64,000 bases of DNA, taken from assembly GCA_046964515.1 (NCBI GenBank), contig JBKUYM010000001.1:402842-466841 (forward strand), in the 5' to 3' direction. This DNA comes from Clostridia bacterium (GTDB lineage Bacteria > Bacillota > Clostridia > TANB77 > CAG-508). Positions 1 through 64,000 of the stretch are shown here, one piece after another. Below the pieces are notes generated by a model that worked only from the letters and a program-made list of their open reading frames with translations, searched no databases and had not been told where the DNA came from. How positions within the stretch are numbered: position 1 is the stretch's first letter; each line of letters begins with the position of its first letter. Made by a program: the position numbers and the translations under genes.

Positions 1-477
1 GAACCCATAGGTGGATTCTTGTCAGGGATAGGCACAGGTGGAACATTAATGGGAGTAGGTAAAAAATTAAGAAAAATACATCCAGAAGCGCAAATTGTAG
101 CCATAGAGCCAGATAAAATGCCACTATTATCTAAAAATAGAGCTATTGGAAATCATAAAATAGAAGGTATTGGTGATGATTTTATTCCTGAGTTAGTAGA
201 TAGAAACATGATTGATAAAGTCATTGTGATTAATGACGAAGATGCGGTAAATATGACAAGGCTACTATCTAGGAAACTAGGTATAGGAGTAGGTATTTCT
301 TCAGGCGCCAACTTCTTGGGGTCTGTTATCTTAAATGACCGTGTAGAAAATCCAGTAGTTACGGTGTTCCCAGATGACAATAAAAAATATTTGTCCACAG
401 ATTTAGCACAAAATGTGGATAAACAAGATAATTATATATCTAATCATATTCAATTAATCGGATGGGAAGCTATATAA
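1..477 (+). CDS. cysK: Cysteine synthase / O-acetylserine sulfhydrylase, C-terminal part (5' end outside window)
   Basis: The frame is open from nt 1. The translation EPIGGFLSGIGTGGTLMGVGKKLR...GISSGANF matches the PLP-dependent CysK/CysM C-terminal region, including the GTGGT loop and the SSGAN motif. Confidence 0.75.
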   Translation, partial: EPIGGFLSGIGTGGTLMGVGKKLRKIHPEAQIVAIEPDKMPLLSKNRAIGNHKIEGIGDDFIPELVDRNMIDKVIVINDEDAVNMTRLLSRKLGIGVGISSGANFLGSVILNDRVENPVVTVFPDDNKKYLSTDLAQNVDKQDNYISNHIQLIGWEAI

Positions 478-486
478 AATAAAAAT

Positions 487-520
487 GTCAGAAAGAAATT
501 TCTTTTTGACATTTTTTATT
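487..520 (+). terminator. Rho-independent terminator after cysK
   Basis: Hairpin tgtcagaaagaaa/tttctttttgaca followed by a T-run. Confidence 0.55.
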
Positions 521-615
521 TCTAGGGATTTATAAAAATGGAAGAAAACGGTTGCAAATTTTACTGAAATTTGATAAACCTATAAGGTAGAAAATATAGA
601 AAAGGAGATTCATTT

Positions 616-1725
616 ATGAAAAAATATCATTTTACATCAGAAAGTGTAACATCAGGACATCCAGATAAAGTGTGTGATTTTATTTCAGATAGTATATTAG
701 ATGCTTGTTTAACACAGGATAGGCAAGCAAGAGTAGCCATAGAAACATTTGTATCCAGCAATAAAGTAACGATTGCTGGACAAATAACAACAACCGCCAA
801 TATAGATGTAGAAAAAATTGCAAGAGAGTGCTTACAAGAAATTGGTTTTGATAATGCACAAACCGATATGGATTATAGAACTTGTCAAATAGATGTGAAT
901 ATTACAAAGCAAAGTCCAGATATTGCTATGGGGGTAGATACTGGTGGAGCAGGAGACCAAGGAATTATGTTTGGATATGCTTGTGATGAAACAGAAAATT
1001 ACATGCCTTATGCTATTGAAATGGCACATAGATTAGCAAGACAATTAACCAAAGTAAGAAAAAATGGAGAAATAAATTATTTAAGACCAGATGGAAAAAC
1101 ACAAGTTACTGTAGAATATGAAAATGACAAACCAAAACGAATAGAGACAATTTTAATTTCTACACAACATAAAGAAAATGTCAATATGGAAGTGTTAAAA
1201 AAAGACATAAAAGAAAAAGTAATTCAAAAAATAATACCGGCTGACAAAATAGATGAGCAAACGAAAATTTATATTAATCCCACAGGAAGATTTGTTATAG
1301 GAGGACCTTTAGGAGATACAGGGTTAACTGGAAGAAAAATTATAGTAGATACTTATGGTGGATATGCGAGAAATGGAGGTGGTGCCTTTTCTGGAAAAGA
1401 TGCAACAAAAGTAGATAGGTCAGCTAGTTATATGCTTCGTCATATTGCTAAAAACATAGTTGCCAATCAATTAGCCAGAAAATGTGAAATACAAGTTGCC
1501 TATGCCATTGGTATGGACAAACCAGTCTCTTTATATATAAATACGTTTGGAACAGCTACAAAACCAGAAGAAGAAATTATTCAAGAGATAAAAGAAAAAT
1601 TTGATTTGACGCCAGAAGGTATCATACAATATTTACAATTAAAAGAACCAATATATACGAAAACAACAAATTATGGACATTTTGGAAAAGAGAATTTATC
1701 TTGGGAAAAAATCATAAAATGGTAA
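616..1725 (+). CDS. metK: S-adenosylmethionine synthetase
   Basis: The N-terminal [16 protein letters not shown] motif and [19 protein letters not shown] are hallmark MetK signatures. There is an AAGGAG RBS 8 nt upstream. Confidence 0.9.
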
Positions 1726-1753
1726 GAAATATAGTAGAAATTTTCAATTTCTA

Positions 1754-3256
1754 CTATATTTTTATATCTTCTTTTACAAAGCCTTTAGAGAGAATTAACA
1801 ATATCCAATAAAAAAGGATATAAAGACCTAATTTCAAAATAAGAGAAAATAAGGAATTAGATAGGTCAAAGTCTAAAAAAGAAAAAATAAAATTAACCAA
1901 TACAATACTAAAGAATGGTTTTAAAAGCCAATTTGCAAAATCTATCTTTAGGTTTGTATATTTTACTAACATACAAAAACTAAGCAATCCATTTATAAGT
2001 TCACTAATAAAAATAACCAAAATATATCCATAAATACCACTGACAGGTAATAAAAAATAGATACAAAAGACACTAATTAATAAATCTAAAATATTGATTC
2101 CCATAACCAAAACTTGTTTATCCAATCCTTTTAAAATGCTATCTACAATAGAATCAATATACATCAATACAATTAAAGGTGCTAATATTTTAACAAATTT
2201 TGCAACTTCAGGCTCTTGATAAACAAAACTACTTAACTCTCTAGAAAAACACCAAAAAATACCTAAAACTAGAAAAGAAAAAATAAAACTAAATTTAAAA
2301 ATTTTAGATAAAGCCACCTGCATTTTTTCGTAACTTCTTTTCGCTTGCATATAAGAAAACTCAGGTATCAGTAAAGAACTAAACGAATTAATAAAAGTAC
2401 AGGGAAATAAAATCAAAGGCATAGCCATTGCTTGAATCATACCATATTGAGAAAGAGCTCTTTCACAGGACAAGCCAGATTTCTCTAATTGCAAAGGAAT
2501 TAAGATTTGTTTTAAAGTAGAAAGACCAGAACGAATATAGGAGGTAATCGCAATAGGGATAGAAATCTTCAAAATTTGCTTTGTATAATTAGTATCTTGG
2601 TAAAGATTAGCTTGTAGTTTTTGTTTATCTCTTTGATATAAACAAAATAATAATAGAAAAGAGCCTACTTCAGAAAGCGTAGAACCTAATACTAAAGAAA
2701 GACAAGCATATTCTAATCCATTTGGCATAAAAAAGTTTAAGAAACAGGTAACAAAATAAATTTGTAAAACTTGTTCTAAAACTTGTGATACAACGGTTTT
2801 TTTTACATTACGCATAGCGGTAAAATAACCTTGCATACTAGAAGACATTGCTAAAAAAGGTAAACTAAAAGCAAGAATACGTAAAGGCATACTAGAAATT
2901 TTACCATGTAACCAAGTAGTAGAAATCCAAGGTGCCAGAAAAAATAATAGTGAGCAAGAAAGAAGACCCATAAACAAACTATAAGATAAACACTTTTTAA
3001 CTGCTTTTTTGATACCAGTTTCAAAACCATAGGCTAATTGTTCAGAAACAATACGCGTACTTGCTAGATGAATACCAGAATTTGCTAAAGTAATAGCAAA
3101 TAAATAAATAGACATGACAAGTTGATAGATACCTACAGCTTCTGTTCCAATTTTATTAGAAATGTAAACATTAAAAGAAAGTCCAATGGTTCGCATAGCA
3201 AGAGACGTAGCAGTCAATAAAATACCATTCCATAAAAATACCTTAACTCTTTTCAA
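1754..3256 (-). CDS. Polysaccharide biosynthesis/MOP-superfamily flippase, SpoVB-like
   Basis: About 500-aa polytopic membrane protein. The N-terminal region FLWNGILLTATSLAMRTIGLSFNVYISNKIGTEAVGIYQLVMSIY aligns with B. subtilis SpoVB/MurJ-like proteins. The likely start is TTG at 3256 (RBS AAAGGTGA); the longest ORF extends to 3325. Confidence 0.65.
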   Translation of the reverse strand: MKRVKVFLWNGILLTATSLAMRTIGLSFNVYISNKIGTEAVGIYQLVMSIYLFAITLANSGIHLASTRIVSEQLAYGFETGIKKAVKKCLSYSLFMGLLSCSLLFFLAPWISTTWLHGKISSMPLRILAFSLPFLAMSSSMQGYFTAMRNVKKTVVSQVLEQVLQIYFVTCFLNFFMPNGLEYACLSLVLGSTLSEVGSFLLLFCLYQRDKQKLQANLYQDTNYTKQILKISIPIAITSYIRSGLSTLKQILIPLQLEKSGLSCERALSQYGMIQAMAMPLILFPCTFINSFSSLLIPEFSYMQAKRSYEKMQVALSKIFKFSFIFSFLVLGIFWCFSRELSSFVYQEPEVAKFVKILAPLIVLMYIDSIVDSILKGLDKQVLVMGINILDLLISVFCIYFLLPVSGIYGYILVIFISELINGLLSFCMLVKYTNLKIDFANWLLKPFFSIVLVNFIFSFLDFDLSNSLFSLILKLGLYILFYWILLILSKGFVKEDIKI

Positions 3257-3375
3257 AAAATCACCTTTGTAAATATATGAAATAAAGTATGAAATTATTA
3301 ATTGCTTTAAGAATTTGGTAACCACCTTTAGAAGTTTTCATAAAATAGAATAACCAAGAAAAAAGGAGGTGAATT

Positions 3376-4626
3376 ATGAAAAGTAAAATATATAAATTAT
3401 GTATTTGTATAATGCTAGTGGCAACATTACCTTTTTATATTTTAATAGCACCAGTATATGCATTTGGACCATCACAATCAGAATTATATGAAGGGATAGA
3501 TGTTAGCGGTTGGCAAGAGACAATTAATTATGCACAGGTAAAACAAGCGGGTATAGAAATTGTTTATATGAAAGCAAGTGAAGGAAGTAATTTTATAGAT
3601 CCATATTTTAATCAAAATTATACAAATGCAAAGGCTAACAACTTAAAAGTGGGTTTTTACCATTATGTAAGAGCTAGAAGTGTAGAACAAGCCATAACAG
3701 AAGCTAATTTTTTTGCATCTGTCATTGCAGAAAAAAGTGCCGATTGCAGATTGGCAATGGATTTTGAAGATTTCGGAAACTTATCTAATGAACAAATTAA
3801 TCAAATAGGACTCACGTTTTTAAAAACTTTAGAAAATGTAACTAAAAAAGAAGTTGTCGTTTATAGCAATACTTATAGTGCTAGAACCAAATTTAGTGGA
3901 GAAATTACCAACTATCCATTATGGGTAGCACAATATGGGGAACCCCAGCCAACACCAAATGGAAATTGGAATACGTGGATTGGCTGGCAATACACAGACC
4001 AAGGAGAAATCGCTGGCATACAAGGCTATGTCGATAGAGATAAATTCACAAGAGATATCTTATTAGAAGATAGCTCACAAATACCAACACCAGAACCAGC
4101 ACCAAATCCTCCAACGCCACCTACAACAGAAGAAACCACCACGATTATCATACAAAGAGGAGATACTTTATCGGCATTAGCACTTCGCTATCATACCACA
4201 GTAGCAAGATTAGTAGAATTAAATCAAATAGCAAATCCAAACTTGATATATGCAGGGAATACTCTAATTGTTCCTACAGAAGGAAGTGCAAGTGGTAATG
4301 GTGGAGGAGAAAATACTTGTAGTGATGAAGTCTATATTGTAAGAGCAGGAGATACCTTATCTGGTATAGCAGCAACCTATCATACTACCGTAGCAGCTAT
4401 AGCAAATGCCAATCACATTCCTAATATCAATTTAATTTATATTGGACAGAGATTATTCATTCCGAATAATCGTTGTGATATGTCCCATACTTTATACCAA
4501 GTAAGATGGGGAGATACTTTATGGGGAATTTCTAGAAGATTTGGTGTCAGCATTGCAACAATTGTAAAATTAAATAGAATTGCTAATCCAAATCGTATTT
4601 ATGCAGGTACTACTTTAAGAATTTAA
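3376..4626 (+). CDS. Secreted GH25 muramidase with three C-terminal LysM repeats (autolysin-like)
   Basis: Signal peptide. GH25 motifs (DVSGWQ, GFYHYVRA). Pro/Thr linker. Three repeats of GDTL..IA..Y.TTV..L...N.I.NPN.IY.G..L.IP, which is the LysM pattern. Confidence 0.8.
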   Translation: MKSKIYKLCICIMLVATLPFYILIAPVYAFGPSQSELYEGIDVSGWQETINYAQVKQAGIEIVYMKASEGSNFIDPYFNQNYTNAKANNLKVGFYHYVRARSVEQAITEANFFASVIAEKSADCRLAMDFEDFGNLSNEQINQIGLTFLKTLENVTKKEVVVYSNTYSARTKFSGEITNYPLWVAQYGEPQPTPNGNWNTWIGWQYTDQGEIAGIQGYVDRDKFTRDILLEDSSQIPTPEPAPNPPTPPTTEETTTIIIQRGDTLSALALRYHTTVARLVELNQIANPNLIYAGNTLIVPTEGSASGNGGGENTCSDEVYIVRAGDTLSGIAATYHTTVAAIANANHIPNINLIYIGQRLFIPNNRCDMSHTLYQVRWGDTLWGISRRFGVSIATIVKLNRIANPNRIYAGTTLRI

Positions 4627-4850
4627 AAGCAAAAACTAGAAATATAGATAAGCAATCATAAAAAAGTAAAGTTATAGATGACAGAAAAAGTCTTAAATAA
4701 CTTTCTTTTTTCTTTTTCTGACCAAATAAGCACTAAGAAGAAACCATTAACATAAGATACAATAAGCAGATTGTTATTTTATAAACCAGTACAAACGAAA
4801 AATAAATATAAGAAAAAAATAGGTAAAAAACAACAAAGGGTGATAAAAAT

Positions 4851-5597
4851 ATGAAAAAAGTATTAGAAGTAAAAAACATAAGTAAAAAATACCAAGCATT
4901 AAATGGAGAGGTAGAAGCACTTCACAATGTTTGCTTTTCCATTAATGAGGGAGAATTTGTTAGCCTCATAGGTCCTAGTGGTTGTGGAAAATCAACCATT
5001 CTTTCTATTATAGCAGGACTAGAAAAAGCATCTTCTGGGCAAGTACAAATAGAAGGAGAACTAGGATATATGCTACAAAAAGATAGCTTATTAGAATGGA
5101 GAACCATTTATCAAAATGCCATATTTGGATTAGAAACTAGACACATAAAAACAAAAGAAAACCAAGAATATGTAATAGAACTATTAAAAAAATATCATTT
5201 ATATGCATTTAAAGATAAATATCCAGCACAACTATCTGGTGGCATGAGACAAAGAGCCGCGTTAATCCGAACTTTAGCTATAAAACCTAAGATTTTATTA
5301 TTAGATGAAGCTTTTTCAGCATTAGACTATCAAACGAGGATTATGGTTACAAAAGATATCTATGACATTTTAAAAAATGAACAGATAACAGCTCTAATGG
5401 TAACACACGACATATCAGAAGCCATTAGTATGTCTGATAGAGTGATTATTTTATCGAATAGACCGGCAAAAGTAAAAGATATAATAACCATTGATTTTGA
5501 AATGGAAAACAAAGACCCTCTAAATTGTCGTGAAAGTCCCAAATTTAGTAAGTACTTTGATACCATTTGGAAAGGACTGGAAATTATAGATGAGTGA
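4851..5597 (+). CDS. ABC transporter ATP-binding protein (NitT/TauT, SsuB/TauB-like)
   Basis: Walker A GPSGCGKST, signature LSGGMRQR, Walker B LLLDEAFSALD. About 250 aa single-domain ATPase. Confidence 0.85.
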   Translation: MKKVLEVKNISKKYQALNGEVEALHNVCFSINEGEFVSLIGPSGCGKSTILSIIAGLEKASSGQVQIEGELGYMLQKDSLLEWRTIYQNAIFGLETRHIKTKENQEYVIELLKKYHLYAFKDKYPAQLSGGMRQRAALIRTLAIKPKILLLDEAFSALDYQTRIMVTKDIYDILKNEQITALMVTHDISEAISMSDRVIILSNRPAKVKDIITIDFEMENKDPLNCRESPKFSKYFDTIWKGLEIIDE

Positions 5598-6378
5598 AGA
5601 AAGAAAAAAATACTTAAAAAAGCAGAAAAAAGAAAAAATAACCATATTTACCACGCAAGTTGCTATTGTTGTCCTATTCATAGCTTTGTGGGAAATTTTA
5701 GCTAATATAGGCGTTATTGACAGTTTCATTATGAGTCAACCCTCTAGAATTTTGAAAACTTTTATGAATTTATCCCAAAACGGTTTATTGGAACATATAG
5801 GAATTACCTGTTTAGAAACCATCATTGGTTTTTTGTTGGGTACTATTTCAGGAACCATAATCGCTATTTTATTATGGTGGTCTAAATTCTTATCGAAAGT
5901 AGCAGAACCTTTTCTAGTAGTATTAAATAGCTTACCCAAAATTGCCTTAGGACCAGTCATTATCATATGGGTAGGAGCAGGTATGCCAGCCATTATTGTA
6001 ATGGCACTAGCAATTTCTTTAATTGTAACAATTTTAGAAATATTAAATGGATTTTTAAATACCGATAAAGAACTTATCAAAATGGCAGAAACCTTTCATG
6101 CCAATCGTCTACAAATTTTAACTAAAATTATTATTCCTGCCAATATAGCAACCTTTTTTAACTCTTTAAAAGTCAATATAGGACTCTCTTTAGTAGGTGT
6201 TATATCAGGAGAATTTTTAGTATCAAAAGCAGGATTAGGTTACTTAATTGTATATGGAGGGCAAGTATTTCAATTAGACTTAGTAATGACCAGTGTAATC
6301 ATACTAGCCATAGTAGCAGCACTCATGTATGAAGCCGTAATCATCATCGAAAAATTAACACATTTGGGGACGGGGTAG
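5590..6378 (+). CDS. ABC transporter permease (SsuC/TauC-like)
   Basis: Six-TM BPD_transp_1-type permease, translationally coupled to the upstream ATPase by an 8-nt overlap. Confidence 0.8.
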   Translation: MSEERKKYLKKQKKEKITIFTTQVAIVVLFIALWEILANIGVIDSFIMSQPSRILKTFMNLSQNGLLEHIGITCLETIIGFLLGTISGTIIAILLWWSKFLSKVAEPFLVVLNSLPKIALGPVIIIWVGAGMPAIIVMALAISLIVTILEILNGFLNTDKELIKMAETFHANRLQILTKIIIPANIATFFNSLKVNIGLSLVGVISGEFLVSKAGLGYLIVYGGQVFQLDLVMTSVIILAIVAALMYEAVIIIEKLTHLGTG

Positions 6379-6523
6379 TTTTGTTTATTATAAAGAAAAT
6401 CATAAGTAGAAGAAGACCCACTAAAAATAGGCGGTCTTCTATATTTATGTAACCAAATAAAAAAAGAAGAATAAAATAGTATAGAAAATAACTTTCTAAA
6501 ATCAAAAAAAGGGGGAAACTATT

Positions 6524-7540
6524 TTGAGAAAATATGTGATTGCTATTTTAATAGTTATTTTGTTAATTGCTGGTATAACTACATATGTGTTTACAAGAAA
6601 TGCATCACAAACAGCAAATTTACAAAAGATTAAACTAAATGAAGTAACTAGATCGGTTTTTTATGCACCACAATATGTAGCTATTCAAAAAGGATTTATG
6701 GAAGAAGAAGGGTTAGAGGTAGAAATAACAACAGGGCAAGGTGCTGATAAAGTTATGACAGCTATCTTAGCAGGCCAAAGTGATATAGGTCTTGCAGGAC
6801 CAGAAGCATCTATTTATGTGTACAATGAGGGAAAAGAAGATTTTACACAAGTTTTTGCACAATTAACACAAAAGGATGGTTCTTTCTTAGTTAGTAGAAC
6901 GCCAACAGACAATTTTAAATGGCAAGACTTAAAAGGAAAAACCATTATTCCAGGTAGAAAAGGTGGCGTGCCATATATGACATTGGAATATATCTTAAGA
7001 CAAAATGGATTAAATCCAGAAACTGATTTAATTTTAGACGATAGTATAAAATTTGATTTAATGGCAGGTGCTTTTAGTGGAGGAACAGCAGACTATGTAA
7101 CCCTATTTGAACCAACAGCGACTATGACACAAAATGCAGGAAAGGGATATATAGTAGCTTCTGTAGGAGAAGCATCAGGAGAAATCCCTTATACAGCTTA
7201 TTTTGCTAAAAAAAGTTATATAGAAAAAAATAGTGAAAATATTCAAAAATTTACAAATGCCATTTATAAAGGACAAAAATGGGTAGAAGAACATACCACA
7301 CAAGAAATAGCAGAAGAGATTAAAGACTTTTTCCCAGATACGTCAGTAGAATTATTAGCAAAAGTATTACAAAGTTATAAAGATATAGATGCTTGGAAAG
7401 TAGAACCTACTATGAAAGAAGAATCTTTTGACTTATTACAAACGGTAATGCAACAAGCAGGAGAATTGAAACAAAAGGCACCTTTTGATAAAATTATAAA
7501 TAACCATTATGCCCAAACCGCAATAGAAAATTTACGATAA
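6524..7540 (+). CDS. ABC transporter substrate-binding protein, NMT1/THI5-SsuA family
   Basis: N-terminal signal anchor. NMT1-like periplasmic binding fold. Operon context with the ATPase and permease. TTG start with a GGGGGAAAC RBS. Confidence 0.75.
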   Translation: MRKYVIAILIVILLIAGITTYVFTRNASQTANLQKIKLNEVTRSVFYAPQYVAIQKGFMEEEGLEVEITTGQGADKVMTAILAGQSDIGLAGPEASIYVYNEGKEDFTQVFAQLTQKDGSFLVSRTPTDNFKWQDLKGKTIIPGRKGGVPYMTLEYILRQNGLNPETDLILDDSIKFDLMAGAFSGGTADYVTLFEPTATMTQNAGKGYIVASVGEASGEIPYTAYFAKKSYIEKNSENIQKFTNAIYKGQKWVEEHTTQEIAEEIKDFFPDTSVELLAKVLQSYKDIDAWKVEPTMKEESFDLLQTVMQQAGELKQKAPFDKIINNHYAQTAIENLR

Positions 7541-7550
7541 AATAGAAAAT

Positions 7551-7590
7551 AAAGCAATTTTGAGAAAAAATAAATTGCTTTATTTTTATG
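7551..7590 (+). terminator. Intrinsic terminator, copy A of the recurrent downstream motif
   Basis: Hairpin aaagcaattt...aaattgcttt followed by atttttATGaAAACTcATGAATAat. Confidence 0.55.
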
Positions 7591-7684
7591 AAAACTCATG
7601 AATAATGTTTAGAAAGAAATAGAAGAAAACAAAAACAAAAGTAAGTTATAATGAACCATGAAAATAAACAAAGGAGGAAATAAA

Positions 7685-8365
7685 ATGTACAATAAAGGTA
7701 TTACAATGATAGTTTTAGTGATTACCATCATCATACTAATTATCTTGGCAGGGGTATCTTTAAATCTTACAATAGGAGAAAATGGCATCTTTCAGCAGGC
7801 AAAACAAGCCAAAGAAAATATGCAGTTGGCAAAAATAGAAGAAGAAGAGCAACTCAATCGTACTTATGGTGAAATGATAGCACAACTCGGACCAGGGGAA
7901 AAAGAAGAACTAGAAAATAAACTAGATTCCATAAAGAAGGAATATGATGATTTCAAAAATGAGATAAAAGCTATTCTAATACAAAAAGAAATACCAGTAG
8001 GAGAAGAAGCTTCAAATGAAGAAATGATCAATCATTTAAAAGAGTTGTCAGTAGTAAGAGGGTATGTACAACCATATCTTTATGCCATGAGTTGTGGAGA
8101 CAATAGGCAATTAAATTTTGAGTTTCAATTTGATGTACAAGGATATACGACCTTATATATTGAAAGCTATAGAAATGTGGGGGCATTAACCGTTAATTTT
8201 TATGGGATAAAAGAAGATGGAACAAGTACGAAACTAACAACTTCTATTCCTAAAAAAGAAAATCCACTTCAGGTAGAAGCCTATAAAACAATAAAAATGG
8301 AAGGTGTTTGTGCAAGTAATTCTACGTTTTCACAAATTTATGTATATAATGTTACTGTAAAATAA
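7685..8365 (+). CDS. Pilin-like N-terminus family protein P1 with a beta-rich C-terminal domain
   Basis: N-terminus MYNKG|ITMIVLVITIIILIILAGVSLNLTIGENGIFQQAKQAKEN. AAAGGAGGA RBS before the ATG at 7685; the ORF track extends to 7658. Confidence 0.7.
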   Translation: MYNKGITMIVLVITIIILIILAGVSLNLTIGENGIFQQAKQAKENMQLAKIEEEEQLNRTYGEMIAQLGPGEKEELENKLDSIKKEYDDFKNEIKAILIQKEIPVGEEASNEEMINHLKELSVVRGYVQPYLYAMSCGDNRQLNFEFQFDVQGYTTLYIESYRNVGALTVNFYGIKEDGTSTKLTTSIPKKENPLQVEAYKTIKMEGVCASNSTFSQIYVYNVTVK

Positions 8366-8381
8366 TAATCAATAGGATAAA

Positions 8382-8420
8382 AAGATAGAAGTCATAAAAA
8401 TAAAAACTTCTATCTTTTTA
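8382..8420 (+). terminator. Intrinsic terminator after P1
   Basis: Hairpin aagatagaagt / acttctatctt plus T-run. Confidence 0.6.
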
Positions 8421-8488
8421 CATATTGTAAAATATATAAAATAAGCATATAATAAAAGTAATAAAAAAATAGATAGGAGAAATACAAA

Positions 8489-9608
8489 ATGGAACCATCA
8501 AAAGTATATTTTACAGATTTTCGAGCAAAACCAGGAATGAACTTATTACAAAAATTAAAGAGATTAATAAAGCAAGCAGGTATAGAAACCATAGATTTCA
8601 ACCATAAATTTGTGGCTATTAAAATTCATTTTGGAGAACCAGGAAATTTAGCATATTTAAGACCAAATTATGCTAAAGTAGTAGCAGATTACGTAAAAGA
8701 ATTAGGCGGTATTCCTTTTTTAACAGATTGTAATACCCTTTATGTAGGGAGAAGAAAAAATGCTGTGGACCATATAGACGCTGCTTACGAAAATGGATTT
8801 ACACCGTATGCTACAGGGTGTCAAGTCATCATTGCAGATGGATTAAAAGGAACTGATGATATAGAAGTTCCTGTATCTGGTGAATATGTGAAAAATGCTA
8901 AAATAGGAAGAGCCATTATGGATGCAGATATTATCATTTCCTTAAATCATTTTAAAGGTCATGAATCTACAGGCTTTGGAGGTGCTCTTAAAAATTTAGG
9001 AATGGGATGTGGATCTCGTGCAGGAAAAATGGAAATGCATAGTTCACGGAAAACCGGTACCAGATATCCAAAATTGTGTGGGATGTAAGCAATGTATAAA
9101 ACAATGCGCACATGGTGCTATTTCCTATGATAAAAATGGAAAAGTACAGATAGACCATGAAAAATGTGTGGGGTGTGGTAGATGCATTGGCGTATGCAAT
9201 TTTGATGCCATAGAGCCAGGAGATAATCATTCAAACGATATTTTAAATAAGAAAATTGCAGAATATACCTTAGCAGTTGTAAAGGGAAGACCAAATTTTC
9301 ATATAAATATCATTACCGATGTATCACCAAATTGTGATTGTCATAGTGAAAATGATAGTCCAATCGTACCGAATATAGGCATGCTTGCTTCTTTTGACCC
9401 AGTCGCTTTAGATATGGCGTGTGCTGATTTGGTTAATAAGCAAACACCATTTGCCAATAGTCACATAGGGGATATAGAACATGAGAATGGAACGAAACAT
9501 GCAGATGTTTTTATAAGAAACCATCCAGAGACGAATTGGAAAGTGGGATTAGAACATGCACAAAAAATAGGAATTGGCAATGAACAATACGAATTGAAGA
9601 AAATTTAA
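8489..9608 (+). pseudogene. DUF362-domain protein with two 4Fe-4S ferredoxin motifs, interrupted by a +1 frameshift near 9050
   Basis: Two overlapping ORFs, 8489-9088 and 9009-9608. Together they reconstitute one DUF362/ferredoxin protein: ...GMGCGSRAGKMEMHSS then KPVPDIQNCVGCKQCIKQCAHGAI...CVGCGRCIGVC. The frame changes in an AAAA run at about 9050-9053. It could be a sequencing error, a real pseudogene or a programmed frameshift. Confidence 0.6.
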
Positions 9609-9901
9609 GAAATAAAGATAACAAAAATGATAATAGTTCTCAATTTGAAAAAATGATGCTGGAAAGTATTGAAAATAGACGAATTGAAAAAACTCAAAAA
9701 AGAATTGGAAAAAGCATGAATGATTCTGTAATAATATTGTAACAAAACTGTAATATGATTGTAATACAAAAAACAAAGTCAAGAGTGTCAATACTTGCAT
9801 AAAAAAAATTGCCTAAAAAACATACTAGACAAAAAAGACAAACAAGACAAAACGCTTATATATCAATGAAAAATGGATATATTGACATAACAAAAGGACG
9901 T

Positions 9902-9928
9902 TTGACAATTCTATAGAATTCATATAAT
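9902..9928 (+). promoter_or_regulatory. Putative sigma70-type promoter with an embedded 14-bp perfect palindrome AATTCTATAGAATT (candidate operator)
   Basis: TTGACA ... TATAAT with a short spacer. The palindrome lies between the -35 and -10 elements. Confidence 0.35.
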
Positions 9929-9930
9929 AT

Positions 9931-9967
9931 GTAATCACTTCGAACGGAGTGATTACATATTTTTTTA
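9931..9967 (+). terminator. Strong intrinsic terminator hairpin, a possible leader/attenuator or sRNA terminator about 130 nt upstream of nrdD
   Basis: gtaatcact-tcgaacg-gagtgattac, a perfect 9-10 bp stem, followed by atattttttt. Confidence 0.6.
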
Positions 9968-10094
9968 TACAAAAATCGAAGAAAAAAGAAAAATAACAAA
10001 AATGAGAATGATTATCAAAAAACGTAAAAACATGGATATTACATTCTGCAATGGCAGAGTTATAATATATATAATCATATAGGGGGTAAAAAAT

Positions 10095-12380
10095 ATGCAA
10101 GTTATTAAAAGAGATGGAAGGTTAGCCGAATTTAATCCAGAAAGAATCATAAAGGCAGTTACATTAGCTATGAGCCAAACACCAGGTGGTGTGGATATAG
10201 ATTTAGCCAATAAAATTGCAGATGGTGTAAAAAAACAGTTAGAAGACAAAAATCAAGTTTCAGTTTATGAAATTCAAGATTTAGTAGAAAAAAAATTAAT
10301 GTCATCTTCTAGAAAGGAAGTTGCACAAAGTTATATTACTTATCGTTATAACAGAGATGTTGCAAGAAAATCAAAGACAAAGGAAATGTTCTTAGAGATA
10401 ATAGAAACAAAATCAAATGATGTTACTAGAGAAAATGCGAATATGAATGCAGACACACCAGCAGGAATGATGATGAAATTTGCTTCTGAAACAACGAAAC
10501 CATTTGTAGATGATTTCTTACTTTCTAATGAAGCAAGGGAAGCTTTCCAAAAAGGCTATATCCATATTCATGATAAAGACTATTATCCAACCAAATCCTT
10601 GACTTGTCTACAACATCCATTAGATAAAATTCTAAAAAATGGATTTAAGGCAGGACACGGTGCTTCTAGACCTGCTAAAAGAATTGAAACTGCTAGTATT
10701 TTAGGTTGTATTTCTATGGAAACTGTACAAAATGAAATGCACGGAGGACAAGCTATTCCCGCTTTTGATTATTATTTAGCACCATATGTAAAAGCTACTT
10801 TTGTAGAAGAAATAAAGAAAATAGAAGCATTTTTAGATAAAGACTTATCACATTTATATGATTACCAAGTAAAAGATTATATAAAAAAAGATTTAAAAGG
10901 ATTACAGGGAGATCAAAGAGATATTCAAGCAGCGATTAATAATACGGTAGGTAGAGTACATCAATCTATGGAAGCTTTTATTCATAATATGAATACCATT
11001 CATTCCAGAGGAGGAAACCAAGTTGTTTTTAGTTCTGTAAATTACGGAACAGATACTTCTCCAGAAGGAAGATGTGTTATAAGAGAAATGTTGCTTTCTA
11101 CAGAAAGAGGTGTAGGAAATAACGAAACACCAATTTTCCCTATTCAAATATGGAAAAAGAAGAGAGGTGTAAATTATTTACCAGAAGATCCAAACTACGA
11201 TTTATATAAATTAGCTTGCCGTGTAACAGCAAAAAGATTTTTCCCTAACTTTATTAACTTAGATGCTACTTTCAATCAACATCCAAAGTGGAACAAAGAT
11301 GATCCAAACAGATATATGTATGAGTGTGCAACAATGGGATGTAGAACAAGAGTATTTAAGGATAGACATGGAGAAGATACCTCTATTGGAAGAGGAAATA
11401 TATCTTTTACCACTATTAATCTACCAAGACTTGCTATTGAGTCTGCTTACGAAGCACAAGAGCAAACAGGTATTAGCTTTATATTAGGCAGAGGTAGCGA
11501 AGAAAATATGACAGTGGCATACAAAAAAGCAGTGAAAAAAATCTTTATGCAAAAATTAGAAAAATATTGTGATATTACAGCAAGACAGTTATATGATAGA
11601 TATAAATTTCAAGCAACAGCTATTGCAAAACAATTCCCATTGTTAATGAGTGGATTATGGGAAGGTAGTGATGAATTAAAACCAACAGATAGCATTGCAC
11701 CGGTTATCAAACATGGAACATTAGGATTAGGTTTCATTGGACTTGCAGAATGTTTAACCGTACTTACAGGAAAACATCATGGAGAATCTAATGCTTCTCA
11801 AGAATTAGGATTAGAAATTGTAGGACTAATTCATGAGTGCTGTGATAATTATTCAGAAAGATATGATTTAAATTATTCTGTTTTAGCAACACCGGCAGAG
11901 GGCTTATCAGGAAGATTTACAAAAATAGATACCAAAGAATTTGGAACAATCTTAGGTGTAACAGATAGAGAATATTATACCAATAGTAATCATGTTCCTG
12001 TATGGTATAAATGTACAGCAGAACATAAAGCAAAGATTGAAGCACCATATCATGCCTTAACAGAAGGTGGCCATATCTTTTACATAGAATTAGATGGTGA
12101 TGCAACCCATAACCCAGATACAGTAGAAGCCGTTGTAGACTTAATGGACAAGTATAATATGGGATATGGTAGTGTTAACCATACAAGGTCAAGATGTATG
12201 GATTGTGGATTTGAAAATGCAGATGCAGAATTAAAAGAATGTCCAATGTGTGGAAGTAAAAATATTGATACGATTCAAAGAATTACTGGTTATTTAGTAG
12301 GAACAACAGATAGATGGAATAATGCAAAAAGAGCAGAATTAAGAGATAGAGTAACGCATATTGGAGGAGACGATAGATAA
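10095..12380 (+). CDS. nrdD: Anaerobic ribonucleoside-triphosphate reductase (class III)
   Basis: N-terminal ATP-cone (VIKRDGRLAEFNPERI). C-terminal glycyl-radical region RITGYLVG. Zn ribbon CMDCGF...CPMCGS. Confidence 0.9.
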   Translation: MQVIKRDGRLAEFNPERIIKAVTLAMSQTPGGVDIDLANKIADGVKKQLEDKNQVSVYEIQDLVEKKLMSSSRKEVAQSYITYRYNRDVARKSKTKEMFLEIIETKSNDVTRENANMNADTPAGMMMKFASETTKPFVDDFLLSNEAREAFQKGYIHIHDKDYYPTKSLTCLQHPLDKILKNGFKAGHGASRPAKRIETASILGCISMETVQNEMHGGQAIPAFDYYLAPYVKATFVEEIKKIEAFLDKDLSHLYDYQVKDYIKKDLKGLQGDQRDIQAAINNTVGRVHQSMEAFIHNMNTIHSRGGNQVVFSSVNYGTDTSPEGRCVIREMLLSTERGVGNNETPIFPIQIWKKKRGVNYLPEDPNYDLYKLACRVTAKRFFPNFINLDATFNQHPKWNKDDPNRYMYECATMGCRTRVFKDRHGEDTSIGRGNISFTTINLPRLAIESAYEAQEQTGISFILGRGSEENMTVAYKKAVKKIFMQKLEKYCDITARQLYDRYKFQATAIAKQFPLLMSGLWEGSDELKPTDSIAPVIKHGTLGLGFIGLAECLTVLTGKHHGESNASQELGLEIVGLIHECCDNYSERYDLNYSVLATPAEGLSGRFTKIDTKEFGTILGVTDREYYTNSNHVPVWYKCTAEHKAKIEAPYHALTEGGHIFYIELDGDATHNPDTVEAVVDLMDKYNMGYGSVNHTRSRCMDCGFENADAELKECPMCGSKNIDTIQRITGYLVGTTDRWNNAKRAELRDRVTHIGGDDR

Positions 12381-12396
12381 GAGGGGGAGACAATAG

Positions 12397-12900
12397 ATGA
12401 AAATGGCAGGATTTTATGATGAAAGTATATCAAATGGACTTGGATGGAGAGCCGTATTATTTGTAAGTGGATGTCCACATCATTGCCCAGGATGCCATAA
12501 TGCACAAGCACAAGATTATAATTATGGTGAAGAATTTGATAAAACCAAAATCATCAATAAGATTTGTGAAAATTCTATATTAAAAGGTATTACCATTAGT
12601 GGAGGAGAGCCACTTTGTGAAGAAAATTTACCAGAAGTAGTAGATTTTATTAAAGAAGTAAAAAAAGTAAAGCCTAATTTTAATGTATGGTGCTATTCCG
12701 GTTACACATTAGAGCAATTAGAAGCTAGAAAGGATAACATCACAAAAGAAGCTTTAAAACAAATAGATGTACTAGTAGATGGCAGATTTGTACAAGAAAA
12801 GAAAAATCCAACTTTAAAATTTAGAGGCTCAGAAAACCAAAGAATAGTAGATGTACGAAATAGTTTAAAGGAACATAAGATAATAGAGATGGCAATATAG
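12397..12900 (+). CDS. nrdG: Anaerobic ribonucleotide reductase activating protein (radical SAM)
   Basis: GCPHHCPGCHN cluster motif. 167 aa, immediately downstream of nrdD. Confidence 0.85.
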   Translation: MKMAGFYDESISNGLGWRAVLFVSGCPHHCPGCHNAQAQDYNYGEEFDKTKIINKICENSILKGITISGGEPLCEENLPEVVDFIKEVKKVKPNFNVWCYSGYTLEQLEARKDNITKEALKQIDVLVDGRFVQEKKNPTLKFRGSENQRIVDVRNSLKEHKIIEMAI

Positions 12901-12921
12901 AGAGTTATAAAAAAGAATAGG

Positions 12922-12956
12922 AGAACATATCTAAAAAAGATATGTTCTTTTCTATG
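12922..12956 (+). terminator. Intrinsic terminator after nrdG
   Basis: gagaacatatc-taaaaaa-gatatgttct plus ttt. Confidence 0.6.
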
Positions 12957-13079
12957 TAAAGTTGTGTTTATACAAGTAAAATAAAAAACTAAAAAAGATA
13001 AAAGGTATTGTTATAATAAAAACAAGCATAAAATACAATTCGCTCTAGTTAGCAAACTAGAGTAAAAAGGAGACGACTT

Positions 13080-14165
13080 ATGAAAACAGAAAAAGGCATT
13101 ACCTTAATATCTTTAGTTATTATAATTATAATCTTGACTATTTTAGTAGGGATTGGTTTAAATGTAACGATAGGAGCAGATGGAATTATTACAAGAGCCA
13201 AGCAAGCAAAACAAAATATCATTTTAGCAGGAGAAGCAGAAGCCATGCAATTAAATCAACTTTACTATGAATTAGAAACAGGGGGAGAATTAACAGAAGA
13301 TGAAGAAAGTAGTAAAAAAGACGAAATTATTAGCTTACTGCAAAAGCAAGTAGAAGACTTACAAAAACAAGTAGCTGTTTTACAGACAGAAAATACCAAT
13401 TTAAAAAAACAAATACAAGAATTAATGGAACAAATAAACCAGTTACAGCAAGAAATAGTAAATTTGAAAGCACAAATAGCTAGTAAAGATATAGAAATAG
13501 CAGAACTAAAAGAACAAGTAAGTGAAAAAGAATTGAAAATTAAAGAACTACAAAATCAATTAAATAGCTTAAATTCTTTATTATCACAGACAAATAGCAC
13601 AGCTGATAAAATTCTATTTGGCTATAAAGCCTATAGTGAAGGAAAATTATTAACAGGAACTATGGTTAATCGAGGAGCGGTAAGTAGTAACTTAAATGCA
13701 GGGCAAAGTTATACTATACCAGCAGGTTATCACAATGGTTCTGGAAAAATAATAGCCAATAACTTAGCCGATCAGACACAAGCAACTGCCGATGCCTCTC
13801 AAATTATACTAGGATATACTGCCTGGGTAAATGGAAATAAATTAACAGGAACCAATAAAGGATATGAAGAAGGCTATAATGCGGGGAAAAACGAAGGAGA
13901 AGCTAGTAGTATAAACAATAGTAAAGTAAGATTGATTTACTATGGACCAAATAATAACTGGTGTATTGCAGGGATTATGATTCCTAATACAGCTACAAAA
14001 GTGTATTGCTCAAATGGGCAGATAACGATATTTAATACTTATGATGACTTAGGACCCTATGCAATAGCTACTTTAAGTAATGGAGACAATGTAGTAAACT
14101 ATAGAGGAAAGATAGCAGGCGTAAGAGTTAATGGACAAAATAATGCATTATTATGGTTTGAATAA
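13080..14165 (+). CDS. Pilin-like N-terminus family protein P2 with a long coiled-coil and a C-terminal beta-rich domain
   Basis: N-terminus MKTEKG|ITLISLVIIIIILTILVGIGLNVTIGADGIITRAKQAKQN. About 100-aa heptad-rich segment (LQKQVEDLQKQVAVLQTEN...). Shares the EDEESxKKDEIIS motif with P4. GGAG RBS. Confidence 0.7.
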   Translation: MKTEKGITLISLVIIIIILTILVGIGLNVTIGADGIITRAKQAKQNIILAGEAEAMQLNQLYYELETGGELTEDEESSKKDEIISLLQKQVEDLQKQVAVLQTENTNLKKQIQELMEQINQLQQEIVNLKAQIASKDIEIAELKEQVSEKELKIKELQNQLNSLNSLLSQTNSTADKILFGYKAYSEGKLLTGTMVNRGAVSSNLNAGQSYTIPAGYHNGSGKIIANNLADQTQATADASQIILGYTAWVNGNKLTGTNKGYEEGYNAGKNEGEASSINNSKVRLIYYGPNNNWCIAGIMIPNTATKVYCSNGQITIFNTYDDLGPYAIATLSNGDNVVNYRGKIAGVRVNGQNNALLWFE

Positions 14166-14427
14166 TCAAAAAATAGTTGGCTACAAAAATGAAAATATAT
14201 TTTGCTTAGTCAGGAAAAGACATTGTATTTTACTACCTTTTATGATAAAATAAAAACAATTCTGTGAAAAGAAAGAATAAAAAACAAGATAAAATAAAAA
14301 ATATATCACAAAATGCAAAAAACTTTTTTAATTCTCGTCGTAAAACCGACAAATAATGAAGGTTTCTTGTACTACAATAGAAGACAAGAAAAAAACAAAA
14401 GAATTAAAGAAGTAAGAGGTGGTAAGG

Positions 14428-16926
14428 ATGTTTCAAAATATAGCAAGAGATTTTGACGATGAGCAAAATCAAAATGAGGATGTAGAATTTCATAGGAAAA
14501 GGACTATAAAAGAAGTTATTCAAAATTGTTTTACAAAACAAGCTATAATAGTATATGTATTATCTTTTATGCTTTCCTTAGTAGGGTTTGGAAAAGATAG
14601 TAGTATAGCACCATTTGGAATTGCTATGTTAGCAGCCATATTAGGTAATGGTATACCAATTGGTATTAGTACAATTTTAGTAGGAATAGGTACATTTCTT
14701 TCTTATGGAGGAAATAGTACTTTAAATCTTTTATTAATTGTTCTTTTATTGACGTTTAGTATTTTAATAAAAGCACCTAAATATCAAGCAGAAGCTAATG
14801 AAAAAAGAAAATTAGGTTTACGTTTGTTTGTCATTGGTTTTTTGGTACAAGCTGGAAATATGTTCTTTAGAGACTTCTTAGTATATGATTTATTAGTTAG
14901 CTTTATGTACAGTATTTCTGCCTATATCTTTTACAAAATATTTGTTAATTCCATGAGCGTGGTAACGAAATTGGGAGAAAAAAACGTTTGCTCCATAGAA
15001 GAAGTAATGGGAGCCAGTTTATTAGTTACCATAGCACTTTGTGCATTAGGTCAAACGAGCATCTTTGGTTATACGCTTCGTAATATTGCTTGTATCTTAA
15101 TCGTATTAGTAATGGGATGGAAACATGGTATTTTAGTAGGCGGAACAGCTGGTATAACCATAGGCGCCGTATTAGGTATTATTGGAAATAGTGAGCCAAT
15201 TATGATAGCCTCTTATGCCTTGTCTGGAATGATAGCTGGTATTTTTAATCATTTTGGAAAAATAGGTGTTATTCTAGGATTTATTCTGGGAAATATAGGG
15301 ATTACTTATTGCTTTAATGGGCAGACACAATCGATTATTATGATGCAAGAAATTATGATAGCTTCTTTAGGACTATTAGCGATTCCAAAGAATATCGGCA
15401 TAGACATAGAAGACAGGATAGGTAATACAAAATTATTACCTACTTCTACAGGGCATAATTTAGAAGAAAATAAGCAAACGATTTATAAATTAAATTCTAT
15501 GTCAGAGACAATATCGGAGATTGCTAGAACTTATCAAGAAGCAGCGGCAACGGTAGTAGAAGAGGAAGAAATCGAAAAACAAGAACAAGATAATGAAAGT
15601 ATTTTCGAAAGAGAACTACAAAATAATTTAGAAGGCTATGAGGAAAATATTTTATTTGAAGATTTATATACACCAGAAGAAGACTTATTAAAAGATATAT
15701 TTACCACATTATTACAAAAAGAAAAATTATCTAGAAAAGACTTATTATCTATTTTTGCAAAACATAATAATTATATAGTAGGACTAGATGATTCCTATGT
15801 AAATGATAGTATAGAAGACGATGTAGGAAGAATGGTAAAAATTATTAATGAATCTTATAAAATGAGTAAAATTAATTTTATTTGGAAAAAGAAACTACAG
15901 GAAAATCAAAAAGCCGTTTCTAATCAATTAGAAGAAGTATCTAAGGCAATTGGTGCTTTGGCTGATGAAATGGAAACCATAGAAGAAGACCCTTTTGCAG
16001 AAGAACAAGAAGAAATAAAAACATTATTAGAGCAAAAAGAAATTTTTATTAGTAAAGTAAATATTAAAAAAGAAAAAACAGGCAGAATGGAAGTGACTTT
16101 ATACACACCTGTGTGCGAAAATGTGGAAAAACCAACCTGTGATATTAAAAAAATGAGTAAAATCATTAGTAAAATATTAGAACAGAACATGATAATACAA
16201 AAGCAAGAGTGTGGTTTCAGAAATCATCAAACAGAATGTAGTTATACTTTTTTATCAGAGGATAAACAAACTGTCCAAATTGGTGTTGCCAAAGCGACAA
16301 AAAAAGGCTCTGCTATGTCAGGAGATACTTGCGTACAAACAAGATTAGCAGATGGAAAATACCTATTGGCTATTAGCGATGGTATGGGATCAGGAAAAGA
16401 AGCTAGAAGAAGTAGTAAAATGGCAATAGGGATGCTAGAAAAGTTACTTTCTTCGGGATTTGATAAAGATACATCTTTACGTTTAATTAATTCCACATTA
16501 ACAGCATCTCATCAAGGAGAAGATATGTATGCAACTCTAGACATAGGTATTTTAGATTTATATGCAGGAAATCTAGAATTCATAAAAAATGCAGCGTGTC
16601 CAACCTATATAAAAAATAAGAGAAATGTACAAATTTTAAAATCTATTGCTTTACCAACAGGTATTTTAACAGATATTGATTTAGTGGTGTATGATAGAGA
16701 TTTACAAGATGGGGATATCATTGTTATGTGTAGTGATGGTATTTTAGAATCTTCATCAGAATATACCAATAAAGAATTATGGCTACAATTTTTGTTAGAA
16801 GAAATAGAGACACAAGATGTCCAGAAAATAGCAGATATTATTTTACAAGAGGCGATTGATAATGATTATGGCGTAGAAAAAGATGATATGACCGTTATGG
16901 TTGCAAAAATTAAAAACAAGGCTTAA
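14428..16926 (+). CDS. spoIIE: Stage II sporulation protein E (PP2C phosphatase with an N-terminal 10-TM domain)
   Basis: About 830 aa. N-terminal polytopic region. C-terminal PP2C motifs (AISDGMGSGKEA, MCSDGILE). ATG at 14428 with an AAGAGGTGG RBS; the ORF track begins at a GTG at 14419. Confidence 0.85.
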   Translation: MFQNIARDFDDEQNQNEDVEFHRKRTIKEVIQNCFTKQAIIVYVLSFMLSLVGFGKDSSIAPFGIAMLAAILGNGIPIGISTILVGIGTFLSYGGNSTLNLLLIVLLLTFSILIKAPKYQAEANEKRKLGLRLFVIGFLVQAGNMFFRDFLVYDLLVSFMYSISAYIFYKIFVNSMSVVTKLGEKNVCSIEEVMGASLLVTIALCALGQTSIFGYTLRNIACILIVLVMGWKHGILVGGTAGITIGAVLGIIGNSEPIMIASYALSGMIAGIFNHFGKIGVILGFILGNIGITYCFNGQTQSIIMMQEIMIASLGLLAIPKNIGIDIEDRIGNTKLLPTSTGHNLEENKQTIYKLNSMSETISEIARTYQEAAATVVEEEEIEKQEQDNESIFERELQNNLEGYEENILFEDLYTPEEDLLKDIFTTLLQKEKLSRKDLLSIFAKHNNYIVGLDDSYVNDSIEDDVGRMVKIINESYKMSKINFIWKKKLQENQKAVSNQLEEVSKAIGALADEMETIEEDPFAEEQEEIKTLLEQKEIFISKVNIKKEKTGRMEVTLYTPVCENVEKPTCDIKKMSKIISKILEQNMIIQKQECGFRNHQTECSYTFLSEDKQTVQIGVAKATKKGSAMSGDTCVQTRLADGKYLLAISDGMGSGKEARRSSKMAIGMLEKLLSSGFDKDTSLRLINSTLTASHQGEDMYATLDIGILDLYAGNLEFIKNAACPTYIKNKRNVQILKSIALPTGILTDIDLVVYDRDLQDGDIIVMCSDGILESSSEYTNKELWLQFLLEEIETQDVQKIADIILQEAIDNDYGVEKDDMTVMVAKIKNKA

Positions 16927-16941
16927 AACCCTTGTTTTTTT
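16915..16941 (+). terminator. Intrinsic terminator after spoIIE
   Basis: aacaagg-cttaaaac-ccttgtt plus tttttt. Confidence 0.6.
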
Positions 16942-17017
16942 GTGATAAAATATGATATAGTAAAATAGGAAAAGAAGAAAAATGTAGTTAAATGTCATAA
17001 AAGCGGAGGAATAAAAC

Positions 17018-18547
17018 ATGAGTAGAGGAAAAAGATATAGTGGAGAGCAAAAATTAAACATGAAAAAAGTAATAGCTGTTATAATGGCCATAGTGGTATT
17101 AATCATGTTTGTTGTCGTTATTATGAAATTATTAGAAGGAAAGGCAGATACAAAAGATAAATCTTTTGCATTAGCGTATTATACCGTTTATGAAAATGAT
17201 AAATGGGGTGTTATTGACACAAAAGGAAATTATATTATAAAACCAACATATGAAGAAATGATTGTCATACCAGATGAAACAAAACCAGTCTTTATTTGTA
17301 CATATGATGTTAATTATGCACAAGGAACTTATTCATCTAAAGTGGTTAATGCAAAAAATGAAACCATATATAATCAATATGATAAAGTAGAAGCCATTAG
17401 CAATTATGATGAAAATAACAGTCTATGGTACATGAAAAACATACTAAAAGTCCAAAAAGATGAAAAATATGGATTAATAAATATGGATGGAAAAGAATTA
17501 ATGGGATGTCAATATGAAAAAATAGAGCCTTTGGTAGGCGTTAATTCTGTTCTAGTTACTACTAAAAATGGAAAGCAAGGATTAGTAGATGCTGTAGGAA
17601 AAGAAATTATCCCAAATGAATATGCCAGTATACAAGCATTAACAAAGCAATATGAAAATGGTTTTATTGTTAAAACACAAGATAATCAATATGGTATTAT
17701 AGACTATGATAAAACCACTGCCCTAGAAACCAAGTATCAAGATATCCAACCAGTATATGGAAACCATACCTATGTTGTAAAAGAAAATGGAACATGGAAA
17801 ATAATAGACAAAGAAGGAAAAGTTTATTTACAAACAGGATTTGAAGAAGTAAAGGAAATTACAAACCATACCTTTATCATTAAAAAAGCAGGAAAATATG
17901 GCATTATAGATAGAGAGGGAAAAGAAATCGTACCAAACAGTTATGATGACCTTACCTTTGCCTTTGAAAATAATTATATTGCAAAAAAAGGAAATAACTA
18001 TGGTATGATTGATAGCACCAATCAAACCAAAATAGATTTTATTTACCAATATATTAGTTATGATAAAGATGCAGATATTATTAGAGCAGAAAAAGAAGAT
18101 GCACAAACCGATTTACTAGATAGAAATATGCAAGTAAAAGTAACGGGGGTTATTAATCAAATCAATAAAGACAAAAACTTTATAAGAGTAAGACAAGGAG
18201 AAAGCTACACTTACTATAACTTTAAATTAGAAGAAAAAAAGAATACAGAATTATTAACTGGTAATACCCTATTCCTAAGTAAAAAAGACGGAAAGTATGG
18301 CTATGTTAATGAAAAAGGTGTAGTAATTGTTAATTATATATATGACGACGCCACAGAACAAAATAAATATGGTTATGTCGCTGTCAAAAAAGACGGAAAA
18401 TGGGGAGCACTAGATGCAAAAGCAAATACCATTGTAGAACCAACTTATACACTAGAAAATAACCTAGTAATAGACTTCATTGGCAAATGGCATTTAGCAG
18501 AAGACCTAAACGCAAACTATTACACAGATAGGGACGGGCTTAATTAG
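17018..18547 (+). CDS. Membrane-anchored WG-repeat (KWG) protein
   Basis: N-terminal TM followed by about 10 repeats of the form KYG(L/I)ID..GK.(I/V).P.Y, the WG-repeat family pattern. GGAGGA RBS. Confidence 0.65.
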   Translation: MSRGKRYSGEQKLNMKKVIAVIMAIVVLIMFVVVIMKLLEGKADTKDKSFALAYYTVYENDKWGVIDTKGNYIIKPTYEEMIVIPDETKPVFICTYDVNYAQGTYSSKVVNAKNETIYNQYDKVEAISNYDENNSLWYMKNILKVQKDEKYGLINMDGKELMGCQYEKIEPLVGVNSVLVTTKNGKQGLVDAVGKEIIPNEYASIQALTKQYENGFIVKTQDNQYGIIDYDKTTALETKYQDIQPVYGNHTYVVKENGTWKIIDKEGKVYLQTGFEEVKEITNHTFIIKKAGKYGIIDREGKEIVPNSYDDLTFAFENNYIAKKGNNYGMIDSTNQTKIDFIYQYISYDKDADIIRAEKEDAQTDLLDRNMQVKVTGVINQINKDKNFIRVRQGESYTYYNFKLEEKKNTELLTGNTLFLSKKDGKYGYVNEKGVVIVNYIYDDATEQNKYGYVAVKKDGKWGALDAKANTIVEPTYTLENNLVIDFIGKWHLAEDLNANYYTDRDGLN

Positions 18548-18573
18548 TTTAAGCAAAAACAAGGGAGGAAACC

Positions 18574-19815
18574 ATGGAACTAAAGATGAAATATCAGTAT
18601 TCCTATTTTATTCATCCATTTGTGATAGATGAAAAAAAATATGAGCAGTATTTACTGAAATTATTAAAGGATAAGCATTGTAAGCTAAAAATATTTGAGA
18701 AAGAAAAAGATTTAGATATTTATACTTATTTTTTACCAACTGTACGACAATATATGTTTGCTACATTTGATTGGGATAAAGAAAAGGAAAAACAATTAGA
18801 CTCTTTTGATGAGCATACAAAATCTATTTTACTTTCTAAATTACCATGCACTATTTTTGAATACCAATTAGGAGAAGATGTACAAGGAAAAGTGGGAGAA
18901 AAAAATGGTATCTTCTTTAGTGTAACCAAAATGGAAATTATTTGTTTTCAAACAGGAATTGGATTTATTACCATGAAAACTAATATAGAGCAAGAAGAAA
19001 CTTTCTCAGATATTTTAAATTTTAATTATAAATTCAGAGATATTAATTCTGACTTTATATCTCTAAAAGAATATGAAAATATACGATTACAGACAAGTAG
19101 TTTTAAAGATATAAAAGATTTAAATACCATTATAAAAAAAATAACCGGTTCTAATAAAGATGCCAAGCAGATGAACTTAGAAGATGAGCGATTTTTGACC
19201 TATTCATATGCCTGTATTGATCAAGAACAATGGAATGAAAATAAACCTTTTGAGGAAATACAAGGAGAATTTTTAAAATTTACCCATATACTTCCTAGTA
19301 ATACCCAAGTTAATTTGGAAGTAAATACAGAAGAAATGCTATCTTTTCAAAGTTTAAAATATGCAAAACTAGGTGTTACAAAACAAGGAACCGTATTATT
19401 AACGTCTACAGTAAATACACAAAATTACACAAAAGTTCCATATGCTTTTGAAAGAGAATATTTATATATGTATATACTGACTCTATATAAAAAGCTATAC
19501 CTAAAAAAGGTTAACCTAGAATTAAAGAGCGCTAAAAACTTTGAAAATGCAAGACAGCAGTTTATTGATTTTACGCAATCCATATGGATACAAGAAATAA
19601 CAAATGATATAGGTGGTAGTAGATTATATCATAAATGGAAACAGACATTAGAATTAGACAATCTTTATTTAGAAATGAAAAACAAATATGATGTAGTTTA
19701 TAAAGACTTAAATATAGACAAGAATAGAAAAATTAGTTATATAATAGCAATTGTTTTAATAGGTATTTTAGGATTAAATATCGTTAATTTTATTTTATTA
19801 TTTATTAAAAAGTAA
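18574..19815 (+). CDS. Hypothetical protein with a single C-terminal TM
   Basis: Long ORF with a GGGAGGA RBS and no recognisable motif. C-terminal hydrophobic segment YIIAIVLIGILGLNIVNFILLFI. Confidence 0.5.
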   Translation: MELKMKYQYSYFIHPFVIDEKKYEQYLLKLLKDKHCKLKIFEKEKDLDIYTYFLPTVRQYMFATFDWDKEKEKQLDSFDEHTKSILLSKLPCTIFEYQLGEDVQGKVGEKNGIFFSVTKMEIICFQTGIGFITMKTNIEQEETFSDILNFNYKFRDINSDFISLKEYENIRLQTSSFKDIKDLNTIIKKITGSNKDAKQMNLEDERFLTYSYACIDQEQWNENKPFEEIQGEFLKFTHILPSNTQVNLEVNTEEMLSFQSLKYAKLGVTKQGTVLLTSTVNTQNYTKVPYAFEREYLYMYILTLYKKLYLKKVNLELKSAKNFENARQQFIDFTQSIWIQEITNDIGGSRLYHKWKQTLELDNLYLEMKNKYDVVYKDLNIDKNRKISYIIAIVLIGILGLNIVNFILLFIKK

Positions 19816-19829
19816 AAGAAAGAGGATAT

Positions 19830-20207
19830 ATGAAATTAACTTGTGGAACAGATATCATTGAAATTCAAAGGATAAAAGAGGCTATAGAAAATTTGGGAGA
19901 GAAGTTTTTAAAAAGAGTCTACACACAAGAGGAGATTATTTATTGTAATAGTCATCATATGGCAAAATATCAGCATTTTGCTGCTAGATTTGCTGCAAAA
20001 GAAGCTGTGTTTAAAGCCTTGTCTTATCAAATTCTTAACAAATACCAAATAGAATGGACGAATATAGAAATAAAAAATGATAAACAAGGAAAACCATATG
20101 TAGTATTACATGAAATGGCTACTAATAAAATAGAAACTATGGATATTAGTATTTCACATTGTAAAACTTATGCAGTAGCTAATGCGGTTATACTATTTCA
20201 AGAATGA
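19830..20207 (+). CDS. acpS: Holo-[acyl-carrier-protein] synthase (4'-phosphopantetheinyl transferase)
   Basis: 125 aa. The GTDIIEIQRI N-terminus and overall AcpS architecture. Confidence 0.8.
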   Translation: MKLTCGTDIIEIQRIKEAIENLGEKFLKRVYTQEEIIYCNSHHMAKYQHFAARFAAKEAVFKALSYQILNKYQIEWTNIEIKNDKQGKPYVVLHEMATNKIETMDISISHCKTYAVANAVILFQE

Positions 20208-20995
20208 AAGGAAAATATATGGAATTTTTTGATTCACATGCCCATTATAATGATGAAAAATTTGACCAAGATAGAGAAAAAATTATAAAAGAAACTTATG
20301 CAGAAGGTGTCTCTAGATGGATTTGTGCAGGTTATGACATTACTTCTTCGGAAAAAAGTATTCAGTTAGCAAGTAAGTATACGCCAATTTATGCTATCTG
20401 TGGTATTTCACCAAATGATGTACCACAAGATACAAAAAATATAGAATCAGAGATAAGAAAAATAGAAGAGATGCTAAATTACCCCAAAGTAGTAGCTGTA
20501 GGAGAAATTGGTTTAGATTATTATTGGAATAAGGAAAATAAACAAATACAAAGGGAGGTTTTTCAAAAGCAAATTGCGATAGCTAATCAAAAACAGTTAC
20601 CAATTGTTATCCATACAAGAGAAGCAATAGAAGATACCATAACTATATTAAAGCAACATCCCGTACAAAAAAGAGGCATTCTTCATTGTTGTCCGTTTAA
20701 TCGAGAATTAGTAAAAGAAGCTTTGAAATTGGATTTTTATATTTCTTTTGCAGGACCCGTTACTTTTAAAAATGCTAAAAATGCAGAAGAAATTGTAAAA
20801 ATGGTTCCACTAAATCGTATAGTAATTGAAACAGATAGCCCATATTTGGCGCCAGAACCTAAAAGAGGTACTAGAAATGACTGCAGAAATGTAAAATTCA
20901 TTGCACAAAAAATAGCAGATTTTAAACAAATGCCAATAGAAGAAATAGCTAGAATTACCTATCAGAATGCTAATACCATATTTGAAATATCATAA
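20204..20995 (+). CDS. tatD: TatD-family metal-dependent hydrolase (DNase)
   Basis: FDSHAHYND metal-binding start and GEIGLDYYW motif. Overlaps the acpS stop. Confidence 0.85.
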   Translation: MKGKYMEFFDSHAHYNDEKFDQDREKIIKETYAEGVSRWICAGYDITSSEKSIQLASKYTPIYAICGISPNDVPQDTKNIESEIRKIEEMLNYPKVVAVGEIGLDYYWNKENKQIQREVFQKQIAIANQKQLPIVIHTREAIEDTITILKQHPVQKRGILHCCPFNRELVKEALKLDFYISFAGPVTFKNAKNAEEIVKMVPLNRIVIETDSPYLAPEPKRGTRNDCRNVKFIAQKIADFKQMPIEEIARITYQNANTIFEIS

Positions 20996-21045
20996 GAAAT
21001 AGGATATATCTTAAAAAAGATATATCCTATTTTAATGAAAATATT

Positions 21046-21942
21046 TTATTTCAAATTTTCCAAAGCAGCAATTCTATCTGCTGTAGAAGGATGGGTAGAC
21101 CATAAACTAGTTTTTTGCTTTTTCTTATCTGTACTTTGTTTAAAAGGACTAACGATATACATGTGAGCGGTAGAATTATTTGCGGTTTTTAATTGATGCG
21201 TGTCTTCTTCTAATTTTTGTAAAGCAGAAATTAATCCTTGCGGATTTCTAGTAAAACCAATAGCAGTAGCATCTGCTAAAAATTCTCTCCTACGAGAAAC
21301 AGATAATTTCATTAATTGTGCAAAAATAGGAGATAAGATAAGAAAAATTAGACCAACTAGCATAAAAATACCATTTCCACTGTCATTATTTTTACTACTG
21401 CGTCCACCCCATAGGAAGGTTCTTGTCATAATATCAGACAACATAACCACTAATCCTACCATAACCGTAATAATAGCAGATAATAGAATATCATAATTTT
21501 TAATGTGAGCTAATTCATGGGCAATAACGCCCTCTAGTTCATAATAGTCTAGCTTTTCTAATAAACCAGTTGTAACACAAATAACCGCATGTTCAGGATT
21601 ACGACCAGTAGCAAAAGCATTAGGCTGTGTATCTTCTACTACATATAATTTTGGTTTGAAAGACAAACCAGAAGACACCATTAAGGCATCTAAAATATTA
21701 ACTAATTTTTGATTTTCTTCATGGGTAGCAGGTCTTGCTTTATTTAAGGACAAGATAATACGGTCACTATAATAATAAGAAGACCACGATGTCAAAATAG
21801 AAAAGCCAAGTGCAATAACAATAGAAATAGGACCTAGGTCAAAGGCTATACAAATATAATATAAAATTAAAGTTAATACCAAAATAAAGATACTAACAAT
21901 GATACCTGTTTTTATTTTATTTCTTTTAATATCTTCAAACAT
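21046..21942 (-). CDS. htpX: M48-family zinc metalloprotease HtpX
   Basis: HELAHIKNYD HExxH motif. TM segments. The likely start MFEDIK is preceded by a TTAGGAGGC RBS; the longest ORF runs to 21987. Confidence 0.8.
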   Translation of the reverse strand: MFEDIKRNKIKTGIIVSIFILVLTLILYYICIAFDLGPISIVIALGFSILTSWSSYYYSDRIILSLNKARPATHEENQKLVNILDALMVSSGLSFKPKLYVVEDTQPNAFATGRNPEHAVICVTTGLLEKLDYYELEGVIAHELAHIKNYDILLSAIITVMVGLVVMLSDIMTRTFLWGGRSSKNNDSGNGIFMLVGLIFLILSPIFAQLMKLSVSRRREFLADATAIGFTRNPQGLISALQKLEEDTHQLKTANNSTAHMYIVSPFKQSTDKKKQKTSLWSTHPSTADRIAALENLK

Positions 21943-21997
21943 AAAGCCTCCTAAAAAACAAGACGGAAGAAAAAGCTTCCGTCTCATCTTAAGTATT

Positions 21998-22555
21998 TTA
22001 TTTATTAAAATCTACTTTTACATTCTTTTTAGCTTCTTCACTTTCTACTTCAAATAAAGTTTCTGGTTTAAAACTAAACATAGAAGCAACGAGGTTAGAA
22101 GGGAATAATTCTAATTTTGTGTTATACATGGTAACACTATCATTATAAAATTGTCTAGAGAAAGAAATTTTATTTTCGGTAGTTCTTAATTCTTCTTGCA
22201 ATTCAGAGAAATTTTGACTAGCTTTTAAATCAGGATAATTTTCTGAAACTGCCATAATTGTTTTTAAAGCACTAGATAATTGATTATCTAATTCTGCTTT
22301 TTGGGCAACTGTGTTAGCATTTGACCAAGAAGAACGAAGAGAAGTAACCTTTTCTAAAACATTTTGTTCATGTGCCATGTATCCTTTTACAGATTCTACT
22401 AAATTAGGAATTAGGTCAAACCTTCTTTGTAATTGTACATCTATTTGACTCCAAGCGTTTTTAACATTTTGTCTTTTAGCAACTAAACCATTATAGATAA
22501 CTACAAAGGCAATGACTAATAAAACAATAATACCAAGAATAATCCAAACGATCAT
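21998..22555 (-). CDS. lemA: LemA-family protein
   Basis: N-terminal TM plus the conserved LemA core ([22 protein letters not shown]). A hairpin terminator at 21965-21990 follows. AGGAGG RBS. Confidence 0.8.
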
Positions 22556-22843
22556 ATCTTTTAAATCCTCCTTTATTAAATTATATCCATCATATCACAA
22601 GATATGTGTTTATACAATATATAAATCATGAATATTTGATGAAAATATGATAAAAAAGAGTCATTTTTTTAGTACAAGCTGCATAGAATATAGTAAGCAT
22701 AAGGAATTTTAACAAAATCAACATAATGACAAAAGAGGAAAGGCGGACGTCTGTAAGAACAGGGAAAAAGAACCATAATTTGACACAAATTTAATTCAAT
22801 GTTATAATATAGACGTTGCAGAAATAAAAGGAGGTAACCTATT

Positions 22844-23836
22844 TTGATGAAAAAAGAGGATAAAGCATCGATATCCCTAATAAAAATATTAGGAATCAGC
22901 TTAATACTTATATTTCTAACAGGTATGGGTGTTATGGCATCAAGTGCTAAATTAACAAATGTAAAAATTGTACTTTCGAATGATTACGAAATGACGGTGT
23001 TAACATCTAAAACAAAAATAGCAGAAATTTTAGAGGAAAACCATATCGTTTTATTAGAAGATGAAGTGGTTTCTCCAGATAAAGAAGCCGAATTATCGGA
23101 TAATAAAACCATTATTATTACGAAAATAGATAATCAAAAACCAGAAATTGCACAAGCAGAAGAAGTGGTAAGTGCAGATAAAATTTTACAAGATTATAGC
23201 CCTATTACAGAAAAAGTAACTACACAACAAATTGTAATCCCATTTGAAACTATTACGAAAGAAGCAACCGGTTCTGGAACAAAACAAAATCATGTCGTTC
23301 AAAACGGTGTTAATGGATTAAAAGAAGTTACTTATAGAATTAAATATCAAAATGAAGTAGAGATAGAAAAAACGGAAATTGCTTCTAAAATTATAAAAGA
23401 ACCAATCAATAAAATTGTAGAAGTTCGAACTGTTCAAGTAACTTCTAGAGGAACACAGAGAGTCGCAACAGATAATCCAGCATTAACAGCTTCTTCTACA
23501 CTTGCAAAAAAAGTAGAAGGTATTACCCCAGTTGTAAAAACAATGAATACTTCTGCTTATGATGCTTGTATAAAATGTTGTGGTAAGACAAATGGAATTA
23601 CTTCATCAGGAGCAAAAGCATCTGCTTGGTATACAGTTGCTGCTGGAAAGGGATATAAAATAGGAACTGTTATTTATATTCCATATTTTAAAAATAAACC
23701 AAATGGTGGATGGTTTGTAGTACAAGATAGAGGTGGTGCTATATCAAACAATAAGATTGATATATTTATGTCCACACATAATGAATGTTTACAATTTGGT
23801 AGAAAAAGTTTGGAATGTTATGTATATGAGTTTTAA
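22844..23836 (+). CDS. Cell-wall-associated protein with a C-terminal 3D domain (YabE/YocH-like)
   Basis: N-terminal TM. G5-like middle region. C-terminal 3D domain (AYDACIKCCGKTNGITSSGAKA...DRGGAI..N.IDIFM). Confidence 0.7.
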   Translation: MMKKEDKASISLIKILGISLILIFLTGMGVMASSAKLTNVKIVLSNDYEMTVLTSKTKIAEILEENHIVLLEDEVVSPDKEAELSDNKTIIITKIDNQKPEIAQAEEVVSADKILQDYSPITEKVTTQQIVIPFETITKEATGSGTKQNHVVQNGVNGLKEVTYRIKYQNEVEIEKTEIASKIIKEPINKIVEVRTVQVTSRGTQRVATDNPALTASSTLAKKVEGITPVVKTMNTSAYDACIKCCGKTNGITSSGAKASAWYTVAAGKGYKIGTVIYIPYFKNKPNGGWFVVQDRGGAISNNKIDIFMSTHNECLQFGRKSLECYVYEF

Positions 23837-23931
23837 TAAGAAATAGGTCTTCTTTAGAAGACCTATTTTTATTCTTTACGAAATTAGAAAATTATGGTAT
23901 AATTACACAAAAAATAAGAAGGAGTTAGCCT

Positions 23932-24699
23932 ATGAAATTAGTATCTTGGAATGTTAATGGTTTACGAGCTGCTATTAATAAAGGATTTCAAGAATTTTTT
24001 TTAGAAGAACAAGCCGATATTTTTTGTATTCAAGAAACAAAAATGCAAGAAGAACAAGTAGACATTTCCATGCAACAAATTTTTAAAGGATATCATGCTT
24101 ATTGGAATAGTGCTTTTAAAAAGGGCTATTCTGGAACAGCAGTGTTTACAAAGAAGAAGCCAATAAAAGTAACTTATGGTTTGGGAATAGAAGAGCATGA
24201 TCAAGAAGGAAGAGTTATTACTTTAGAATACAAAGATTTTTATTTAGTAAATTGCTATACACCAAATTCTAAAAGGGAATTAGAAAGACTTTCTTATCGC
24301 ATGAAATGGGAAGATAGTATTAGAAGTTATCTATTAGAATTAAATCAGTATAAGCCTGTTATTTATTGTGGAGATTTTAATGTAGCTCATAAAGAAATAG
24401 ATTTAAAAAATCCAACAACAAACCACCATAATGCTGGATTTACAGATGAGGAAAGAGGAAAAATGACGGCATTACTCCAAGCTGGATTTACAGATACTTT
24501 TCGTTATTTGTATCCTGATAAAGAAAATTGTTACTCTTGGTGGTCTTACATGTTTCATGCAAGAGAGAAAAATGTAGGCTGGAGAATTGACTATTTTATT
24601 GTTTCTCAATCCATACAAGAAAAAATAAAAGAAAGTACAATATATACACAAGTAATGGGAAGTGATCATTGCCCAGTGGGTATACAGATAGAATTATAA
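23932..24699 (+). CDS. xth: Exodeoxyribonuclease III
   Basis: MKLVSWNVNGLRA start, the ...CIQETK... motif, SDHCPV C-terminus, 255 aa. Confidence 0.85.
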   Translation: MKLVSWNVNGLRAAINKGFQEFFLEEQADIFCIQETKMQEEQVDISMQQIFKGYHAYWNSAFKKGYSGTAVFTKKKPIKVTYGLGIEEHDQEGRVITLEYKDFYLVNCYTPNSKRELERLSYRMKWEDSIRSYLLELNQYKPVIYCGDFNVAHKEIDLKNPTTNHHNAGFTDEERGKMTALLQAGFTDTFRYLYPDKENCYSWWSYMFHAREKNVGWRIDYFIVSQSIQEKIKESTIYTQVMGSDHCPVGIQIEL

Positions 24700-24718
24700 G
24701 AAAGAAGTGTGTAAGAAC

Positions 24719-25855
24719 ATGGAAAAGAAGAAAAAAAATTGGACGAAATGGCTATATTGGTTTAGCTTTGCAGTAGCCGTAATTGTAGTATATAAAACTT
24801 TAGATAATTTAGGAGAAATTACCAGTTCTATAGGTAGTTTTTTAAATATTTTAATGCCGTTTTTTGTAGGCATTTTAATAGCCTATATATTATATTTACC
24901 ATGTAGAAAAATAGAAAGTGGATTGCAAAAGGTAAAAAAGGTAAAATGGATAAAAAAAGAAGCAAGGCCCATTAGTGTAATTCTAGTTTATATCATTGCT
25001 ATTTTGTTAGTAGTTTTACTATTTACATTTATTATTCCACCAGTTGTAAAAAGTGTTATTGATTTAGCGAATAATTTTCAAGGATATTATGACATGGCAA
25101 TCCATACCATTGAAAATATGCCGGAAGATTCTTTCTTGAAAAATGAAGTCATTATGCAAATAATAGATAGTGTGCAGAAAATTGACTTAAAAGGAATTCT
25201 AAATATAGAAATGTTAACACAATATGCACAAGGTGCTATTAGTTTTGCCAATGGAATTATTAATACTTTTGTAGCGATTATCGTATCCGCTTATATTTTA
25301 ATAGATAGAAGAGCAATTATCGGATTCTTTAAGAAGCTGGCAGGCGCTACATTAAAACCAAGAATGTATCAAAATATAGACAAATATTTTAATCGTTCTA
25401 ATACGATTTTCTTTAATTTTTTAGCAAGTCAATTTATAGATGCTATTGTGGTAGGAATTTTAACATCTGTTGGTATGTCTATATTGGGGGTTAAATATGC
25501 AGTATTATTAGGATTTATGATAGGATTATTTAACTTAATTCCGTATGTAGGTGCTATTATTGCTGTTGTGATTGCCACGATTATTACTTTCTTTACAGGT
25601 GGTTTGGAACAAGCTATATGGATGTTAGTAGTGGTAGTTATTTTACAACAAATTGATGCCAATATTATTAATCCAAGAATTGTGGGTAATTCTTTAAAAA
25701 TTAATCCATTATTGGTTATTTTTGCAATTACTATAGGAGGAGCTTACTTTGGAATGTTAGGTATTTTCTTATCTGTACCAGTTATTGCGGTTGTGAAGTT
25801 ATTATTAGATGATTTTATAGAGTATAGAAATAGGAAGCAAAAAATAGAAGAATAA
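24719..25855 (+). CDS. AI-2E family transporter (UPF0118)
   Basis: Eight-TM protein with the conserved NLIPYVGAIIA region. ATG at 24719; the ORF track begins at a GTG at 24707. Confidence 0.75.
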   Translation: MEKKKKNWTKWLYWFSFAVAVIVVYKTLDNLGEITSSIGSFLNILMPFFVGILIAYILYLPCRKIESGLQKVKKVKWIKKEARPISVILVYIIAILLVVLLFTFIIPPVVKSVIDLANNFQGYYDMAIHTIENMPEDSFLKNEVIMQIIDSVQKIDLKGILNIEMLTQYAQGAISFANGIINTFVAIIVSAYILIDRRAIIGFFKKLAGATLKPRMYQNIDKYFNRSNTIFFNFLASQFIDAIVVGILTSVGMSILGVKYAVLLGFMIGLFNLIPYVGAIIAVVIATIITFFTGGLEQAIWMLVVVVILQQIDANIINPRIVGNSLKINPLLVIFAITIGGAYFGMLGIFLSVPVIAVVKLLLDDFIEYRNRKQKIEE

Positions 25856-25895
25856 GGAATATAAAAATGTAATTTATAATATATAAAATGAATAA

Positions 25896-25950
25896 AAGCA
25901 GGAATAGACAATCTATCCTGTTTTATTTTTATGCAAACTTATGAATATAC
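25896..25950 (+). terminator. Intrinsic terminator plus copy B of the recurrent downstream motif
   Basis: Hairpin caggaataga...tctatcctg, then tttatttttATGCAAACTTATGAATATAcaagataaaaag. Confidence 0.5.
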
Positions 25951-26011
25951 AAGATAAAAAGAAACATTAAAGAAAAACAGGTTAATTTGTATAATAAGAT
26001 AAATAAGTATA

Positions 26012-26040
26012 TTGACTTTAACCAAAAGGTAATATAAAAT
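26012..26040 (+). promoter_or_regulatory. Conserved family promoter for P3 (TTGACT-17-TAAAAT, tTATAAAAT extended)
   Basis: tattgactttaaccaaaaggtaatataaaat. Near-identical modules lie upstream of P4, P5 and P6. Confidence 0.55.
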
Positions 26041-26106
26041 CTTTAAAGAAAAAAGATTAAAAATTAGAGAAATGGAAAACATAAGAAAAAGGAAAGGGAG
26101 AAAACC

Positions 26107-27831
26107 ATGAAAATAAAACAAAGAGGAATTACTTTAATAGCACTAGTTATTACGATTATTATATTAATTATTTTAGCAGGTGTTAGCATAAATATGGTGA
26201 TAGGAGATAATGGATTAATTCCTAAAGCAACACAGGCAAAAGAAAATATGCAAATAGCTTCAAATGAGGAAGAGGAACAATTAGCAAAATTAACAAATGA
26301 ATTATATAATCCTGAGCAAATAGAAATACGAAAAAATATGCCCAATTCCCCCAAATTAGCAGAAGGAATGCACGCGATTAAGTTTACAAATCCAACTGAA
26401 ATAGATAAAGGAAGAGTAGAAGATACCAATAGTAATGATAGTGACTGGTATAATTATGATGAAAAACGATGGGCTAATAGCCAGACAGAAGATGGAAGTA
26501 TGTGGGTATGGATACCCAGATATGCTTACAGAGTAAACAAAGATAATCAAACCTTTGATATAGTCTTTTTAATAGGAACAACGGATAATTATTATGATGA
26601 GAATGGAAACATACAAACCGCCAAAAGATGTAACAGTGTAGATGAAAATGTAGATACATCTACAGGATATACCGTACATCCAGCTTTTACAGATGAAACA
26701 ATGATAGGTTATAGAAATGGAGGATGGGATAAAGAAATAACAGGAATCTGGGTAGCTAAATTTGAGGCGGGATTTGCTGGTGGAAATAATTTAGCTACTG
26801 TTAAAGAAAGTAGTGTAAGTTATTCACAAAGTACATCTTATGTAGGAGCCGTAGAAAGAGGTCAAAGTAGTAATGGAAATGAAGCTGCTCGTAACTGGTT
26901 GGATGGCATTTATGGAAGTACGAAAACAGCTATAAAATATCCAACCTTCCAAGGAACTACCTACAGTATGAACTATGTTAATCATAATGATGCTTATAAT
27001 ATAGCTAAAGTTATGACAGAAAATGGGAACATATATGGATTAATAGAAAATACAGATTCCCACTTAATGAAAAATAGTGAATGGGGAGTAGTAGCTTACT
27101 TAAGCCAAAGTCAATATGGTTTAAATGGGAGTGATATTGCAATTAATAGTATTAGTTTGAACAGTGGAGGAGCAGCAAGAACGCAGACCGCAGGAAAAAC
27201 AGGAGTAGATAGTGTATATGCTGTAACAGGCTGTACAACAGGGACAAACAATGCAACAGAAAAAGTAACAACGATAGCCAATATTAATAGTACAACAGCT
27301 AACACAGCAGTAGATGGTGTGTACACCTGGAATCAGCTAAATGGAACAAAGGCAAGTAGTAGTGGAACGATTTATGGAATTTATGATTTAAGTGGAGGAA
27401 CTTGGGAAAGAATGGCATCCTATGTGGCTAATGGAAATGAAAACTTAAAAACTTATGGTTCTAGTATAGCTTATGATGGTTCTGTTTTAAAAACAACAAG
27501 TACAAAATATACAACCACTTATCCGTTTGACAGTACAACAGATAATACAGGTATAGTAAGTAATGATACAAATTTAAATACGGCAAGTGTCAATAATTAT
27601 AAGAAAAATACTTTAATTTATGGCGATGGCATCCGCGAGACTTCAGAGATTGGAATTGAAAGTACTAGTTGGTATGGTGGCTATTCACGTTACACAAGCA
27701 TGGCTGGCCCGTTTTCGTTTCGTGGTGGTAACTGGTGGAATGGTTCAAATGCTGGTTTATTTTGCTTTCATTGTCATGCTGGTGATAACAATTATTTTCA
27801 TGGATTCCGTGTGGTACTAGTCATGTCCTAG
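26107..27831 (+). CDS. Pilin-like N-terminus family protein P3 with an FGE-sulfatase (C-type-lectin-fold) C-terminal domain
   Basis: N-terminus MKIKQRG|ITLIALVITIIILIILAGVSINMVIGDNGLIPKATQAKEN. C-terminal motifs SEWGVVAY, GGTWER, RGGNWWNG...GFRVVL, which resemble the FGE-sulfatase/DUF323 signature RGGSW..R...GFR. Paralog of P5. Confidence 0.7.
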   Translation: MKIKQRGITLIALVITIIILIILAGVSINMVIGDNGLIPKATQAKENMQIASNEEEEQLAKLTNELYNPEQIEIRKNMPNSPKLAEGMHAIKFTNPTEIDKGRVEDTNSNDSDWYNYDEKRWANSQTEDGSMWVWIPRYAYRVNKDNQTFDIVFLIGTTDNYYDENGNIQTAKRCNSVDENVDTSTGYTVHPAFTDETMIGYRNGGWDKEITGIWVAKFEAGFAGGNNLATVKESSVSYSQSTSYVGAVERGQSSNGNEAARNWLDGIYGSTKTAIKYPTFQGTTYSMNYVNHNDAYNIAKVMTENGNIYGLIENTDSHLMKNSEWGVVAYLSQSQYGLNGSDIAINSISLNSGGAARTQTAGKTGVDSVYAVTGCTTGTNNATEKVTTIANINSTTANTAVDGVYTWNQLNGTKASSSGTIYGIYDLSGGTWERMASYVANGNENLKTYGSSIAYDGSVLKTTSTKYTTTYPFDSTTDNTGIVSNDTNLNTASVNNYKKNTLIYGDGIRETSEIGIESTSWYGGYSRYTSMAGPFSFRGGNWWNGSNAGLFCFHCHAGDNNYFHGFRVVLVMS

Positions 27832-27894
27832 TAATTTAAAAAATTATGGGAATAGAATAAGTGATAGACTTTAGACGTGTTTCAAATAAAAAAG

Positions 27895-27950
27895 CAAATT
27901 AGAAATAATAGAATTCTAGTTTGTTTTTTTATGCAAACTTGTGAATATTA
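27895..27950 (+). terminator. Intrinsic terminator plus copy C of the recurrent motif
   Basis: caaattagaa...ttctagtttg hairpin, then tttttttATGCAAACTTGTGAATATtag. Confidence 0.5.
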
Positions 27951-28299
27951 GAAGGCTATAGAATTAAATAATATGGAAAATGGAAATATAGATACAGATA
28001 ATGGAGAAGCTATTAAATTTAAAAAAAGTAATAGCTATAGCAGTTAAAAATGAAGCAGTCGGTTGCGACTATTGTGAATTTATTTTGTATAAATTATATT
28101 AGAATAGTATGAACAGTTTATAATATAAAAATAGAAAATCTTTTATTACAAAGGAAAGAGATTTTCTATTTTTTTTAGATGAAAATTTTTAAAAATAGAT
28201 ACGCAGATTTATAGAAGTTCATAAAACCTTAATGAATTGGCTATTTTTTTCTTAAGAAATATATGATATACTAAAGAACATAAGAAAGAGGGGAATCTT

Positions 28300-29007
28300 A
28301 TGTATAATATATTAATTTGTGATGATGATAAGGAAATTGTAAAAGCAATAGAAATCTATTTAAGTAAAGAGGGATACCATATTTTAAAAGCTTATAATGG
28401 AAAACAAGCGTTAGAAATTATGAAGGAACAAGAAATACATTTATTAATTTTAGATATTATGATGCCAGAAATGGATGGAATGACAGTAGCAAATCAGGTT
28501 AGAAAAAGTAGGAAAATACCAATTATCATGTTATCTGCAAAATCAGAAGATTATGATAAAATAGCAGGATTAAATGAAGGAGCAGATGACTATATAACAA
28601 AACCATTTAATCCATTAGAATTAATAGCAAGAGTAAATTCTCAAATTAGAAGATATACTTCTTTAGGTTCTATAGCACAAAATGAAAAAGAAAATCAAAA
28701 TATTTATCAAACAGGAGAATTACGCATAGATGATAATACAAAACAAGTAGTAATAGAAGGAAAAGAAATAAAATTAACACCAACAGAGTACAATATCTTG
28801 AAATTCCTTATAAAAAATAAAGGAAAAGTATATTCAATAGAGCAGATTTATGAAAATGTATGGGAAGATGAAGCTTATGGAGCAGAAAATCTAATAGCCG
28901 TACATATAAGACACATTAGAGAAAAGATAGAAATTAATCCAAGAGACCCAAAATATTTAAAAGTTATTTGGGGGATTGGCTATAAAATTGAAAAAATAGA
29001 GGAATAA
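28300..29007 (+). CDS. OmpR-family two-component response regulator
   Basis: Receiver domain (LICDDD..., D51-like LLILDIMMP, K at ITKPF). C-terminal winged-helix trans_reg_C (..YLKVIWGIGYKI). Confidence 0.85.
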   Translation: MYNILICDDDKEIVKAIEIYLSKEGYHILKAYNGKQALEIMKEQEIHLLILDIMMPEMDGMTVANQVRKSRKIPIIMLSAKSEDYDKIAGLNEGADDYITKPFNPLELIARVNSQIRRYTSLGSIAQNEKENQNIYQTGELRIDDNTKQVVIEGKEIKLTPTEYNILKFLIKNKGKVYSIEQIYENVWEDEAYGAENLIAVHIRHIREKIEINPRDPKYLKVIWGIGYKIEKIEE

Positions 29008-29046
29008 ATAGACTACAAGAGAAATAAAAAGAAGGAGGAAAAATAG

Positions 29047-31077
29047 ATGAAACGAATAAAAGAATCTGCTTTTTTAAAATTAGTATGCTATATAGCTATA
29101 CCTATTTTAGTACTAACACTTCTAATGAGCAGTGTATATCTTTCCTACCAAAGACAAAATGAAGATAATATGCAAGTAAAAGATTATTATCAAACAGATA
29201 CTTTTGTAAATCAATATTATATTGTATTACAAAACATTTATGATTATTTATTATACCCCATAGAAGAAGAAACCGAAAATGAAATCTCCTATTATTATTC
29301 TTACTTTTACGATTACTCTCTTATTAAAGATGGAGAAGAAAAAATATATTATCAAAATGGTGGAAGGATGGGGAATACCACAAAATATTTTGATTATGTT
29401 ATCATAGATAAACAAGAAAATACAATTTATATGAATTTAAGAAATGATGCCTATCAAGAAGAAATCGAAAATATAAAACAAAGACCATATCATTGGTATT
29501 ATGCAGGAACGGATATACAAACAGACATGGCCAAAATGACAGAGCAAAATTTGAAATATGACTATAGTTTAGAATCGATAGACAAGTTAAAAAATAATCG
29601 TTTTGATATCTATTTAGTTTTTAACCAAGATAAAGTAGAAAGTGGCAATGATATCTATATTCAAAAAGTTTTCTATGATTCTATGCTAACGCTAAAAAAT
29701 GTACCAATGTATTTAATTCCTATCTGTGTGGTTTTATTGTTAATAATGGGTATTTATCTTATATGGGCAATAGGTCATCAAAAAGGGATAAAAGGAATTG
29801 CTTTAAATTCTTTAGACAAAACACCTTATGAATTACTTTGCTTTATAGCTTTTTTAGTCTTATTTTTAGTAACAATGGTGGGTACGACATTAAGTAGTGT
29901 AACACGAAATTTCTTAACACTATCTTTTTGGACAATTGATTATTTTATAGGATATATTATCTGTGCAGTAATTGGCGTTACAACAATAAAAAGAATAAAA
30001 GCGAAAGTATTTTTTAGGGAACTATGGATTTCTAAAATAATGCGAAGCATTATAAGACAATGGAAAAAGATAGAAAAAGCATTTAGAGAGCATCCTGCAA
30101 CTACCAAAAAAGTTATCATTGTATATTGGGCGTTTATTTTGATTTCTGTTATTTTAATTGCTTTACAAGGAAGTTTCTTCATGTTTTTAGTCTTAATTGC
30201 TTTTTGGATATGGTGTTTTTACAAAATTTTTAAATATATGAAACACATCGGTCGTATAAAAGAATCTTTAAAAGAGATTTATGAAGGAAAAGAAAATGTA
30301 GTAATAGATACAGAAGACTTAGAAAAAGGCTTGAAAGAAATGGCGGAATATATCAATGATATAGCAAGAGGATTTTCTAATGCTATAGAAAAAAGTTTAA
30401 AAAGTGAAAGAATGAAAACAGAATTGATTACCAATGTATCTCATGATATTAAGACACCACTAACATCTATTATAAACTATGTAGATTTATTAAAAAAAGA
30501 AGAAATGCCAAATGATAGGGCAAGAGAATACTTGGAGGTATTGGATAATAAATCACAAAGACTAAAACGATTAACAGAAGATTTAGTAGAAGCATCAAAA
30601 GCTTCTTCTGGAAATATAAAATTAAATATAGAAAAATTAGATGTAAAAGAATTGATGAAACAAATTTCAGGGGAATTTGAAGATAAATTTCAAGAAAGAA
30701 AATTAGAATTGAATTTATCTGTGCCAGAAGAGGATTGCATAATACAAGCAGATAGTCGTTATTTATATAGAGTAATTGAGAATATGTATGCTAATGTTGT
30801 AAAATATGCTTTAGAAGCTTCTAGAGTTTATGTGGATATAAAATCTGAAGCAAATGTATTACAAATTCAAATTAAAAATGTTTCCAAAGAGAGACTAAAT
30901 ATTACAGCAGATGAATTAATGCAAAGATTTGTAAGAGGAGATAGTTCTAGAAATACAGAAGGAAGCGGTTTAGGACTTTCTATAGCACAAAGTTTAACAG
31001 AATTACAAAAAGGAAGGTTCCAAATCTATATAGATGGAGATTTATTTAAAGTGGTTATAACCTTTGATAAAAGCTAA
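29047..31077 (+). CDS. Sensor histidine kinase with a large N-terminal sensor and multi-TM region
   Basis: HisKA H-box SHDIKTPLTSI. HATPase_c N, G1 and G2 boxes (GSGLGLSIA). Directly downstream of the response regulator. Confidence 0.85.
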   Translation: MKRIKESAFLKLVCYIAIPILVLTLLMSSVYLSYQRQNEDNMQVKDYYQTDTFVNQYYIVLQNIYDYLLYPIEEETENEISYYYSYFYDYSLIKDGEEKIYYQNGGRMGNTTKYFDYVIIDKQENTIYMNLRNDAYQEEIENIKQRPYHWYYAGTDIQTDMAKMTEQNLKYDYSLESIDKLKNNRFDIYLVFNQDKVESGNDIYIQKVFYDSMLTLKNVPMYLIPICVVLLLIMGIYLIWAIGHQKGIKGIALNSLDKTPYELLCFIAFLVLFLVTMVGTTLSSVTRNFLTLSFWTIDYFIGYIICAVIGVTTIKRIKAKVFFRELWISKIMRSIIRQWKKIEKAFREHPATTKKVIIVYWAFILISVILIALQGSFFMFLVLIAFWIWCFYKIFKYMKHIGRIKESLKEIYEGKENVVIDTEDLEKGLKEMAEYINDIARGFSNAIEKSLKSERMKTELITNVSHDIKTPLTSIINYVDLLKKEEMPNDRAREYLEVLDNKSQRLKRLTEDLVEASKASSGNIKLNIEKLDVKELMKQISGEFEDKFQERKLELNLSVPEEDCIIQADSRYLYRVIENMYANVVKYALEASRVYVDIKSEANVLQIQIKNVSKERLNITADELMQRFVRGDSSRNTEGSGLGLSIAQSLTELQKGRFQIYIDGDLFKVVITFDKS

Positions 31078-31155
31078 TATAAAAAAGTGGTTAAAAGAAA
31101 TTAACAAATACGTATTTCTTTTAACCACTTTTTATAATTTATACAATCTAATAGA

Positions 31156-31653
31156 TTAACTAAAAATAGCACCCATAGAACCGAAGACGCCAGCAGAAGC
31201 AAGTCCCATAATAATGCCTGCTAAAATAACACCGGCGATAATGGCAACAACGCTTTTTTTGAAGTCCATATCTAAAAAGCTAGCAGCAAGAGTACCTGTC
31301 CAGGCACCTGTACCAGGAAGTGGTATACCAACAAAAATAAATAAAGCAAAGTATAAACCACGACCAGCAGTTGCTTGTAATTTCTTGCCTCCTTTTTCCC
31401 CTTTTTCTAAACAAAATTTAAAAAACTTACCAATAAATTTTTTATCGGCGCCCCATATTAATACTTTTCTTGCGAAGAAGAATATAATTGGAACAGGAAG
31501 CATATTTCCTAAAATGCAAATAATATAAAGAGGAATAATAGGAAGGGCTTCTCCTAACCAAGGACTAAGTCCAATGGGAATAGCGCCCCTAAGTTCAATT
31601 AGAGGTACCATAGATACTAAAAAAACGACGAAATATTTTAAAAGCATAAGCAA
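31156..31653 (-). CDS. Small multidrug export protein family (Sm_multidrug_ex-like) membrane protein
   Basis: 165 aa. Four TM segments. N-terminal ...PLIELRGAIPIGL... motif typical of COG2426-family proteins. Confidence 0.55.
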   Translation of the reverse strand: MLMLLKYFVVFLVSMVPLIELRGAIPIGLSPWLGEALPIIPLYIICILGNMLPVPIIFFFARKVLIWGADKKFIGKFFKFCLEKGEKGGKKLQATAGRGLYFALFIFVGIPLPGTGAWTGTLAASFLDMDFKKSVVAIIAGVILAGIIMGLASAGVFGSMGAIFS

Positions 31654-31855
31654 ACTCCTTTATCTTTTTATCGAGAATTATTGTACTATAAGGATGGGTA
31701 AAAAGCAAGAGAAAATTAAAATATGCAAAAGGATTGTAGTATAAAATGTCAAAATAGGAATAAAGAGACAAGTAGTATTTTGTCGAAAATCATTGACAAA
31801 TGATTTTTGTTAAACTATGATAAATTTAAGAAATAAAAGGAGACCATAGGGAAAC

Positions 31856-32806
31856 ATGAAAAGGAAATTAGTTGTGATACTTACTGGTATTATTTTGTCC
31901 ATTTCTACTTATTCTTTTGCAGATGTGGGAAGTTTTGACCGCTATGATAGTGGCTCTTCTAGTGATTGGGGATCTAGTTCTTCTTCATCTAGTGATTGGA
32001 GCTCATCTAGTTCTTCTAGTAGCTGGGACGATGATGATGATTATAGTAGACATTCTACGACAACTGGAGTGGGGATAAATGGTATAGAGATTCTAGGTGT
32101 ATTTGTATTTATGGCGATTGCCTATGTGTATATGATACAGAAATCTGCTAAAGACAAAAGAAAGAGAAGAAATATACCTTATACATCTAATAATTCTGCA
32201 AATAGGCCAATTATAGCAGATATTAATCAAGAAGCTTCAAATAGAAATGCAGAAAAAATACAACAAATAGACCCATTATTTTCTGAACAAAGGTTTATTG
32301 CTTGGAGCAAAGAGTTGTTTATAAAATTGCAAAATGCTTGGACAAAAAGAGATTGGGAACCCATAAGACCTTTGGAAACAGAGATATTATTTGAACTACA
32401 TCTTGCACAGATACAAGATTATATAGAAAGTAATCGTATTAATGTGATAGACAGAATTAGTATAACTTATGCTTACATTTATGCATTCAGACAAGACAAT
32501 GGTAAAGATATTATAGAAGTTGCTTTAAAATCAGTTATGAAAGATTATGTGATAGATGCTACCACTAAAGAAGTTGTGGAAGGTAATAAAGAAGCAGATA
32601 GAGGAAATTTATATAGATTAACTTTTGAAAGAACAAGTGGCGTAAAAACGATGAAAGAGGTAGAAAGCATAAGGACAATGAACTGTCCAAATTGTGGAGC
32701 ACCGACACAAATTACTTCTTCAGGAAAATGTGATTATTGTGGAAGTGTTATTACAACTAGAGACTATGGCTGGGTATTAGCTAATTTAGAACCATTTAGA
32801 AGATAA
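31856..32806 (+). CDS. Membrane protein with a Ser/Asp-rich low-complexity linker and a C-terminal CxxC..CxxC zinc ribbon (Tim44-like architecture)
   Basis: Signal sequence. DSGSSSDWGSSSSSSSDWSSSSSSSSWDDDDD low-complexity run. TM segment. Alpha/beta domain. NCPNCGAPTQ...CDYCGS at the end. Confidence 0.5.
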   Translation: MKRKLVVILTGIILSISTYSFADVGSFDRYDSGSSSDWGSSSSSSSDWSSSSSSSSWDDDDDYSRHSTTTGVGINGIEILGVFVFMAIAYVYMIQKSAKDKRKRRNIPYTSNNSANRPIIADINQEASNRNAEKIQQIDPLFSEQRFIAWSKELFIKLQNAWTKRDWEPIRPLETEILFELHLAQIQDYIESNRINVIDRISITYAYIYAFRQDNGKDIIEVALKSVMKDYVIDATTKEVVEGNKEADRGNLYRLTFERTSGVKTMKEVESIRTMNCPNCGAPTQITSSGKCDYCGSVITTRDYGWVLANLEPFRR

Positions 32807-32825
32807 ATATAAGGAGGAAAAAAAG

Positions 32826-34019
32826 ATGGGACTTATTAAAGCCGCTACAAGCGCAATTGGAAGTACAATGCATGATCAATGGAAAGAAGTTATTCGCTGT
32901 GAGAATATGACAAATGATGTTTTAATGGTAAAACAAACAACACCAACAGGGGTGATTACCAATAAAAGTACAATTATTGTAGCACCAGGACAATGTGCCA
33001 TTATTTATGATAATGGAAAAGTAATGGATGCTACTGCAGAGGAGGGAATCTATACATTTGATACTTCTTCATCACCATCTTTTTTTGCTGGTCAATTTGG
33101 AGCAGTATTTAAAGAAATGTGGCAAAGATTTACCTATGATGGCGCTAGTGCAAAACAACAAGCTGTTTTTTTCTTCAATATAAAAGAAATTGTAGATAAT
33201 AAATTTGGAACAGCCACGCCGATTCCTTTTCAAGATTGGTCTCATCCGATACCTAACCAGATGACCAATATGATAACCCCTTTAAGTGTACAAATTAAAT
33301 GTTATGGAACTTATACTTTCTTTATAGAAAATCCGGCTTTATTTATGATTAAATTAGCTGGTACAGCACAAATATACAAGAAACAACAGTTAACAGAACA
33401 ATTAAGAAGCGAGGTTATGGCAGTATTTCAAAATATAGTTAACGAATTAGGGGATAGCAAACATAAAATACCTGTTTTAGAAATGCCAAGCCAAACAGAT
33501 GAAATTAGAGAAATGATGGATGAAAAAGTTTTTGATGAACCAATAAGACAAAGAGGACTTAAAATTAATTGTTTCGCTGTAGAATCTGTAACCTTAGATG
33601 AAGAATCTAAACAAAAAATAGATGATTATGAATTAAGTTCTAATAGCTATATGCAACAAGGCAAAATGGTGGGGGCTTATTCAGAAGCTATTAAAAGTGC
33701 TGCTGAAAATCAAACAGGTAGTATGAATGGATTTATGGGAATCGGCATGATGAATATGGCAACAGGAAATATAGTAGGTAATGCGACAACTAGTTCTTGG
33801 CAACCTACAGAAAACAGTCATAAGGATTTACAAGAAGAAACAAAAACACAACAACCAGACGAATGGAATTGTATTTGTGGTGCACAAAAGCAAAGAGGAA
33901 AATTTTGTATGCAATGTGGTAAGAAAAAGCCAGAAGAAAAACAATGTCCAACCTGTAAGAATAAAGTGCCAGAGGATGCTAAATTCTGTAGTCATTGTGG
34001 CAATCCATTAAAGAACTAA
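32826..34019 (+). CDS. SPFH/band-7-like domain protein with C-terminal tandem zinc ribbons
   Basis: N-terminal MGLIKAATSAIGS...VAPGQCAIIYDNGKV typical of the SPFH 'virion core protein-like' family. C-terminus has CICGA...CMQCG...CPTCKN...CSHCGN. Its RBS is 12 nt downstream of the stop of 31856-32806. Confidence 0.55.
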   Translation: MGLIKAATSAIGSTMHDQWKEVIRCENMTNDVLMVKQTTPTGVITNKSTIIVAPGQCAIIYDNGKVMDATAEEGIYTFDTSSSPSFFAGQFGAVFKEMWQRFTYDGASAKQQAVFFFNIKEIVDNKFGTATPIPFQDWSHPIPNQMTNMITPLSVQIKCYGTYTFFIENPALFMIKLAGTAQIYKKQQLTEQLRSEVMAVFQNIVNELGDSKHKIPVLEMPSQTDEIREMMDEKVFDEPIRQRGLKINCFAVESVTLDEESKQKIDDYELSSNSYMQQGKMVGAYSEAIKSAAENQTGSMNGFMGIGMMNMATGNIVGNATTSSWQPTENSHKDLQEETKTQQPDEWNCICGAQKQRGKFCMQCGKKKPEEKQCPTCKNKVPEDAKFCSHCGNPLKN

Positions 34020-34027
34020 ATAAATCC

Positions 34028-34062
34028 CACCTTATTCATTAAAATAAGGTGGGATTTGTTAT
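34028..34062. terminator. Bidirectional intrinsic terminator between the convergent genes 32826-34019 and 34086-34820
   Basis: aaatcccacctta-ttcattaaaa-taaggtgggattt, a perfect 13-bp stem. Confidence 0.65.
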
Positions 34063-34085
34063 TGTTTTGGAAAGGGAGTGCCTTT

Positions 34086-34820
34086 TTATATACCAAATAC
34101 AGTTATAATATTATAAGCATTAGGAACCACGTTCGTACGATTTGCATATAAAGTAACCGTTTTTCCTTTTAAATTTTTTGTATCATATTTTACTAAATAT
34201 ACTTTATTAGAAAAAGTAGAATAATCTATATAATCAAGTGGTGTAGCATCTACCGAAAGTTTTAATTGTGAGGTATAACTAGAAGTAAACCAATTTCCAT
34301 TTGTTAGTAAATAAAGGGTATCTTTGGTTACCGCGAAATCAACAGAGGTAGTGTTGGAACTAAAATTATAATTGGCATAATAAACAGATAAATCACCGCC
34401 AGCTATATTTTGTATGTTTTGAGCCATAACTTGAGCACTATCAGTGTAGGCAGTAGAAATTCCCTTATTTGTAATTGCTTGTGCAATAGTTGTTCTAAAT
34501 TGTGTGAATTCTGTTTGAAGGGTAAGAAATTTATTTTGTAAATCTGTTAAATCTTTTTGTAGATTAGAGATAATTTCATCCTTTTTATGGGATTCTTCAT
34601 CTTCTGCAATTTCACCATTAGATACTAACTCATCATAAAGTTGGTTTAATGCAATAGCCTCTGTTTGACTAGCCAAAGTGATATTTTCTTTTGCCTGTTT
34701 TGCTTTTGTGATAATGCCATTATCGCCAACTAATGTATTGATACTTACACCTGCTAAAATAATTAATATAATAATGGTTATTACTAAACTGACTAAGGTA
34801 ATACCAGATTTTTCTCTCAT
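34086..34820 (-). CDS. Pilin-like N-terminus family protein P4 with a coiled-coil and a beta-rich C-terminal domain
   Basis: N-terminus MREKSG|ITLVSLVITIIILIILAGVSINTLVGDNGIITKAKQAKEN. Its first ~45 aa and 5' flank are ~95% nt-identical to P6. Shares the EDEESHKKDEIIS motif with P2. Confidence 0.7.
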   Translation of the reverse strand: MREKSGITLVSLVITIIILIILAGVSINTLVGDNGIITKAKQAKENITLASQTEAIALNQLYDELVSNGEIAEDEESHKKDEIISNLQKDLTDLQNKFLTLQTEFTQFRTTIAQAITNKGISTAYTDSAQVMAQNIQNIAGGDLSVYYANYNFSSNTTSVDFAVTKDTLYLLTNGNWFTSSYTSQLKLSVDATPLDYIDYSTFSNKVYLVKYDTKNLKGKTVTLYANRTNVVPNAYNIITVFGI

Positions 34821-34962
34821 TTATCATCCCTCTTTTTCTTATGTTTTCCCGTTTTTTTAATTTAATACTTTTCTTAGATAATTCTATATTACCAATCGGT
34901 TAATGTCAATGCCTTATTTTTGGATATTTTTCTTAATTTTAGATGCGATTTCTATAAAAATA
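34735..34962 (-). repeat. Inverted repeat arm 1: conserved promoter, leader and 5' coding module of the family; partner at 52168-52395
   Basis: The reverse complement aligns to 52168-52395 at about 95% identity over about 230 nt. Confidence 0.7.
34881..34909 (-). promoter_or_regulatory. Conserved family promoter for P4 (minus strand)
   Basis: On the minus strand it reads ttgacattaaccgattggtaatatagaat. Confidence 0.55.
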
Positions 34963-35439
34963 GAATATAGAAAAGAAGGTGGAAAGACAATACACTTTAT
35001 GTAATGTTTAGAACTATATAATATATATCCATAGAAAATGACAGATACCGTTAATGAAAGATTGAATGAATTATGGCAACAGCAGATTTTTCAAAAGATT
35101 TATTCAAATAAATTCAAGAATTGATTTTAAGGTGATGATTTATCACAAAAAGTAAAGAGTATGGAAATAAATATAAGAAGTGTAATGTAGATATTTAAGA
35201 AGTTGTAATGAAAATATTAAAATAAATAGACTTTAAAAATGCATTTAATACAGTGTTTTTTATAAATATTAAGATAAAGGCTCCATTGAGAATGAAAAGT
35301 TATCTCAAATTGGAACTCTTTTTAACATCTTTCTGATTGATAGACATATCAATGATTATGACTATTTGTATTCACAAGATAACATAAAAAGAATTGAAGA
35401 AATAAAGAATGAAAAGGAAAATAGAAAAATAAAAGAAGA

Positions 35440-35468
35440 TTGACATTAACCAAAAGGTAATATAAAAT
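35440..35468 (+). promoter_or_regulatory. Conserved family promoter for P5
   Basis: gattgacattaaccaaaaggtaatataaaat, followed by the ggaaaacataagaaaaaaagaaggggag leader. Confidence 0.55.
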
Positions 35469-35526
35469 TATCGTATAAGAAAATATAAAAATGGAAAACA
35501 TAAGAAAAAAAGAAGGGGAGATAAGC

Positions 35527-37257
35527 ATGAGAGAAAAAGTAAACCAAAAGGGTATTACATTAATAGCATTAGTGATTACAATTATCGTATTAATCATTTT
35601 AGCAGGTGTAGCCATTAATACTTTAGTAGGAGAGAATGGGATTATTACACAAGCACAAAGAGCGAAAAATGAAACCGCACAAGGGCAAAAAGAAGAAGCA
35701 GGAGGATTAGCTAGTTTAGAACAACAAATAGATGAGGCAACTGGAAAAACGTATATAACAGAAAAGGGCGTTAATAAACCACGATTAGCAACAGGAATGA
35801 AAGCCATCAAATTTACAAATCCAAGTGAAAGTGCTAAAGGAGAAGCACAAGACAGTAGCGAAAATGATACGGAATGGTATGATTATAATAGTAAAAAGTG
35901 GGCGAATAGCCAGACAGAAGATGGAAGTATGTGGGTATGGATACCTAGATATGCGTATAAAGTAAATGATAATCAAACCTTTGATATAAAGTTTTTAATA
36001 GGAACAACGGATAATTATTATGATGAAAATGGACAAATACAAACAGCCAAAAGATGTAACAGTGTAGATGAAAATGTAGATACAACAACAGGATATACGG
36101 TGCATCCAGCTTTTACAGATGAAACAGCGATAAGTTATAGAAATGGAGGATGGGATAAAGAGCTAACTGGAATATGGGTAGCAAAATTCGAAGCAGGATA
36201 TGCTAGTGGAAATAATAGCGCAACAGTTAAGGCAAGTAGTGTTAGCTATTCACAAAACACTTCTAGTGTAAGAGGAGTAGAAAGAGGACAAAGTACGGAA
36301 GGGAGTGAATTGTCTCGTAACTGGTTAGATGGAATATATGGAAGTACAAATACAGCTATAAAATATCCAACCTTCCAAGGAACCACGTATAGTATGAATT
36401 ATATCAATCAAAATGATGCTTATAATATAGCCAAGGCTATGACAGAGAGTGGAAATATTTATGGATTAACTGCAAGTGCAGACTCCCACTTAATGAAAAA
36501 TAGTGAATGGGGTGCAGTAGCATACTTAAGTCAAAGTAAATATGGATTAAATGGAACAGATATTGCGATTAATAATGTTAACTTAAACAGTGGAGGAGTA
36601 GCAAGAACGCAGACAGCAGGAAAAAGTGGTGTAGATAGTGTATATGCTATAACCGGATGTACAACAGGAACAAATAATGGAGCGGAAAAAGTAACAACAA
36701 TTGCCAATATTAATGGTACAACAGCTAATACAGCAGTAGACGGTGTATATACATGGAATCAGTTAAGTGGAACAAAGGCTAGTTCATCAGGTACTATATA
36801 TGGAATTTATGATTTAAGCGGAGGACTATGGGAAAGAACAGCAGCTTATGTAGCTAATGAAAATGAAAATTTAAAAACTTATGGTTCTAGTATAGCTTAT
36901 GATGGTTCTACTTTAAAAACAACAAGTACAAAATATACAACAGCTTATCCATTTGATAGCACTATAGATAATACTAGTATTATAAATAATGATACAAATT
37001 TAAATACGGCAAGTGCCAACAATTATAAGAAAGATACTTCAATCTATGGCGACGGTATCCAAGAGACTTCAATAACCGGAACTGGAAATACTAGTTGGTA
37101 TGGTGACTACTCGTATTACACAGGCTTAAATAATCCATTCTCACTTCGTGGCGGTTATTTCTGGCATGGATCAGGTGCTGGTTTGTTCTATTTCCATCGC
37201 AGTCCTGGTGGCAGCGGTTACGGTGGCGGGTTCCGCACGGTGCTGGCTGTGTCCTAG
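35527..37257 (+). CDS. Pilin-like N-terminus family protein P5 with an FGE-sulfatase (C-type-lectin-fold) C-terminal domain
   Basis: N-terminus MREKVNQKG|ITLIALVITIIVLIILAGVAINTLVGENGIITQAQRAKNE. C-terminal motifs SEWGAVAY, GGLWER, RGGYFWHG...GFRTVL. Internal Met after a GAAGGGGAG RBS; the ORF track extends to 35491. About 75% identity to P3. Confidence 0.7.
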   Translation: MREKVNQKGITLIALVITIIVLIILAGVAINTLVGENGIITQAQRAKNETAQGQKEEAGGLASLEQQIDEATGKTYITEKGVNKPRLATGMKAIKFTNPSESAKGEAQDSSENDTEWYDYNSKKWANSQTEDGSMWVWIPRYAYKVNDNQTFDIKFLIGTTDNYYDENGQIQTAKRCNSVDENVDTTTGYTVHPAFTDETAISYRNGGWDKELTGIWVAKFEAGYASGNNSATVKASSVSYSQNTSSVRGVERGQSTEGSELSRNWLDGIYGSTNTAIKYPTFQGTTYSMNYINQNDAYNIAKAMTESGNIYGLTASADSHLMKNSEWGAVAYLSQSKYGLNGTDIAINNVNLNSGGVARTQTAGKSGVDSVYAITGCTTGTNNGAEKVTTIANINGTTANTAVDGVYTWNQLSGTKASSSGTIYGIYDLSGGLWERTAAYVANENENLKTYGSSIAYDGSTLKTTSTKYTTAYPFDSTIDNTSIINNDTNLNTASANNYKKDTSIYGDGIQETSITGTGNTSWYGDYSYYTGLNNPFSLRGGYFWHGSGAGLFYFHRSPGGSGYGGGFRTVLAVS

Positions 37258-37507
37258 CAGATATATAAAGAATGCTTTGTATATAGGATAATAATAAACT
37301 AAATAAGTAACTTAAATGAAAGTAAAATAAAAAAATAGGATGAAGGAGATAAAATTCTCACCTATTTTTATGTAAGAGCATGAATGTATAAGATATAAAG
37401 AAAAAAGGTTAATTCGTAATAAGATAATCATTATTTTAACTTTATTATATATACAAGTTACGACACAAACTATATGATAAAAATAGAAATTGTAAAAAAT
37501 TCCTTAA

Positions 37508-37546
37508 AAAAACCGAGCAGAAAGGGTAAAAATTCTACTCGGTTTT
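37508..37546. terminator. Hairpin terminator in the P5-rpoB intergenic region
   Basis: ccgagcagaa-agggtaaaaa-ttctactcgg, with A-runs and T-runs on either side. Confidence 0.45.
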
Positions 37547-37710
37547 TTCTTAGAAAATGAAATGTAATCATGAAAAATTGTATCTCAAATGGTATCATGT
37601 TAATATGAAAAACAAAACATATGCCAAAACAATTAAAATTACCACTAGACATTGAAAGAATGATGGATTTTATAATTCTACAAAATTATTTGAAAAATCT
37701 ATAAAAAAGA

Positions 37711-37740
37711 TTGACAAGATTACCCTTTTTGCAGTATACT
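37711..37740 (+). promoter_or_regulatory. Putative sigma70 promoter for rpoB-rpoC (TTGACA-18-TATACT) with a ~400-nt leader
   Basis: ttgacaagattaccctttttgcagtatact. Confidence 0.45.
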
Positions 37741-38150
37741 AAAATAGTATAAGGAGTTTTATCGCCAAAAGAGAAAGATAAAACAAAAAGATAACGCCAA
37801 ACATAGAAAAATAGTGGGGTTGATCAAAATATTCACGTTAAAAATGAGAGATAAGTAATAGGGAACAAAAGCAAAGATAGTTGGCAAAAAATAATATATT
37901 GCCGACATATCTTTTTGTTGCCTATTTGTCTGTTTAAGTACATTTTAATAAGAAGAGGAATTAGCTATATCTTATTAGTAAAGGTTTGTTTTTTATAAGC
38001 AGGAAAACAGATAGGTATGTATGAGATAATTGTATAAGAGGGACTTCTTTTTATCTATAAATTTTATTCACAAAAGTAGCTAAAATGTTAAAAATACATT
38101 TTATGCGTTAAAATTTGTATCTGCTTAAATTTATTTAGGGGTGATTGGTT

Positions 38151-41100
38151 TTGACAAAGGATATTAAACATGAAAAGTGCACACGTAAAACGTTTGCAAA
38201 GATTGGCGATTTTATAGAAATGCCAAACTTAATTAAAGTCCAAAAAGATTCTTATGATTGGTTCATAGAAGAAGGACTAGGTGAAGTATTAAAAGATATT
38301 TCTCCAATTGTTGACTATTCTGGTAATTTGGTTCTTGAATTTTTCGATTATTACATGGAAGAGAAAACAAAATATTCTGTAGAAGAAGCAAAAGAAAGAG
38401 ATGCAACTTATTCTACAAGATTACATGTAAAGGTTAGACTAATCAATCGTGAGACAGGTGAAATTAAAGAGCAAGAAATTTATCTTGGTGATTTCCCACT
38501 TATGACAGATAGCGGTACCTTTATTATTAATGGTGCAGAAAGAGTAGTTGTTAGTCAGTTAGTTCGTTCACCAGGTTGCTATTATGCCGATGATTATGAT
38601 AAAACCGGAAAGAAGATTTATACTTCTACGGTTATGCCAATACGTGGTGCATGGATTGAATATGAAACAGATGGAAACGATGTATTTTGGGCAAGGGTAG
38701 ATAGAACTAGAAAAATACCAGTTACATCACTTTTAAGAGCAATAGGGCTTGCAACAGATGAACAAATAGTGGCTCTATTTGGGGAAGAGCCAAAAATTTT
38801 AGCAACACTTCAAAAAGACCCAATTAAAACTGCCGATGAAGCATTAATTGAAATTTACAAGAAATTAAGACCGGGAGAACTTCCAACAGTAGATGCTGCT
38901 AGAAATTTATTCAATGGTTTGTTCTTTGATCCTAGAAGATATGATTTGGCAAAAGTAGGAAGATACAAGTTTAATAAAAAATTAAACTTAAGCTTTAGAA
39001 TTACAGGACTAGAAGCTTATGAGGATATTATTGATCCAACAACAGGGGAAGTTTTAGTAGAAAAAGGCAATATTATCTCTAAAGACGTAGCAGAAGAAAT
39101 TCAAAATACAGGCTTAAATATTGTTGATGTAAAAGTAGGAGACAGCAAGGTTAGAATCATTGGTAATGGAACAGTTAATATTCATAAAGTAGTTACAAAC
39201 ATAGATATTTCTGATTTACATTTCAAAGAAGAAGTTAATTATGAAGTACTAAAATCTATTTTAGATACAACAGAAGAAAAAGACTTACATAATGTATTAA
39301 AAGAAAGAAAAGAAGAGTTAATACCAAAACATATTACAAATGAAGATATCATTGCTTCTATAAATTATTTATTAAATTTAGACCATGGATTAGGAAATGT
39401 AGATGATATCGATCATCTAGGAAATAGACGTATTCGTTGTGTTGGGGAGTTATTACAAAATCAGTTTAGAATTGGTTTAACGAGATTAGAAAGAGTTGTT
39501 CGTGAAAGAATGACGATTCAAGACTTGGATGTTGTAACACCACAAACTTTAATTAATACAAAGCCAATTACTTCTTCTATTAGGGAATTTTTTGGAAGTT
39601 CTCAGTTATCACAATTTATGGATCAAACAAATCCATTATCAGAACTTACTCATAAGAGAAGAATTTCTGCATTAGGACCTGGTGGACTTTCAAGAGAAAG
39701 AGCAGGATTTGAAGTACGTGATATTCACTATACCCATTATGGTAGATTATGTCCAGTAGAATCACCAGAAGGACCAAATATCGGACTTATCTCTGCATTA
39801 TCTTCTTTTGCAATTATTAATGAATATGGATTTATTGAAACACCATATAGAAAAGTAGATCATACAACTGGAAAGATAACGGATATTGTGGAATATATGC
39901 CAGCTGATGAAGAAGATAATTACATTATTGCACAAGCATCAGAACCATTAGATAAAGAAAATAAGTTTGTTAATAAAAGAATTCGTGTACGTCATAGAGC
40001 AGAAATTACAGAAGTAGATGCTGATCAAGTAGACTACATAGATGTTTCACCAAAAGAATTAGTTTCTGTAGCAGCTGCTATGATTCCTTTCTTAGAGCAT
40101 GATGACGTAAAACGTTCTCTAATGGGCTCTAACATGCAACGTCAAGCTGTACCACTTTTAACAACAGAAGCACCTATCGTCGGAACAGGAATTGAATATA
40201 GAGCAGCAAAAGATTCTGGTATTACAGTAACTGCTAAAAATGAAGGGGTTATAGAGAAAGTTTCAGCAGAAGAAATTCAAGTTAGAAATAAAAAGAATGA
40301 AATAGATACTTATCGTTTGCGCAAATTTAAAAGAACAAATGGTGGAACTTGTATCAATCAAAGACCAGTAGTTACAAGAGGAGAAAGAGTAAAAGAAGGA
40401 GACATTTTAGCAGATGGACCATCTACTAAAAATGGAGAAATGTCTTTAGGAAAAAATGTATTAATCGCTTTTACTACTTGGGAAGGTTATAACTATGAAG
40501 ATGCTGTTTTAATTAGTGAAAGACTTGTTAAGGAGGACGTTTATACTTCTATTCATATTGAAGAATATGATTGTGAATGTAGAGATACGAAATTAGGTCC
40601 AGAAGAAATTACAAGAGACATTCCTAATGTGGGGGATGATGGCTTAAAAGATTTAGATGAAAATGGTATTATTCGTATTGGTGCAGAAGTAAGACCTGGA
40701 GATATCTTAGTTGGTAAAGTAACACCAAAAGGAGAAACCGAATTAACAGCAGAAGAAAGATTGCTTCGTGCTATCTTTGGAGAAAAAGCAAGAGAAGTAA
40801 GAGATACTTCTTTAAGAGTACCTCATGGAGAAGCGGGTACGATTGTAGATGTAAAAATCTTTACGAGAGATAACTCTGATGAATTAGGACCTGGTGTTAA
40901 TCAAGTAATTCGTTGTTATATTGCTACAAAGAGAAAAATTTCTGTTGGTGATAAAATGGCTGGTCGTCATGGAAATAAAGGTGTTATTTCTAGAATTCTT
41001 CCAGAAGAAGATATGCCATTTATGCCAGATGGTACGCCAGTAGATATTGTTCTTAACCCACTTGGTGTTCCTTCTCGTATGAACTTAGGTCAAGTTTTAG

Positions 41101-41888
41101 AAGTTCATTTAGGAATGGCAGCAAGAGCCTTAGGATGGAAAGTAGCAACACCAGTATTTGATGGTGCAACAGATAAAGAAATTGAAGAATTATTAGAAGA
41201 AGCAGGTATGCGTAGAGATGGAAAAACGGTTCTTTATGATGGAAGAACAGGAGAAGCATTTGATAACCCAATTACCGTTGGTGTTATGTATATGTTGAAA
41301 CTACATCACTTAGTAGATGATAAAATCCATGCTCGTTCAACAGGACCATATTCTTTAGTAACGCAACAACCTCTAGGTGGTAAAGCACAATTTGGTGGAC
41401 AACGTTTTGGAGAGATGGAAGTTTGGGCATTAGAAGCCTATGGCGCAGCGTATACTTTACAAGAAATGTTAACTGTAAAATCAGATGATGTAGTAGGACG
41501 TGTAAAGACCTATGAAGCCATTGTAAAAGGAGAAAATGTTCCAGAACCAGGTGTTCCAGAATCTTTCAAAGTATTAATAAAAGAATTACAATCTTTAGGT
41601 TTAGATGTACGTTTGTATTCAGAGGATAATCAAGAACTAGAATTAAAAGAACATATTGATGAAGGTATTGACTATGAAGAGACAAAAGTAGGTTCTAATG
41701 TTTTAGATGAAGCAGAATTAGAAGATAGTTACATTGAAGCTGACGAAGATACGGAGGATATGCTATTAGATACAGAAGAAGATACCGATGAATTATTTGA
41801 AGAACTAGATGACGAAGGAGACGATTCTATTTTTGATAATGATTTAGCAGAAGATAATCTTTTAAATGATGAAGGGGAATTAGAATAG
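38151..41888 (+). CDS. rpoB: DNA-directed RNA polymerase subunit beta
   Basis: Unmistakable RpoB blocks ([30 protein letters not shown], the rifampicin cluster [42 protein letters not shown]). TTG at 38151 sits 7 nt after the AGGGGTGA RBS; there is an alternative TTG at 38145. About 60-aa acidic C-terminal tail. Confidence 0.9.
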
Positions 41889-41905
41889 GAAAAGAGTTGT
41901 CGTAT

Positions 41906-42226
41906 ATGGATACTTCTTTTGTACCAAGAATTGTTGTAGAAGCAAATAACTATAGAAAACCTAGGATAGTGGATTATAGAGAGATAATAGAAGAGGTACA
42001 AATCCTGCTTATGAAAGAAGGATACCAAGTTGCCTTTAATGCAGTAGAAATCTATAATAGATTAACGCAAAAATTTTCATTTAGAGAAGATATGCGCAAA
42101 GAAGAAATCTTGGATACTATAAGAATGTGCCTAAAAAGGTTAGAAAAACAACAGTTTCTAAAAAGAAATGAAGAAAATCAATATGTTATAAAAAGGCAGA
42201 GAGAAGAAAGTCTTATAGAAATGTAA
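41906..42226 (+). CDS. Small hypothetical protein encoded between rpoB and rpoC
   Basis: 107-109-aa ORF filling the rpoB-rpoC gap. Sense strand. GGAAAAGAG RBS-like element. No recognisable motif. Confidence 0.4.
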   Translation: MDTSFVPRIVVEANNYRKPRIVDYREIIEEVQILLMKEGYQVAFNAVEIYNRLTQKFSFREDMRKEEILDTIRMCLKRLEKQQFLKRNEENQYVIKRQREESLIEM

Positions 42227-42338
42227 TTGAATAGGTTAAAAGGAAATAGAAATGGACAAAATAAGATGCACAGCGCAGGATCATTACTATGACATAATAA
42301 CCAGGCAAAAACTAAAAAATCAGGGGGGCTAACCAAAG

Positions 42339-45300
42339 GTGGATGAATTAGAAATTTTTGATAAGATCAAAATAGGATTAGCATCAGACGAGAAAATTAG
42401 AGAATGGTCAAAAGGAGAAGTTAAAAAACCAGAGACTATTAACTATAGAACTTTAAAACCAGAAAAAGATGGTCTATTCTGTGAAAGAATATTTGGACCA
42501 ACAAAAGATTGGGAATGTCATTGTGGAAAATACAAAAGAGTTAGATATAAAGGGATTGTCTGTGATAGATGTGGTGTAGAAGTTACCAAAGCAAAAGTAA
42601 GACGTGAAAGAATGGGACATATTGAACTTGCTGCGCCAGTTGCTCATATATGGTATTTTAAAGGTATTCCAAGTAGAATTGCTTTAATGTTAGACATTTC
42701 ACCAAGAAGTTTAGAAAAAATCGTCTATTTTGCTTCTTATATTGTTATTGATAAGGGAACATCTGGTTTAATGAAAACACAAGTATTATCAGAAAAAGAA
42801 TATCATGAAGCAGTAGAAAAATATGGTGTTGGCAGTTTTAAAGCAGAAATGGGAGCAGAAGCTTTAGAAAAATTATTAAGGGAAATTGATTTAGATAAAC
42901 TATCTGCTAAATTAAAGAAAGAATTAGAAACAGCAAGTGAGCAAAAGAAAGCAAAATTAATTAAAAGATTAGATACTGTAGAATCTTTTAGATTATCTGG
43001 AAATAGACCTGAATGGATGATTATGAATGTAGTACCAGTTATTCCACCAGAGTTAAGACCAATGGTACAATTAGATGGTGGTAGATTTGCTACATCTGAC
43101 TTAAATGATTTATATAGAAGAGTAATTAATAGAAATAATCGTTTAAAAAGATTAGTAGAATTAGGTGCTCCAGAAATTATTAAAAGAAATGAAAAAAGAA
43201 TGCTTCAAGAATCAGTAGATGCGTTAATTGATAATGGAAGACGTGGAAGACCTGTAACTGGAGCCGGAAATAGACCATTAAAATCTTTATCAGATATGCT
43301 AAAAGGTAAACAAGGTCGTTTCCGTCAAAACTTACTTGGTAAACGTGTTGACTATTCCGGACGTTCTGTTATCGTTGTAGGACCAGAACTTAAAATTTAT
43401 CAATGTGGTCTTCCAAAAGAAATGGCAGTAGAATTATTCAAACCATTTGTTATGAAAGAATTAGTGGGAAGAGGTATTGCTCACAATATTAAAAATGCAA
43501 AAAGAATGGTAGAAAGATTACGTCCTGAAGTATGGGATATTTTAGAGGATGTAATTAAAGACCATCCTGTTATGCTAAACCGTGCACCTACGCTACATAG
43601 ACTTGGCATTCAAGCATTTGAACCTGTTTTAGTAGAAGGTAGAGCTATTAAATTACATCCATTAGTTTGTACAGCATTTAATGCTGACTTTGATGGTGAC
43701 CAAATGGCTATTCACGTTCCACTATCACCAGAAGCACAGGCAGAAGCAAGATACTTAATGCTATCTGTTAATAACTTATTAAAACCACAAGATGGTAAAC
43801 CAGTAACTGTTCCTACACAAGATATGATTTTAGGAAGTTATTATCTAACTATGGAAGTCGATGGCGAAGTAGGAGAGGGAAATTATTTCTCTTCACCAGA
43901 AGAAGCTATTATTGCCTATGAAAACAAAGAAGTGGGAATGCATGCTAAAATATTTGTTAGAATGAGCAAAATAGAAAATGGTGTGGAAAAACATAAAAAA
44001 GTAGAAACAACAGTTGGTAGAATTATTTACAATAAAGGTATTCCACAAGATTTAGGATTTGTTGACAGAAGCAATCCAGATAATGAATTTGAATTAGAAA
44101 TTAATTTTGTTGTTAAAAAGAAAAATCTTGGAAAAATTATTGAAAAATGTATCAATGTTCATGGATTAAATCGTTCTGCAGAATTGTTAGATTATATTAA
44201 AGCCACTGGATTTAAATATTCTACAACAGGTGCTATTACAGTTTCTATCGATGATGTTAAAGTACCAGAAGCGAAAAAAGAAATTCTAGAACATGCATCT
44301 AAAGAAGTAGAAACCGTATTAAAACAATATAAACGTGGTTTGATTACAGAAGAAGAAAGATATAACTCTGTTATTAAAATTTGGGAAAAAGCAACAGATA
44401 ATGTAAAAGATGCCATGAGAGATAACTTTACAAGTTTAAACCCTGTATTCATGATGTCAGAATCTGGTGCTAGAGGTAACTTAGACCAATTAAAACAAAT
44501 TGCAGGTATGCGTGGTCTTATGGCAAGTACAACTGGTAAAACAGTTGAAATTCCAATTAAGTCTTCTTTTAGAGAAGGTCTAGATGCTTTAGAGTACTTT
44601 ATCTCTGCCCATGGTGCTCGTAAAGGTTTATCAGATACAGCATTAAGAACAGCCGATTCTGGATATTTGACAAGAAGATTAGTAGATGTTTCTCAAGATA
44701 TTATCGTTAGAGAACATGACTGTGGAACACATGATGGCATTGAATTAACGGCTATAAAAGATGGAAATCAAGTTATTGAAAGTTTACAAGAAAGATTAAT
44801 TGGTAGATATCCATTAGAAGATATTGTTCATCCAGAAACAGGAGAATTAATAGTAGATACGAATACTTTAATTAATGACAAAATTGCAGATAGCATTGTA
44901 GAAGCTGGTATTGAAAACGTTTTAGTTCGTAGCGTATTTGGTTGTAGAACAAAATATGGTGTTTGTTCAAAATGCTATGGTATGGGTCTTGCAAGTAGAC
45001 AAGAAGCAGATATTGGTGAAGCAGTTGGTATTATTGCTGCACAATCTATTGGTGAACCTGGTACACAGCTTACTATGAGAACGATTCACTCTGGTGGTGT
45101 TGCTGGTGTTGCCGATATTACACAAGGTCTTCCTAGAGTTGAAGAATTATTTGAAGCTAGAAAACCAAAGGGATTAGCAATTATTTCTGAGATAGATGGA
45201 ACTGTTAAAATTTCTGATGAGAAAAAGAGAAAAGAAATCATTGTTACTTCAAAAGACGATAGTAAAACATATGTAATTCCATTTGGATCAAAATTAAAAG

Positions 45301-45899
45301 TAAAAGAGGGAGATACTGTTACAGCAGGTCAACCACTTACAGAGGGATCTGTTAATCCAAATGAATTATTATTAATTAAAGGACCGGCTGGTGTATATAA
45401 TTACTTAGTACAGGAAGTACAAAAAGTATATAGAAACCAAGGTGTTGATATTAATGATAAGCATATTGAAGTTATTGGAAGACAGATGTTAAAGAAGATA
45501 AGAGTAGAAGATAATGGGGATACTACTTTATTTGCAGGTTCTTTAGTGGATATGTATGAATTTGAAGCAATTAATAATCAGGCAATTCAAGAAGGTAAAC
45601 GTCCTGCAACAGGAAAACGAGTATTATTAGGTATTACAAAAGCTTCTCTTGCAACAGATAGTTTCTTATCTGCAGCTTCTTTCCAAGAAACAACAAGAGT
45701 GTTAACAGAAGCCGCTATTAAAGGAAAAGTAGATGAATTAATTGGCTTAAAAGAAAATGTGATTATTGGTAAATTAATTCCTGCAGGTACTGGTCTTGCT
45801 AAATATAAAAATACCCATATTAGTACAGAAGAAGATTCTGTAGAAGCACAAACGGAGGATAAGCAAGATACTGAAAAAATAGAAGAAGATGTAGGATAA
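42339..45899 (+). CDS. rpoC: DNA-directed RNA polymerase subunit beta'
   Basis: The N-terminus [57 protein letters not shown] is near-identical to B. subtilis RpoC. NADFDGD catalytic motif. GTG start. Confidence 0.9.
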
Positions 45900-45913
45900 T
45901 AAGGTAAAAAGTA

Positions 45914-45950
45914 AGATAGGAGAGATTTATTCTTCTATCTTATTTTTCAT
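45914..45950 (+). terminator. Intrinsic terminator after rpoC
   Basis: aagatag-gagagatttattctt-ctatctt plus attttt. Confidence 0.5.
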
Positions 45951-46007
45951 TTACAAAATAAAACAAGAAAGGTATAATAAGAAAAAAGAAAGGATAGGAG
46001 AAAAAAT

Positions 46008-47297
46008 ATGAAATTATATATAAAAAATGCCACTTTGTTATCTATGGATGAGAAAAGAGAAAAAGTAGAAGAAAATATGGATATCGAAATTTCTGGGAAC
46101 CAGATAATAAAAATAGGTAAAAACCTAACCGGTGAAGAAAATGCAAAAATGATAGATGCTACAGGAAAGGTGGTAATGCCAGGACTCATTAATACCCATG
46201 CACATATTCCGATGAGTATTTTTAGAGAAACCGTGGATGGACTTTCTCTACAGGAATGGTTACAAGATAAAATATGGCCGATGGAAGATCAATTGACCAA
46301 AGAAGATATTTACCAAGCTTCTAAGTTGTCTTTTATGGAAATGATTCGAACAGGAACTACCACTATTAATGATATGTATTTTATGACAGAATCTATTATA
46401 GAAGCTGCTATACAAGCAGGAATTAGATTACAAACGACTAGAACATTGACTTCTGTTGCAGGAGAAGAAGATGGACAAAAGAAATTAGAGGAATTTAAAG
46501 AATTATTAGAAAAATATAGAAATCAGAATAGTCGCATTACTTTTAATGCAGGTATCCATGGATTATACACTTCTAGTAGAGAATATGTGGATAAATGTAT
46601 TGCTTTTGCAAAAGAAGAAGCATTAAGGATACATATGCATTTTTGTGAAAATACAAAAGAAGTAGAAGATATTAAACAAGCTTATGGAGAAAGTCCAGTT
46701 AGTGTTATAGAAAAGGACTTTAAAGGAATCGATGTGTTATTAGCACATTGTGTAAAATTAAATAAAGAAGAAATTGCTAGGATGGCAACATTACCGATTC
46801 ATATTTCTCATTGTCCAGTTAGTAATTTAAAATTAGGCTGTGGGGTAGCCAATATTGCACAAATGGTAAATGCAGGTATGAATGTTAGTTTAGGCACAGA
46901 TGGGCAAGGAAGTGGTAGTAATTTAGATTTATTTGAAACTATGAAATATACAGCTTTATTGCAAAAAGGGATACAAGAAGATGCGAAACAATTACCTGCT
47001 TATCAAGTTATACAAATGGCAACAATGAATGGTGCTAAAGCATTAGGAATGGAAAGTCAAATAGGTAGTATTGAAGAAGGTAAGCTTGCAGATATGATCA
47101 TTTTAAATTTAGATACCTGTGTAATGCAACCAGTTAATGATTTATGTTCAGACATTGTATATAATGCAAAGGGAGAAAATGTAGAGACTACCATAGTTAA
47201 TGGGGAAATCTTAATGGAAAATAAACAATTAAGAGGCATAGAAGGGCAAGAAGTTTATGAGAAGTGTAGAAGCATTATAGAAAGAATAAAACAATAA
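46008..47297 (+). CDS. mtaD: Amidohydrolase of the 5-methylthioadenosine/S-adenosylhomocysteine deaminase type
   Basis: MPGLINTHAHIPMS metal-binding motif and Amidohydro_1 architecture with HxH...H...H..D. 429 aa. Confidence 0.7.
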   Translation: MKLYIKNATLLSMDEKREKVEENMDIEISGNQIIKIGKNLTGEENAKMIDATGKVVMPGLINTHAHIPMSIFRETVDGLSLQEWLQDKIWPMEDQLTKEDIYQASKLSFMEMIRTGTTTINDMYFMTESIIEAAIQAGIRLQTTRTLTSVAGEEDGQKKLEEFKELLEKYRNQNSRITFNAGIHGLYTSSREYVDKCIAFAKEEALRIHMHFCENTKEVEDIKQAYGESPVSVIEKDFKGIDVLLAHCVKLNKEEIARMATLPIHISHCPVSNLKLGCGVANIAQMVNAGMNVSLGTDGQGSGSNLDLFETMKYTALLQKGIQEDAKQLPAYQVIQMATMNGAKALGMESQIGSIEEGKLADMIILNLDTCVMQPVNDLCSDIVYNAKGENVETTIVNGEILMENKQLRGIEGQEVYEKCRSIIERIKQ

Positions 47298-47438
47298 AGT
47301 GTAAACAAATTTAATTACATGAAAAGATCTAGTATACCAAAACATCTATATTAGGTCTTACTTTTTTATTCCATATGTAATAAGAAAATTATCAGGTATG
47401 GAAAATATAAAGAATAGAAAGAAAGGTAAAAAGAGAAA

Positions 47439-47720
47439 ATGAATTACCAAATAAAAGAAGAAAATCAAAAATTTTTATTAATCGAAGAAGAAAAAGAAAT
47501 TGGAAATTTAAAGTTTATAAAAGATGTAGAAGGTGATTTTATAATTGAATCTATCTTCATAGAAGAAGCCTATAGAGGAGAAGGATATGCTCAAATTATT
47601 TTTAATGAATTTATTGAAAAGGTAAAAAAAGAGAAACGTAAAGTAATACCAATTTGTACATATGCACAAGCACAATTTCGAAAAAGAAAAAGTATACAAT
47701 ACTTATTAAAAAATGTATAA
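47439..47720 (+). CDS. Small GNAT-like N-acetyltransferase-fold protein (Acetyltransf_CG type)
   Basis: 93 aa. The ...IESIFIEEAYRGEGYAQ...ICTYA... pattern is typical of the short GNAT-like family. Confidence 0.5.
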   Translation: MNYQIKEENQKFLLIEEEKEIGNLKFIKDVEGDFIIESIFIEEAYRGEGYAQIIFNEFIEKVKKEKRKVIPICTYAQAQFRKRKSIQYLLKNV

Positions 47721-47779
47721 ATAAGAAAATAGTTGTCTTGAAAACAAAATTGTAGAAGAGTACGCATGGGCAGGAGTCC

Positions 47780-47808
47780 TTGACAAAGCCTAGAAATAAG
47801 AGTACAAT
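47780..47808 (+). promoter_or_regulatory. Putative sigma70 promoter for gdpP (TTGACA-17-TACAAT)
   Basis: ttgacaaagcctagaaataagagtacaat. Confidence 0.5.
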
Positions 47809-47840
47809 AGAGTTTGTAAATAGTATAAAAGGAGAATATT

Positions 47841-49874
47841 ATGCCCCAAAATAATAGTAGAAAATTATTTGACAAATTTATATCTAAGACAAAAATCTAT
47901 TTAGTAATTATAGCTATACTTTTAATTATAGTATGTTGTTATGAAGTAAATTATATTACACCAGCTATTTTATTATATATCTTAATTTTAATGTATGCTT
48001 ATTGGACAAATAATAAAAGAAAAGCAGAATTATCAGAACATATTAAGGATTTAACATTAACAGTAGACACTGCTGCTAAAAGTACTTTAATTAATTCCCC
48101 TTTTCCATTAATTATTATAGAGACAGATGGTAACATTATATGGAAAAGTTCTAAATTTATACATGAATTTGCGAATATTGATATTAATAGTTATTTAAAT
48201 AACATTGTAAGAGAGCTTAAATTAGAAATTGAAAATAGTAGTGAAGAAAATAAAAAAGAGTTAGAAGAACTGATAAAGAAACAAATAAAAATAGGAGATA
48301 AAACTTATAAAATATTAGGAGAATATGTAAAATCAAAAGAAAAAGAGAAAAATAAAGATGAAGAATATATGGCTACGCTTTATTTTATAGATGAAACACA
48401 GAACATTGAATTAGCAGAGAAATATAAAAATTCTAAAATTTGTGTTGGTATTATTATGATTGACAACTATGAAGAAATTATGCAAAGAATTGCCAGCGAA
48501 GATAGACCACAAATTGTAGCTCAAATAGAAAAGACACTATATGATTGGGCTAATGCTTTTGAAGGTTTGATTGTAAAATCAGATCGTGATACGTTTGTTG
48601 TTATCTTAGAACAAAAATATATTGAAATATTAGAAGAAAATAAATTTAATATTTTAGATACCATTAAGGAAATCAGTATACCAGGAAAAATACAATCTAC
48701 TCTTAGTATTGCTATTTCTAATGAAGGAAAGTCAAATTATGAGAAATATAAATCTGCTAGTGCTGCAATGGATTTGGCTTTAGGACGTGGTGGAGACCAA
48801 GCCGTTATTAGAAAAGATGGAAAATATAACTTTTTTGGTGGAAGAGCCCAAGAAATGGAAAAAAGAACAAAAGTAAAGGCTAGAATTGTATCCCATGCTT
48901 TAGAAGAATTAATGCAGGAATCTAAAAATGTTATGATTATGGGACATGCGAATAGTGATATAGATGCTATGGGATCTAGTTTTGGAATATATCGTTTAGC
49001 CAAAGCAATTGGAAAAGAAGCCTATATTATTAATAATACGTTTGGTATTAGTATTGACCATTTTATGGAAGAAGCTAAGAAACAAGAAGAATATCAAGAA
49101 GCAATTCTTAATAAAGAAAGAGCGATTGAACTAATTGGACCAGACACATTATTAATTGTGGTAGACACACATAAAAAGAACTATGTAGAAGTTCCAGAAT
49201 TACTAGAAAAAACAAATAAAATTGTTATAATAGATCATCATAGAAGAAGTCCAGACTTTATTGAAAATGCGATTTTAACTTTTCACGAAGTGTATGCTTC
49301 TTCAGCAGCAGAACTAGTAACAGAATTAATAGAATATTCTGAAAATGATATAAAATTAACACAAATAGAGACAGAAGGTTTGTATGCTGGTATTATGATG
49401 GACACAAAAAACTTTACTTTTAAAACAGGTGTTAGGACTTTCGAAGCGGCAGCCTATTTACGTAAATGTGGAGTAGATATTATAAAAGTAAAAAAATGGT
49501 TCCAGAGTGATTTAGATACTTATCATAAAATTTCAGAAATTGTAGCAAAAGCAGAAATTGTTAATACCACTATAGGGATTTCTATTTATGAAAAAGAAGA
49601 TGATAATGCAAATATTATTTGTGCTAAAGCAGCAGATGAGTTATTAACCATTAGTGATATTACAGCCTCTTTTGTAATTGGTAATTTAGGAGATAAAGTA
49701 TGTATTAGTGGACGTTCTATAGGCGATATTAATGTACAAGTTATTTTAGAAAAATTAGGAGGCGGCGGACACATTACATTAGCGGGAGCTCAAGTAGAAG
49801 GTATGAATACAGAAGAAGTAAAACAAGAATTAATGAATAGAATTAATGAATATTTTACAGAAATTTCAAGTTAA
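47841..49874 (+). CDS. gdpP: Cyclic-di-AMP phosphodiesterase GdpP (2TM-PAS-degenerate GGDEF-DHH/DHHA1)
   Basis: Two N-terminal TM segments. DHH motifs (MGHANSDIDAMGS, IIDHHRRS). DHHA1 GGGH motif (GGGGHITLAGAQ). Position relative to rplI-dnaB is typical. Confidence 0.85.
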   Translation: MPQNNSRKLFDKFISKTKIYLVIIAILLIIVCCYEVNYITPAILLYILILMYAYWTNNKRKAELSEHIKDLTLTVDTAAKSTLINSPFPLIIIETDGNIIWKSSKFIHEFANIDINSYLNNIVRELKLEIENSSEENKKELEELIKKQIKIGDKTYKILGEYVKSKEKEKNKDEEYMATLYFIDETQNIELAEKYKNSKICVGIIMIDNYEEIMQRIASEDRPQIVAQIEKTLYDWANAFEGLIVKSDRDTFVVILEQKYIEILEENKFNILDTIKEISIPGKIQSTLSIAISNEGKSNYEKYKSASAAMDLALGRGGDQAVIRKDGKYNFFGGRAQEMEKRTKVKARIVSHALEELMQESKNVMIMGHANSDIDAMGSSFGIYRLAKAIGKEAYIINNTFGISIDHFMEEAKKQEEYQEAILNKERAIELIGPDTLLIVVDTHKKNYVEVPELLEKTNKIVIIDHHRRSPDFIENAILTFHEVYASSAAELVTELIEYSENDIKLTQIETEGLYAGIMMDTKNFTFKTGVRTFEAAAYLRKCGVDIIKVKKWFQSDLDTYHKISEIVAKAEIVNTTIGISIYEKEDDNANIICAKAADELLTISDITASFVIGNLGDKVCISGRSIGDINVQVILEKLGGGGHITLAGAQVEGMNTEEVKQELMNRINEYFTEISS

Positions 49875-49895
49875 AATATAAAGAGTCAAGTAAAA

Positions 49896-49945
49896 AGAAG
49901 AACAAACAAGATGGTTTGTTCTTTTTTTATGCAAATTATGTGAAT
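49896..49945 (+). terminator. Intrinsic terminator plus copy D of the recurrent motif
   Basis: agaacaaacaagatggtttgttct, then ttttttATGCAAATTATGTGAATAgc. Confidence 0.55.
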
Positions 49946-50024
49946 AGCAGTTTAGCTAATTATAAAAAAATAATGGAAAGGAAAACGAGAGATAGGATAA
50001 AATTAAAAAAACGAAGAAAAAGGG

Positions 50025-51146
50025 GTGAAAAAGTTGAAAAAACAAAAGAAAAGGTATTTTTTTATGGTGATATGTCTGTTCTATTTTATTAGTTTTCCTA
50101 TTAAAAGTTTAGCAACAAATCAAACAATTAATTGTTTAGCAGAATATAAAGATAGTATAACTTATGATATTACCATTACAGGTCTAGAGCCAGAAGAAGA
50201 TTATGACTATTATATCATTATTTCCTTAAAAAAAGAAGTAACAGAAAATGATTTCTTTAGAGCTTTAGGAAATTCACTATCCATTACATATGAAGCAGAA
50301 ACAAAAAAATGGAAAACAACAACCATGTGGTCTTTAGACGGTGTAAAACCACATGATGAATTTGAAAGACAAGGACAGTATTATCTTCATGTAGCAAAAA
50401 AGCTGAAAAGTAGTATCCAGTATGAAATAATAGCAGGACCTATTCCGGTAGATACACCAAAATTGCCACCATTAGGAGAAAGAATTAAAGTCAGTGCACC
50501 TTCTGGATTAAATACCACATATAGTATCCAAGTAAATGCCCTTAATACAATGTTTTATAATAGGGTACAAAGAACCATTCACTTTTATTTAGGAGAAATT
50601 ACAGATACAACACTACTAAAACAATTACAAAACCATGAAAAAGATGCTTATGAAAATTTATTACAATATGCCAAAAAGCAAAAAGGAAATCTAAAAAAAG
50701 ATAGCTTTCAAGATACCAAAACAGGAGTCTTAGATTATAATATTTTAGCCGATTATAAAATAGAGGCAGGGAAACATTATTTTCTATATGTTATATTAGA
50801 TGATGAAAATGGAACCTATGTACCGGTAGAAGATATAGAAGCTTATAATGGGGAATGGAATTATACAAAAGGTGAAGGCGGATTAAGAAAGTTTTCCTAT
50901 CAAGAAGAGCAAAATAAAGAAGATAAACCAAATACAAACAACATGAATCAAGTAATAAATAATGAAACGATAGAAGAAAAACAAAATAACCAAATGAATG
51001 AAATTGTTACTAGGGATAATACCGTTGCAAATACAAAGATACCACAGACAGGAGATAGAAATATAAAAGTAATTTTGCTAGTAAGCATCATTATAGTAGG
51101 TATTATTATTTTTATAAAATATAAAAAATATAAAGAAACACCATAA
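50025..51146 (+). CDS. Sortase-anchored cell-surface protein (IPQTG sorting signal)
   Basis: Signal peptide. About 330-aa ectodomain. C-terminal IPQTGD, hydrophobic segment and KYKKYK tail, which is a sortase-substrate architecture. Confidence 0.65.
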   Translation: MKKLKKQKKRYFFMVICLFYFISFPIKSLATNQTINCLAEYKDSITYDITITGLEPEEDYDYYIIISLKKEVTENDFFRALGNSLSITYEAETKKWKTTTMWSLDGVKPHDEFERQGQYYLHVAKKLKSSIQYEIIAGPIPVDTPKLPPLGERIKVSAPSGLNTTYSIQVNALNTMFYNRVQRTIHFYLGEITDTTLLKQLQNHEKDAYENLLQYAKKQKGNLKKDSFQDTKTGVLDYNILADYKIEAGKHYFLYVILDDENGTYVPVEDIEAYNGEWNYTKGEGGLRKFSYQEEQNKEDKPNTNNMNQVINNETIEEKQNNQMNEIVTRDNTVANTKIPQTGDRNIKVILLVSIIIVGIIIFIKYKKYKETP

Positions 51147-51159
51147 GAAAGGAGAAAAA

Positions 51160-51669
51160 ATGATATTTTTAGTTATTATCATAATAGTTATCTTGCTTGC
51201 CATTTATATGTTTATTAGTATAAAAGTAGATAAGTTAAAATATAGAGCTGAGCAACATATATTAAAAGATACACCATTTAATAGAGCCAATATAGATGCC
51301 ACCATGGATGGTGCTATAGGAGGAGAACTTATTAAGAAATTTTTAGCAGATTTTCCCCATTATACACAAGAAAGTTTATTTCAATTATTTCAAAAATGTG
51401 CGGAAAATATTAGAAGTAAAAATAGGATAGAAATTATGTCTGAAAAAGTAACGCAAAAGATGGCAAATGACAAAAAAATTGAAATACTAGCGCAGAAGCA
51501 ATATAAAAGAATGAGTATGACAGCGTATGGAAGAGGAAGATTAAATGTTTCTATTATCTATGCAGACGCTAGAGATGAATATAATTTGAGTCTATTTTTT
51601 AAAATACAAGAAAATACATTATTGCTGGATGAATATGTTATACAAAAAGGCAATATGTTAGGTTTTTAG
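51160..51669 (+). CDS. Hypothetical N-terminally anchored membrane protein
   Basis: 169-aa ORF with a strong N-terminal TM. Tightly packed after the surface-protein gene. Confidence 0.5.
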   Translation: MIFLVIIIIVILLAIYMFISIKVDKLKYRAEQHILKDTPFNRANIDATMDGAIGGELIKKFLADFPHYTQESLFQLFQKCAENIRSKNRIEIMSEKVTQKMANDKKIEILAQKQYKRMSMTAYGRGRLNVSIIYADARDEYNLSLFFKIQENTLLLDEYVIQKGNMLGF

Positions 51670-51732
51670 ATAAACCATTGAAAAAACAGATATAACAAAG
51701 AAAAAAATAAAAAAGAAACGGAGAAAAAGAAA

Positions 51733-52047
51733 ATGAGTGATAAAGCAAAAAATATTTTATCTTATATAATTCCAATTTGCGGAATTGTATTTATGTTAGT
51801 AAAAGATAGTAGTAAAGAAGTAAAATTAGTAGGAGCACAAGCTACCACTTTGTGGGCTATGTATTTCATTTTAAGAATAGGCTATAGCTTAATACCAATT
51901 TATATCCCCATGTTTTCTACACTAATTTATGGTGCTTACATTGTTTTTGGTATTATAGGAATTATAAAAGTATGTAAAGAAGAAAATCTAGAACTACCAT
52001 TAGTAGGAAAAATTACACAATCCGTATTTGGAAAAGTCATCAATTAG
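51733..52047 (+). CDS. Small multi-TM membrane protein (DUF4870-like)
   Basis: 104 aa, two or three TM segments. Confidence 0.45.
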   Translation: MSDKAKNILSYIIPICGIVFMLVKDSSKEVKLVGAQATTLWAMYFILRIGYSLIPIYIPMFSTLIYGAYIVFGIIGIIKVCKEENLELPLVGKITQSVFGKVIN

Positions 52048-52167
52048 GGACGTGCTTGTATTGTTTAGATAGTTATAAAAATGAAAGAGTCAGTGAATAT
52101 AGTTGCTGACTCTTTGTTTATAGAATTACATAAAGTATCTTGCTTTTCTATCTCTTTTTTAATATTC

Positions 52168-52395
52168 TTTTTTATAGAAATCGCATCTAAAAATAAGAAA
52201 GATATTCAAAAATAAGGCATTGACATTAACCGATTGGTAATATAAAATTATCTAAGAAAAGTATTAAATTAAAAAAACGGGAAAACATAAGAAAAAGAGG
52301 GATGATAAATGAGAGAAAAATCTGGTATTACCTTAGTCAGTTTAGTAATAACCATTATTGTATTACTGATTTTAGCAGGAATTAGTATCAATACA
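52168..52395 (+). repeat. Inverted repeat arm 2; partner at 34735-34962
   Basis: About 95% identity to the reverse complement of arm 1, covering promoter, leader and the first ~85 nt of the CDS. Confidence 0.7.
52220..52248 (+). promoter_or_regulatory. Conserved family promoter for P6
   Basis: cattgacattaaccgattggtaatataaaat. Confidence 0.55.
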
Positions 52396-62387: not shown

Positions 62388-62420
62388 ACCCATAGTAAGA
62401 ATTACTATGGGTTTTTATTG
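62388..62420. terminator. Bidirectional terminator between the SDR gene and the convergent PBP gene
   Basis: aaacccatagtaa-gaa-ttactatgggttt, a perfect 13-bp stem. Confidence 0.65.
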
Positions 62421-62423
62421 TTT

Positions 62424-64000
62424 TTAATGAGCATCTTGAATTTCTTGATGTAGATTAATATTGATAACTGTACCTTCTTCAACAGTTGTACCTGCCATAG
62501 GATCTTGCGATAAAACTGTGCCAGTTCCTGTTACATGAATATTTAAATTCTTAGCTTTTAAAGCATTTTTTGCTTGTGCAAAAGACATACCTTTTAAATT
62601 AGGAACTTCTTGCGAAATTCTAGCTTCATTACCTGTAGAATATAAATTGACACTAGCACCTTTTAGTAAGGCAGTACCAGGCTTTGGAACTTGATCTGTT
62701 ACTAATAAAGAAGTATCTGTACCAGAAATTTTACAAGTAAATCCTGCATTTTCTAAAGCTTTTTTAGCTTCTGCTACAGTTTTATTTCTAACATCTGGTA
62801 ATGGTGAAGTGGTTATATTTTGTGAGTTATTAGATTCTGATAAATCGTCAGAAGGAATACCTAGATAAGGTAGGACTTCTCCTAAGATTTGAGAAACAAC
62901 AGGCCCTGCAATTTGACCACCTTGATGACTATCTCCTTTTGGATTATATAAGGTAACTAATACTACTACTTCTGGATTTTCAGTAGGAGAAATAGCAATA
63001 TAAGAAGCCACATAACCTTCTTCTGGGTGTGCTGGATTTGGTTCAGAAGTACCAGTCTTACCAGCAACGCTGTAACCTTTTACTTGTCCATATCTACCAG
63101 TACCATCATTTACAACAGATTCTAACATATCCATCATTTTATCGCAGGTATCTTTAGAAAGAACTTGTCTAACAGAAGTAGAGTCTACGGTAGTTATGGT
63201 ATTGGTGTCTGTATTTTCTATTTGTTTTACTAAACGAGGTTGCATTAATATACCGTCGTTAGCAATGGAAGACACAGCCGTAATTAGTTGAAGAGGGGTG
63301 ATTGTAAATCTTTGACCAAAGGACATAGTAGCAAGTTCAATAGGACCTACATTATCTAAATCCCAGAAGTTACTATTTGTTTCACTAGCTGTATCAATTC
63401 CAGTTTTATTAAATAATCCAAAAGCTTCATAATATTTGTATAAGGTAGAAGCTCCAATTCTTTTTCCTAACTGCATTAAAGAAGGGTTACAAGAATTCAT
63501 TAATGCTTGTCTTAATGTTTCTGGACCGTGAGAAGAAGTTTTCCAACAATAAATCCTTTGGCCAGAAACCATTTCATAACCAGGACAATAAAAATCATTA
63601 GCAGTGTCAGTTGAAACTAGACCTTCTTCTAAGCCAACAGAAGCTGTAATAATTTTGAAAGTAGAACCAGGTTCGTAAGTATCAGATACACAACGATTTC
63701 TCCACATAGTGTATAAAGAATTAGATTTTTCAGAACTAGATAGGGTATCCCAAGTGGATTTCATAGAATCATTTGGTTCATAAGGGGTGTTCAAATCATA
63801 ATCTGGATAACTAGCCATTGCAAGAATATCACCAGTCGAAGGTTTCATAACAATAGCTGTACCACCACGTTTACAATCATTTTCTATAACTGCTTGTTTT
63901 AAATATTTTTCTACAATAGATTGAATATTAACGTCTAGGGAAAGTGTAATATTACTTCCGTTTTGTGCCGCAATATAAGTTTCGTTCTTATCAGGAATAA
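62424..64000 (-). CDS. Class B penicillin-binding protein (SpoVD/PBP2B-like transpeptidase) with two C-terminal PASTA domains; N-terminus outside the window
   Basis: Transpeptidase motifs STFK (GSTFKIITAS), SxN and KTGT (AGKTGTSEP). Two PASTA repeats at the C-terminus. On the minus strand the frame stays open upstream of Met-63848, reading ...GGTAIVMKPSTGDILAMAS, typical of PBP dimerisation and transpeptidase junctions, so the gene continues past 64000. Confidence 0.8.
   Translation of the reverse strand, partial: IPDKNETYIAAQNGSNITLSLDVNIQSIVEKYLKQAVIENDCKRGGTAIVMKPSTGDILAMASYPDYDLNTPYEPNDSMKSTWDTLSSSEKSNSLYTMWRNRCVSDTYEPGSTFKIITASVGLEEGLVSTDTANDFYCPGYEMVSGQRIYCWKTSSHGPETLRQALMNSCNPSLMQLGKRIGASTLYKYYEAFGLFNKTGIDTASETNSNFWDLDNVGPIELATMSFGQRFTITPLQLITAVSSIANDGILMQPRLVKQIENTDTNTITTVDSTSVRQVLSKDTCDKMMDMLESVVNDGTGRYGQVKGYSVAGKTGTSEPNPAHPEEGYVASYIAISPTENPEVVVLVTLYNPKGDSHQGGQIAGPVVSQILGEVLPYLGIPSDDLSESNNSQNITTSPLPDVRNKTVAEAKKALENAGFTCKISGTDTSLLVTDQVPKPGTALLKGASVNLYSTGNEARISQEVPNLKGMSFAQAKNALKAKNLNIHVTGTGTVLSQDPMAGTTVEEGTVININLHQEIQDAH

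Follow-up and report, generated by a model that had tools for sequence, protein, structure and literature searches.

The OmpR/PhoB family of response regulators prefers tandem direct repeats. UP elements and phased A/T tracts are reportedly found upstream of Gram-positive sigma-A promoters, and bent DNA is said to occur at C. perfringens plc. Intergenic repeats that lie at terminators or form them include REP/BIME, the DUS pairs of Neisseria and the USS pairs of Haemophilus. The WalR/VicR box, from the OmpR/PhoB family, has the form TGTWAH-N5-TGTWAH (PMC4168254). In streptococci, the SigX (ComX) box, or cin-box, consists of a T-tract, 0 to 9 nt and TACGAATA, with TTTTT-9-T(A/g)CGAATA at comGA and comFA, and turns on the comG pseudopilin genes (PMC6001120).

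Analysis of a 64-kb stretch of DNA from an uncultured gut Clostridia species (the window, meaning the whole stretch) revealed a 22-nt motif with the consensus TTTTTATG-N5-YTYRTGAATA, in which T5-ATG is invariant (Table 1). The organism is a spore-forming member of the Clostridia (SpoIIE). With a 22-nt position weight matrix (PWM) built from five sequences, 35369(-) among them, the copies in the window scored 25-30 bits, apart from the degenerate matches listed in Table 1; noise at ≥12 bits amounts to about 1.6 hits per 64 kb. Searching the window for the 21-mer with up to three mismatches found three occurrences versus 0.04 expected, and 0 of 100 shuffles gave three. The five copies described in the earlier note are all present and recur far above chance; overlooked were copies at 12949(+), 58153(+), 35369(-) and, in another region of the same species, L133:2612(+), possibly also 52081(+). 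Copy number is low (8-9 in this 64 kb and one in another 17.7 kb), and none lies inside a gene. That the motif encodes no conserved peptide was borne out by the five copies, in which stops follow the internal ATG after 0-8 codons, at differing places. These data support a non-random, non-coding motif upstream of surface-protein genes.

Table 1. Motif copies and associated features (window coordinates unless a locus is given; promoter elements are predicted)
Feature	Position	Strand	Sequence	Remarks
Copy 1	7583-7604	+	TTTTTATGAAAACTCATGAATA	28.6 bits; upstream of pilin-like gene P1 (7658-8365)
Copy 2	25926-25947	+	TTTTTATGCAAACTTATGAATA	29.9 bits; between AI-2E transporter gene and pilin-like P3 (26107-27831)
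Copy 3	27926-27947	+	TTTTTATGCAAACTTGTGAATA	30.5 bits; immediately 3' of P3
Copy 4	49924-49946	+	TTTTTATGCAAATTATGTGAATA	1-nt insertion; opens LPXTG-protein cassette between gdpP and DUF4870 gene
Copy 5	37365-37386	+	TTTTTATGTAAGAGCATGAATG	24.8 bits; immediately 3' of P5
Degenerate copy	12949-12970	+	TTTCTATGTAAAGTTGTGTTTA	12.8 bits; nrdG terminator before, pilin-like gene 13080-14165 downstream
Degenerate copy	58153-58174	+	TTTTTATGTTATCTTGTAATCA	13.5 bits; ftsH terminator before, pilin-like gene 58295-60196 downstream
Reversed copy	35369-35390	-	TTTTTATGTTATCTTGTGAATA (minus-strand reading)	26.4 bits; ~100 nt upstream of pilin-like P5
Possible further copy	52081-52098	+		loose regex match
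Copy in other region of same species	L133:2612	+	TTTTTATGCAAACTTATAAACA	20.9 bits
Hairpin at copy 1	7545-7587			dG -13.4
Hairpin at copy 2	25895-25924
Sigma-70-like promoter, copy 2	25967-25995	+	TTAAAG-N17-TATAAT	-10 42 nt past motif
Promoter-like pair, copy 1	7624-7652	+	AGAAAA-N17-TATAAT	weak -35; 42 nt past motif
Promoter-like pair, 12949 copy	12989-13017	+	CTAAAA-N17-(TGt)TATAAT	exact TATAAT 41 nt past motif
Promoter-like pair, copy 3	27974-28002	+	TGGAAA-N17-GATAAT	-10 49 nt past motif
Promoter-like pair, copy 4	49974-50003	+	TGGAAA-N18-TAAAAT	-10 51 nt past motif
Promoter-like pair, 58153 copy	58204-58232	+	TTGAAA-N17-TATAAT
Second block	25979-26002	+	AGGTTAATTTGTATAATAAGATAA	overlaps module promoter -10
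Second block, second copy	37406-37427	+	AGGTTAATTCGTAATAAGATAA	3' of P5
Terminator closing orphan unit of copy 3	28132-28178
Terminator closing orphan unit of copy 5	37507-37550
OmpR/PhoB-family response regulator and histidine kinase	28300-31077	+		candidate binder

The motif accompanies one gene family. Seven pilin-like paralogs ("P genes"; N-terminus KGITLIALVITIIILIILAG) lie in the window, and the spacer upstream of six of them contains a PWM match of ≥12 bits, one copy, 35369(-), serving both members of the divergent pair 34086(-) and P5; the seventh, at 52309, has upstream only the loose match at 52081. At four independent loci (L130, L131, L133 and L134), which come from the same species or close relatives and were not used for the PWM, matches of ≥12 bits preceded 6 of 10 P genes, compared with 3 of 34 genes of other kinds (Fisher p = 0.0019). 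The L133 copy directly follows the terminator of a sortase gene and precedes a P gene, and the arrangement of 35369(-) recurs at L131:508, L131:2985 and L134:9908. The proposal that the motif precedes genes for surface or signalling proteins thus needs narrowing: surface-protein genes do lie downstream, but the partner is one paralogous pilin-like family, not such genes in general. Similarly, the copy assigned to the two-component system does lie 352 nt upstream of it, but adjoins the 3' end of P3, with a terminator intervening.

As the earlier note had proposed, a genuine hairpin directly precedes each of its five copies, with the 3' side entering the T-run. In all, hairpins abut eight forward copies with zero spacing (dG -10.4 to -15 kcal/mol, z -3.0 to -6.8), and those before different copies are unrelated in sequence. 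Reversed copies at 35369(-), L131:508(-), L131:2985(-), L134:9908(-) and L130:6420(-) have no adjacent hairpin (the flank of 35369(-) folds at 0 kcal/mol) and still retain T5, indicating that the T-run belongs to the motif, which adjoins terminators only because its five leading T's also serve as the terminator T-run. What the motif-bearing terminators have in common is a neighbouring P-family gene; the link to terminators is secondary to that with P genes.

Downstream, the motif keeps a fixed distance from predicted promoters. An exact TATAAT lies 41-42 nt 3' of the motif in five of nine forward copies, compared with a background of 0.0023 per nt in window spacers; three further forward copies have a -10-like hexamer at 49-52 nt, and each -10 is preceded, 17 nt upstream, by a -35-like hexamer (TTAAAG and TTGAAA among them). 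All these hexamers are only predicted, as consensus matches in AT-rich DNA. The copy 2 promoter has identical hexamers and spacing at L133:2653-2681, and between copy 2 and L133:2612 the motif (19/22), -35 (6/6) and -10 (6/6) are conserved, whereas the two spacers match at 6/19 and 11/17 positions. Like UP elements, the motif is an AT-rich conserved sequence upstream of the -35, and a ATAAAAAG tract, present to the right of copy 2 as well as in the reversed (P5-type) modules, lies at about -45 to -38, the place of a proximal UP subsite. In contrast to UP elements, the forward 22-mer lies past their usual range, and specific G/C positions (ATG, C, TG) are conserved, unlike in a generic A/T tract.

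The reading that we favor, with a probability of about one half, is that in this uncultured Clostridia species and its closest relatives the motif forms the promoter-distal upstream end of a ~75-nt promoter module, which goes with the proliferating P genes and with one or more LPXTG-protein cassettes. The proposed order is T5-ATG-N5-YTYRTGAATA, ~19 nt (~27 in some), a weak -35 (TTAAAG/TTGAAA/TGGAAA), 17 nt and TATAAT. With this layout the motif would lie between about -54 and -75 relative to the predicted transcription start. Most likely it would act at the DNA level, with a regulator binding it and helping RNA polymerase at a promoter with a poor -35, the two TATGNA-like units 10 bp apart presenting the same helix face. 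P cassettes would insert as self-contained units 3' of other genes, and the T5 of the module would be the U-tract of the hairpin in front, so that the upstream transcript would end exactly at the module start.

The strong copies show TATGNA-N4-YRTGAA with a 10-bp period (11 bp, N5, at 49924); a partial dyad, TTTTTAT-N8-ATGAATA, fits equally well. As in OmpR/PhoB boxes, two similar hexamers, putative direct half-sites, lie one helical turn apart, upstream of a weak -35 promoter, and an OmpR-family gene stands beside one copy. Unlike in the WalR/VicR box, the hexamer differs, the period is mostly 10 rather than 11 bp, the T5 tract is invariant and the first unit varies (CAAAC, TTATC, TAAGA). Of the suggestions in the earlier note, a DNA-binding site with a putative tandem half-site pattern is still the most plausible; the motif is probably a regulator-binding site. 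The regulator at 28300-29007, a generic member of its family with no specific ortholog, is only a candidate for binding the tandem repeat, chosen because of its position and the preference of the family for tandem direct repeats. Reversed copies adjoin the -35, forward copies lie farther out at about -54 to -75, and this difference in distance and orientation is awkward for a single simple activator.

Because the copies share ancestry, their constant spacing and repeated occurrence might be due in part to descent and not to selection, and the motif might be a functionless relic, the best-preserved piece of an upstream region copied with the P cassettes. Paralogous modules indeed have detectable homology beyond the motif. 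Moreover, the motif is lineage-specific, with a narrow phylogenetic range: no PWM hit of ≥11 bits was found in the relatives L138-L141, and no copy in those at 77-83% GdpP identity, including L140 and L141 (81% and 77%), which still have P-family genes. In L138 (95% GdpP identity), the ortholog of copy 4 is split by ~10 nt, and the copy at L130:311 is degenerate (13 bits) with its TATAAT intact, both pointing to a motif that is less constrained than the -10. Against descent alone, the motif is kept between paralogs as well as the -35 and -10, copies 1 and 2 are alike (90% identity) only in 29 nt around the motif and in nothing beyond, and neutral decay would not spare a 22-mer with sharp borders in eight or more spacers that cannot otherwise be aligned. 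We consider a relic unlikely, though deserving some weight.

It is improbable that the motif is itself a promoter for a sigma-H/ComX (SigX)-type sigma factor that turns on the pilin-like genes, with YRTGAATA as the -10. The likeness is an 8-mer 9 nt past a T-tract that differs from the SigX box by one base (TATGAATA versus TACGAATA), as at comGA and comFA, together with pilin-like genes downstream and an orientation toward the downstream gene in 9/9 forward copies. However, the SigX box itself was rejected as the identity of the motif: TACGAATA, with its CGAATA core, is absent, and in none of the 14 copies is the third base of the 8-mer a C. Six of the 14, among them L133:2612 from the same species, have lost GAAT; the invariant T5-ATG is not required by a SigX box; five of the 14 copies face away from the P gene beside them; the AGGA -35 of classical sigma-H promoters is missing; and the host is a spore-forming member of the Clostridia. 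The position of the motif is better explained by a sigma-70-like promoter at a fixed distance.

The P cassettes represent insertions. In relatives, the order is gdpP-DUF4870-rplI and gdpP is not followed by a terminator, whereas in the window and L138 gdpP is followed by a cassette whose start consists of hairpin, T-run and motif; neither P52309 nor P58295 is present in L138-L141. Such presence or absence between conserved core genes, and the fact that module homology begins at the T-run (25926 with L133:2612; 25924 with 37363), would fit a mobile-cassette end or recombination site, with cassettes entering specifically at the 3' border of terminator hairpins, or undergoing exchange and inversion via the motif. 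In a strain of the same species, 17 kb between two P-gene promoters are also inverted, but the crossover lies in the shared promoter/operator, outside the motif. Gene tables of the window and loci list no ORF of a recombinase, transposase or intron, neither a target duplication nor a right end to match was seen, and, because the hairpins are unrelated, a sequence-specific enzyme would have no common target except T-runs, making this reading quite improbable. A MITE- or REP-like mobile repeat was rejected, as only the 22-mer is common, the hairpins are unrelated and the copies track P genes.

Like REP/BIME, DUS and USS, the motif is a short conserved spacer sequence beside terminator hairpins on the leading strand; unlike them, it forms no hairpin, is tied to one gene family, has few copies and does not occur in genes. 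No Rfam match at gathering score was found in the window, and at E ≤ 1 positions 25800-38200 gave nothing beyond chance-level miRNA hits. Highly improbable, despite the abutting hairpins, is a terminator-linked element acting in termination efficiency, read-through control, processing of read-through RNA, anti-termination or small-RNA initiation, since only 5-8 of ~24 terminator-like hairpins in window spacers (counted by eye) carry the motif, reversed copies have no hairpin, promoter spacing is fixed, no structure is seen apart from the terminators and terminated RNA would end within the T-run, without the motif. We do not read the motif as a terminator accessory or RNA element.

The strong copies at 27926 and 37365, which have no recognisable gene after them, lead units of ~160-230 nt that end in another terminator and contain no convincing ORF. 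The copy 3 region is homologous to L130:276-366, which separates two tandem P genes, suggesting that the orphan unit behind P3 is a relic, not an RNA gene. The extension of two copies into a second conserved block was also recovered, with 25924-26020 aligning with 37363-37444 at 72% over 97 nt. At 25979-26002 this block includes GGTTAAT, which on the opposite strand reads ATTAACC, the half-site of the P-gene operator.

The five copies of the 22-nt motif T5-ATG-N5-YTYRTGAATA described in an earlier note were all found where it had placed them, and each is preceded by a stable hairpin (dG −10.4 to −15 kcal/mol, z −3.0 to −6.8) whose 3' arm enters the T-run. The second block that the note saw after two copies was also recovered, with 25924-26020 and 37363-37444 alignable at 72% over 97 nt, and the internal ATG has no conserved reading frame, in agreement with its claim that no conserved peptide is encoded. 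Motif copies scored 25-30 bits with a 22-nt PWM, for which the background at ≥12 bits is ~1.6 matches per 64 kb, and the consensus 21-mer (≤3 mismatches) matched the window three times compared to 0.04 matches expected. Four further matches, one of them strong and in reverse orientation, were absent from the earlier list. A scan of genome contigs with the pattern TTTATGMAAAYTNRTGAATA gave at least 119 matches, all single and spread over all phyla, which shows, among the matches listed, that the motif is not a widespread high-copy repeat; the pattern is loose and the scan otherwise uninformative.

The window is ~30% G+C chromosomal DNA of a spore-forming Firmicute, with genes for SpoIIE, NrdDG and RpoB/C and the run GdpP-L9-DnaB-TilS-FtsH, and near-identical DNA occurs in the 'Clostridia bacterium' MAG GCA_046983985.1 and in gut metagenome assemblies. 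It holds seven paralogous pilin-like genes (P genes), whose products share the N-terminus (K/S)GITLIALVITIIILIILAGVSIN..GDNGIITKAKQAKEN, resembling a prepilin signal and hydrophobic helix but without Glu5; curated pilin models matched these proteins below threshold only. The family is very large (4798 database matches, many paralogs per genome). The C-terminal parts of the proteins, which are 235-633 aa long, differ strongly, and the genes are dispersed singly among core genes, with closely related genomes differing in which of them are present. For the 575-aa subfamily by itself, databases contain thousands of relatives, and one MAG has at least nine copies.

Positions of motif copies, P genes and promoters with the embedded near-palindrome
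Feature	Position	Strand	Remark
Motif copy 1	7583	+	
Motif copy 2	25926	+	
Motif copy 3	27926	+	
Motif copy 4	49924	+	
Motif copy 5	37365	+	
Additional copy	12949	+	weak, forward
Additional copy	58153	+	weak, forward
Additional copy	35369	−	strong, reverse
Additional match	52081	+	doubtful
P gene	7658-8365	+	P1
P gene	13080-14165	+	
P gene	26107-27831	+	P3
P gene	34086-34820	−	
P gene	35491-37257	+	P5
P gene	52309-53130	+	
P gene	58295-60196	+	
TTGACATTAACCnnnnGGTAATATAAAAT promoter	26012-26040		P3
TTGACATTAACCnnnnGGTAATATAAAAT promoter	35440-35468		P5
TTGACATTAACCnnnnGGTAATATAAAAT promoter	52220-52248		P gene 52309
TTGACATTAACCnnnnGGTAATATAAAAT promoter	34909-34881	−	P gene 34086
TTGACATTAACCnnnnGGTAATATAAAAT promoter	L130:399-428		
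TTGACATTAACCnnnnGGTAATATAAAAT promoter	L130:9916-9945		
TTGACATTAACCnnnnGGTAATATAAAAT promoter	L131:579-608		

The motif is associated with P genes. A PWM match of ≥12 bits lies in the upstream spacer of six of the seven window P genes, the divergent pair 34086(−) and P5 having one copy, 35369(−), in common, and the seventh, 52309, has a loose match only, at 52081. In loci independent of the PWM, one from the same species (L133) and three from close relatives (L130, L131 and L134), matches of this strength were found upstream of 6/10 P genes versus 3/34 other genes (p = 0.0019). At L133:2612, a near-perfect forward copy, that is, one pointing toward its downstream gene, stands between the terminator of a sortase gene and a P gene. 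Three strong copies do not precede a P gene, and two of these lie directly behind one (27926 behind P3, 37365 behind P5); copy 49924 is at the start of a cassette with a gene for an LPXTG-type protein. Their position behind P genes, together with the homology of the spacer behind P3 to a spacer separating two tandem P genes in L130, makes copies 27926 and 37365 look like heads of lost downstream units. The orphan units that follow them (27948-28180 and 37387-37552), each with terminator and motif at left and another terminator at right, lack both a convincing ORF and an Rfam match; probably they once headed P cassettes that were lost, or possibly they are small RNAs.

Anchoring nine forward copies on the motif revealed, by consensus matches, a σ70-type promoter at fixed distance. 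Five of the nine have an exact TATAAT 41-42 nt after the motif (7647, 25990, 13012, L133:2676 and one in L130), a hexamer with a frequency of only 0.0023 per nt in window spacers, and three more have a −10-like hexamer after 49-52 nt, about one helical turn further; in each case TTAAAG, TTAAAA, CTAAAA, TTGAAA or TGGAAA lies 17 nt upstream of the −10. Between copy 2 and L133:2612 the motif is conserved about as well as the promoter hexamers, with 19/22 identical positions compared to 6/6 for both −35 and −10, whereas the spacers from motif to −35 and from −35 to −10 retain 6/19 and 11/17. In modules of the P5 type, 3 nt separate a reversed copy (pointing away from the adjoining P gene) from a homologous TTGAAR-N17-GAAAAT pair. 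The reversed copy can be aligned to copy 2's right flank (ACAAGATAAAAAG), which puts its A5 tract at about −45 to −41, where the proximal subsite of a UP element would lie. Four window P genes also have another promoter, stronger than the first and of the σ70 type, in which a near-palindrome is embedded; this looks like an operator for a putative dimeric regulator with the half-site ATTA(A)CC. The second block contains this half-site too (GGTTAAT).

The best-supported reading of these sequence patterns is that the motif acts at the DNA level as an upstream element of the cassette promoter, with its centre near −65. Most simply, a regulator making up for the weak −35 would recognize it, binding in tandem on one helix face to TATGNA-N4-YRTGAA with a 10-bp period (11 bp at 49924), an anatomy that fits the tandem one-face sites typical of winged-helix response regulators. 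Genes for an OmpR/PhoB-family regulator and a kinase adjoin copy 3, making this regulator a candidate binder by position; a metagenome-contig search with the histidine kinase returned relatives only 22-24% identical and hence no orthologous loci. The motif also contains a partial dyad, TTTTTAT-N8-ATGAATA, to which a dimeric helix-turn-helix protein might bind instead. The motif would then belong to a known kind of cis-regulatory element as a new, lineage-specific example, and it would be of value chiefly for marking a set of surface proteins that vary between strains and are probably co-regulated. If this is correct, the proteins marked are pilin-like and come from an uncultured gut Clostridia lineage that is common, and the 22-mer with its promoter module offers a handle on their regulator and expression conditions.

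That the motif is a functionless relic of duplication fits part of the data. We compared the orthologous gdpP-ftsH regions of four relatives (GdpP 95, 83, 81 and 77% identical), a comparison that covers one of the five copies (copy 4, 49924); the species' own genome was represented by ~82 kb of sequence. Ancestrally, the order was gdpP-DUF4870-rplI, gdpP having no terminator behind it, and the LPXTG cassette, which opens with hairpin, T-run and motif, is an insertion common only to the window and the 95% relative (L138), P52309 and P58295 being insertions particular to the window's lineage. The cassette lies between gdpP and the DUF4870 gene (window 50025-52047, L138 2386-4499) and encodes, besides the 373-aa LPXTG-type protein, a membrane protein of 169 aa. 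In the 95% relative its motif is interrupted by ~10 nt (CTTTTGGTGCA-GGAATGTTAG-ATTATGTGAAATA), and the orthologous regions of the four relatives contain no PWM match of ≥11 bits, despite P-family genes in the 81% and 77% relatives. These findings mark the motif as young, restricted to one clade and under moderate constraint only. This weak orthologous conservation favors a relic, whereas what argues against it is that the motif is sharply bounded and conserved like the promoter hexamers in spacers that otherwise cannot be aligned.

We regard as very unlikely a role as cassette end or recombination site, in which T-run, motif and promoter form the defined 5' end of pilin-like and LPXTG cassettes placed at the 3' edge of terminator hairpins, where units would be inserted, duplicated or exchanged. 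It would account for a strain-variable surface-protein repertoire scattered between core genes, but no recombinase, right end or target duplication was found, and the crossover of the sole observed rearrangement lies elsewhere than the motif. In that rearrangement, locus L001 (same species, MAG GCA_046983985.1) joins window 28206-35005 to 52447→50080 reversed, an apparent 17-kb inversion of 35006-52124 containing P5, rpoB, rpoC and gdpP. It is flanked by inverted copies of a P-gene promoter and 5' end (window 34683-35005 and 52125-52447; L001 6466-6788). L001 is a clean recombinant that switches in a 38-nt identical stretch (~34886-34923 and 52207-52244) containing the promoter near-palindrome, a stretch so short that an assembly artefact is not the obvious explanation. 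As for a motif-flanked invertible promoter, the inverted repeats within 34700-35600 proved to be just the mirrored promoters of divergent P genes. A loose search for the right-hand partner (AYAAG...ATAAAAA) had too little specificity to be informative.

The terminator-tied processing, anti-termination or small-RNA role that the earlier note had proposed fails. Five reversed copies (window 35369(−), L131:508(−), L131:2985(−), L134:9908(−) and L130:6420(−)) lie 70-100 nt upstream of P genes with hairpin-free flanks and still keep TTTTTATG, and in forward modules homology starts at the T-run, the preceding hairpins being mutually unrelated, so that the link to terminators reflects shared bases and not function. 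Moreover, many terminators lack the motif, which would itself be absent from the terminated RNA; Rfam searches were null at gathering and permissive thresholds, and the folded orphan units are structured only in their terminators. The T-run is part of the motif, and a new kind of terminator-linked mechanism is not revealed here. The note had described a real feature correctly, but its terminator-associated element now reads as the upstream element of a promoter module of a pilin-like multigene family. For such an upstream element, T5 would double as the U-tract of the preceding terminator, so that upstream transcription would be kept out of the cassette from the very base at which it begins. 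If so, a promoter module and the terminator before it can overlap by the module's first bases, packing 'stop' and 'start' back to back as a feature of a compact genome.

A SigX-type promoter also fails as the identity of the motif: its T5-N9-TATGAATA architecture is similar to the SigX box, TTTTT-9-TACGAATA (PMC6001120), but the C is missing, GAAT is lost in 6/14 copies, ATG is invariant and five copies point away from the gene. With TGAATA as −35, copies 1-5 lack the conserved CATnnTA or GGnnAnAHT that a σG/σF promoter would have 15-18 nt downstream; the AGGA −35 of classical σH promoters, the CGT element of ECF-type promoters (TGAAAC...CGT) and the GG/GC elements of σ54 promoters are absent. 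The ARG box (TNTGAATWWWWATTCANW), cre (WTGNAANCGNWNNCW), the PlcR box (TATGNAN4TNCATA) and Rex/Fnr operators match in one half only, since the motif's second half is a direct copy instead of an inverted one. A small peptide was rejected since stops follow the ATG at varying places and there is no ribosome-binding site.

A weak motif-like sequence at 4643-4664 (−) (TTTTTATGATTGCTTATCTATA), adjoining a hairpin in the spacer before an ABC-transporter operon and without a P-gene link, scored 13.1 bits, which is noise level. The DUF362/4Fe-4S gene at 8489-9608 is apparently split into overlapping frames (8489-9088 and 9009-9608) by a frameshift or sequencing error and is followed by a ~490-nt spacer and nrdD.

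What the first reader, a model, noticed from the sequence alone, without database searches (positions are those of the whole stretch)
26012..26106. Shared promoter and purine-rich leader cassette in front of four family members
Upstream of P3 (26012-26106), P4 (34821-34909, minus strand), P5 (about 35440-35526) and P6 (52220-52308) lies the same ~95-nt module. It reads TTGACAtTAACC(a/g)AttGGTAATATAaAAT (a -35 TTGACA and an extended -10), then 25-30 variable nt, then GGAAAACATAAGAAAAAG(A/G)(A/G)GGGAG just before the start codon. Non-homologous flanks carry identical regulatory DNA, which suggests the genes are co-regulated as a regulon, or that a promoter-plus-signal-sequence cassette is being copied in front of different passenger domains. 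In P3 and P5 the leader contains an upstream ATG: a 12-codon uORF overlapping the start in P3, and in-frame in P5.
Basis: seen in the sequence. Interest (0 to 1): 0.65.

Follow-up and report, generated by a model that had tools for sequence, protein, structure and literature searches.

The report
Shared promoter-operator-leader of pilin-like family
Four genes for pilin-like surface proteins in this uncultured gut Clostridia genome carry the same ~90-base control region (a standard promoter with a repressor-type palindrome inside it, plus an almost invariant purine-rich leader), and relatives repeat it in front of dozens of such genes, so the family is probably switched as a group.

Summary
The 29-nt box TTGAC(A/T)TTAACC-N4-GGTAATATA(A/G)AAT and the leader box GGAAAACATAAGAAAAA(G/A) sit at the stated coordinates in front of four of the seven pilin-like genes in the window; chance predicts none.

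It is the conserved 5' control region of a lineage-specific multigene family. Related MAGs carry about 17 copies each. In the DNA I hold, the box lies in front of 0 of 303 other ORFs.

Selection, not only recent copying, maintains it. Leader-box pairwise identity is 0.95, against 0.54 at third codon positions of the adjacent coding sequence and about 0.5 in the flanks.

The promoter is TTGACA-17-TAAAAT, with no TG extension. Its spacer holds an imperfect palindrome, TTAACC-N4-GGTAA: arms 1 change in 154 sites, centre plus -35 position six 19 in 70. In more distant relatives a ~130-aa cI-like XRE repressor gene lies divergently beside this promoter, and two prophage-like switch regions use the same box. 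My best reading is co-repression of the family by such a repressor (inferred; no such gene in this window).

The leader is single-stranded and matches no Rfam family. Its function is unknown. The uORF is not conserved.

Moderately interesting: a new member of known kinds.

The parts
26012..26106 (+). P3 module. -35 TTGACT 26012-26017; operator-like TTAACCAAAAGGTAA 26018-26032; -10 TAAAAT 26035-26040; variable 26041-26073; leader box GGAAAACATAAGAAAAAG 26074-26091; SD GGGAG 26096-26100; ATG 26107.
34821..34909 (-). P4 module. -35 TTGACA 34909-34904; operator-like TTAACCGATTGGTAA; -10 TAGAAT ending at 34881; leader box 34849-34832; ATG 34820.
35440..35526 (+). P5 module. -35 TTGACA 35440-35445; operator-like TTAACCAAAAGGTAA; -10 TAAAAT ending at 35468; leader box 35493-35510 (1 mismatch); ATG 35527. 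The upstream in-frame ATG at 35491 is probably not the start.
52220..52308 (+). P6 module. -35 TTGACA; operator-like TTAACCGATTGGTAA; -10 TAAAAT ending at 52248; leader box 52280-52297; ATG 52309.
26107..27831 (+). P3 gene, 574 aa. Pilin-like N-terminus (KQRG|ITLIALVITIIILIILAG) plus a large C-terminal region of unknown fold.
34086..34820 (-). P4 gene, 244 aa. Same N-terminal 65 aa as P6; the remainder is unrelated.
35527..37257 (+). P5 gene, 576 aa. Full-length paralog of P3 (74% aa identity).
52309..53130 (+). P6 gene, 273 aa. Pilin-like N-terminus with its own C-terminal part.
34682..35005 (.). Left arm of the extended P4/P6 inverted repeat: 295 nt at 91% plus a 49-nt extension at 78%. It covers the upstream DNA, the module and the first ~46 codons.
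   Evidence: I1, I5
52125..52447 (.). Right arm of the extended P4/P6 inverted repeat. About 17 kb lie between the arms, including rpoB and rpoC.
25928..25947 (+). Upstream element TTTATGCAAACTTATGAATA, 64 nt before the P3 -35 and directly after the terminator of the preceding gene. A second copy at 27928-27947 lies behind the P3 terminator.
7685..8365 (+). Family member without the module (different upstream region).
13080..14165 (+). Family member without the module. It lies after nrdD and nrdG, at the place where a relative (L048) has the XRE gene.
58295..60196 (+). Family member without the module (633 aa, internal tandem repeats).

Best explanation
The ~90-nt element is the common 5' control region of a lineage-specific, heavily duplicated family of pilin-like proteins. 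These share a prepilin-like N-terminus on varied C-terminal domains. The host is an uncultured, 30% G+C, spore-forming Clostridia lineage.

Step 1 (shown by sequence): a near-consensus sigma-A promoter, TTGACA-17 nt-TAAAAT.

Step 2 (inferred from comparative data): the 17-nt spacer holds an imperfect palindrome, TTAACC-N4-GGTAA. It acts as the operator of a small cI-like XRE-family repressor of about 130 aa (HTH_3 plus a helical C-terminus). Binding between the -35 and -10 would exclude RNA polymerase, so all promoters that carry the site are shut or opened together.

Step 3 (shown): transcription yields a 55-65-nt unstructured, purine-only leader. Its core, (A/T)TGGAAAACATAAGAAAA, lies 11-16 nt upstream of the start codon and next to an extended Shine-Dalgarno (AGAAAGGGAG type). 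It is held almost invariant by selection at the nucleotide level.

Step 4 (inferred, weakest): the core works on the mRNA, as an accessible single-stranded platform that sets translation or stability, or binds a trans-acting factor. It is not a peptide-coding or structured element.

The module spreads with the first 50-65 codons when family genes duplicate, both in tandem arrays and as dispersed copies. That is why it now sits on unrelated C-terminal domains.
For: Reality and specificity:
- Four copies in the window, none expected by chance.
- A scan of 185,579 species genomes with only the promoter box gave 43 matches in 42 loci. About 17 each came from two MAGs. Nearly all are followed by the leader box, which was not in the pattern, and by a K-x-KG(V/I)TLI gene.
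- In all held DNA the box or leader lies in front of 54 of 75 unique family genes. Of 303 other ORFs, 0 have the box and 1 has the leader.

Selection:
- Over 31 unique copies the pairwise identity is 0.95 for the leader box. It is 0.50-0.63 for flanking UTR, 0.51 upstream of the -35, and 0.54 for third codon positions of the adjoining, highly conserved CDS.

Promoter:
- 10-11 of 12 consensus positions, with a 17-nt spacer.

Operator:
- In 14 copies retrieved without using the box, the palindrome arms show 1 change in 154 sites. The centre plus -35 position six show 19 in 70 (Fisher p = 6e-10; the copies are related, so this is descriptive).
- L049 has the perfect palindrome TTAACCAAAAGGTTAA.

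Repressor link:
- The XRE gene lies divergently next to a box-driven pilin-like gene in L002, L032, L041 and L027.
- Starting independently from the XRE protein, the same holds in 3 of 7 further species contexts: L047/48, L049/50 and L051/52.
- The XRE upstream region has a conserved array of TTACC/GGTAA half-sites in 11 species, 9.1 per kb against 1.7 per kb background.
- L057 keeps the palindrome beside the XRE gene although the pilin gene and the -35 are gone.
- Two prophage-like switch regions (L006, L034) use the same box plus a second copy of the palindrome. L034 shows the full set: integrase, ImmA-like protease, cI-like repressor, cro-like gene and antirepressor. Its repressor has the same recognition helix, VTISRYLNG.
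- The HTH resembles 434 cI, P22 C2 and ImmR and temperate Firmicutes phage repressors.

Leader as RNA:
- Its distance to the ATG is fixed. The distance from promoter box to leader falls mainly into two classes (23 and 31 nt).
- An AGTAT(G/A)AA block keeps a fixed 20 nt to the leader.
- MFE z-score is -0.25. Paired probability is 0.20, against 0.60 in the CDS.
- No Rfam match.
Against: - No XRE-130 gene is in the 64-kb window, nor in about 270 kb held from the multi-copy MAGs. At the two spots where relatives have it (rpoC-gdpP in L057; nrdG-pilin in L048) the window has none. The repressor may lie elsewhere in the genome or may be lost.
- Four of the seven independently retrieved XRE loci have no adjacent pilin-like gene.
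- There is no binding, TSS or expression data.
- Gene conversion among paralogs could inflate conservation, although it would not explain the patchy pattern.
- The 20 fixed positions of the genome scan bias the large sample. Only the 14-copy subset is unbiased for the box.
- Nothing identifies what reads the leader box. A DNA-level role cannot be excluded.
Confidence: 0.6

Rival explanations
1. Descent only. The identity is left over from recent duplication or gene conversion of the 5' end of paralogs. It is an ordinary promoter with no dedicated operator and no special leader function.
For: P4 and P6 share 295 nt at 91%, including about 65 nt of non-functional-looking DNA upstream of the -35, or about 95 nt with the 78% extension I5. 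P3 and P5 are full-length paralogs. L061 is a tandem array of six near-identical units with near-identical spacers. About a third to a half of family members lack the module and presumably work without it.
Against: Conservation is patchy on a scale of a few bases. Leader box 0.95 and operator arms about 0.99, against 0.5-0.6 in the stretch between them, 0.51 upstream, and 0.54 at synonymous sites of the adjacent CDS. The boxes persist across species whose variable parts are unalignable. The palindrome recurs beside an XRE gene even without a pilin gene.
Confidence: 0.15
2. The leader box is coding. It would be a regulatory uORF (MENIRKRKG...) coupled to the main start through ATGA, or the real, longer N-terminus of the prepilin.
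For: ATG (17) or TTG (8) precedes GAAAAC in 25 of 31 unique copies. Of these, 12 are in frame with the main ORF. Seven end in a TGA that overlaps the main ATG, as in P3.
Against: Six of 31 copies, including P4 and P6, have no start codon there. The frame to the main ATG is 0/1/2 in 13/5/13 copies. No Shine-Dalgarno precedes the upstream codon, whereas a good one precedes the annotated ATG. All 16 core positions are near-invariant with no third-position relaxation, unlike the real CDS (pos1 0.84, pos2 0.95, pos3 0.54).
Confidence: 0.07
3. The conserved AGTAT...GGAAAACATAAG block is a DNA element. It would be a second promoter for an alternative (for example sporulation) sigma factor, with CATA as part of the -10. 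Alternatively it is the binding site of a second transcription factor such as the OmpR-type regulator encoded next to P3.
For: AGTAT and the leader box keep a fixed 20-nt distance while their distance to the sigma-A box varies by 8 nt. The organism has SpoIIE. An OmpR-type response regulator and kinase lie just downstream of P3 (28300-31077) and also downstream of the L062 array. The leader contains GAAAA-type direct repeats about 10 nt apart (sequence).
Against: The match to sigma-E or sigma-K consensus, recalled from B. subtilis literature, is poor. The gap between ATA and CATA is 20 nt instead of 16-18, and the final T of the -10 is absent. The element is strictly purine on one strand and abuts the SD at a fixed distance from the ATG, which fits an mRNA role better. 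Leader-only copies without the promoter box exist (L046 3087, L062 7916, L039), but nothing shows they are expressed.
Confidence: 0.1
4. The repeats are substrates of programmed recombination, as in a shufflon, vsa-like or invertible-promoter system. Such a system would swap promoters or N-termini among family genes to vary surface proteins.
For: Inverted copies exist: P4 versus P5 are 530 nt apart, and P4 versus P6 form a 295-nt repeat 17 kb apart. The layout of conserved 5' end plus variable 3' end is that of several variation systems (own knowledge).
Against: Every copy has its own complete promoter, leader, start codon and open reading frame, so exchange would change nothing. No recombinase, integrase or transposase is in the window. 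The P4/P6 arms enclose rpoB and rpoC. Family genes are scattered among housekeeping genes.
Confidence: 0.04

Closest known systems
Operators of lambdoid cI-type (XRE-family) repressors: 434 cI, P22 C2, ICEBs1 ImmR and cI-like repressors of temperate Firmicutes phages
   Same: The candidate site is a 15-16-bp inverted repeat with conserved outer arms and a free 4-bp centre, placed inside a strong promoter. Several related half-sites lie in the divergent regulatory region of the repressor gene. The candidate repressor's HTH matches these proteins. Two prophage-like switch regions use the very same box.
   Different: Here the rightward promoter drives chromosomal pilin-like genes instead of cro or lytic genes. 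It is multiplied to dozens of unlinked copies per genome. No repressor gene is next to the copies in this window, and binding is untested.
Multigene surface-protein families with a conserved 5' expression region, e.g. Mycoplasma hyorhinis vlp and M. pulmonis vsa (own knowledge)
   Same: Promoter, leader and signal-peptide-coding 5' end are highly conserved. The 3' parts are divergent, and there are many copies per small genome.
   Different: There is no homopolymer tract of hypermutable length in the promoter spacer, no silent cassettes and no recombinase. All copies look independently expressible. The N-terminus is pilin-like rather than a lipoprotein signal.
CsrA-controlled leaders such as B. 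subtilis hag (own knowledge)
   Same: An unstructured leader carries two GGA motifs about 18-22 nt apart, the second within the Shine-Dalgarno.
   Different: The whole 16-nt core, not just the GGA motifs, is invariant. No csrA was found in the held DNA (not conclusive). There are no hairpins presenting the GGA.
Type IV pilin / pseudopilin class III signal peptides (Pfam N_methyl PF07963)
   Same: A short basic leader ends in G, followed by a ~21-residue hydrophobic helix. N_methyl hits have E 2.5e-4 to 6.6e-3. One homolog is annotated by NCBI as a 'type II secretion system protein'.
   Different: Scores are just under the Pfam gathering cut-off (16.4-20.9 against 21.2 bits). Position +5 is Ala or Ser instead of Glu, and +1 is Ile or Val rather than Phe. 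No pilus machinery or prepilin peptidase is in the window. The C-terminal parts are large and unrelated to pilin folds as far as can be seen.

Membership tests
Sigma-A (sigma-70 type) promoter | -35 TTGACA-like and -10 TATAAT-like hexamers separated by 16-18 nt | tested here: met
   TTGAC(A/T)-17-TA(A/G)AAT, 10-11 of 12 positions, in all four copies. The same holds in all retrieved copies.
Sigma-A (sigma-70 type) promoter | Transcription start 5-9 nt downstream of the -10 | not testable with these tools
   No transcript data are available. This needs 5'-RACE, dRNA-seq or metatranscriptomes.
Extended -10 promoter (TGn) | TG one base upstream of the -10 hexamer | tested here: not met
   The sequence before TAAAAT is GGTAATA. 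The scan reports 'TG_before_second: no'.
cI/XRE-type repressor operator | Inverted repeat with conserved arms and a non-conserved centre, overlapping core promoter elements | tested here: met
   TTAACC-N4-GGTAA fills the spacer. Arms show 1 change in 154 sites; the centre plus -35 position six show 19 in 70, in 14 copies retrieved independently of the box. L049 has a perfect palindrome.
cI/XRE-type repressor operator | Cognate repressor gene linked to the operator | tested here: inconclusive
   Linked divergently in L002, L032, L041, L027, L047, L049, L051, L006 and L034. Absent from the window and from the held loci of the multi-copy MAGs.
cI/XRE-type repressor operator | Sequence-specific binding of the repressor and repression of transcription | not testable with these tools
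   Needs EMSA or footprinting and reporter assays.
Riboswitch or other structured cis-regulatory RNA (Rfam) | Match to a curated covariance model, or a conserved secondary structure | tested here: not met
   No Rfam hit at gathering score in the window. None at E<=10 in 34700-35650. MFE z-score is -0.25 over 31 copies. Leader paired probability is 0.20.
Regulatory uORF / leader peptide | Conserved start codon, reading frame and peptide, with codon-like conservation | tested here: not met
   The start codon is absent in 6 of 31 copies. Frames are 13/5/13. Conservation is uniform at the nucleotide level.
Invertible promoter / shufflon-type variation system | Site-specific recombinase nearby, and inverted repeats that bracket a promoter or gene segments so that inversion changes expression | tested here: not met
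   Pfam scans of the window's ORFs found no recombinase. Each copy is a complete expression unit.
Type IV pilin-like (class III signal peptide) proteins | N_methyl motif: G at -1, hydrophobic helix, Glu at +5 | tested here: inconclusive
   PF07963 scores 16.4-20.9 bits against a 21.2 cut-off. G at -1 and the helix are present. Position +5 is A or S, not E.
CsrA-bound leader | Two or more GGA motifs, one overlapping the SD, and a csrA gene in the genome | tested here: inconclusive
   GGA motifs are present at the conserved spacing. No csrA is in the ~550 kb held, but no complete genome could be searched.

The most novel reading that the evidence does not exclude
A phage-type immunity switch has been domesticated: a cI-like repressor plus a P_R-like promoter with its operator. 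The promoter has been multiplied in front of dozens of pilin-like surface-protein genes, so one repressor flips the cell's whole surface repertoire on or off, possibly bistably. The invariant purine-rich leader core would be a new, unstructured cis-regulatory RNA motif read by a dedicated post-transcriptional factor that adds a second, family-wide layer of control.
Probability: 0.15. Interest if true: 0.7.

Novelty: new member of a known kind. Interest (0 to 1): 0.45.

Why it matters
These uncultured, small-genome gut Clostridia devote a striking share of their coding capacity to pilin-like proteins with varied C-terminal domains: 7 genes in this 64-kb window, and arrays of six in relatives. 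A shared promoter, operator and leader is a concrete, testable handle on how that repertoire is controlled. It also predicts a specific regulator, a ~130-aa cI-like XRE protein, and a specific binding site. The leader core is a well-defined candidate for a new 5'UTR control element: 16 nt at about 95% identity, against 54% at synonymous sites. Practically, the two boxes are good markers for finding family members and for annotating their true start codons in MAGs.

Tried and rejected
- Rfam: nothing at gathering score across the window, and nothing at E<=10 around P4/P5.
- RNA folding of 31 leaders: no structure.
- Pfam and NCBIfam on the seven family proteins: only coiled-coil noise and a sub-threshold N_methyl hit.
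- PDB sequence search with P3: no hit.
- AlphaFold2 on a 30-sequence P3 alignment: pLDDT 42, unusable, so no fold search was run.
- Search for the XRE-130 regulator in the window and the held loci of the multi-copy MAGs: none found.
- A second XRE type (109 aa) lies beside some family genes. It has its own, different palindrome (TTCTAGAA), so I did not link it to the box.
- JGI metagenome scan with the leader pattern: a single hit. IMG/VR scan with the box: none.
- One protein look-up (P0001) was not on record.
- Literature searches by topic and by sequence strings found nothing relevant.
- Sporulation-sigma, sigma-H, sigma-D, CodY, CcpA and Spo0A consensus motifs were compared by eye with the leader and rejected as poor matches (own knowledge of the consensus sequences).
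- CsrA: no gene in the held DNA, but absence from the genome cannot be shown.
- Recombinase or shufflon idea: no recombinase in the window.
Full report
**1. The observation**

Reading the four regions and aligning them confirms the module.
- The 29-nt box TTGAC(A/T)TTAACC(A/G)A(A/T)(A/T)GGTAATATA(A/G)AAT occurs at 26012(+), 34909(-), 35440(+) and 52220(+). It occurs nowhere else in the window. None of 100 dinucleotide shuffles gave any match.
- The leader box GGAAAACATAAGAAAAA(G/A) occurs at 26074(+), 34849(-), 35493(+) and 52280(+).
- Each module ends at the ATG of a gene whose product starts with a short basic stretch, then G, then ITL(I/V)(A/S)LVITIII(L/V)(I/L)ILAG.

The window is ordinary chromosome at 30.5% G+C. 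It carries metK, nrdDG, spoIIE, rpoB, rpoC, gdpP, rplI, dnaB, tilS, ftsH and a PBP. It has no recombinase, no transposase and no pilus machinery.

It holds seven genes of the family, not six. Those at 7685, 13080 and 58295 have unrelated upstream regions.

The flanks are only partly non-homologous.
- P3 and P5 are paralogs over their full length, at 74% aa identity.
- P4 and P6 are homologous only in the first 65 residues. At the DNA level they share a 295-nt, 91% inverted repeat. It begins about 65 nt upstream of the -35 (about 95 nt if the 49-nt, 78% pair I5 is added) and ends about 46 codons into the gene.

**2. What it is**

The closest homologs of P3 come from uncultured 'Clostridia bacterium' MAGs, with many paralogs per genome. 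One partial protein of MAG ACLTEH is 100% identical to P3.

I scanned one genome per species (185,579 genomes) with the promoter box alone, TTGACNTTAACCNNNNGGTAATATA.
- This returned 43 matches in 42 loci, about 17 each in two MAGs.
- Although the leader was not part of the pattern, nearly all matches are followed, mostly 23 or 31 nt later, by GGAAAACATAAGAAAAAG. A Shine-Dalgarno, an ATG and a K-x-KG(V/I)TLIALVIT gene come next.
- The products range from about 200 to about 577 aa.

Loci fetched through the protein rather than the DNA pattern show the same thing.
- L061 is a tandem array of six 577-aa paralogs. Each has its own terminator and its own module.
- L043, L046 and L062 carry further copies.
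- The single JGI metagenome hit to the leader pattern also has the box in front.

Across all held DNA, 54 of 75 unique family genes have the box, the leader or both. Of 303 other ORFs of at least 150 aa, none has the box and one has the leader motif.

So the element is the family-specific 5' control region of a multigene family. It travels together with the first 50-65 codons.

**3. Selection rather than mere recency**

For 31 unique copies I measured mean pairwise identity by segment.

| Segment | Pairwise identity |
|---|---|
| 30 nt upstream of the -35 | 0.51 |
| 12 nt after the box | 0.53 |
| 12 nt before the leader box | 0.63 |
| Leader box | 0.95 (13 of 18 positions invariant) |
| 12 nt before the ATG | 0.50 |
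| First 35 codons from the conserved G, codon positions 1 / 2 / 3 | 0.84 / 0.95 / 0.54 |

The leader core is therefore much better conserved than synonymous sites of the neighbouring, strongly constrained coding sequence. It is also much better conserved than the DNA on either side. Uniform gene conversion or recent duplication would not produce that pattern.

The large sample cannot be used to judge the promoter box, because 20 of its positions were fixed by the search. I therefore used the 14 copies obtained independently of it.
- The eleven arm positions (TTAACC, GGTAA) show 1 change in 154 sites.
- The four central positions plus the sixth base of the -35 show 19 changes in 70 sites.
- Fisher p = 6e-10. 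This is descriptive only, because the copies are related.

**4. The promoter and its palindrome**

The hexamers are TTGAC(A/T) and TA(A/G)AAT, separated by 17 nt. There is no TG motif.

The spacer is filled by TTAACC-N4-GGTAA, an imperfect inverted repeat. In L049 it is the perfect palindrome TTAACCAAAAGGTTAA. Promoter spacers are not normally conserved in sequence. Fixed arms around a free centre is the signature of a dimeric helix-turn-helix protein.

The genome scan also gave a lead to that protein. In the more distant MAGs (L002, L032, L041, L027) the box-driven pilin-like gene is preceded, divergently, by a gene for a ~130-aa XRE-family protein. Its sequence runs MQ.IFIKRL.ELMEE...GTTNVTISRY.NG.R.P.IE.

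I then started again from a profile of this protein and fetched seven further species-level contexts.
- In three (L047/48, L049/50, L051/52) it again sits divergently beside a pilin-like gene whose promoter has the box.
- In four (L053/54, L055/56, L057, L058/59) the neighbour is another gene.
- L057 still keeps ATTACCTTTTGGTTAAT at the usual distance, with the -35 destroyed. L058 keeps a one-mismatch version.

In all 11 species the region upstream of the XRE gene has a conserved layout.
- The palindrome lies at about -100 in eight of the eleven species; L053 keeps only its left arm and L055 has none.
- Two TATAAT-N-TTGGTAA elements lie at about -64 (all eleven species) and about -20.
- TTACC/GGTAA half-sites occur at 9.1 per kb, against 1.7 per kb in the surrounding loci.

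Two other hits of the box, L006 and L034, are prophage-like switch regions.
- L034 encodes an integrase, an ImmA-like protease and a cI-like repressor with the same recognition helix (VTISRYLNG).
- Its box promoter drives a cro-like gene and an antirepressor.
- A second copy of the palindrome lies just downstream of the promoter.
- L006 has the box, a second palindrome copy and a cro-like gene, with the start of a divergent XRE-130-like gene at the end of the locus.

The XRE HTH matches 434 cI, P22 C2 and ImmR in the PDB. It also matches cI-like repressors of many temperate Firmicutes phages at 30-37% identity.

My reading is that the family promoter is a P_R-like promoter with a cI-type operator. 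A chromosomal cI-like repressor would shut all copies together.

What is shown:
- the palindrome and its conservation pattern;
- the repeated physical linkage to the XRE gene in relatives;
- its use in phage-like switches.

What is inferred:
- binding and repression;
- that the repressor exists in this genome.

The repressor gene is not in the window. It is also missing at the two syntenic places where relatives have it: rpoC-gdpP in L057 and nrdG-pilin in L048.

**5. The leader**

Assuming a start 5-9 nt after the -10, the 5'UTR is about 55-65 nt long.

Its conserved part is AGTAT(G/A)AA, then 12-13 variable nt, then (A/T)TGGAAAACATAAGAAAA, then an extended Shine-Dalgarno of the AGAAAGGGAG type, then 6-9 nt, then the ATG.
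- The distance from AGTAT to the leader core is fixed at 20 nt.
- The core ends 11-16 nt before the ATG in all but one copy (7 nt).
- The distance from promoter box to leader falls mainly into two classes, 23 and 31 nt.

The leader is purine-only and unstructured.
- MFE z-score is -0.25.
- Paired probability is 0.20, against 0.60 in the coding region.
- It matches nothing in Rfam.

These features favour a role on the mRNA: a single-stranded platform next to the ribosome-binding site. It could serve as a translation or stability determinant, or as the site of a trans-acting factor.
- Two GGA motifs about 20 nt apart, one in the SD, recall CsrA sites.
- The AGA-AAA-AGA-AAG run recalls Hfq (ARN)n sites (own knowledge).
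- Neither idea explains why all 16 positions are fixed, and neither factor could be looked for in a complete genome.

A DNA-level role cannot be excluded. Candidates are a second promoter or the site of the OmpR-type regulator encoded next to P3.

The leader is separable from the promoter.
- Some copies keep the leader but have lost the box (L046 3087, L062 7916, L039).
- Another subfamily, with a different promoter, has a related ACATAGGAAAAAAGGAG leader.

**6. The uORF**

P3 has a 12-codon uORF ending in the TGA that overlaps the ATG. P5 has an in-frame upstream ATG.

Across 31 unique copies:
- the codon is ATG in 17, TTG in 8, and not a start codon in 6, including P4 and P6;
- the frame relative to the main ATG is 0, 1 or 2 in 13, 5 and 13 copies;
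- no SD precedes it, and the core shows no codon periodicity in its conservation.

It is best seen as a by-product of the (A/T)TGGAAAAC motif.

**7. Comparison with known systems, and verdict**

The promoter-operator part works like a lambdoid or ICE immunity operator. It is most likely related to such operators by descent. The architecture of conserved 5' region plus variable 3' region resembles surface-protein multigene families such as the mycoplasma vlp genes. It lacks their hypermutable tracts, silent cassettes and recombinases.

The proteins are pilin-like only in a loose sense.
- N_methyl scores lie just below the Pfam cut-off.
- Position +5 is not Glu.
- No pilus genes are nearby.
- Their C-terminal domains remain unknown.

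I found no literature on the family or on either motif.

The thing is a new member of known kinds: a family-wide promoter with a repressor-type operator, plus a strongly selected but functionally unassigned 5'UTR core. The leader core and the possible domestication of a phage-type switch are the parts worth an experiment.

Noticed in passing
window 25928-25947, 27928-27947, 7585-7604; degenerate inverted copy 35369-35390; L061 and about 15 other loci: A third conserved block, TTTATGCAAACTT(A/G)T(A/G)AA(C/T)A, lies directly after terminator T-runs. In 20 of 24 copies it sits 64-75 nt upstream of a promoter box. It brackets P3 on both sides and also follows the last unit of the L061 array. Its GCAAACT is complementary to AGTTTGC of the conserved family terminator stem. 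It could be the boundary of the duplicated unit or a further regulatory site.
   Followed up: partly
window 34682-35005 and 52125-52447: The P4 and P6 5' regions form a ~300-nt, 91% inverted repeat. It encloses 17 kb that contain P5, rpoB, rpoC and gdpP. Homologous recombination between the arms would invert that segment. Long reads could test this.
   Followed up: partly
L002, L032, L041 (XRE gene divergent from the pilin-like gene): In three different species the ~130-aa XRE gene carries a +1 frameshift at the same codon (…EEQNLT|GLELS…). Most homologs are intact at 128-133 aa. This could be a shared pseudogene, a programmed frameshift or a common assembly error.
   Followed up: no
L029 ~1300-1656, L062 5160-5489, L024 1758-2093, L019 5004-5546: A second, different XRE-type gene (109 aa, MAIDY.VIGERLKKARK…) also lies divergently beside pilin-like genes. 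It has its own palindrome (GGAATTCTTCTAGAATAT) in its upstream region. It may control another promoter class of the family.
   Followed up: partly
L043 14799 and 15649: Another subfamily (MKLEKGITLVSLV…) has its own conserved upstream region, AATAGGATACATAAGAAATATTCCA…TACAAATTGTACAATAAAG. One of the two copies has a leader related to the box studied here (ACATAGGAAAAAAGGAG). The family therefore uses several promoter types.
   Followed up: no
L046 3087; L062 7916; L039 1497: These copies keep the leader box but have lost the promoter box. L046 and L062 show a ~50-nt deletion relative to the window's P5 upstream region. They may be silenced or read-through-dependent paralogs.
   Followed up: partly
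window 28300-31077; L062 13851-16083: An OmpR-type response regulator and a histidine kinase lie just downstream of P3. A similar pair lies downstream of the three-gene array in a close relative. The link is possibly coincidental.
   Followed up: no
window 41897-42226; L057 10173-10466: A small conserved ORF (109 aa; 97 aa in L057) with no Pfam match sits between rpoB and rpoC in both genomes.
   Followed up: no
window 59537-59764 and 59968-60147: The module-less family gene at 58295-60196 contains internal tandem repeats: 57-nt units, and four 45-nt units each starting TGTGG (Cys-Gly).
   Followed up: no
window 12900-13080 and 45899-47841 compared with L048 and L057: The XRE-130 gene occupies different chromosomal places in different relatives: nrdG-pilin, rpoC-gdpP, next to peptidase U32, and next to fabG. 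It is absent from the two corresponding places in the window, so it seems to move or be lost often.
   Followed up: partly

Follow-up and report, generated by a model that had tools for sequence, protein, structure and literature searches.

P3 and P5, two pilin-like-anchored lectin-fold paralogs of an uncultured gut Clostridia bacterium, are most likely orphaned former targets of DGR diversification

What kind of protein do the genes P3 and P5 encode, and does the repeat that they form matter for the locus? Both lie in a stretch of 64,000 nucleotides, referred to here as the window, and were originally predicted to be a paralog pair in which a pilin-like anchor is fused to an FGE-sulfatase/C-type-lectin-fold domain. 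The genes and their upstream sites are as follows.

26012-26040, + strand: P3 promoter-like site TTGACT-17-TAAAAT, within the duplicated upstream segment (repeat families D4/D5)
26107-27831, + strand: P3 coding sequence, 574 aa, NCBI MAG protein ACLS95_02090
35440-35468, + strand: P5 promoter-like site TTGACA-17-TAAAAT, within the duplicated upstream segment
35527-37257, + strand: P5 coding sequence, 576 aa, NCBI MAG protein ACLS95_02125

The predicted length of P3 is right, but the 577 residues given for P5 are one too many according to both the open reading frame and the NCBI annotation of the identical protein; from the in-frame upstream ATG at 35491, P5 would have 588 residues. The two proteins exhibit 74% identity over their full length by BLASTP (427/574), in agreement with the predicted value of about 75%. 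Their DNA is 81% identical across 1,736 nt, with about 100 nt upstream included. Both genes have the same orientation, with a start-to-start spacing of 9,419–9,429 nt, which bears out the description as 1.7-kb direct repeats 9.4 kb apart (about 9.43 kb). A long shared nucleotide run does exist, yet its maximum is 41 nt, ending at 26516 in the P3 copy, and the 44-nt string quoted as common to both is exact in P5 only (35902-35945). The quoted protein motifs occur in both: NSEWG(V/A)VAY, SGG(T/L)WER and the C-terminal RGG...GFR(V/T)VL. The duplicated segment 5′ of the genes carries the promoter-like site in each copy, and P3 and P5 each appear to be transcribed alone, presumably from this conserved sigma-70-like promoter.

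The ectodomain was modelled separately from the N-terminus. The AlphaFold model of residues 76–574 of P3 has a pLDDT of 89.5 and a pTM of 0.92, and with this model Foldseek returned from the PDB a sole significant match, TaqVP (E 6e-8). Structural matches in BFVD are a SUMF-like phage protein and tail-collar fibres. PF03781 has no match in P3, P5 or any of the 58 family members at E <= 10. The FGE-type fold assignment is nevertheless correct, because distant sequence relatives match PF03781 above its gathering cutoff of 23.3 bits: P0355, P0440 and P0392, found by phmmer at E <= 1e-45, score 43.9, 42.6 and 28.6 bits, and their PF03781 segments align to P3. The fold that had been proposed therefore stands, by structure and by way of these relatives, but a direct PF03781 match does not. 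P3 and P5 consist of a pilin-like signal and hydrophobic helix without Glu5, a short helical stalk, and an FGE-subtype C-type-lectin ectodomain of about 500 residues, which ends in a segment of distinct composition.

26332-27828, + strand: P3 ectodomain, residues 76-574, one FGE-subtype C-type-lectin-fold unit with insertions
27694-27828, + strand: P3 variable-region-like segment, last 45 codons, RGGNWWNGSNAGLFCFHCHAGDNNYFHGFRVVLVMS
37120-37254, + strand: P5 variable-region-like segment, last 45 codons

The last 135 nt of P3 contain 18% A and 43% GC, against 41% A and 34% GC in the remainder of the gene. For P5 the corresponding values are 13% A and 54% GC, against 41% and 35%, and its GC-rich 3′ end reads GGGTTCCGCACGGTGCTGGCTGTGTCC. 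The segment is thus high in GC against a 30% GC genome. In the family alignment about 14 C-terminal columns are hypervariable, with an entropy of 2.9–3.5 bits. In these columns 88–100% of the residues can be derived from AAY and 57–93% of the codons are NNY; variable columns further upstream have an AAY-derivable share as low as 48–57%. Amino-acid composition is a partial confounder of this residue-set signature. AAY-limited hypervariable sites and adenine depletion at the extreme C-terminus constitute the signature of a DGR variable region (VR), and P3 and P5 have both. They likewise have the C-type-lectin-fold domain of the FGE subtype, bearing the variable region, by which a DGR variable protein is recognized. 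The original prediction read the terminal RGG...GFR as an FGE motif alone and overlooked that the segment is a DGR-type variable region. In the solved structures of TaqVP, TvpA and Mtd the C-terminal variable region is the binding surface (PMC6328139). By analogy, the approximately 14 hypervariable positions in the last 45 or so residues of P3 and P5 would form the ligand-binding face.

Homologous loci reveal how this segment is diversified. Three of them (L032, L060 and L068) bear a template repeat (TR) whose mismatches to the VR fall almost solely at adenines. L068 contains a complete cassette of bAvd (PF22296, E 6e-21), RT (RVT_1, E 7e-18) and target gene, with the TR 335 nt 3′ of the target and 11 of 15 mismatches at TR adenines. 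In the VR/TR pair of L060, TR adenines account for 16 of the 17 mismatches. L032 combines an RT with a single TR that pairs with two VRs, and here every mismatch lies at a TR adenine (11/11 and 15/15); it is also the only active locus with a GC-rich downstream hairpin (8-bp stem, GTAA loop), and none is found downstream of P3 or P5. The DGR targets of these loci have the same pilin-like N-terminus as P3 and P5. DGR cassettes of related genomes thus rewrite the C-terminal segment of the family by adenine-specific mutagenic retrohoming. The original prediction also missed that there are genuine DGR targets among the close homologues.

P3 and P5 are unannotated members of a large surface-protein family of uncultured gut Clostridia, which falls into some 3,000 clusters when grouped at 50% identity. 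Their homology is not due to chance, but calling them a pair is misleading: the source MAG has at least six paralogs (ACLS95_00650, ACLS95_02090 or P3, ACLS95_02125 or P5, ACLS95_02245, ACLS95_02370 and ACLS95_08720), and at least 12 family copies occur in one other MAG. P5 and its 90% relative differ at 57 amino acids, 37 of them within the last 125 or so residues.

A different possibility is a catalytic role for the domain, as an FGE/EgtB/PvdO-type enzyme exported to the surface, for example a sulfatase-maturating or sulfoxide-synthase-like one. PF03781 includes human SUMF1/SUMF2, PvdO and EgtB as well as the non-catalytic PorK/GldK. P3 and P5 lack the catalytic residues, and their equivalent of the active-site segment of PF03781 proteins is hypervariable. 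The catalytic cysteines of human FGE are Cys336 and Cys341. This conserved Cys pair is absent from P3, P5 and the family alignment columns: the C-terminal Cys residues of P3 stand in column 130, which is hypervariable (A 14, Y 12, C 8), and in column 133, which is mostly Arg (R 44, C 2), and P5 has no Cys in the segment equivalent to the catalytic site. The hhalign probability is just 6%, and in structure the domain comes closest to a DGR variable protein, not to an enzyme. An enzymatic function is extremely improbable, and the predicted lack of catalysis holds. TaqVP and TvpA are likewise considered unlikely to possess FGE activity (PMC6328139).

Are P3 and P5 still being rewritten? Pfam searches of all substantial ORFs found no RT (YxDD/RVT) in the 64-kb window, nor is there an RVT_1 or bAvd domain among the window ORFs, and blastn at word size 7 detected no third copy of the P3 or P5 3′ end in the window that might serve as a template repeat. 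The VRs of P3 and P5 differ at synonymous, non-adenine sites and have no common nucleotide skeleton. Therefore, P3 and P5 are most likely orphan or remote targets. Remote targets are known in Treponema denticola, where targets also occur in isolates without RT and TR (PMC4891356). P5, and with less probability P3, might be an active target, diversified in trans by an RT and TR elsewhere in the genome or in a prophage. The P5 VR looks fresh in composition, being indistinguishable from the active VRs of L060, L068 and L032 (A 10–17%); RTs of this family are highly abundant among gut Clostridia; and in L060 no RT lies within 6 kb of the target and TR. However, in all three active loci the TR is within 0.2–0.8 kb of the target stop, and neither P3 nor P5 adjoins one. 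The VRs of P3, P5 and the relative P0008 differ at synonymous, non-adenine positions and therefore cannot share one TR. The source MAG is not named for any of the 120 best RT homologues, which is weak evidence, and the skeleton pattern of the P5 VR is unmatched in JGI metagenomes and IMG/VR, where the strain may be absent. The P3 sequence is identical in three assemblies, but since all are from one strain, the identity is weak evidence against ongoing diversification. Diversification in trans is thus unlikely. P3 and P5 are probably paralogs that bind ligands at the cell surface, belong to the DGR variable-protein class and have been orphaned as targets.

The two copies could also matter chiefly as direct repeats that drive deletion or amplification of the block between them, as the original prediction suggested. 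The block is unrelated to either copy and contains the following genes.

28300-34820: block between P3 and P5
28300-29007: response regulator
29047-31077: histidine kinase
31156-31653, - strand: small membrane protein
31856-32806: Tim44-like protein
32826-34019: SPFH/zinc-ribbon protein
34086-34820, - strand: pilin-like-anchored protein

The same orientation, the 1.7-kb length, the 81% identity and the perfect runs of up to 41 nt make such a rearrangement possible in principle, and synonymous differences are patchily distributed both in the comparison of P5 with P0008 and in that of P3 with P5, a hint that recombination or gene conversion has occurred within the family. A divergence of 19%, however, strongly depresses homologous recombination. 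Two contigs from the same strain, L001 and L002, are 99.987% identical to the window across about 7.8 kb, from 2.6 kb upstream of P3 to about 31.2–31.3 kb, and thus show no rearrangement on the P3 side of the block up to the point where they end. That the copies owe their importance to the repeat is very unlikely. Their standing as probable orphaned DGR targets leaves the question of how they are displayed, which concerns the N-terminus.

26107-26190, + strand: P3 pilin-like class-III-type signal, with the 7-residue basic leader MKIKQRG followed by the hydrophobic helix ITLIALVITIIILIILAGVSI
26191-26331, + strand: P3 polar helical stalk (GxNGIIxKAxQAKEN..., conserved) and variable linker
7658-8365, + strand: gene with the pilin-like N-terminal module of about 60 aa and an unrelated C-terminus
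13080-14165, + strand: gene with this module
52309-53130, + strand: gene with this module
58295-60196, + strand: gene with this module
34086-34820, - strand: gene with this module, the pilin-like-anchored protein of the intervening block

The first 60 or so residues of P3 are common to these five otherwise unrelated genes, whose C-termini are unrelated as well. In P5 the leader MREKVNQKG precedes ITLIALVITIIVLIILAGVAI. P3 and P5 may be genuine modular type IV pilins that a prepilin peptidase cleaves and that sit at the filament tip, with the lectin-fold module as adhesin. This reading, which concerns the mode of display and fits alongside the DGR-type domain assignment, is possible but somewhat doubtful. 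Both proteins have the short basic leader ending in Gly, then ITLIALV... and a hydrophobic helix of about 20 residues, as in class III signals. Pfam N_methyl (PF07963/IPR012902) has sub-threshold matches in 50 of 58 family members (best E 4.5e-4), a profile search of the PDB returned pilin N-termini alone, weakly (geopilin, MshA), and PGAP names one family member 'type II secretion system protein'. Modular pilins, with lectin, vWA or other adhesin modules, occur widely and are believed to be located at filament tips (PMC8179133), and the rare DGR targets include proteins with G-type pilin domains (PMC11661182). On the other hand, P3 and P5 score 15.0 and 14.4 bits with N_methyl, below the 21.2 cutoff, and NCBIfam matches are weak. 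Position +5 of P3 is Ala, and each of the seven window proteins that bear the module has Ala, Ser or Val there instead of Glu; the absence of Glu5 would suit a tip position, as for GspK. The 64-kb window has no prepilin peptidase or pilus-assembly genes. No pilin head domain is seen, although the full-length model is poor (pLDDT 48) and places helices at residues 4–32 and 37–66 of P3 with low confidence. Seven such genes among housekeeping genes suit a generic signal-anchor equally well. The N-terminus is thus pilin-like on inspection, as had been predicted, but falls short of the Pfam threshold and lacks Glu5. The fusion of such an anchor to a lectin-fold domain, on the other hand, was wrongly taken as unusual: besides the modular pilins, cellular DGR targets usually combine an N-terminal TM segment with a C-terminal CLec domain (PMC8144416).

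Comparison with known systems places P3 and P5 more closely. TaqVP, the Thermus aquaticus DGR variable protein (PDB 5VF4; PMC6328139), has about 20% sequence identity to them. It is 381 aa long, lacks a pilin-like N-terminus and comes with a cognate TR and RT, neither of which P3 and P5 have within 64 kb. The ectodomain of P3 and P5 exceeds it by about 120 residues and contains additional insertions. TvpA is a lipoprotein and is not pilin-like anchored. This Treponema denticola variable protein 1 (PDB 2Y3C; remote and orphan homologues in PMC4891356) comes from a different phylum, and HMMER detects no sequence similarity between it and P3 or P5. Unlike Mtd, the major tropism determinant of Bordetella phage BPP-1 (PDB 1YU0), P3 and P5 are chromosomal, with housekeeping neighbours (rpoB, a two-component system), and membrane- or pilin-anchored. 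PilB (vWA) and PilC (lectin) of Streptococcus sanguinis (PMC8179133, PMC9934059) resemble P3 and P5 in having a class-III-type signal and hydrophobic helix before a bulky ligand-binding module, and in a monoderm host. PilB and PilC, however, have canonical class III signal peptides and a pilus locus, while P3 and P5 lack Glu5, the Pfam threshold and nearby pilus genes; their module is a DGR-type CLec in place of a vWA or concanavalin-type lectin. The DGR-diversified type V pilus adhesins of Bacteroides (bioRxiv 10.1101/2024.11.15.621889) are likewise adhesive surface proteins of gut bacteria, but belong to Bacteroidota and have an unrelated N-terminal architecture. Their diversification is reported directly; in the P3/P5 family it is deduced, and for homologues only.

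P3 and P5 would be displayed on the cell surface and bind ligands there, and their pilin-like signal may be processed. The anchor would either carry the protein to a type IV filament tip or simply keep it in the membrane, and it is probably a general display module in the source organism. The two genes were most likely once rewritten by a DGR, whose signature they still carry, the cassette being missing within 64 kb. They would now belong to a fixed repertoire of at least six paralogs with different binding faces, which may evolve through duplication, ordinary mutation and probably recombination.

P3 and P5 are paralogous genes lying as direct repeats on the same strand, much as the original prediction had described them. 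By exact-sequence look-up they are ACLS95_02090 and ACLS95_02125 of one NCBI metagenome-assembled genome (MAG), "Clostridia bacterium", on a 550-kb contig. The two copies comprise:

26012–26040, promoter-like site of the P3 copy, TTGACT-17-TAAAAT
26107–27831 (+), P3, 574 aa, ACLS95_02090
35440–35468, promoter-like site of the P5 copy, TTGACA-17-TAAAAT
35527–37257 (+), P5, 576 aa, ACLS95_02125

An in-frame ATG at 35491, upstream of the P5 start, would yield 588 aa. The earlier observation stands, with small corrections. BLASTP gives 427 identities in 574 residues (74%) over the full length, the DNA is 81% identical over 1,736 aligned nt, and the starts are 9,419–9,429 nt apart. Every peptide motif quoted earlier was found; the 44-nt run taken as identical is exact in P5 only, the longest run common to both genes being 41 nt. 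The repeat reaches about 100 nt 5′ of the genes, taking in the conserved promoter-like site. Because this predicted site is duplicated, P3 and P5 each look independently transcribed, as separate transcription units.

At about 30% GC the window is AT-rich, and its gene content is housekeeping (metK, nrdD, spoIIE, tatD, rpoB, rpoC, gdpP, rplI, dnaB, tilS-like, ftsH and a PBP gene); tRNA and Rfam scans of it found nothing. Six genes separate P3 from P5. Their products are a response regulator and a histidine kinase, a small membrane protein, Tim44-like and SPFH/zinc-ribbon proteins and, from the minus strand, a small pilin-like-anchored protein. It is possible that the repeats drive deletion or amplification of the intervening block, 28300–34820; against this, their sequences diverge by 19%. 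Among 82 fetched loci searched by synteny for a deletion allele, none was a syntenic locus of another strain. L001 and L002, independent ENA assemblies of this one strain, both stop at about 31200–31300, inside the small membrane-protein gene 31156–31653. Elsewhere, a DUF362/4Fe-4S gene is split over two overlapping ORFs in different frames (8489–9088 and 9009–9608, +); a frameshift, a misassembly or pseudogene status could each explain the split.

The two genes had been described as a paralog pair, but as a pair they are not distinctive. More than 4,798 homologues came back from a word-indexed search; not one carries a precomputed Pfam domain, and those named are all "hypothetical protein", save one "type II secretion system protein". 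Clustered at 50% identity, the sequences reached by exhaustive phmmer with the ectodomain (P3 residues 76–574) as query make up 3,021 clusters at E ≤ 1e-3, of which 341 pass E ≤ 1e-30. The source MAG carries at least 6 paralogs and another MAG, CATXTS01, at least 12. Family members occur in uncultured Clostridia of the human, Hadza, rabbit and sheep gut. Some relatives are giant proteins: P0295 (4,340 aa) holds five tandem units of the whole P3-like ectodomain, and P0295, P0355, P0392 and P0440 combine three to five such units with Ig-like or Listeria-Bacteroides repeat domains.

[quoted passage not shown] A direct Pfam search gave no match to PF03781 in P3, P5 or 58 relatives, and the family profile found no FGE among PDB sequences. 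In hhalign against human SUMF1, only IYGIYDLSGGTWERT was aligned with GYGLYNIVGNAWEWT, the expected GNxWEW-like motif, at 6% probability. A full-length AlphaFold model from a shallow alignment (58 sequences, 59–79% identity) reached a pLDDT of 48. With about 50 more divergent homologues added and the N-terminal helix removed, the model of residues 76–574 reached a pLDDT of 89.5 and a pTM of 0.92, with FGE-type CLec topology. Its sole significant Foldseek match in the PDB is TaqVP (E 6e-8), the variable protein of a diversity-generating retroelement (DGR) in Thermus aquaticus; its BFVD matches are a SUMF-like phage protein and tail-collar fibres. The three giant proteins scanned, P0355, P0392 and P0440, distant phmmer relatives (E ≤ 1e-45), match PF03781 above the gathering score, and the matching segments align to P3. 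The confident model and this independent sequence bridge thus bear the assignment out, and residues 76–574 of P3 form a single FGE-subtype CLec unit with insertions.

As originally thought probable, the ectodomain is non-catalytic: where the FGE active site would lie, the sequence is hypervariable, and a conserved Cys pair is missing. A catalytic FGE was dropped as a candidate for want of that pair, and a prophage tail fibre because of the housekeeping context and the membrane anchor.

In solved DGR variable proteins the variable region (VR) sits at the equivalent of the terminal RGG...GFR segment (PMC6328139). The same segment of P3 and P5, likened earlier to FGE, therefore occupies the position of a DGR-type VR. 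In a set of 56 family genes, entropy reaches roughly 3 bits or more (2.9–3.5) at about 14 C-terminal columns; at these columns 88–100% of residues can be derived from AAY by adenine changes and 57–93% of codons are NNY, against values down to 48–57% and 12–39%, respectively, at variable columns farther upstream. By composition, the last 135 nt of both genes bear the signature of a VR, here a putative one.

Base composition of putative and active VRs
P3, last 135 nt (27694–27828): A 18%, GC 43%
P5, last 135 nt (37120–37254): A 13%, GC 54%
Rest of each gene (P3, P5): A 41%, GC 34–35%
Active VRs at loci L060, L068 and L032: A 10–17%

Functional-looking DGR cassettes are present at homologous loci. 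Among 79 such loci scanned for reverse transcriptases (RTs) and for repeats of the gene 3′ end, three are textbook DGR targets, each with a template repeat (TR):

L068: target 5962–7632; TR 7967–8121, sharing 90% identity with the final ~150 nt, 11/15 mismatches at TR adenines; RT 3964–5157 (−), RVT_1 E 7e-18; accessory protein bAvd 5112–5477 (−), PF22296 E 6e-21
L060: target 5989–7734; TR 7906–8062, 16/17 mismatches at TR adenines; no RT within 6 kb
L032: target 5980–7761; TR 8405–8540, 11/11 and 15/15 mismatches at TR adenines; RT 8855–9979 (−)

All three targets have the P3/P5-type pilin-like N-terminus. The L068 cassette adjoins truB and is thus chromosomal. L032 has another VR-like copy (7888–8151) in the stretch from the target stop codon to the TR, with 15/15 mismatches at TR adenines; a single TR thus seems to serve both VRs, this second one apparently lying outside a full-length gene. 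The L060 VR/TR pair (7594–8062) has a PD-(D/E)XK transposase gene just downstream (8701–9714); this locus shows that target and TR can be parted from the RT in this lineage.

No TR or RT lies within the 64 kb around P3 and P5: a YxDD scan and Pfam searches of all substantial ORFs in the window detected neither RT nor Avd, and short-word blastn turned up no further copy of the P3 or P5 3′ end there. Among the best 120 RT homologues, no protein was named from the source MAG. The VRs of P3 and P5 differ at many synonymous, non-adenine positions, and their synonymous divergence peaks in the VR (0.43–0.71, versus 0.11–0.36 elsewhere); the two therefore cannot share one TR. Nor can P5 share one with P0008, a 90% identical, non-syntenic protein from a polysaccharide-biosynthesis cluster of another strain: 37 of their 57 amino-acid differences fall within the last ~125 residues, and synonymous differences occur inside the VR too. 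This 90%-identical relative of P5, at L082 (10001–11731), is surrounded by the glycosyltransferase and dTDP-rhamnose genes of that cluster. Its synonymous differences from P5 are spread unevenly along the gene, 0–12 per 50 codons. Such patchiness suggests that the paralogs are mosaic or have undergone gene conversion, and past recombination among them would account for it.

The most economical reading of these sequences is that P3 and P5 would be orphaned DGR targets. The VR of P3 appears to be drifting toward the AT bias of the genome. The VR of P5 is either recently orphaned or still served in trans, and we regard service in trans as improbable. There is precedent for both situations in T. 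denticola, where some targets are remote from the cassette and others occur in isolates without RT and TR (PMC4891356). P3 is identical in three assemblies, all of one strain (99.987% over 7.8 kb). Besides the sample of the MAG itself, those behind ENA assemblies ERZ28585165 and ERZ27234009 contain this strain. IUPAC patterns of the P5 VR skeleton had 0 matches in JGI metagenomes and IMG/VR, from which the strain seems absent.

The N-terminus of P3 reads MKIKQRG and then ITLIALVITIIILIILAGVSIN, a short basic leader with a terminal Gly followed by a hydrophobic helix, resembling class III (prepilin) signal peptides. To this extent the pilin-type N-terminus originally proposed is retained. However, Pfam N_methyl scores 15 bits on P3, below the 21.2 cutoff, and its matches in 50 of 58 family members are all sub-threshold. 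With NCBIfam, P3 and P5 showed only weak pilin N-terminus matches, and so did the family profile when run on PDB sequences. In the seven window proteins with this N-terminus Glu is never seen at +5, the residue there being Ala, Ser or Val. A pilin-like module of about 60 residues, with the conserved polar segment GxNGIITKAKQAKEN, also begins five other genes in the window:

7658–8365 (+), gene with pilin-like module
13080–14165 (+), gene with pilin-like module
34086–34820 (−), gene with pilin-like module
52309–53130 (+), gene with pilin-like module
58295–60196 (+), gene with pilin-like module

These five follow the pattern KGITLIALVITIIILIILAGVSIN..G.NGIITKAKQAKEN, without Glu5, and their C-termini are unrelated to P3/P5. 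Being common to otherwise unrelated genes, the module would serve this organism generally for display or anchoring, and the seven module-bearing genes in 64 kb, dispersed among housekeeping genes, suggest a lineage-specific surface-display system. P3 and P5 are possibly true modular pilins, a type that is widespread and frequently carries lectin or vWA modules (PMC8179133), or else plain signal-anchored membrane proteins; no prepilin peptidase or pilus-assembly gene was found in the window.

Two of the five genes, 13080–14165 and 34086–34820, have a further common segment past the module, EDEES.KKDEIIS.LQK, followed by a coiled-coil, and may form another small paralog group. The 633-aa product of 58295–60196 has a weak fn3 match, no Pfam family, and unusual Cys-rich repeats, GGGCYTxPVYHxH four times and then CGKTAGSTIxSYxLxCGK four times.

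Among known proteins, TaqVP, TvpA and Mtd come closest to P3 and P5 in fold and VR position. Close too is the general class of cellular DGR targets in which a TM segment at the N-terminus is combined with a CLec domain at the C-terminus (PMC8144416), and the P3/P5 anchor is like that of modular type IV pilins (PMC8179133). The fusion of pilin and FGE modules, thought unusual at the outset, is accordingly an architecture already known. A G-type pilin domain has been reported among the rare DGR target domains (PMC11661182), and the literature search found no paper joining DGRs with prepilin or modular-pilin terms.

The proteins would be exported and anchored through the pilin-like N-terminus and would bind ligands through the variable face, with the paralogs acting as a repertoire. 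It is conceivable, if doubtful, that uncultured gut Clostridia carry DGR-diversified CLec adhesins on type IV-pilin-like anchors, and that arrays of 6–12 or more fixed paralogs archive the products. New binding faces would then arise at one or a few "live" loci (target, TR and bAvd-RT). P3 and P5 would be among the orphan loci, each under a promoter of its own, that receive such faces by duplication or recombination, and P5 might even now be open to rewriting in trans. If such archiving is true, surface receptors would be kept as a germline-like repertoire.

The kind of system is already known, and recognising the family is useful because it is large and unannotated. Assignment to the DGR variable-protein scaffold gives it a testable function, surface ligand recognition through a defined hypervariable face. 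The family is also a ready marker for DGR targets overlooked by TR/VR-based pipelines when the TR is absent or remote, and it illustrates how DGR-written diversity may persist in fixed paralog repertoires.

Follow-up and report, generated by a model that had tools for sequence, protein, structure and literature searches.

Inversion switches that act by site-specific recombination include Hin/Gin, the Piv-dependent pilin inversion in Moraxella, fimS, and the Bacteroides invertible promoters. Multigene surface-protein families, in which conserved 5' ends are followed by variable bodies, are represented by Mycoplasma vlp/vsp and Neisseria pilE/pilS. The tufA/tufB gene pair undergoes concerted evolution, and the same recombination yields inversions in up to 50% of events; these inversions cost fitness and are rarely fixed (PMC6735719, which cites Abdulkarim & Hughes 1996 and Hughes 2000 on tufA/tufB of Salmonella enterica). 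Homologous inversions between inverted repeats become less frequent where gene-strand bias is high, as do the repeats behind them (PMC11040001).

An inverted repeat bracketing rpoB and rpoC was analyzed in the window, that is, the whole 64-kb stretch of human-gut clostridial DNA under study. The two arms are read as inverted paralogs under concerted evolution, probably with occasional homologous inversion, a kind of structure that is already known. On this reading the repeat is a by-product of the expansion of a gene family, and not a dedicated recombination site or a regulatory switch.

The repeat arms and the paralogs that carry them

An inverted-repeat search of the window recovered two arms of 295 nt (34682-34976 and 52153-52447), 91% complementary and separated by 17,176 nt. 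Homology continues to 35005 and 52125 through a weaker stretch of 49 nt with a 1-nt indel, so that each full arm measures ~324 nt (91% identity); the distal part of the left arm (34977-35005) is ~78% identical to the right arm, including a 1-nt indel. With blastn, the two arms show 90.8% identity across 325 nt. The longest perfect run between them is 114 nt (34883-34770 against 52246-52359); when the window was Markov-shuffled 20 times, exact inverted matches reached 15-18 nt at most. The inverted repeat around the rpoBC segment is real.

Table 1. Positions of the repeat arms, the paralogs and promoters at the arms, and the genes between them.
Feature	Position	Strand	Basis or description
P4, 244 aa	34086-34820	-	ORF; pilin-like N-terminus, coiled-coil segment, own C-terminal body
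Left arm, 5' module of P4	34682-35005	-	Repeat search, ungapped and gapped alignments, blastn
Left-arm high-identity core	34770-34962	-	Alignments
P4 promoter-like site, TTGACA-17-TAGAAT	34881-34909	-	11/12 consensus matches, best in region
Segment between arms, 17.1 kb	35006-52124		Ten genes, all on + strand; ORFs, Pfam, NCBIfam
U4	35006-35439		Unique spacer between left arm and P5 promoter
P5 promoter	35440-35468	+	Same type, divergent from P4 promoter
P5	35527-37257	+
rpoB	38145/38151-41888	+
Small ORF	41897-42226	+
rpoC	42339-45899	+
Amidohydrolase (mtaD-like)	46008-47297	+
GNAT	47439-47720	+
gdpP	47841-49874	+
LPXTG-like surface protein (surf)	50025-51146	+
o169	51160-51669	+
o104	51733-52047	+	DUF4870-like
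Right arm, 5' module of P6	52125-52447	+	Repeat search, alignments
Right-arm high-identity core	52167-52359	+	Alignments
P6 promoter-like site, TTGACA-17-TAAAAT	52220-52248	+	11/12 consensus matches, best in region
P6, 273 aa	52309-53130	+	ORF; N-terminal 65 aa as in P4 (75% identity)

The sequence-only reading had estimated by eye that the arms are ~95% identical over ~230 bp, and had named a precise alignment with much lower identity as a possible refutation. The estimate held: counted in its own coordinates, 12 mismatches in 228 nt correspond to 94.7%. It had also placed the promoter, the leader and the first ~85 nt of coding sequence in each arm; the promoter, leader and coding start are indeed present, while the homology reaches ~138 nt into the coding sequence. 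The two arm ranges that it gave are one base out of register with each other.

Seven genes in the window have a common N-terminus, and four of these (P3-P6) also have a common promoter and leader. P4 is the sole family member on the minus strand of the window. Its N-terminus reads MREKSG followed by ITLVSLVITIIILIILAG..., and the protein is identical to NCBI MFR2534015.1. A 273-aa member of the 90% cluster of P6, named "type II secretion system protein" at NCBI, sits on the same 550-kb NCBI MAG contig as MFR2534015.1. Beyond the shared start, P4 has a gene body unrelated to that of P6. Judged by eye, the P6 body resembles two similar halves.

A Gly followed by a hydrophobic helix is found in the family (KG, then ITLIALVIT...). 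The N_methyl model PF07963 scored below threshold, with 14.7-19.1 bits (14.7 for P4) against a cut-off of 21.2, and the GspG and PilA models gave only weak matches to the family proteins. The pilin-type Glu at +5 is replaced by Ser or Ala in all seven window copies, and neither a prepilin peptidase nor an assembly ATPase was found within the window. The family is designated here as a multicopy group of pilin-like proteins, predicted to be N-terminally anchored or secreted. Each arm is the complete 5' module of one paralog, consisting of a predicted promoter, an unstructured A-rich leader, an RBS, and ~47 codons, and these shared codons encode a pseudopilin-like hydrophobic helix.

The motif TTGACATTAACC-N4-GGTAATATA precedes P3, P4, P5, and P6; these four occurrences in the window stand against 0.01 expected. 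Both arms also contain a leader of ~55 nt, an RBS of sequence GAGGG, and the beginning of the coding sequence. The promoters in the arms are predicted to be of the sigma-70 type. RNA folding of the leader and 5' coding sequence was no better than that of shuffles (z = -0.19), and Rfam at the gathering threshold gave no match anywhere in the window; on these two results, a riboswitch or structured leader in the arm was rejected. At the search stringency used, the promoter motif was not detected in the related-species loci, and at this stringency the 5' module is species-level. A metagenome scan with the exact 34-nt leader/start returned 0 matches. The broader 17-mer scan returned 120, mostly chance matches, with a related module only in L102 and L132 (~75% identity).

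Gene conversion between the arms

The term gene conversion is used here for non-reciprocal homologous recombination. Mismatches between the arms are clustered: the core from -143 to +50 relative to the ATG contains 7 in 194 nt (96.4% identity), and the region from +51 to +140 contains 18 in 90 nt (Fisher p = 1.7e-5). Beyond +140, the identity between P4 and P6 drops to the background, ~44%. Codons 1-17 of the two genes are identical at every site, and 14 of codons 18-47 differ, 8 of them synonymously. Ordinary paralog pairs are 65-81% identical in the 5' region, against 96% for the P4/P6 core.

The comparison of strains revealed mosaic patterns. Two strains with 99.4% identity show 24 differences, 6 of which lie within the 194-nt module (p = 7e-4), and at five of these six the P6 base of the window is the P4 base. 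P4-type bases were observed at +51/57/59 in P6 of strains L205, L231, and L084, and P6-type bases at -64 and +71..74 in P4 of strain L242. Taken as signatures of exchange, the clustered mismatches and these mosaic patterns reveal that gene conversion between the arms is recurrent and runs in both directions; it holds the central ~190 nt near-identical. For some patches, the donor could be a paralog outside the window. Part of the leader conservation may stem from purifying selection, because the leader of strain L084 is almost unchanged although its P6 coding sequence is only ~89% identical.

The enclosed block and a candidate inversion junction

The genes that had been listed between the arms from the letters alone (rpoB, rpoC, an mtaD-like amidohydrolase, GNAT, GdpP, and a surface protein) were all identified. 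GC skew is positive throughout the segment (+0.19 to +0.29) and continuous with the flanks, and 42 genes of the window are on the + strand and 6 on the - strand. Among the 80 related-species loci retrieved, those that span the region are collinear, with the order tim44+ band7+ rpoB+ rpoC+ (mtaD+) gdpP+ rplI+ dnaB+ tilS+. P4/P5 and surf/o169/P6 are lineage-specific insertions in the backbone tim44-band7-rpoB-rpoC-(mtaD)-gdpP-rplI-dnaB. The present orientation of the block is read as ancestral and co-directional with replication.

The following joint reading is considered fairly probable: the arms are 5' modules of paralogs, kept alike by gene conversion, with occasional homologous inversion and no switch. 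P4 and P6 lie in lineage-specific islands inserted into the conserved core-gene backbone, and the repeat around rpoBC is inverted because P4, alone among the copies, happens to be on the opposite strand. Towards its outer ends, the module would keep an older divergence, with the protein under purifying selection. The same RecA-type recombination could be resolved as a crossover, which would invert the 17-kb block and exchange just the sequence upstream of both promoters, so that U4 would adjoin P6. Since the arms apparently lie on one replication arm, as indicated by the uniformly positive skew, all ten genes of the block, including rpoB, rpoC, and gdpP, would become head-on to replication.

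In the inversion product built from the window, both ORFs and both promoters are intact. The prediction that inversion of 35006-52124 changes neither paralog's N-terminus was borne out, because each arm carries the full promoter, leader and N-terminus.

One public contig matches the predicted left inversion junction. It is JBKVFH010000042.1 (GCA_046983985.1, a MAG; 8.8 kb; L214, which is the same as L208), with the gene order RR-HK-...-Tim44-Band7-P4(-)-o104(-)-o169(-)-surf(-). It aligns to the constructed inversion product over 8830 of 8833 nt with 99.76% identity, and on each side of the join its sequence matches the window to at least 99.8%. The crossover lies inside the arm, where P6-type bases switch to P4-type bases between -103 and -64. 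In GCA_046983985.1, the assembled junction is the one with two long unique flanks, and the P6 contig (L226) ends at the arm; beyond the arm in L226, a genuine inversion would put just the short U4 spacer. The reciprocal junction (U4-arm-P6 body) was not seen in the contigs examined, a search limited by the lack of any exact database record for the P5 and P6 of the window. The inversion junction rests on one 8.8-kb contig, a consensus sequence, of one short-contig MAG.

The parental left junction is present in three same-species contigs (L001, L002, and L242) and the parental right junction in at least six (L083, L205, L207, L230, L231, and L232), among them the 67.7-kb scaffold L230, which runs from rpoC through the PBP gene. 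Logan contigs at k = 31 are blind to the orientation, because the diagnostic sites are at least 39 nt apart. A second apparent rearrangement, with a UvrD-like gene upstream of gdpP in some strains, was rejected; the longer flank shows a strain-variable mtaD-gdpP insert in parental orientation.

Because the U6-arm-P4 junction was seen once and its reciprocal was not, it reflects a genuine inversion of the RecA type or else a misassembly. As this contig carries exactly the predicted junction, the inversion has probably occurred in nature, a judgement held with slightly better than even confidence. If real, it would be a sporadic homologous event and not a switch. The rarity of the flipped form would fit selection against it. 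It is doubtful that human-gut populations of the species maintain the block in both orientations, as a standing and perhaps reversible polymorphism driven by the conversion-maintained 0.3-kb repeat.

Of the two possibilities raised by the sequence-only reading, a record of how the family spread agrees with the insertion of P4/P5 and surf/o169/P6 into the conserved backbone and with the exchange of sequence between the arms by conversion. A large-scale invertible genome structure is weakly supported: it gained one recombinant contig, while all other junction-spanning contigs and relatives are in the window orientation, and the uniformly positive GC skew, the lack of a recombinase in the window, and the unchanged P4 and P6 speak further against it. 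The comparison with relatives that it proposed confirmed a conserved order, also in loci without the repeat, and none of the spanning loci is reversed.

Competing explanations and relation to known systems

The most serious competitor, considerably less likely than the joint reading, is a static repeat that undergoes short conversion tracts only, in which the block never detectably inverts and the recombinant contig is an assembly chimera. It is consistent with the parental state of all other informative contigs (three for the left junction, at least six for the right), with the failure to find the reciprocal junction, and with the related-species loci spanning the region, in none of which the block is reversed. 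Many assemblies break inside the arm, which indicates that the arm is hard for short reads, and L214 breaks off in a strain-variable gene and shows SNPs close to its end, hinting at a mixed-strain sample. However, with window-type arms the assembler would have had to switch within just 38 identical nt (-102..-65), so the usual final k-mers (at least 55) across the switch would have to occur in real reads. It would also have had to bypass a well-supported U6-arm-P6 path that was resolved in six other assemblies, and the window-like flanks on either side of the join likewise stand against a chimera. The P6 arm of strain L083 has G at -64; if such an arm is present in the strain of GCA_046983985.1, there would be 153 identical nt between the arms, and a mis-join could occur.

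It is very improbable that a site-specific invertase of the Hin/Gin/Piv/Fim or Bacteroides inverton type flips the block for phase variation. That the repeat overlaps the promoters and 5' ends of pilin-like surface-protein genes is superficially like pilin inversion systems, and one recombinant junction is known. However, no recombinase or transposase domain was found in any ORF of the 64-kb window with Pfam and NCBIfam (an enzyme encoded elsewhere is possible), and neither serine nor tyrosine recombinases are among its genes. The arms are ~300 nt long and not 10-40 nt, with homology fading gradually at both ends, and generic homology is enough to account for where the crossover lies. Each arm retains its promoter, RBS, and start, so nothing is turned on or off, and what would be flipped is 17 kb of core genes whose order is conserved across species. 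The absence of a recombinase, the tenfold excess over invertase-site length, and the unrewired genes together argue that there is no programmed switch. A composite transposon or island with the arms as terminal inverted repeats would share the formal geometry, inverted repeats around a block, and nothing more. This least credible explanation is effectively refuted by synteny, since related-species loci without the repeat have the core genes in the same order and orientation with the same neighbours; the window has no transposase, the block continues its flanks in composition and skew, and the arms are functional gene starts.

Few features of Bacillota genomes are as conserved as the order of core genes and their co-orientation with replication, and rpoBC is highly expressed and essential. 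Under the joint reading, the expansion of a surface-protein family can place a recombination substrate around such core genes, and gene conversion keeps this substrate "hot", as in the tufA/tufB situation, but in a gut anaerobe that is uncultured. A genuine recombinant contig would represent a natural strand-switching inversion of rpoBC, in which the cost of head-on transcription is testable in the wild. If the polymorphism were true, some strains or subpopulations would run the RNA polymerase operon head-on to replication, a natural "flip-flop" with consequences for growth rate, for rpoBC expression or for the local mutation rate of a strongly strand-biased bacterium. In practice, the repeat breaks and may mislead short-read assemblies of the species, as many contigs end in the arm, and MAG-based synteny at the rpoBC repeat needs read-level confirmation.

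As in the vlp/vsp and pilE/pilS families, a conserved promoter-leader-signal module is found on divergent bodies and the copies recombine. Unlike in those families, every copy here has its own promoter and start, conversion homogenizes the 5' module instead of diversifying an expressed body, and no silent cassettes were seen. Site-specific switches likewise have an inverted repeat where pilin-like or surface-protein genes begin, at the promoter and 5' end; the present locus differs from them in the lack of a recombinase gene in the window, the tenfold longer arms, the 17-kb housekeeping payload, and the preserved promoter-gene wiring.

A close likeness is to tufA/tufB of Salmonella enterica, where inverted paralogs are homogenized by gene conversion, inversion of the intervening DNA is possible and spares the coding sequences, and rpoBC is in the affected neighbourhood. 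Each tuf repeat is an entire gene of ~1.2 kb, and the two lie 761 kb from each other with oriC between them, whereas the repeat here is a 0.3-kb 5' module of otherwise unrelated genes, 17 kb apart and apparently on one replication arm. By analogy, inversion at this locus may depend on RecA and may carry a fitness cost. The repeat belongs to the same class of event as the intra-replichore inverted repeats of PMC11040001, in a window with a strand bias of 42:6. In contrast to that statistical survey, a specific repeat is described here together with its origin, its maintenance, and a candidate natural recombinant.

Inverted 5' modules of two pilin-like genes

P4 and P6 are two members of a pilin-like gene family in the window. 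The sequence-only reading placed an inverted repeat of about 95% identity at their 5' ends; over the 228 nt that it delimited, 12 mismatches are found (94.7%), in agreement with that estimate. A repeat search of the window gives arms of 295 nt, 91% complementary and separated by 17,176 nt, which extend by 49 nt at 78% through a 1-nt indel shift. Arm-to-arm blastn gives 90.8% over 325 nt. The longest perfect match is 114 nt, while the longest exact inverted match in Markov shuffles of the window is 15-18 nt at most. Counted from the start codons, the mismatches are 7/194 nt at -143 to +50, 18/90 at +51 to +140, and 50/90, the background level, at +141 to +230.

Each arm is the entire 5' end of a gene, with a promoter-like site, an A-rich leader of ~55 nt, the ribosome-binding site GAGGG, and ~47 codons with the N-terminus MREKSG followed by ITLVSLVITIIILIILAGVSINTLVGDNGIITKAK. 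The leader has no Rfam match and no structure beyond that of shuffled sequence (folding z = -0.19). The promoter TTGACATTAACC-N4-GGTAATATA and the leader GGAAAACATAAGAAAAA are common to P3, P4, P5 and P6, and the promoter motif has 4 matches in the window versus 0.01 expected. Between its -35 and -10 lies the conserved spacer TTAACC-N4-GGTAAT, followed by the conserved leader; spacer and leader suggest a common regulator site and a co-regulated pilin-like family. Promoter/leader modules of ~75% similarity are present in two human-gut metagenome contigs (L102 and L132).

The P4 and P6 proteins are 75% identical in the first 65 residues only, and the rest is unrelated. At least seven family copies in the window share the N-terminus, which resembles a prepilin/pseudopilin leader and helix but is without Glu+5. 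The family does not reach the Pfam N_methyl threshold (14.7-19.1 bits vs 21.2), GspG and PilA models give weak matches only, and no other family in Pfam or NCBIfam fits the bodies. This N-terminus alone recurs in thousands of metagenomic proteins. A 550-kb MAG contig encodes the exact P4 (NCBI MFR2534015.1, locus tag ACLS95_02120) and also a 273-aa member of the 90% cluster of P6, named "type II secretion system protein" at NCBI. Pilin-like genes of relatives occupy other intergenic sites, and P3 and P7 are absent from some same-species strains. The family is a mobile layer over a fixed backbone, and P4 is the single copy inserted backwards.

P3 and P5, paralogous over their full length with 74% amino acid identity, also constitute direct repeats with a spacing of 9.4 kb, in which one stretch of 300 nt matches at 88%. 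Recombination of the two copies would lead to loss or duplication of the two-component system, tim44, band7 and P4. Strain L242 is without P3. In P7, the pilin-like N-terminus is joined by an fn3-like region and by tandem repeats rich in Cys.

Coordinates of the features in the window
Feature	Position	Strand	Description
Pilin-like gene starts	7658, 13080, 26107, 34820 (minus), 35527, 52309, 58295		
P3	26107-27831		
P4	34086-34820	minus	244 aa
P5	35527-37257		
P6	52309-53130	plus	273 aa
P7	58295-60196		
P7 repeats	59537-59764		57 nt x3, GGGCYTxPVYHxH motifs
P7 repeats	59968-60147		45 nt x4, CGKTAGSTIxSY
P7 region	58210-60079		absent from strains L222, L223, L230
Arms	34682-34976 / 52153-52447		extended ends at 35005 and 52125
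Longest perfect arm match	34883-34770 / 52246-52359		
P4 promoter-like site			TTGACA-17-TAGAAT; 11/12 sigma-70 matches, top-scoring sigma-70-like site of its region
P6 promoter-like site			TTGACA-17-TAAAAT; 11/12 sigma-70 matches, top-scoring sigma-70-like site of its region
Family promoter sites	26012-26036, 34885-34909, 35440-35464, 52220-52244		
DUF362 / 4Fe-4S gene	8489-9608		two overlapping ORFs, 8489-9088 and 9009-9608
tim44 patch	31704-31868		upstream region and N-terminus
Non-coding stretch	37258-38144		~890 nt; strong promoter-like site at 37711-37740
ORF between rpoB and rpoC	41897-42226		109 aa
GNAT gene	47298-47840		interval between amidohydrolase and gdpP; gene at 47439-47720
surf	50025-51146		surface protein

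Evidence for gene conversion between the arms

Ordinary paralog pairs are 65-81% identical in the same 5' region, against 96% for the P4/P6 core, and this high identity has sharp limits (Fisher p = 1.7e-5, core versus the next 90 nt). Every synonymous site is identical in codons 1-17 and the high-identity tract also includes non-coding DNA, while 14 of codons 18-47 differ, 8 of them silently. Such a pattern is typical of a recent exchange tract on top of an older duplication. Orthologous comparisons show apparently recurrent exchange. Over 4.1 kb, strain L083 matches the window at 99.4%, with 24 differences in total; 6 of these lie inside the 194-nt module (p = 7e-4), and at 5 of these 6 the P6 of the window equals P4. 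P4-type AAT is found at +51/57/59 in P6 of strains L205, L231 and L084, and P6-type bases at -64 and +71..74 in P4 of strain L242, so that conversion apparently goes both ways, with end points differing by strain. Purifying selection probably adds to the likeness: in strain L084 the leader is almost unchanged although the P6 coding sequence is ~89% identical.

Orientation of the 17-kb block

By rpoC, the relatives are MAGs of uncultured gut Clostridia, among them Clostridium sp. CAG:571, CAG:273 and CAG:245. Among 80 related-species loci, those on contigs spanning the region are collinear with the window: tim44+ band7+ rpoB+ rpoC+ (mtaD+) gdpP+ (o104+) rplI+ dnaB+ tilS+. Their band7-rpoB gap is often a few hundred nt and the gdpP-rplI gap goes down to 25 nt. 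Because the backbone is collinear with short gaps there, P4+P5, located between band7 and rpoB, and surf-o169-o104-P6, located between gdpP and rplI, are lineage-specific insertions. The earlier suggestion that the repeat records how the family spread holds. The block lies in the ancestral orientation in the window, with which GC skew (+0.19 to +0.29 across the whole window, block included) and gene strands (42 on plus, 6 on minus) agree.

The DUF362 gene is split, which could be a frameshift, pseudogene or assembly error. The tim44 patch is a strain-variable indel (310 vs 316 aa in contig L214), near which several assemblies break. Upstream of rpoB, which is without rplJL ahead in this lineage, the unusually long non-coding stretch has no Rfam match. 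The ORF downstream of rpoB has no family match and is called 106 aa in same-species contig L233; in related species the rpoB-rpoC spacer ranges from ~40 nt up to 1.7 kb. Other strains have a UvrD-like helicase (630-721 aa; L230 3761-5926, L231 2476-4368) instead of the short GNAT gene, and L230 has an additional 403-aa gene after rpoC. The lineage-specific surf, with an IPQTG sortase-type C-terminal anchor and a sub-threshold NF053819 match, varies more between strains than any other gene in the block (95-98.5% identity vs >99% for the flanks).

Predicted parental and recombinant junctions were sought in public same-species assemblies. The parental left junction (P5-U4-arm-P4, U4 being the unique spacer) is present in L001, L002 and L242 (end of a 305-kb scaffold), and the right one (o104-arm-P6-rplI) in at least six contigs (L083, L205, L207, L230, L231, L232) plus near-duplicates. 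L230, a scaffold of 67.7 kb, carries rpoC-...-gdpP-...-P6-rplI-dnaB-... on a single strand throughout. Many other contigs stop inside an arm. The sole exception is JBKVFH010000042.1 of GCA_046983985.1 (8,833 nt; L208 = L214), with the order RR-HK-...-Tim44-Band7-P4(-)-o104(-)-o169(-)-surf(-). Its alignment to an inversion product built from the window covers 8,830 nt with 99.76% identity, and both flanks are at least 99.8% window-like. For the proposed invertible structure there is one candidate natural recombinant; the other junction-spanning contigs are parental, and a standing structure is only weakly supported.

The chance that the inversion in L214 is real is put slightly above even. P6-type bases give way to P4-type bases somewhere between -103 and -64; if the arms are window-type, the switch falls within just 38 identical nt. 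Usual final assembly k-mers are longer than this, which argues against an assembly chimera, although the identical stretch becomes 153 nt if P6 of that strain has G at -64, as in L083. In the same assembly, the junction bordered by long unique sequence on both sides was recovered, and the P6 contig (L226) stops at the arm, starting at +43; this counted for a real inversion, after which nothing but the short U4 spacer would lie beyond the arm at P6, as did the ready resolution of the parental right junction in six other assemblies. A chimera is favored by L214 being one contig of a fragmented MAG, by SNPs at its end that hint at mixed strains, and by the absence of the reciprocal junction from the public same-species contigs found. 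Taken alone, the L214 junction is also compatible with the surf-o104 island having been duplicated or translocated.

Comparison with known inversion systems

Both arms carry promoter, ribosome-binding site and N-terminus, so a flip changes neither P4 nor P6, as the sequence-only reading had described. A programmed inversion device was rejected: domain searches found no recombinase or transposase domain in any ORF of the 64-kb window, neither gene is altered by a flip, and the arms are long, invertase sites being an order of magnitude shorter. General recombination could readily use the arms as a substrate, and the locus belongs to the class of inverted repeats on which inversions arise via homologous recombination, described in a kingdom-wide survey (PMC11040001). 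In that survey, bacteria whose strand bias is high have fewer gene-strand-switching inversions and fewer of the repeats behind them.

Among well-studied systems, tufA/tufB of Salmonella is the nearest. According to PMC6735719, these inverted paralogs co-evolve through gene conversion, the interval is inverted in up to half of recombination events, and the inversion carries a growth-rate cost of ~8% and is absent from natural isolates. Judging from both studies and the conserved synteny, the flipped 17-kb block would be disfavored. Unlike tuf, P4 and P6 repeat only a 0.3-kb 5' module of otherwise unrelated genes, both arms fall where GC skew is positive throughout, apparently within a single replication arm, and the payload includes rpoBC, which would be head-on after a flip.
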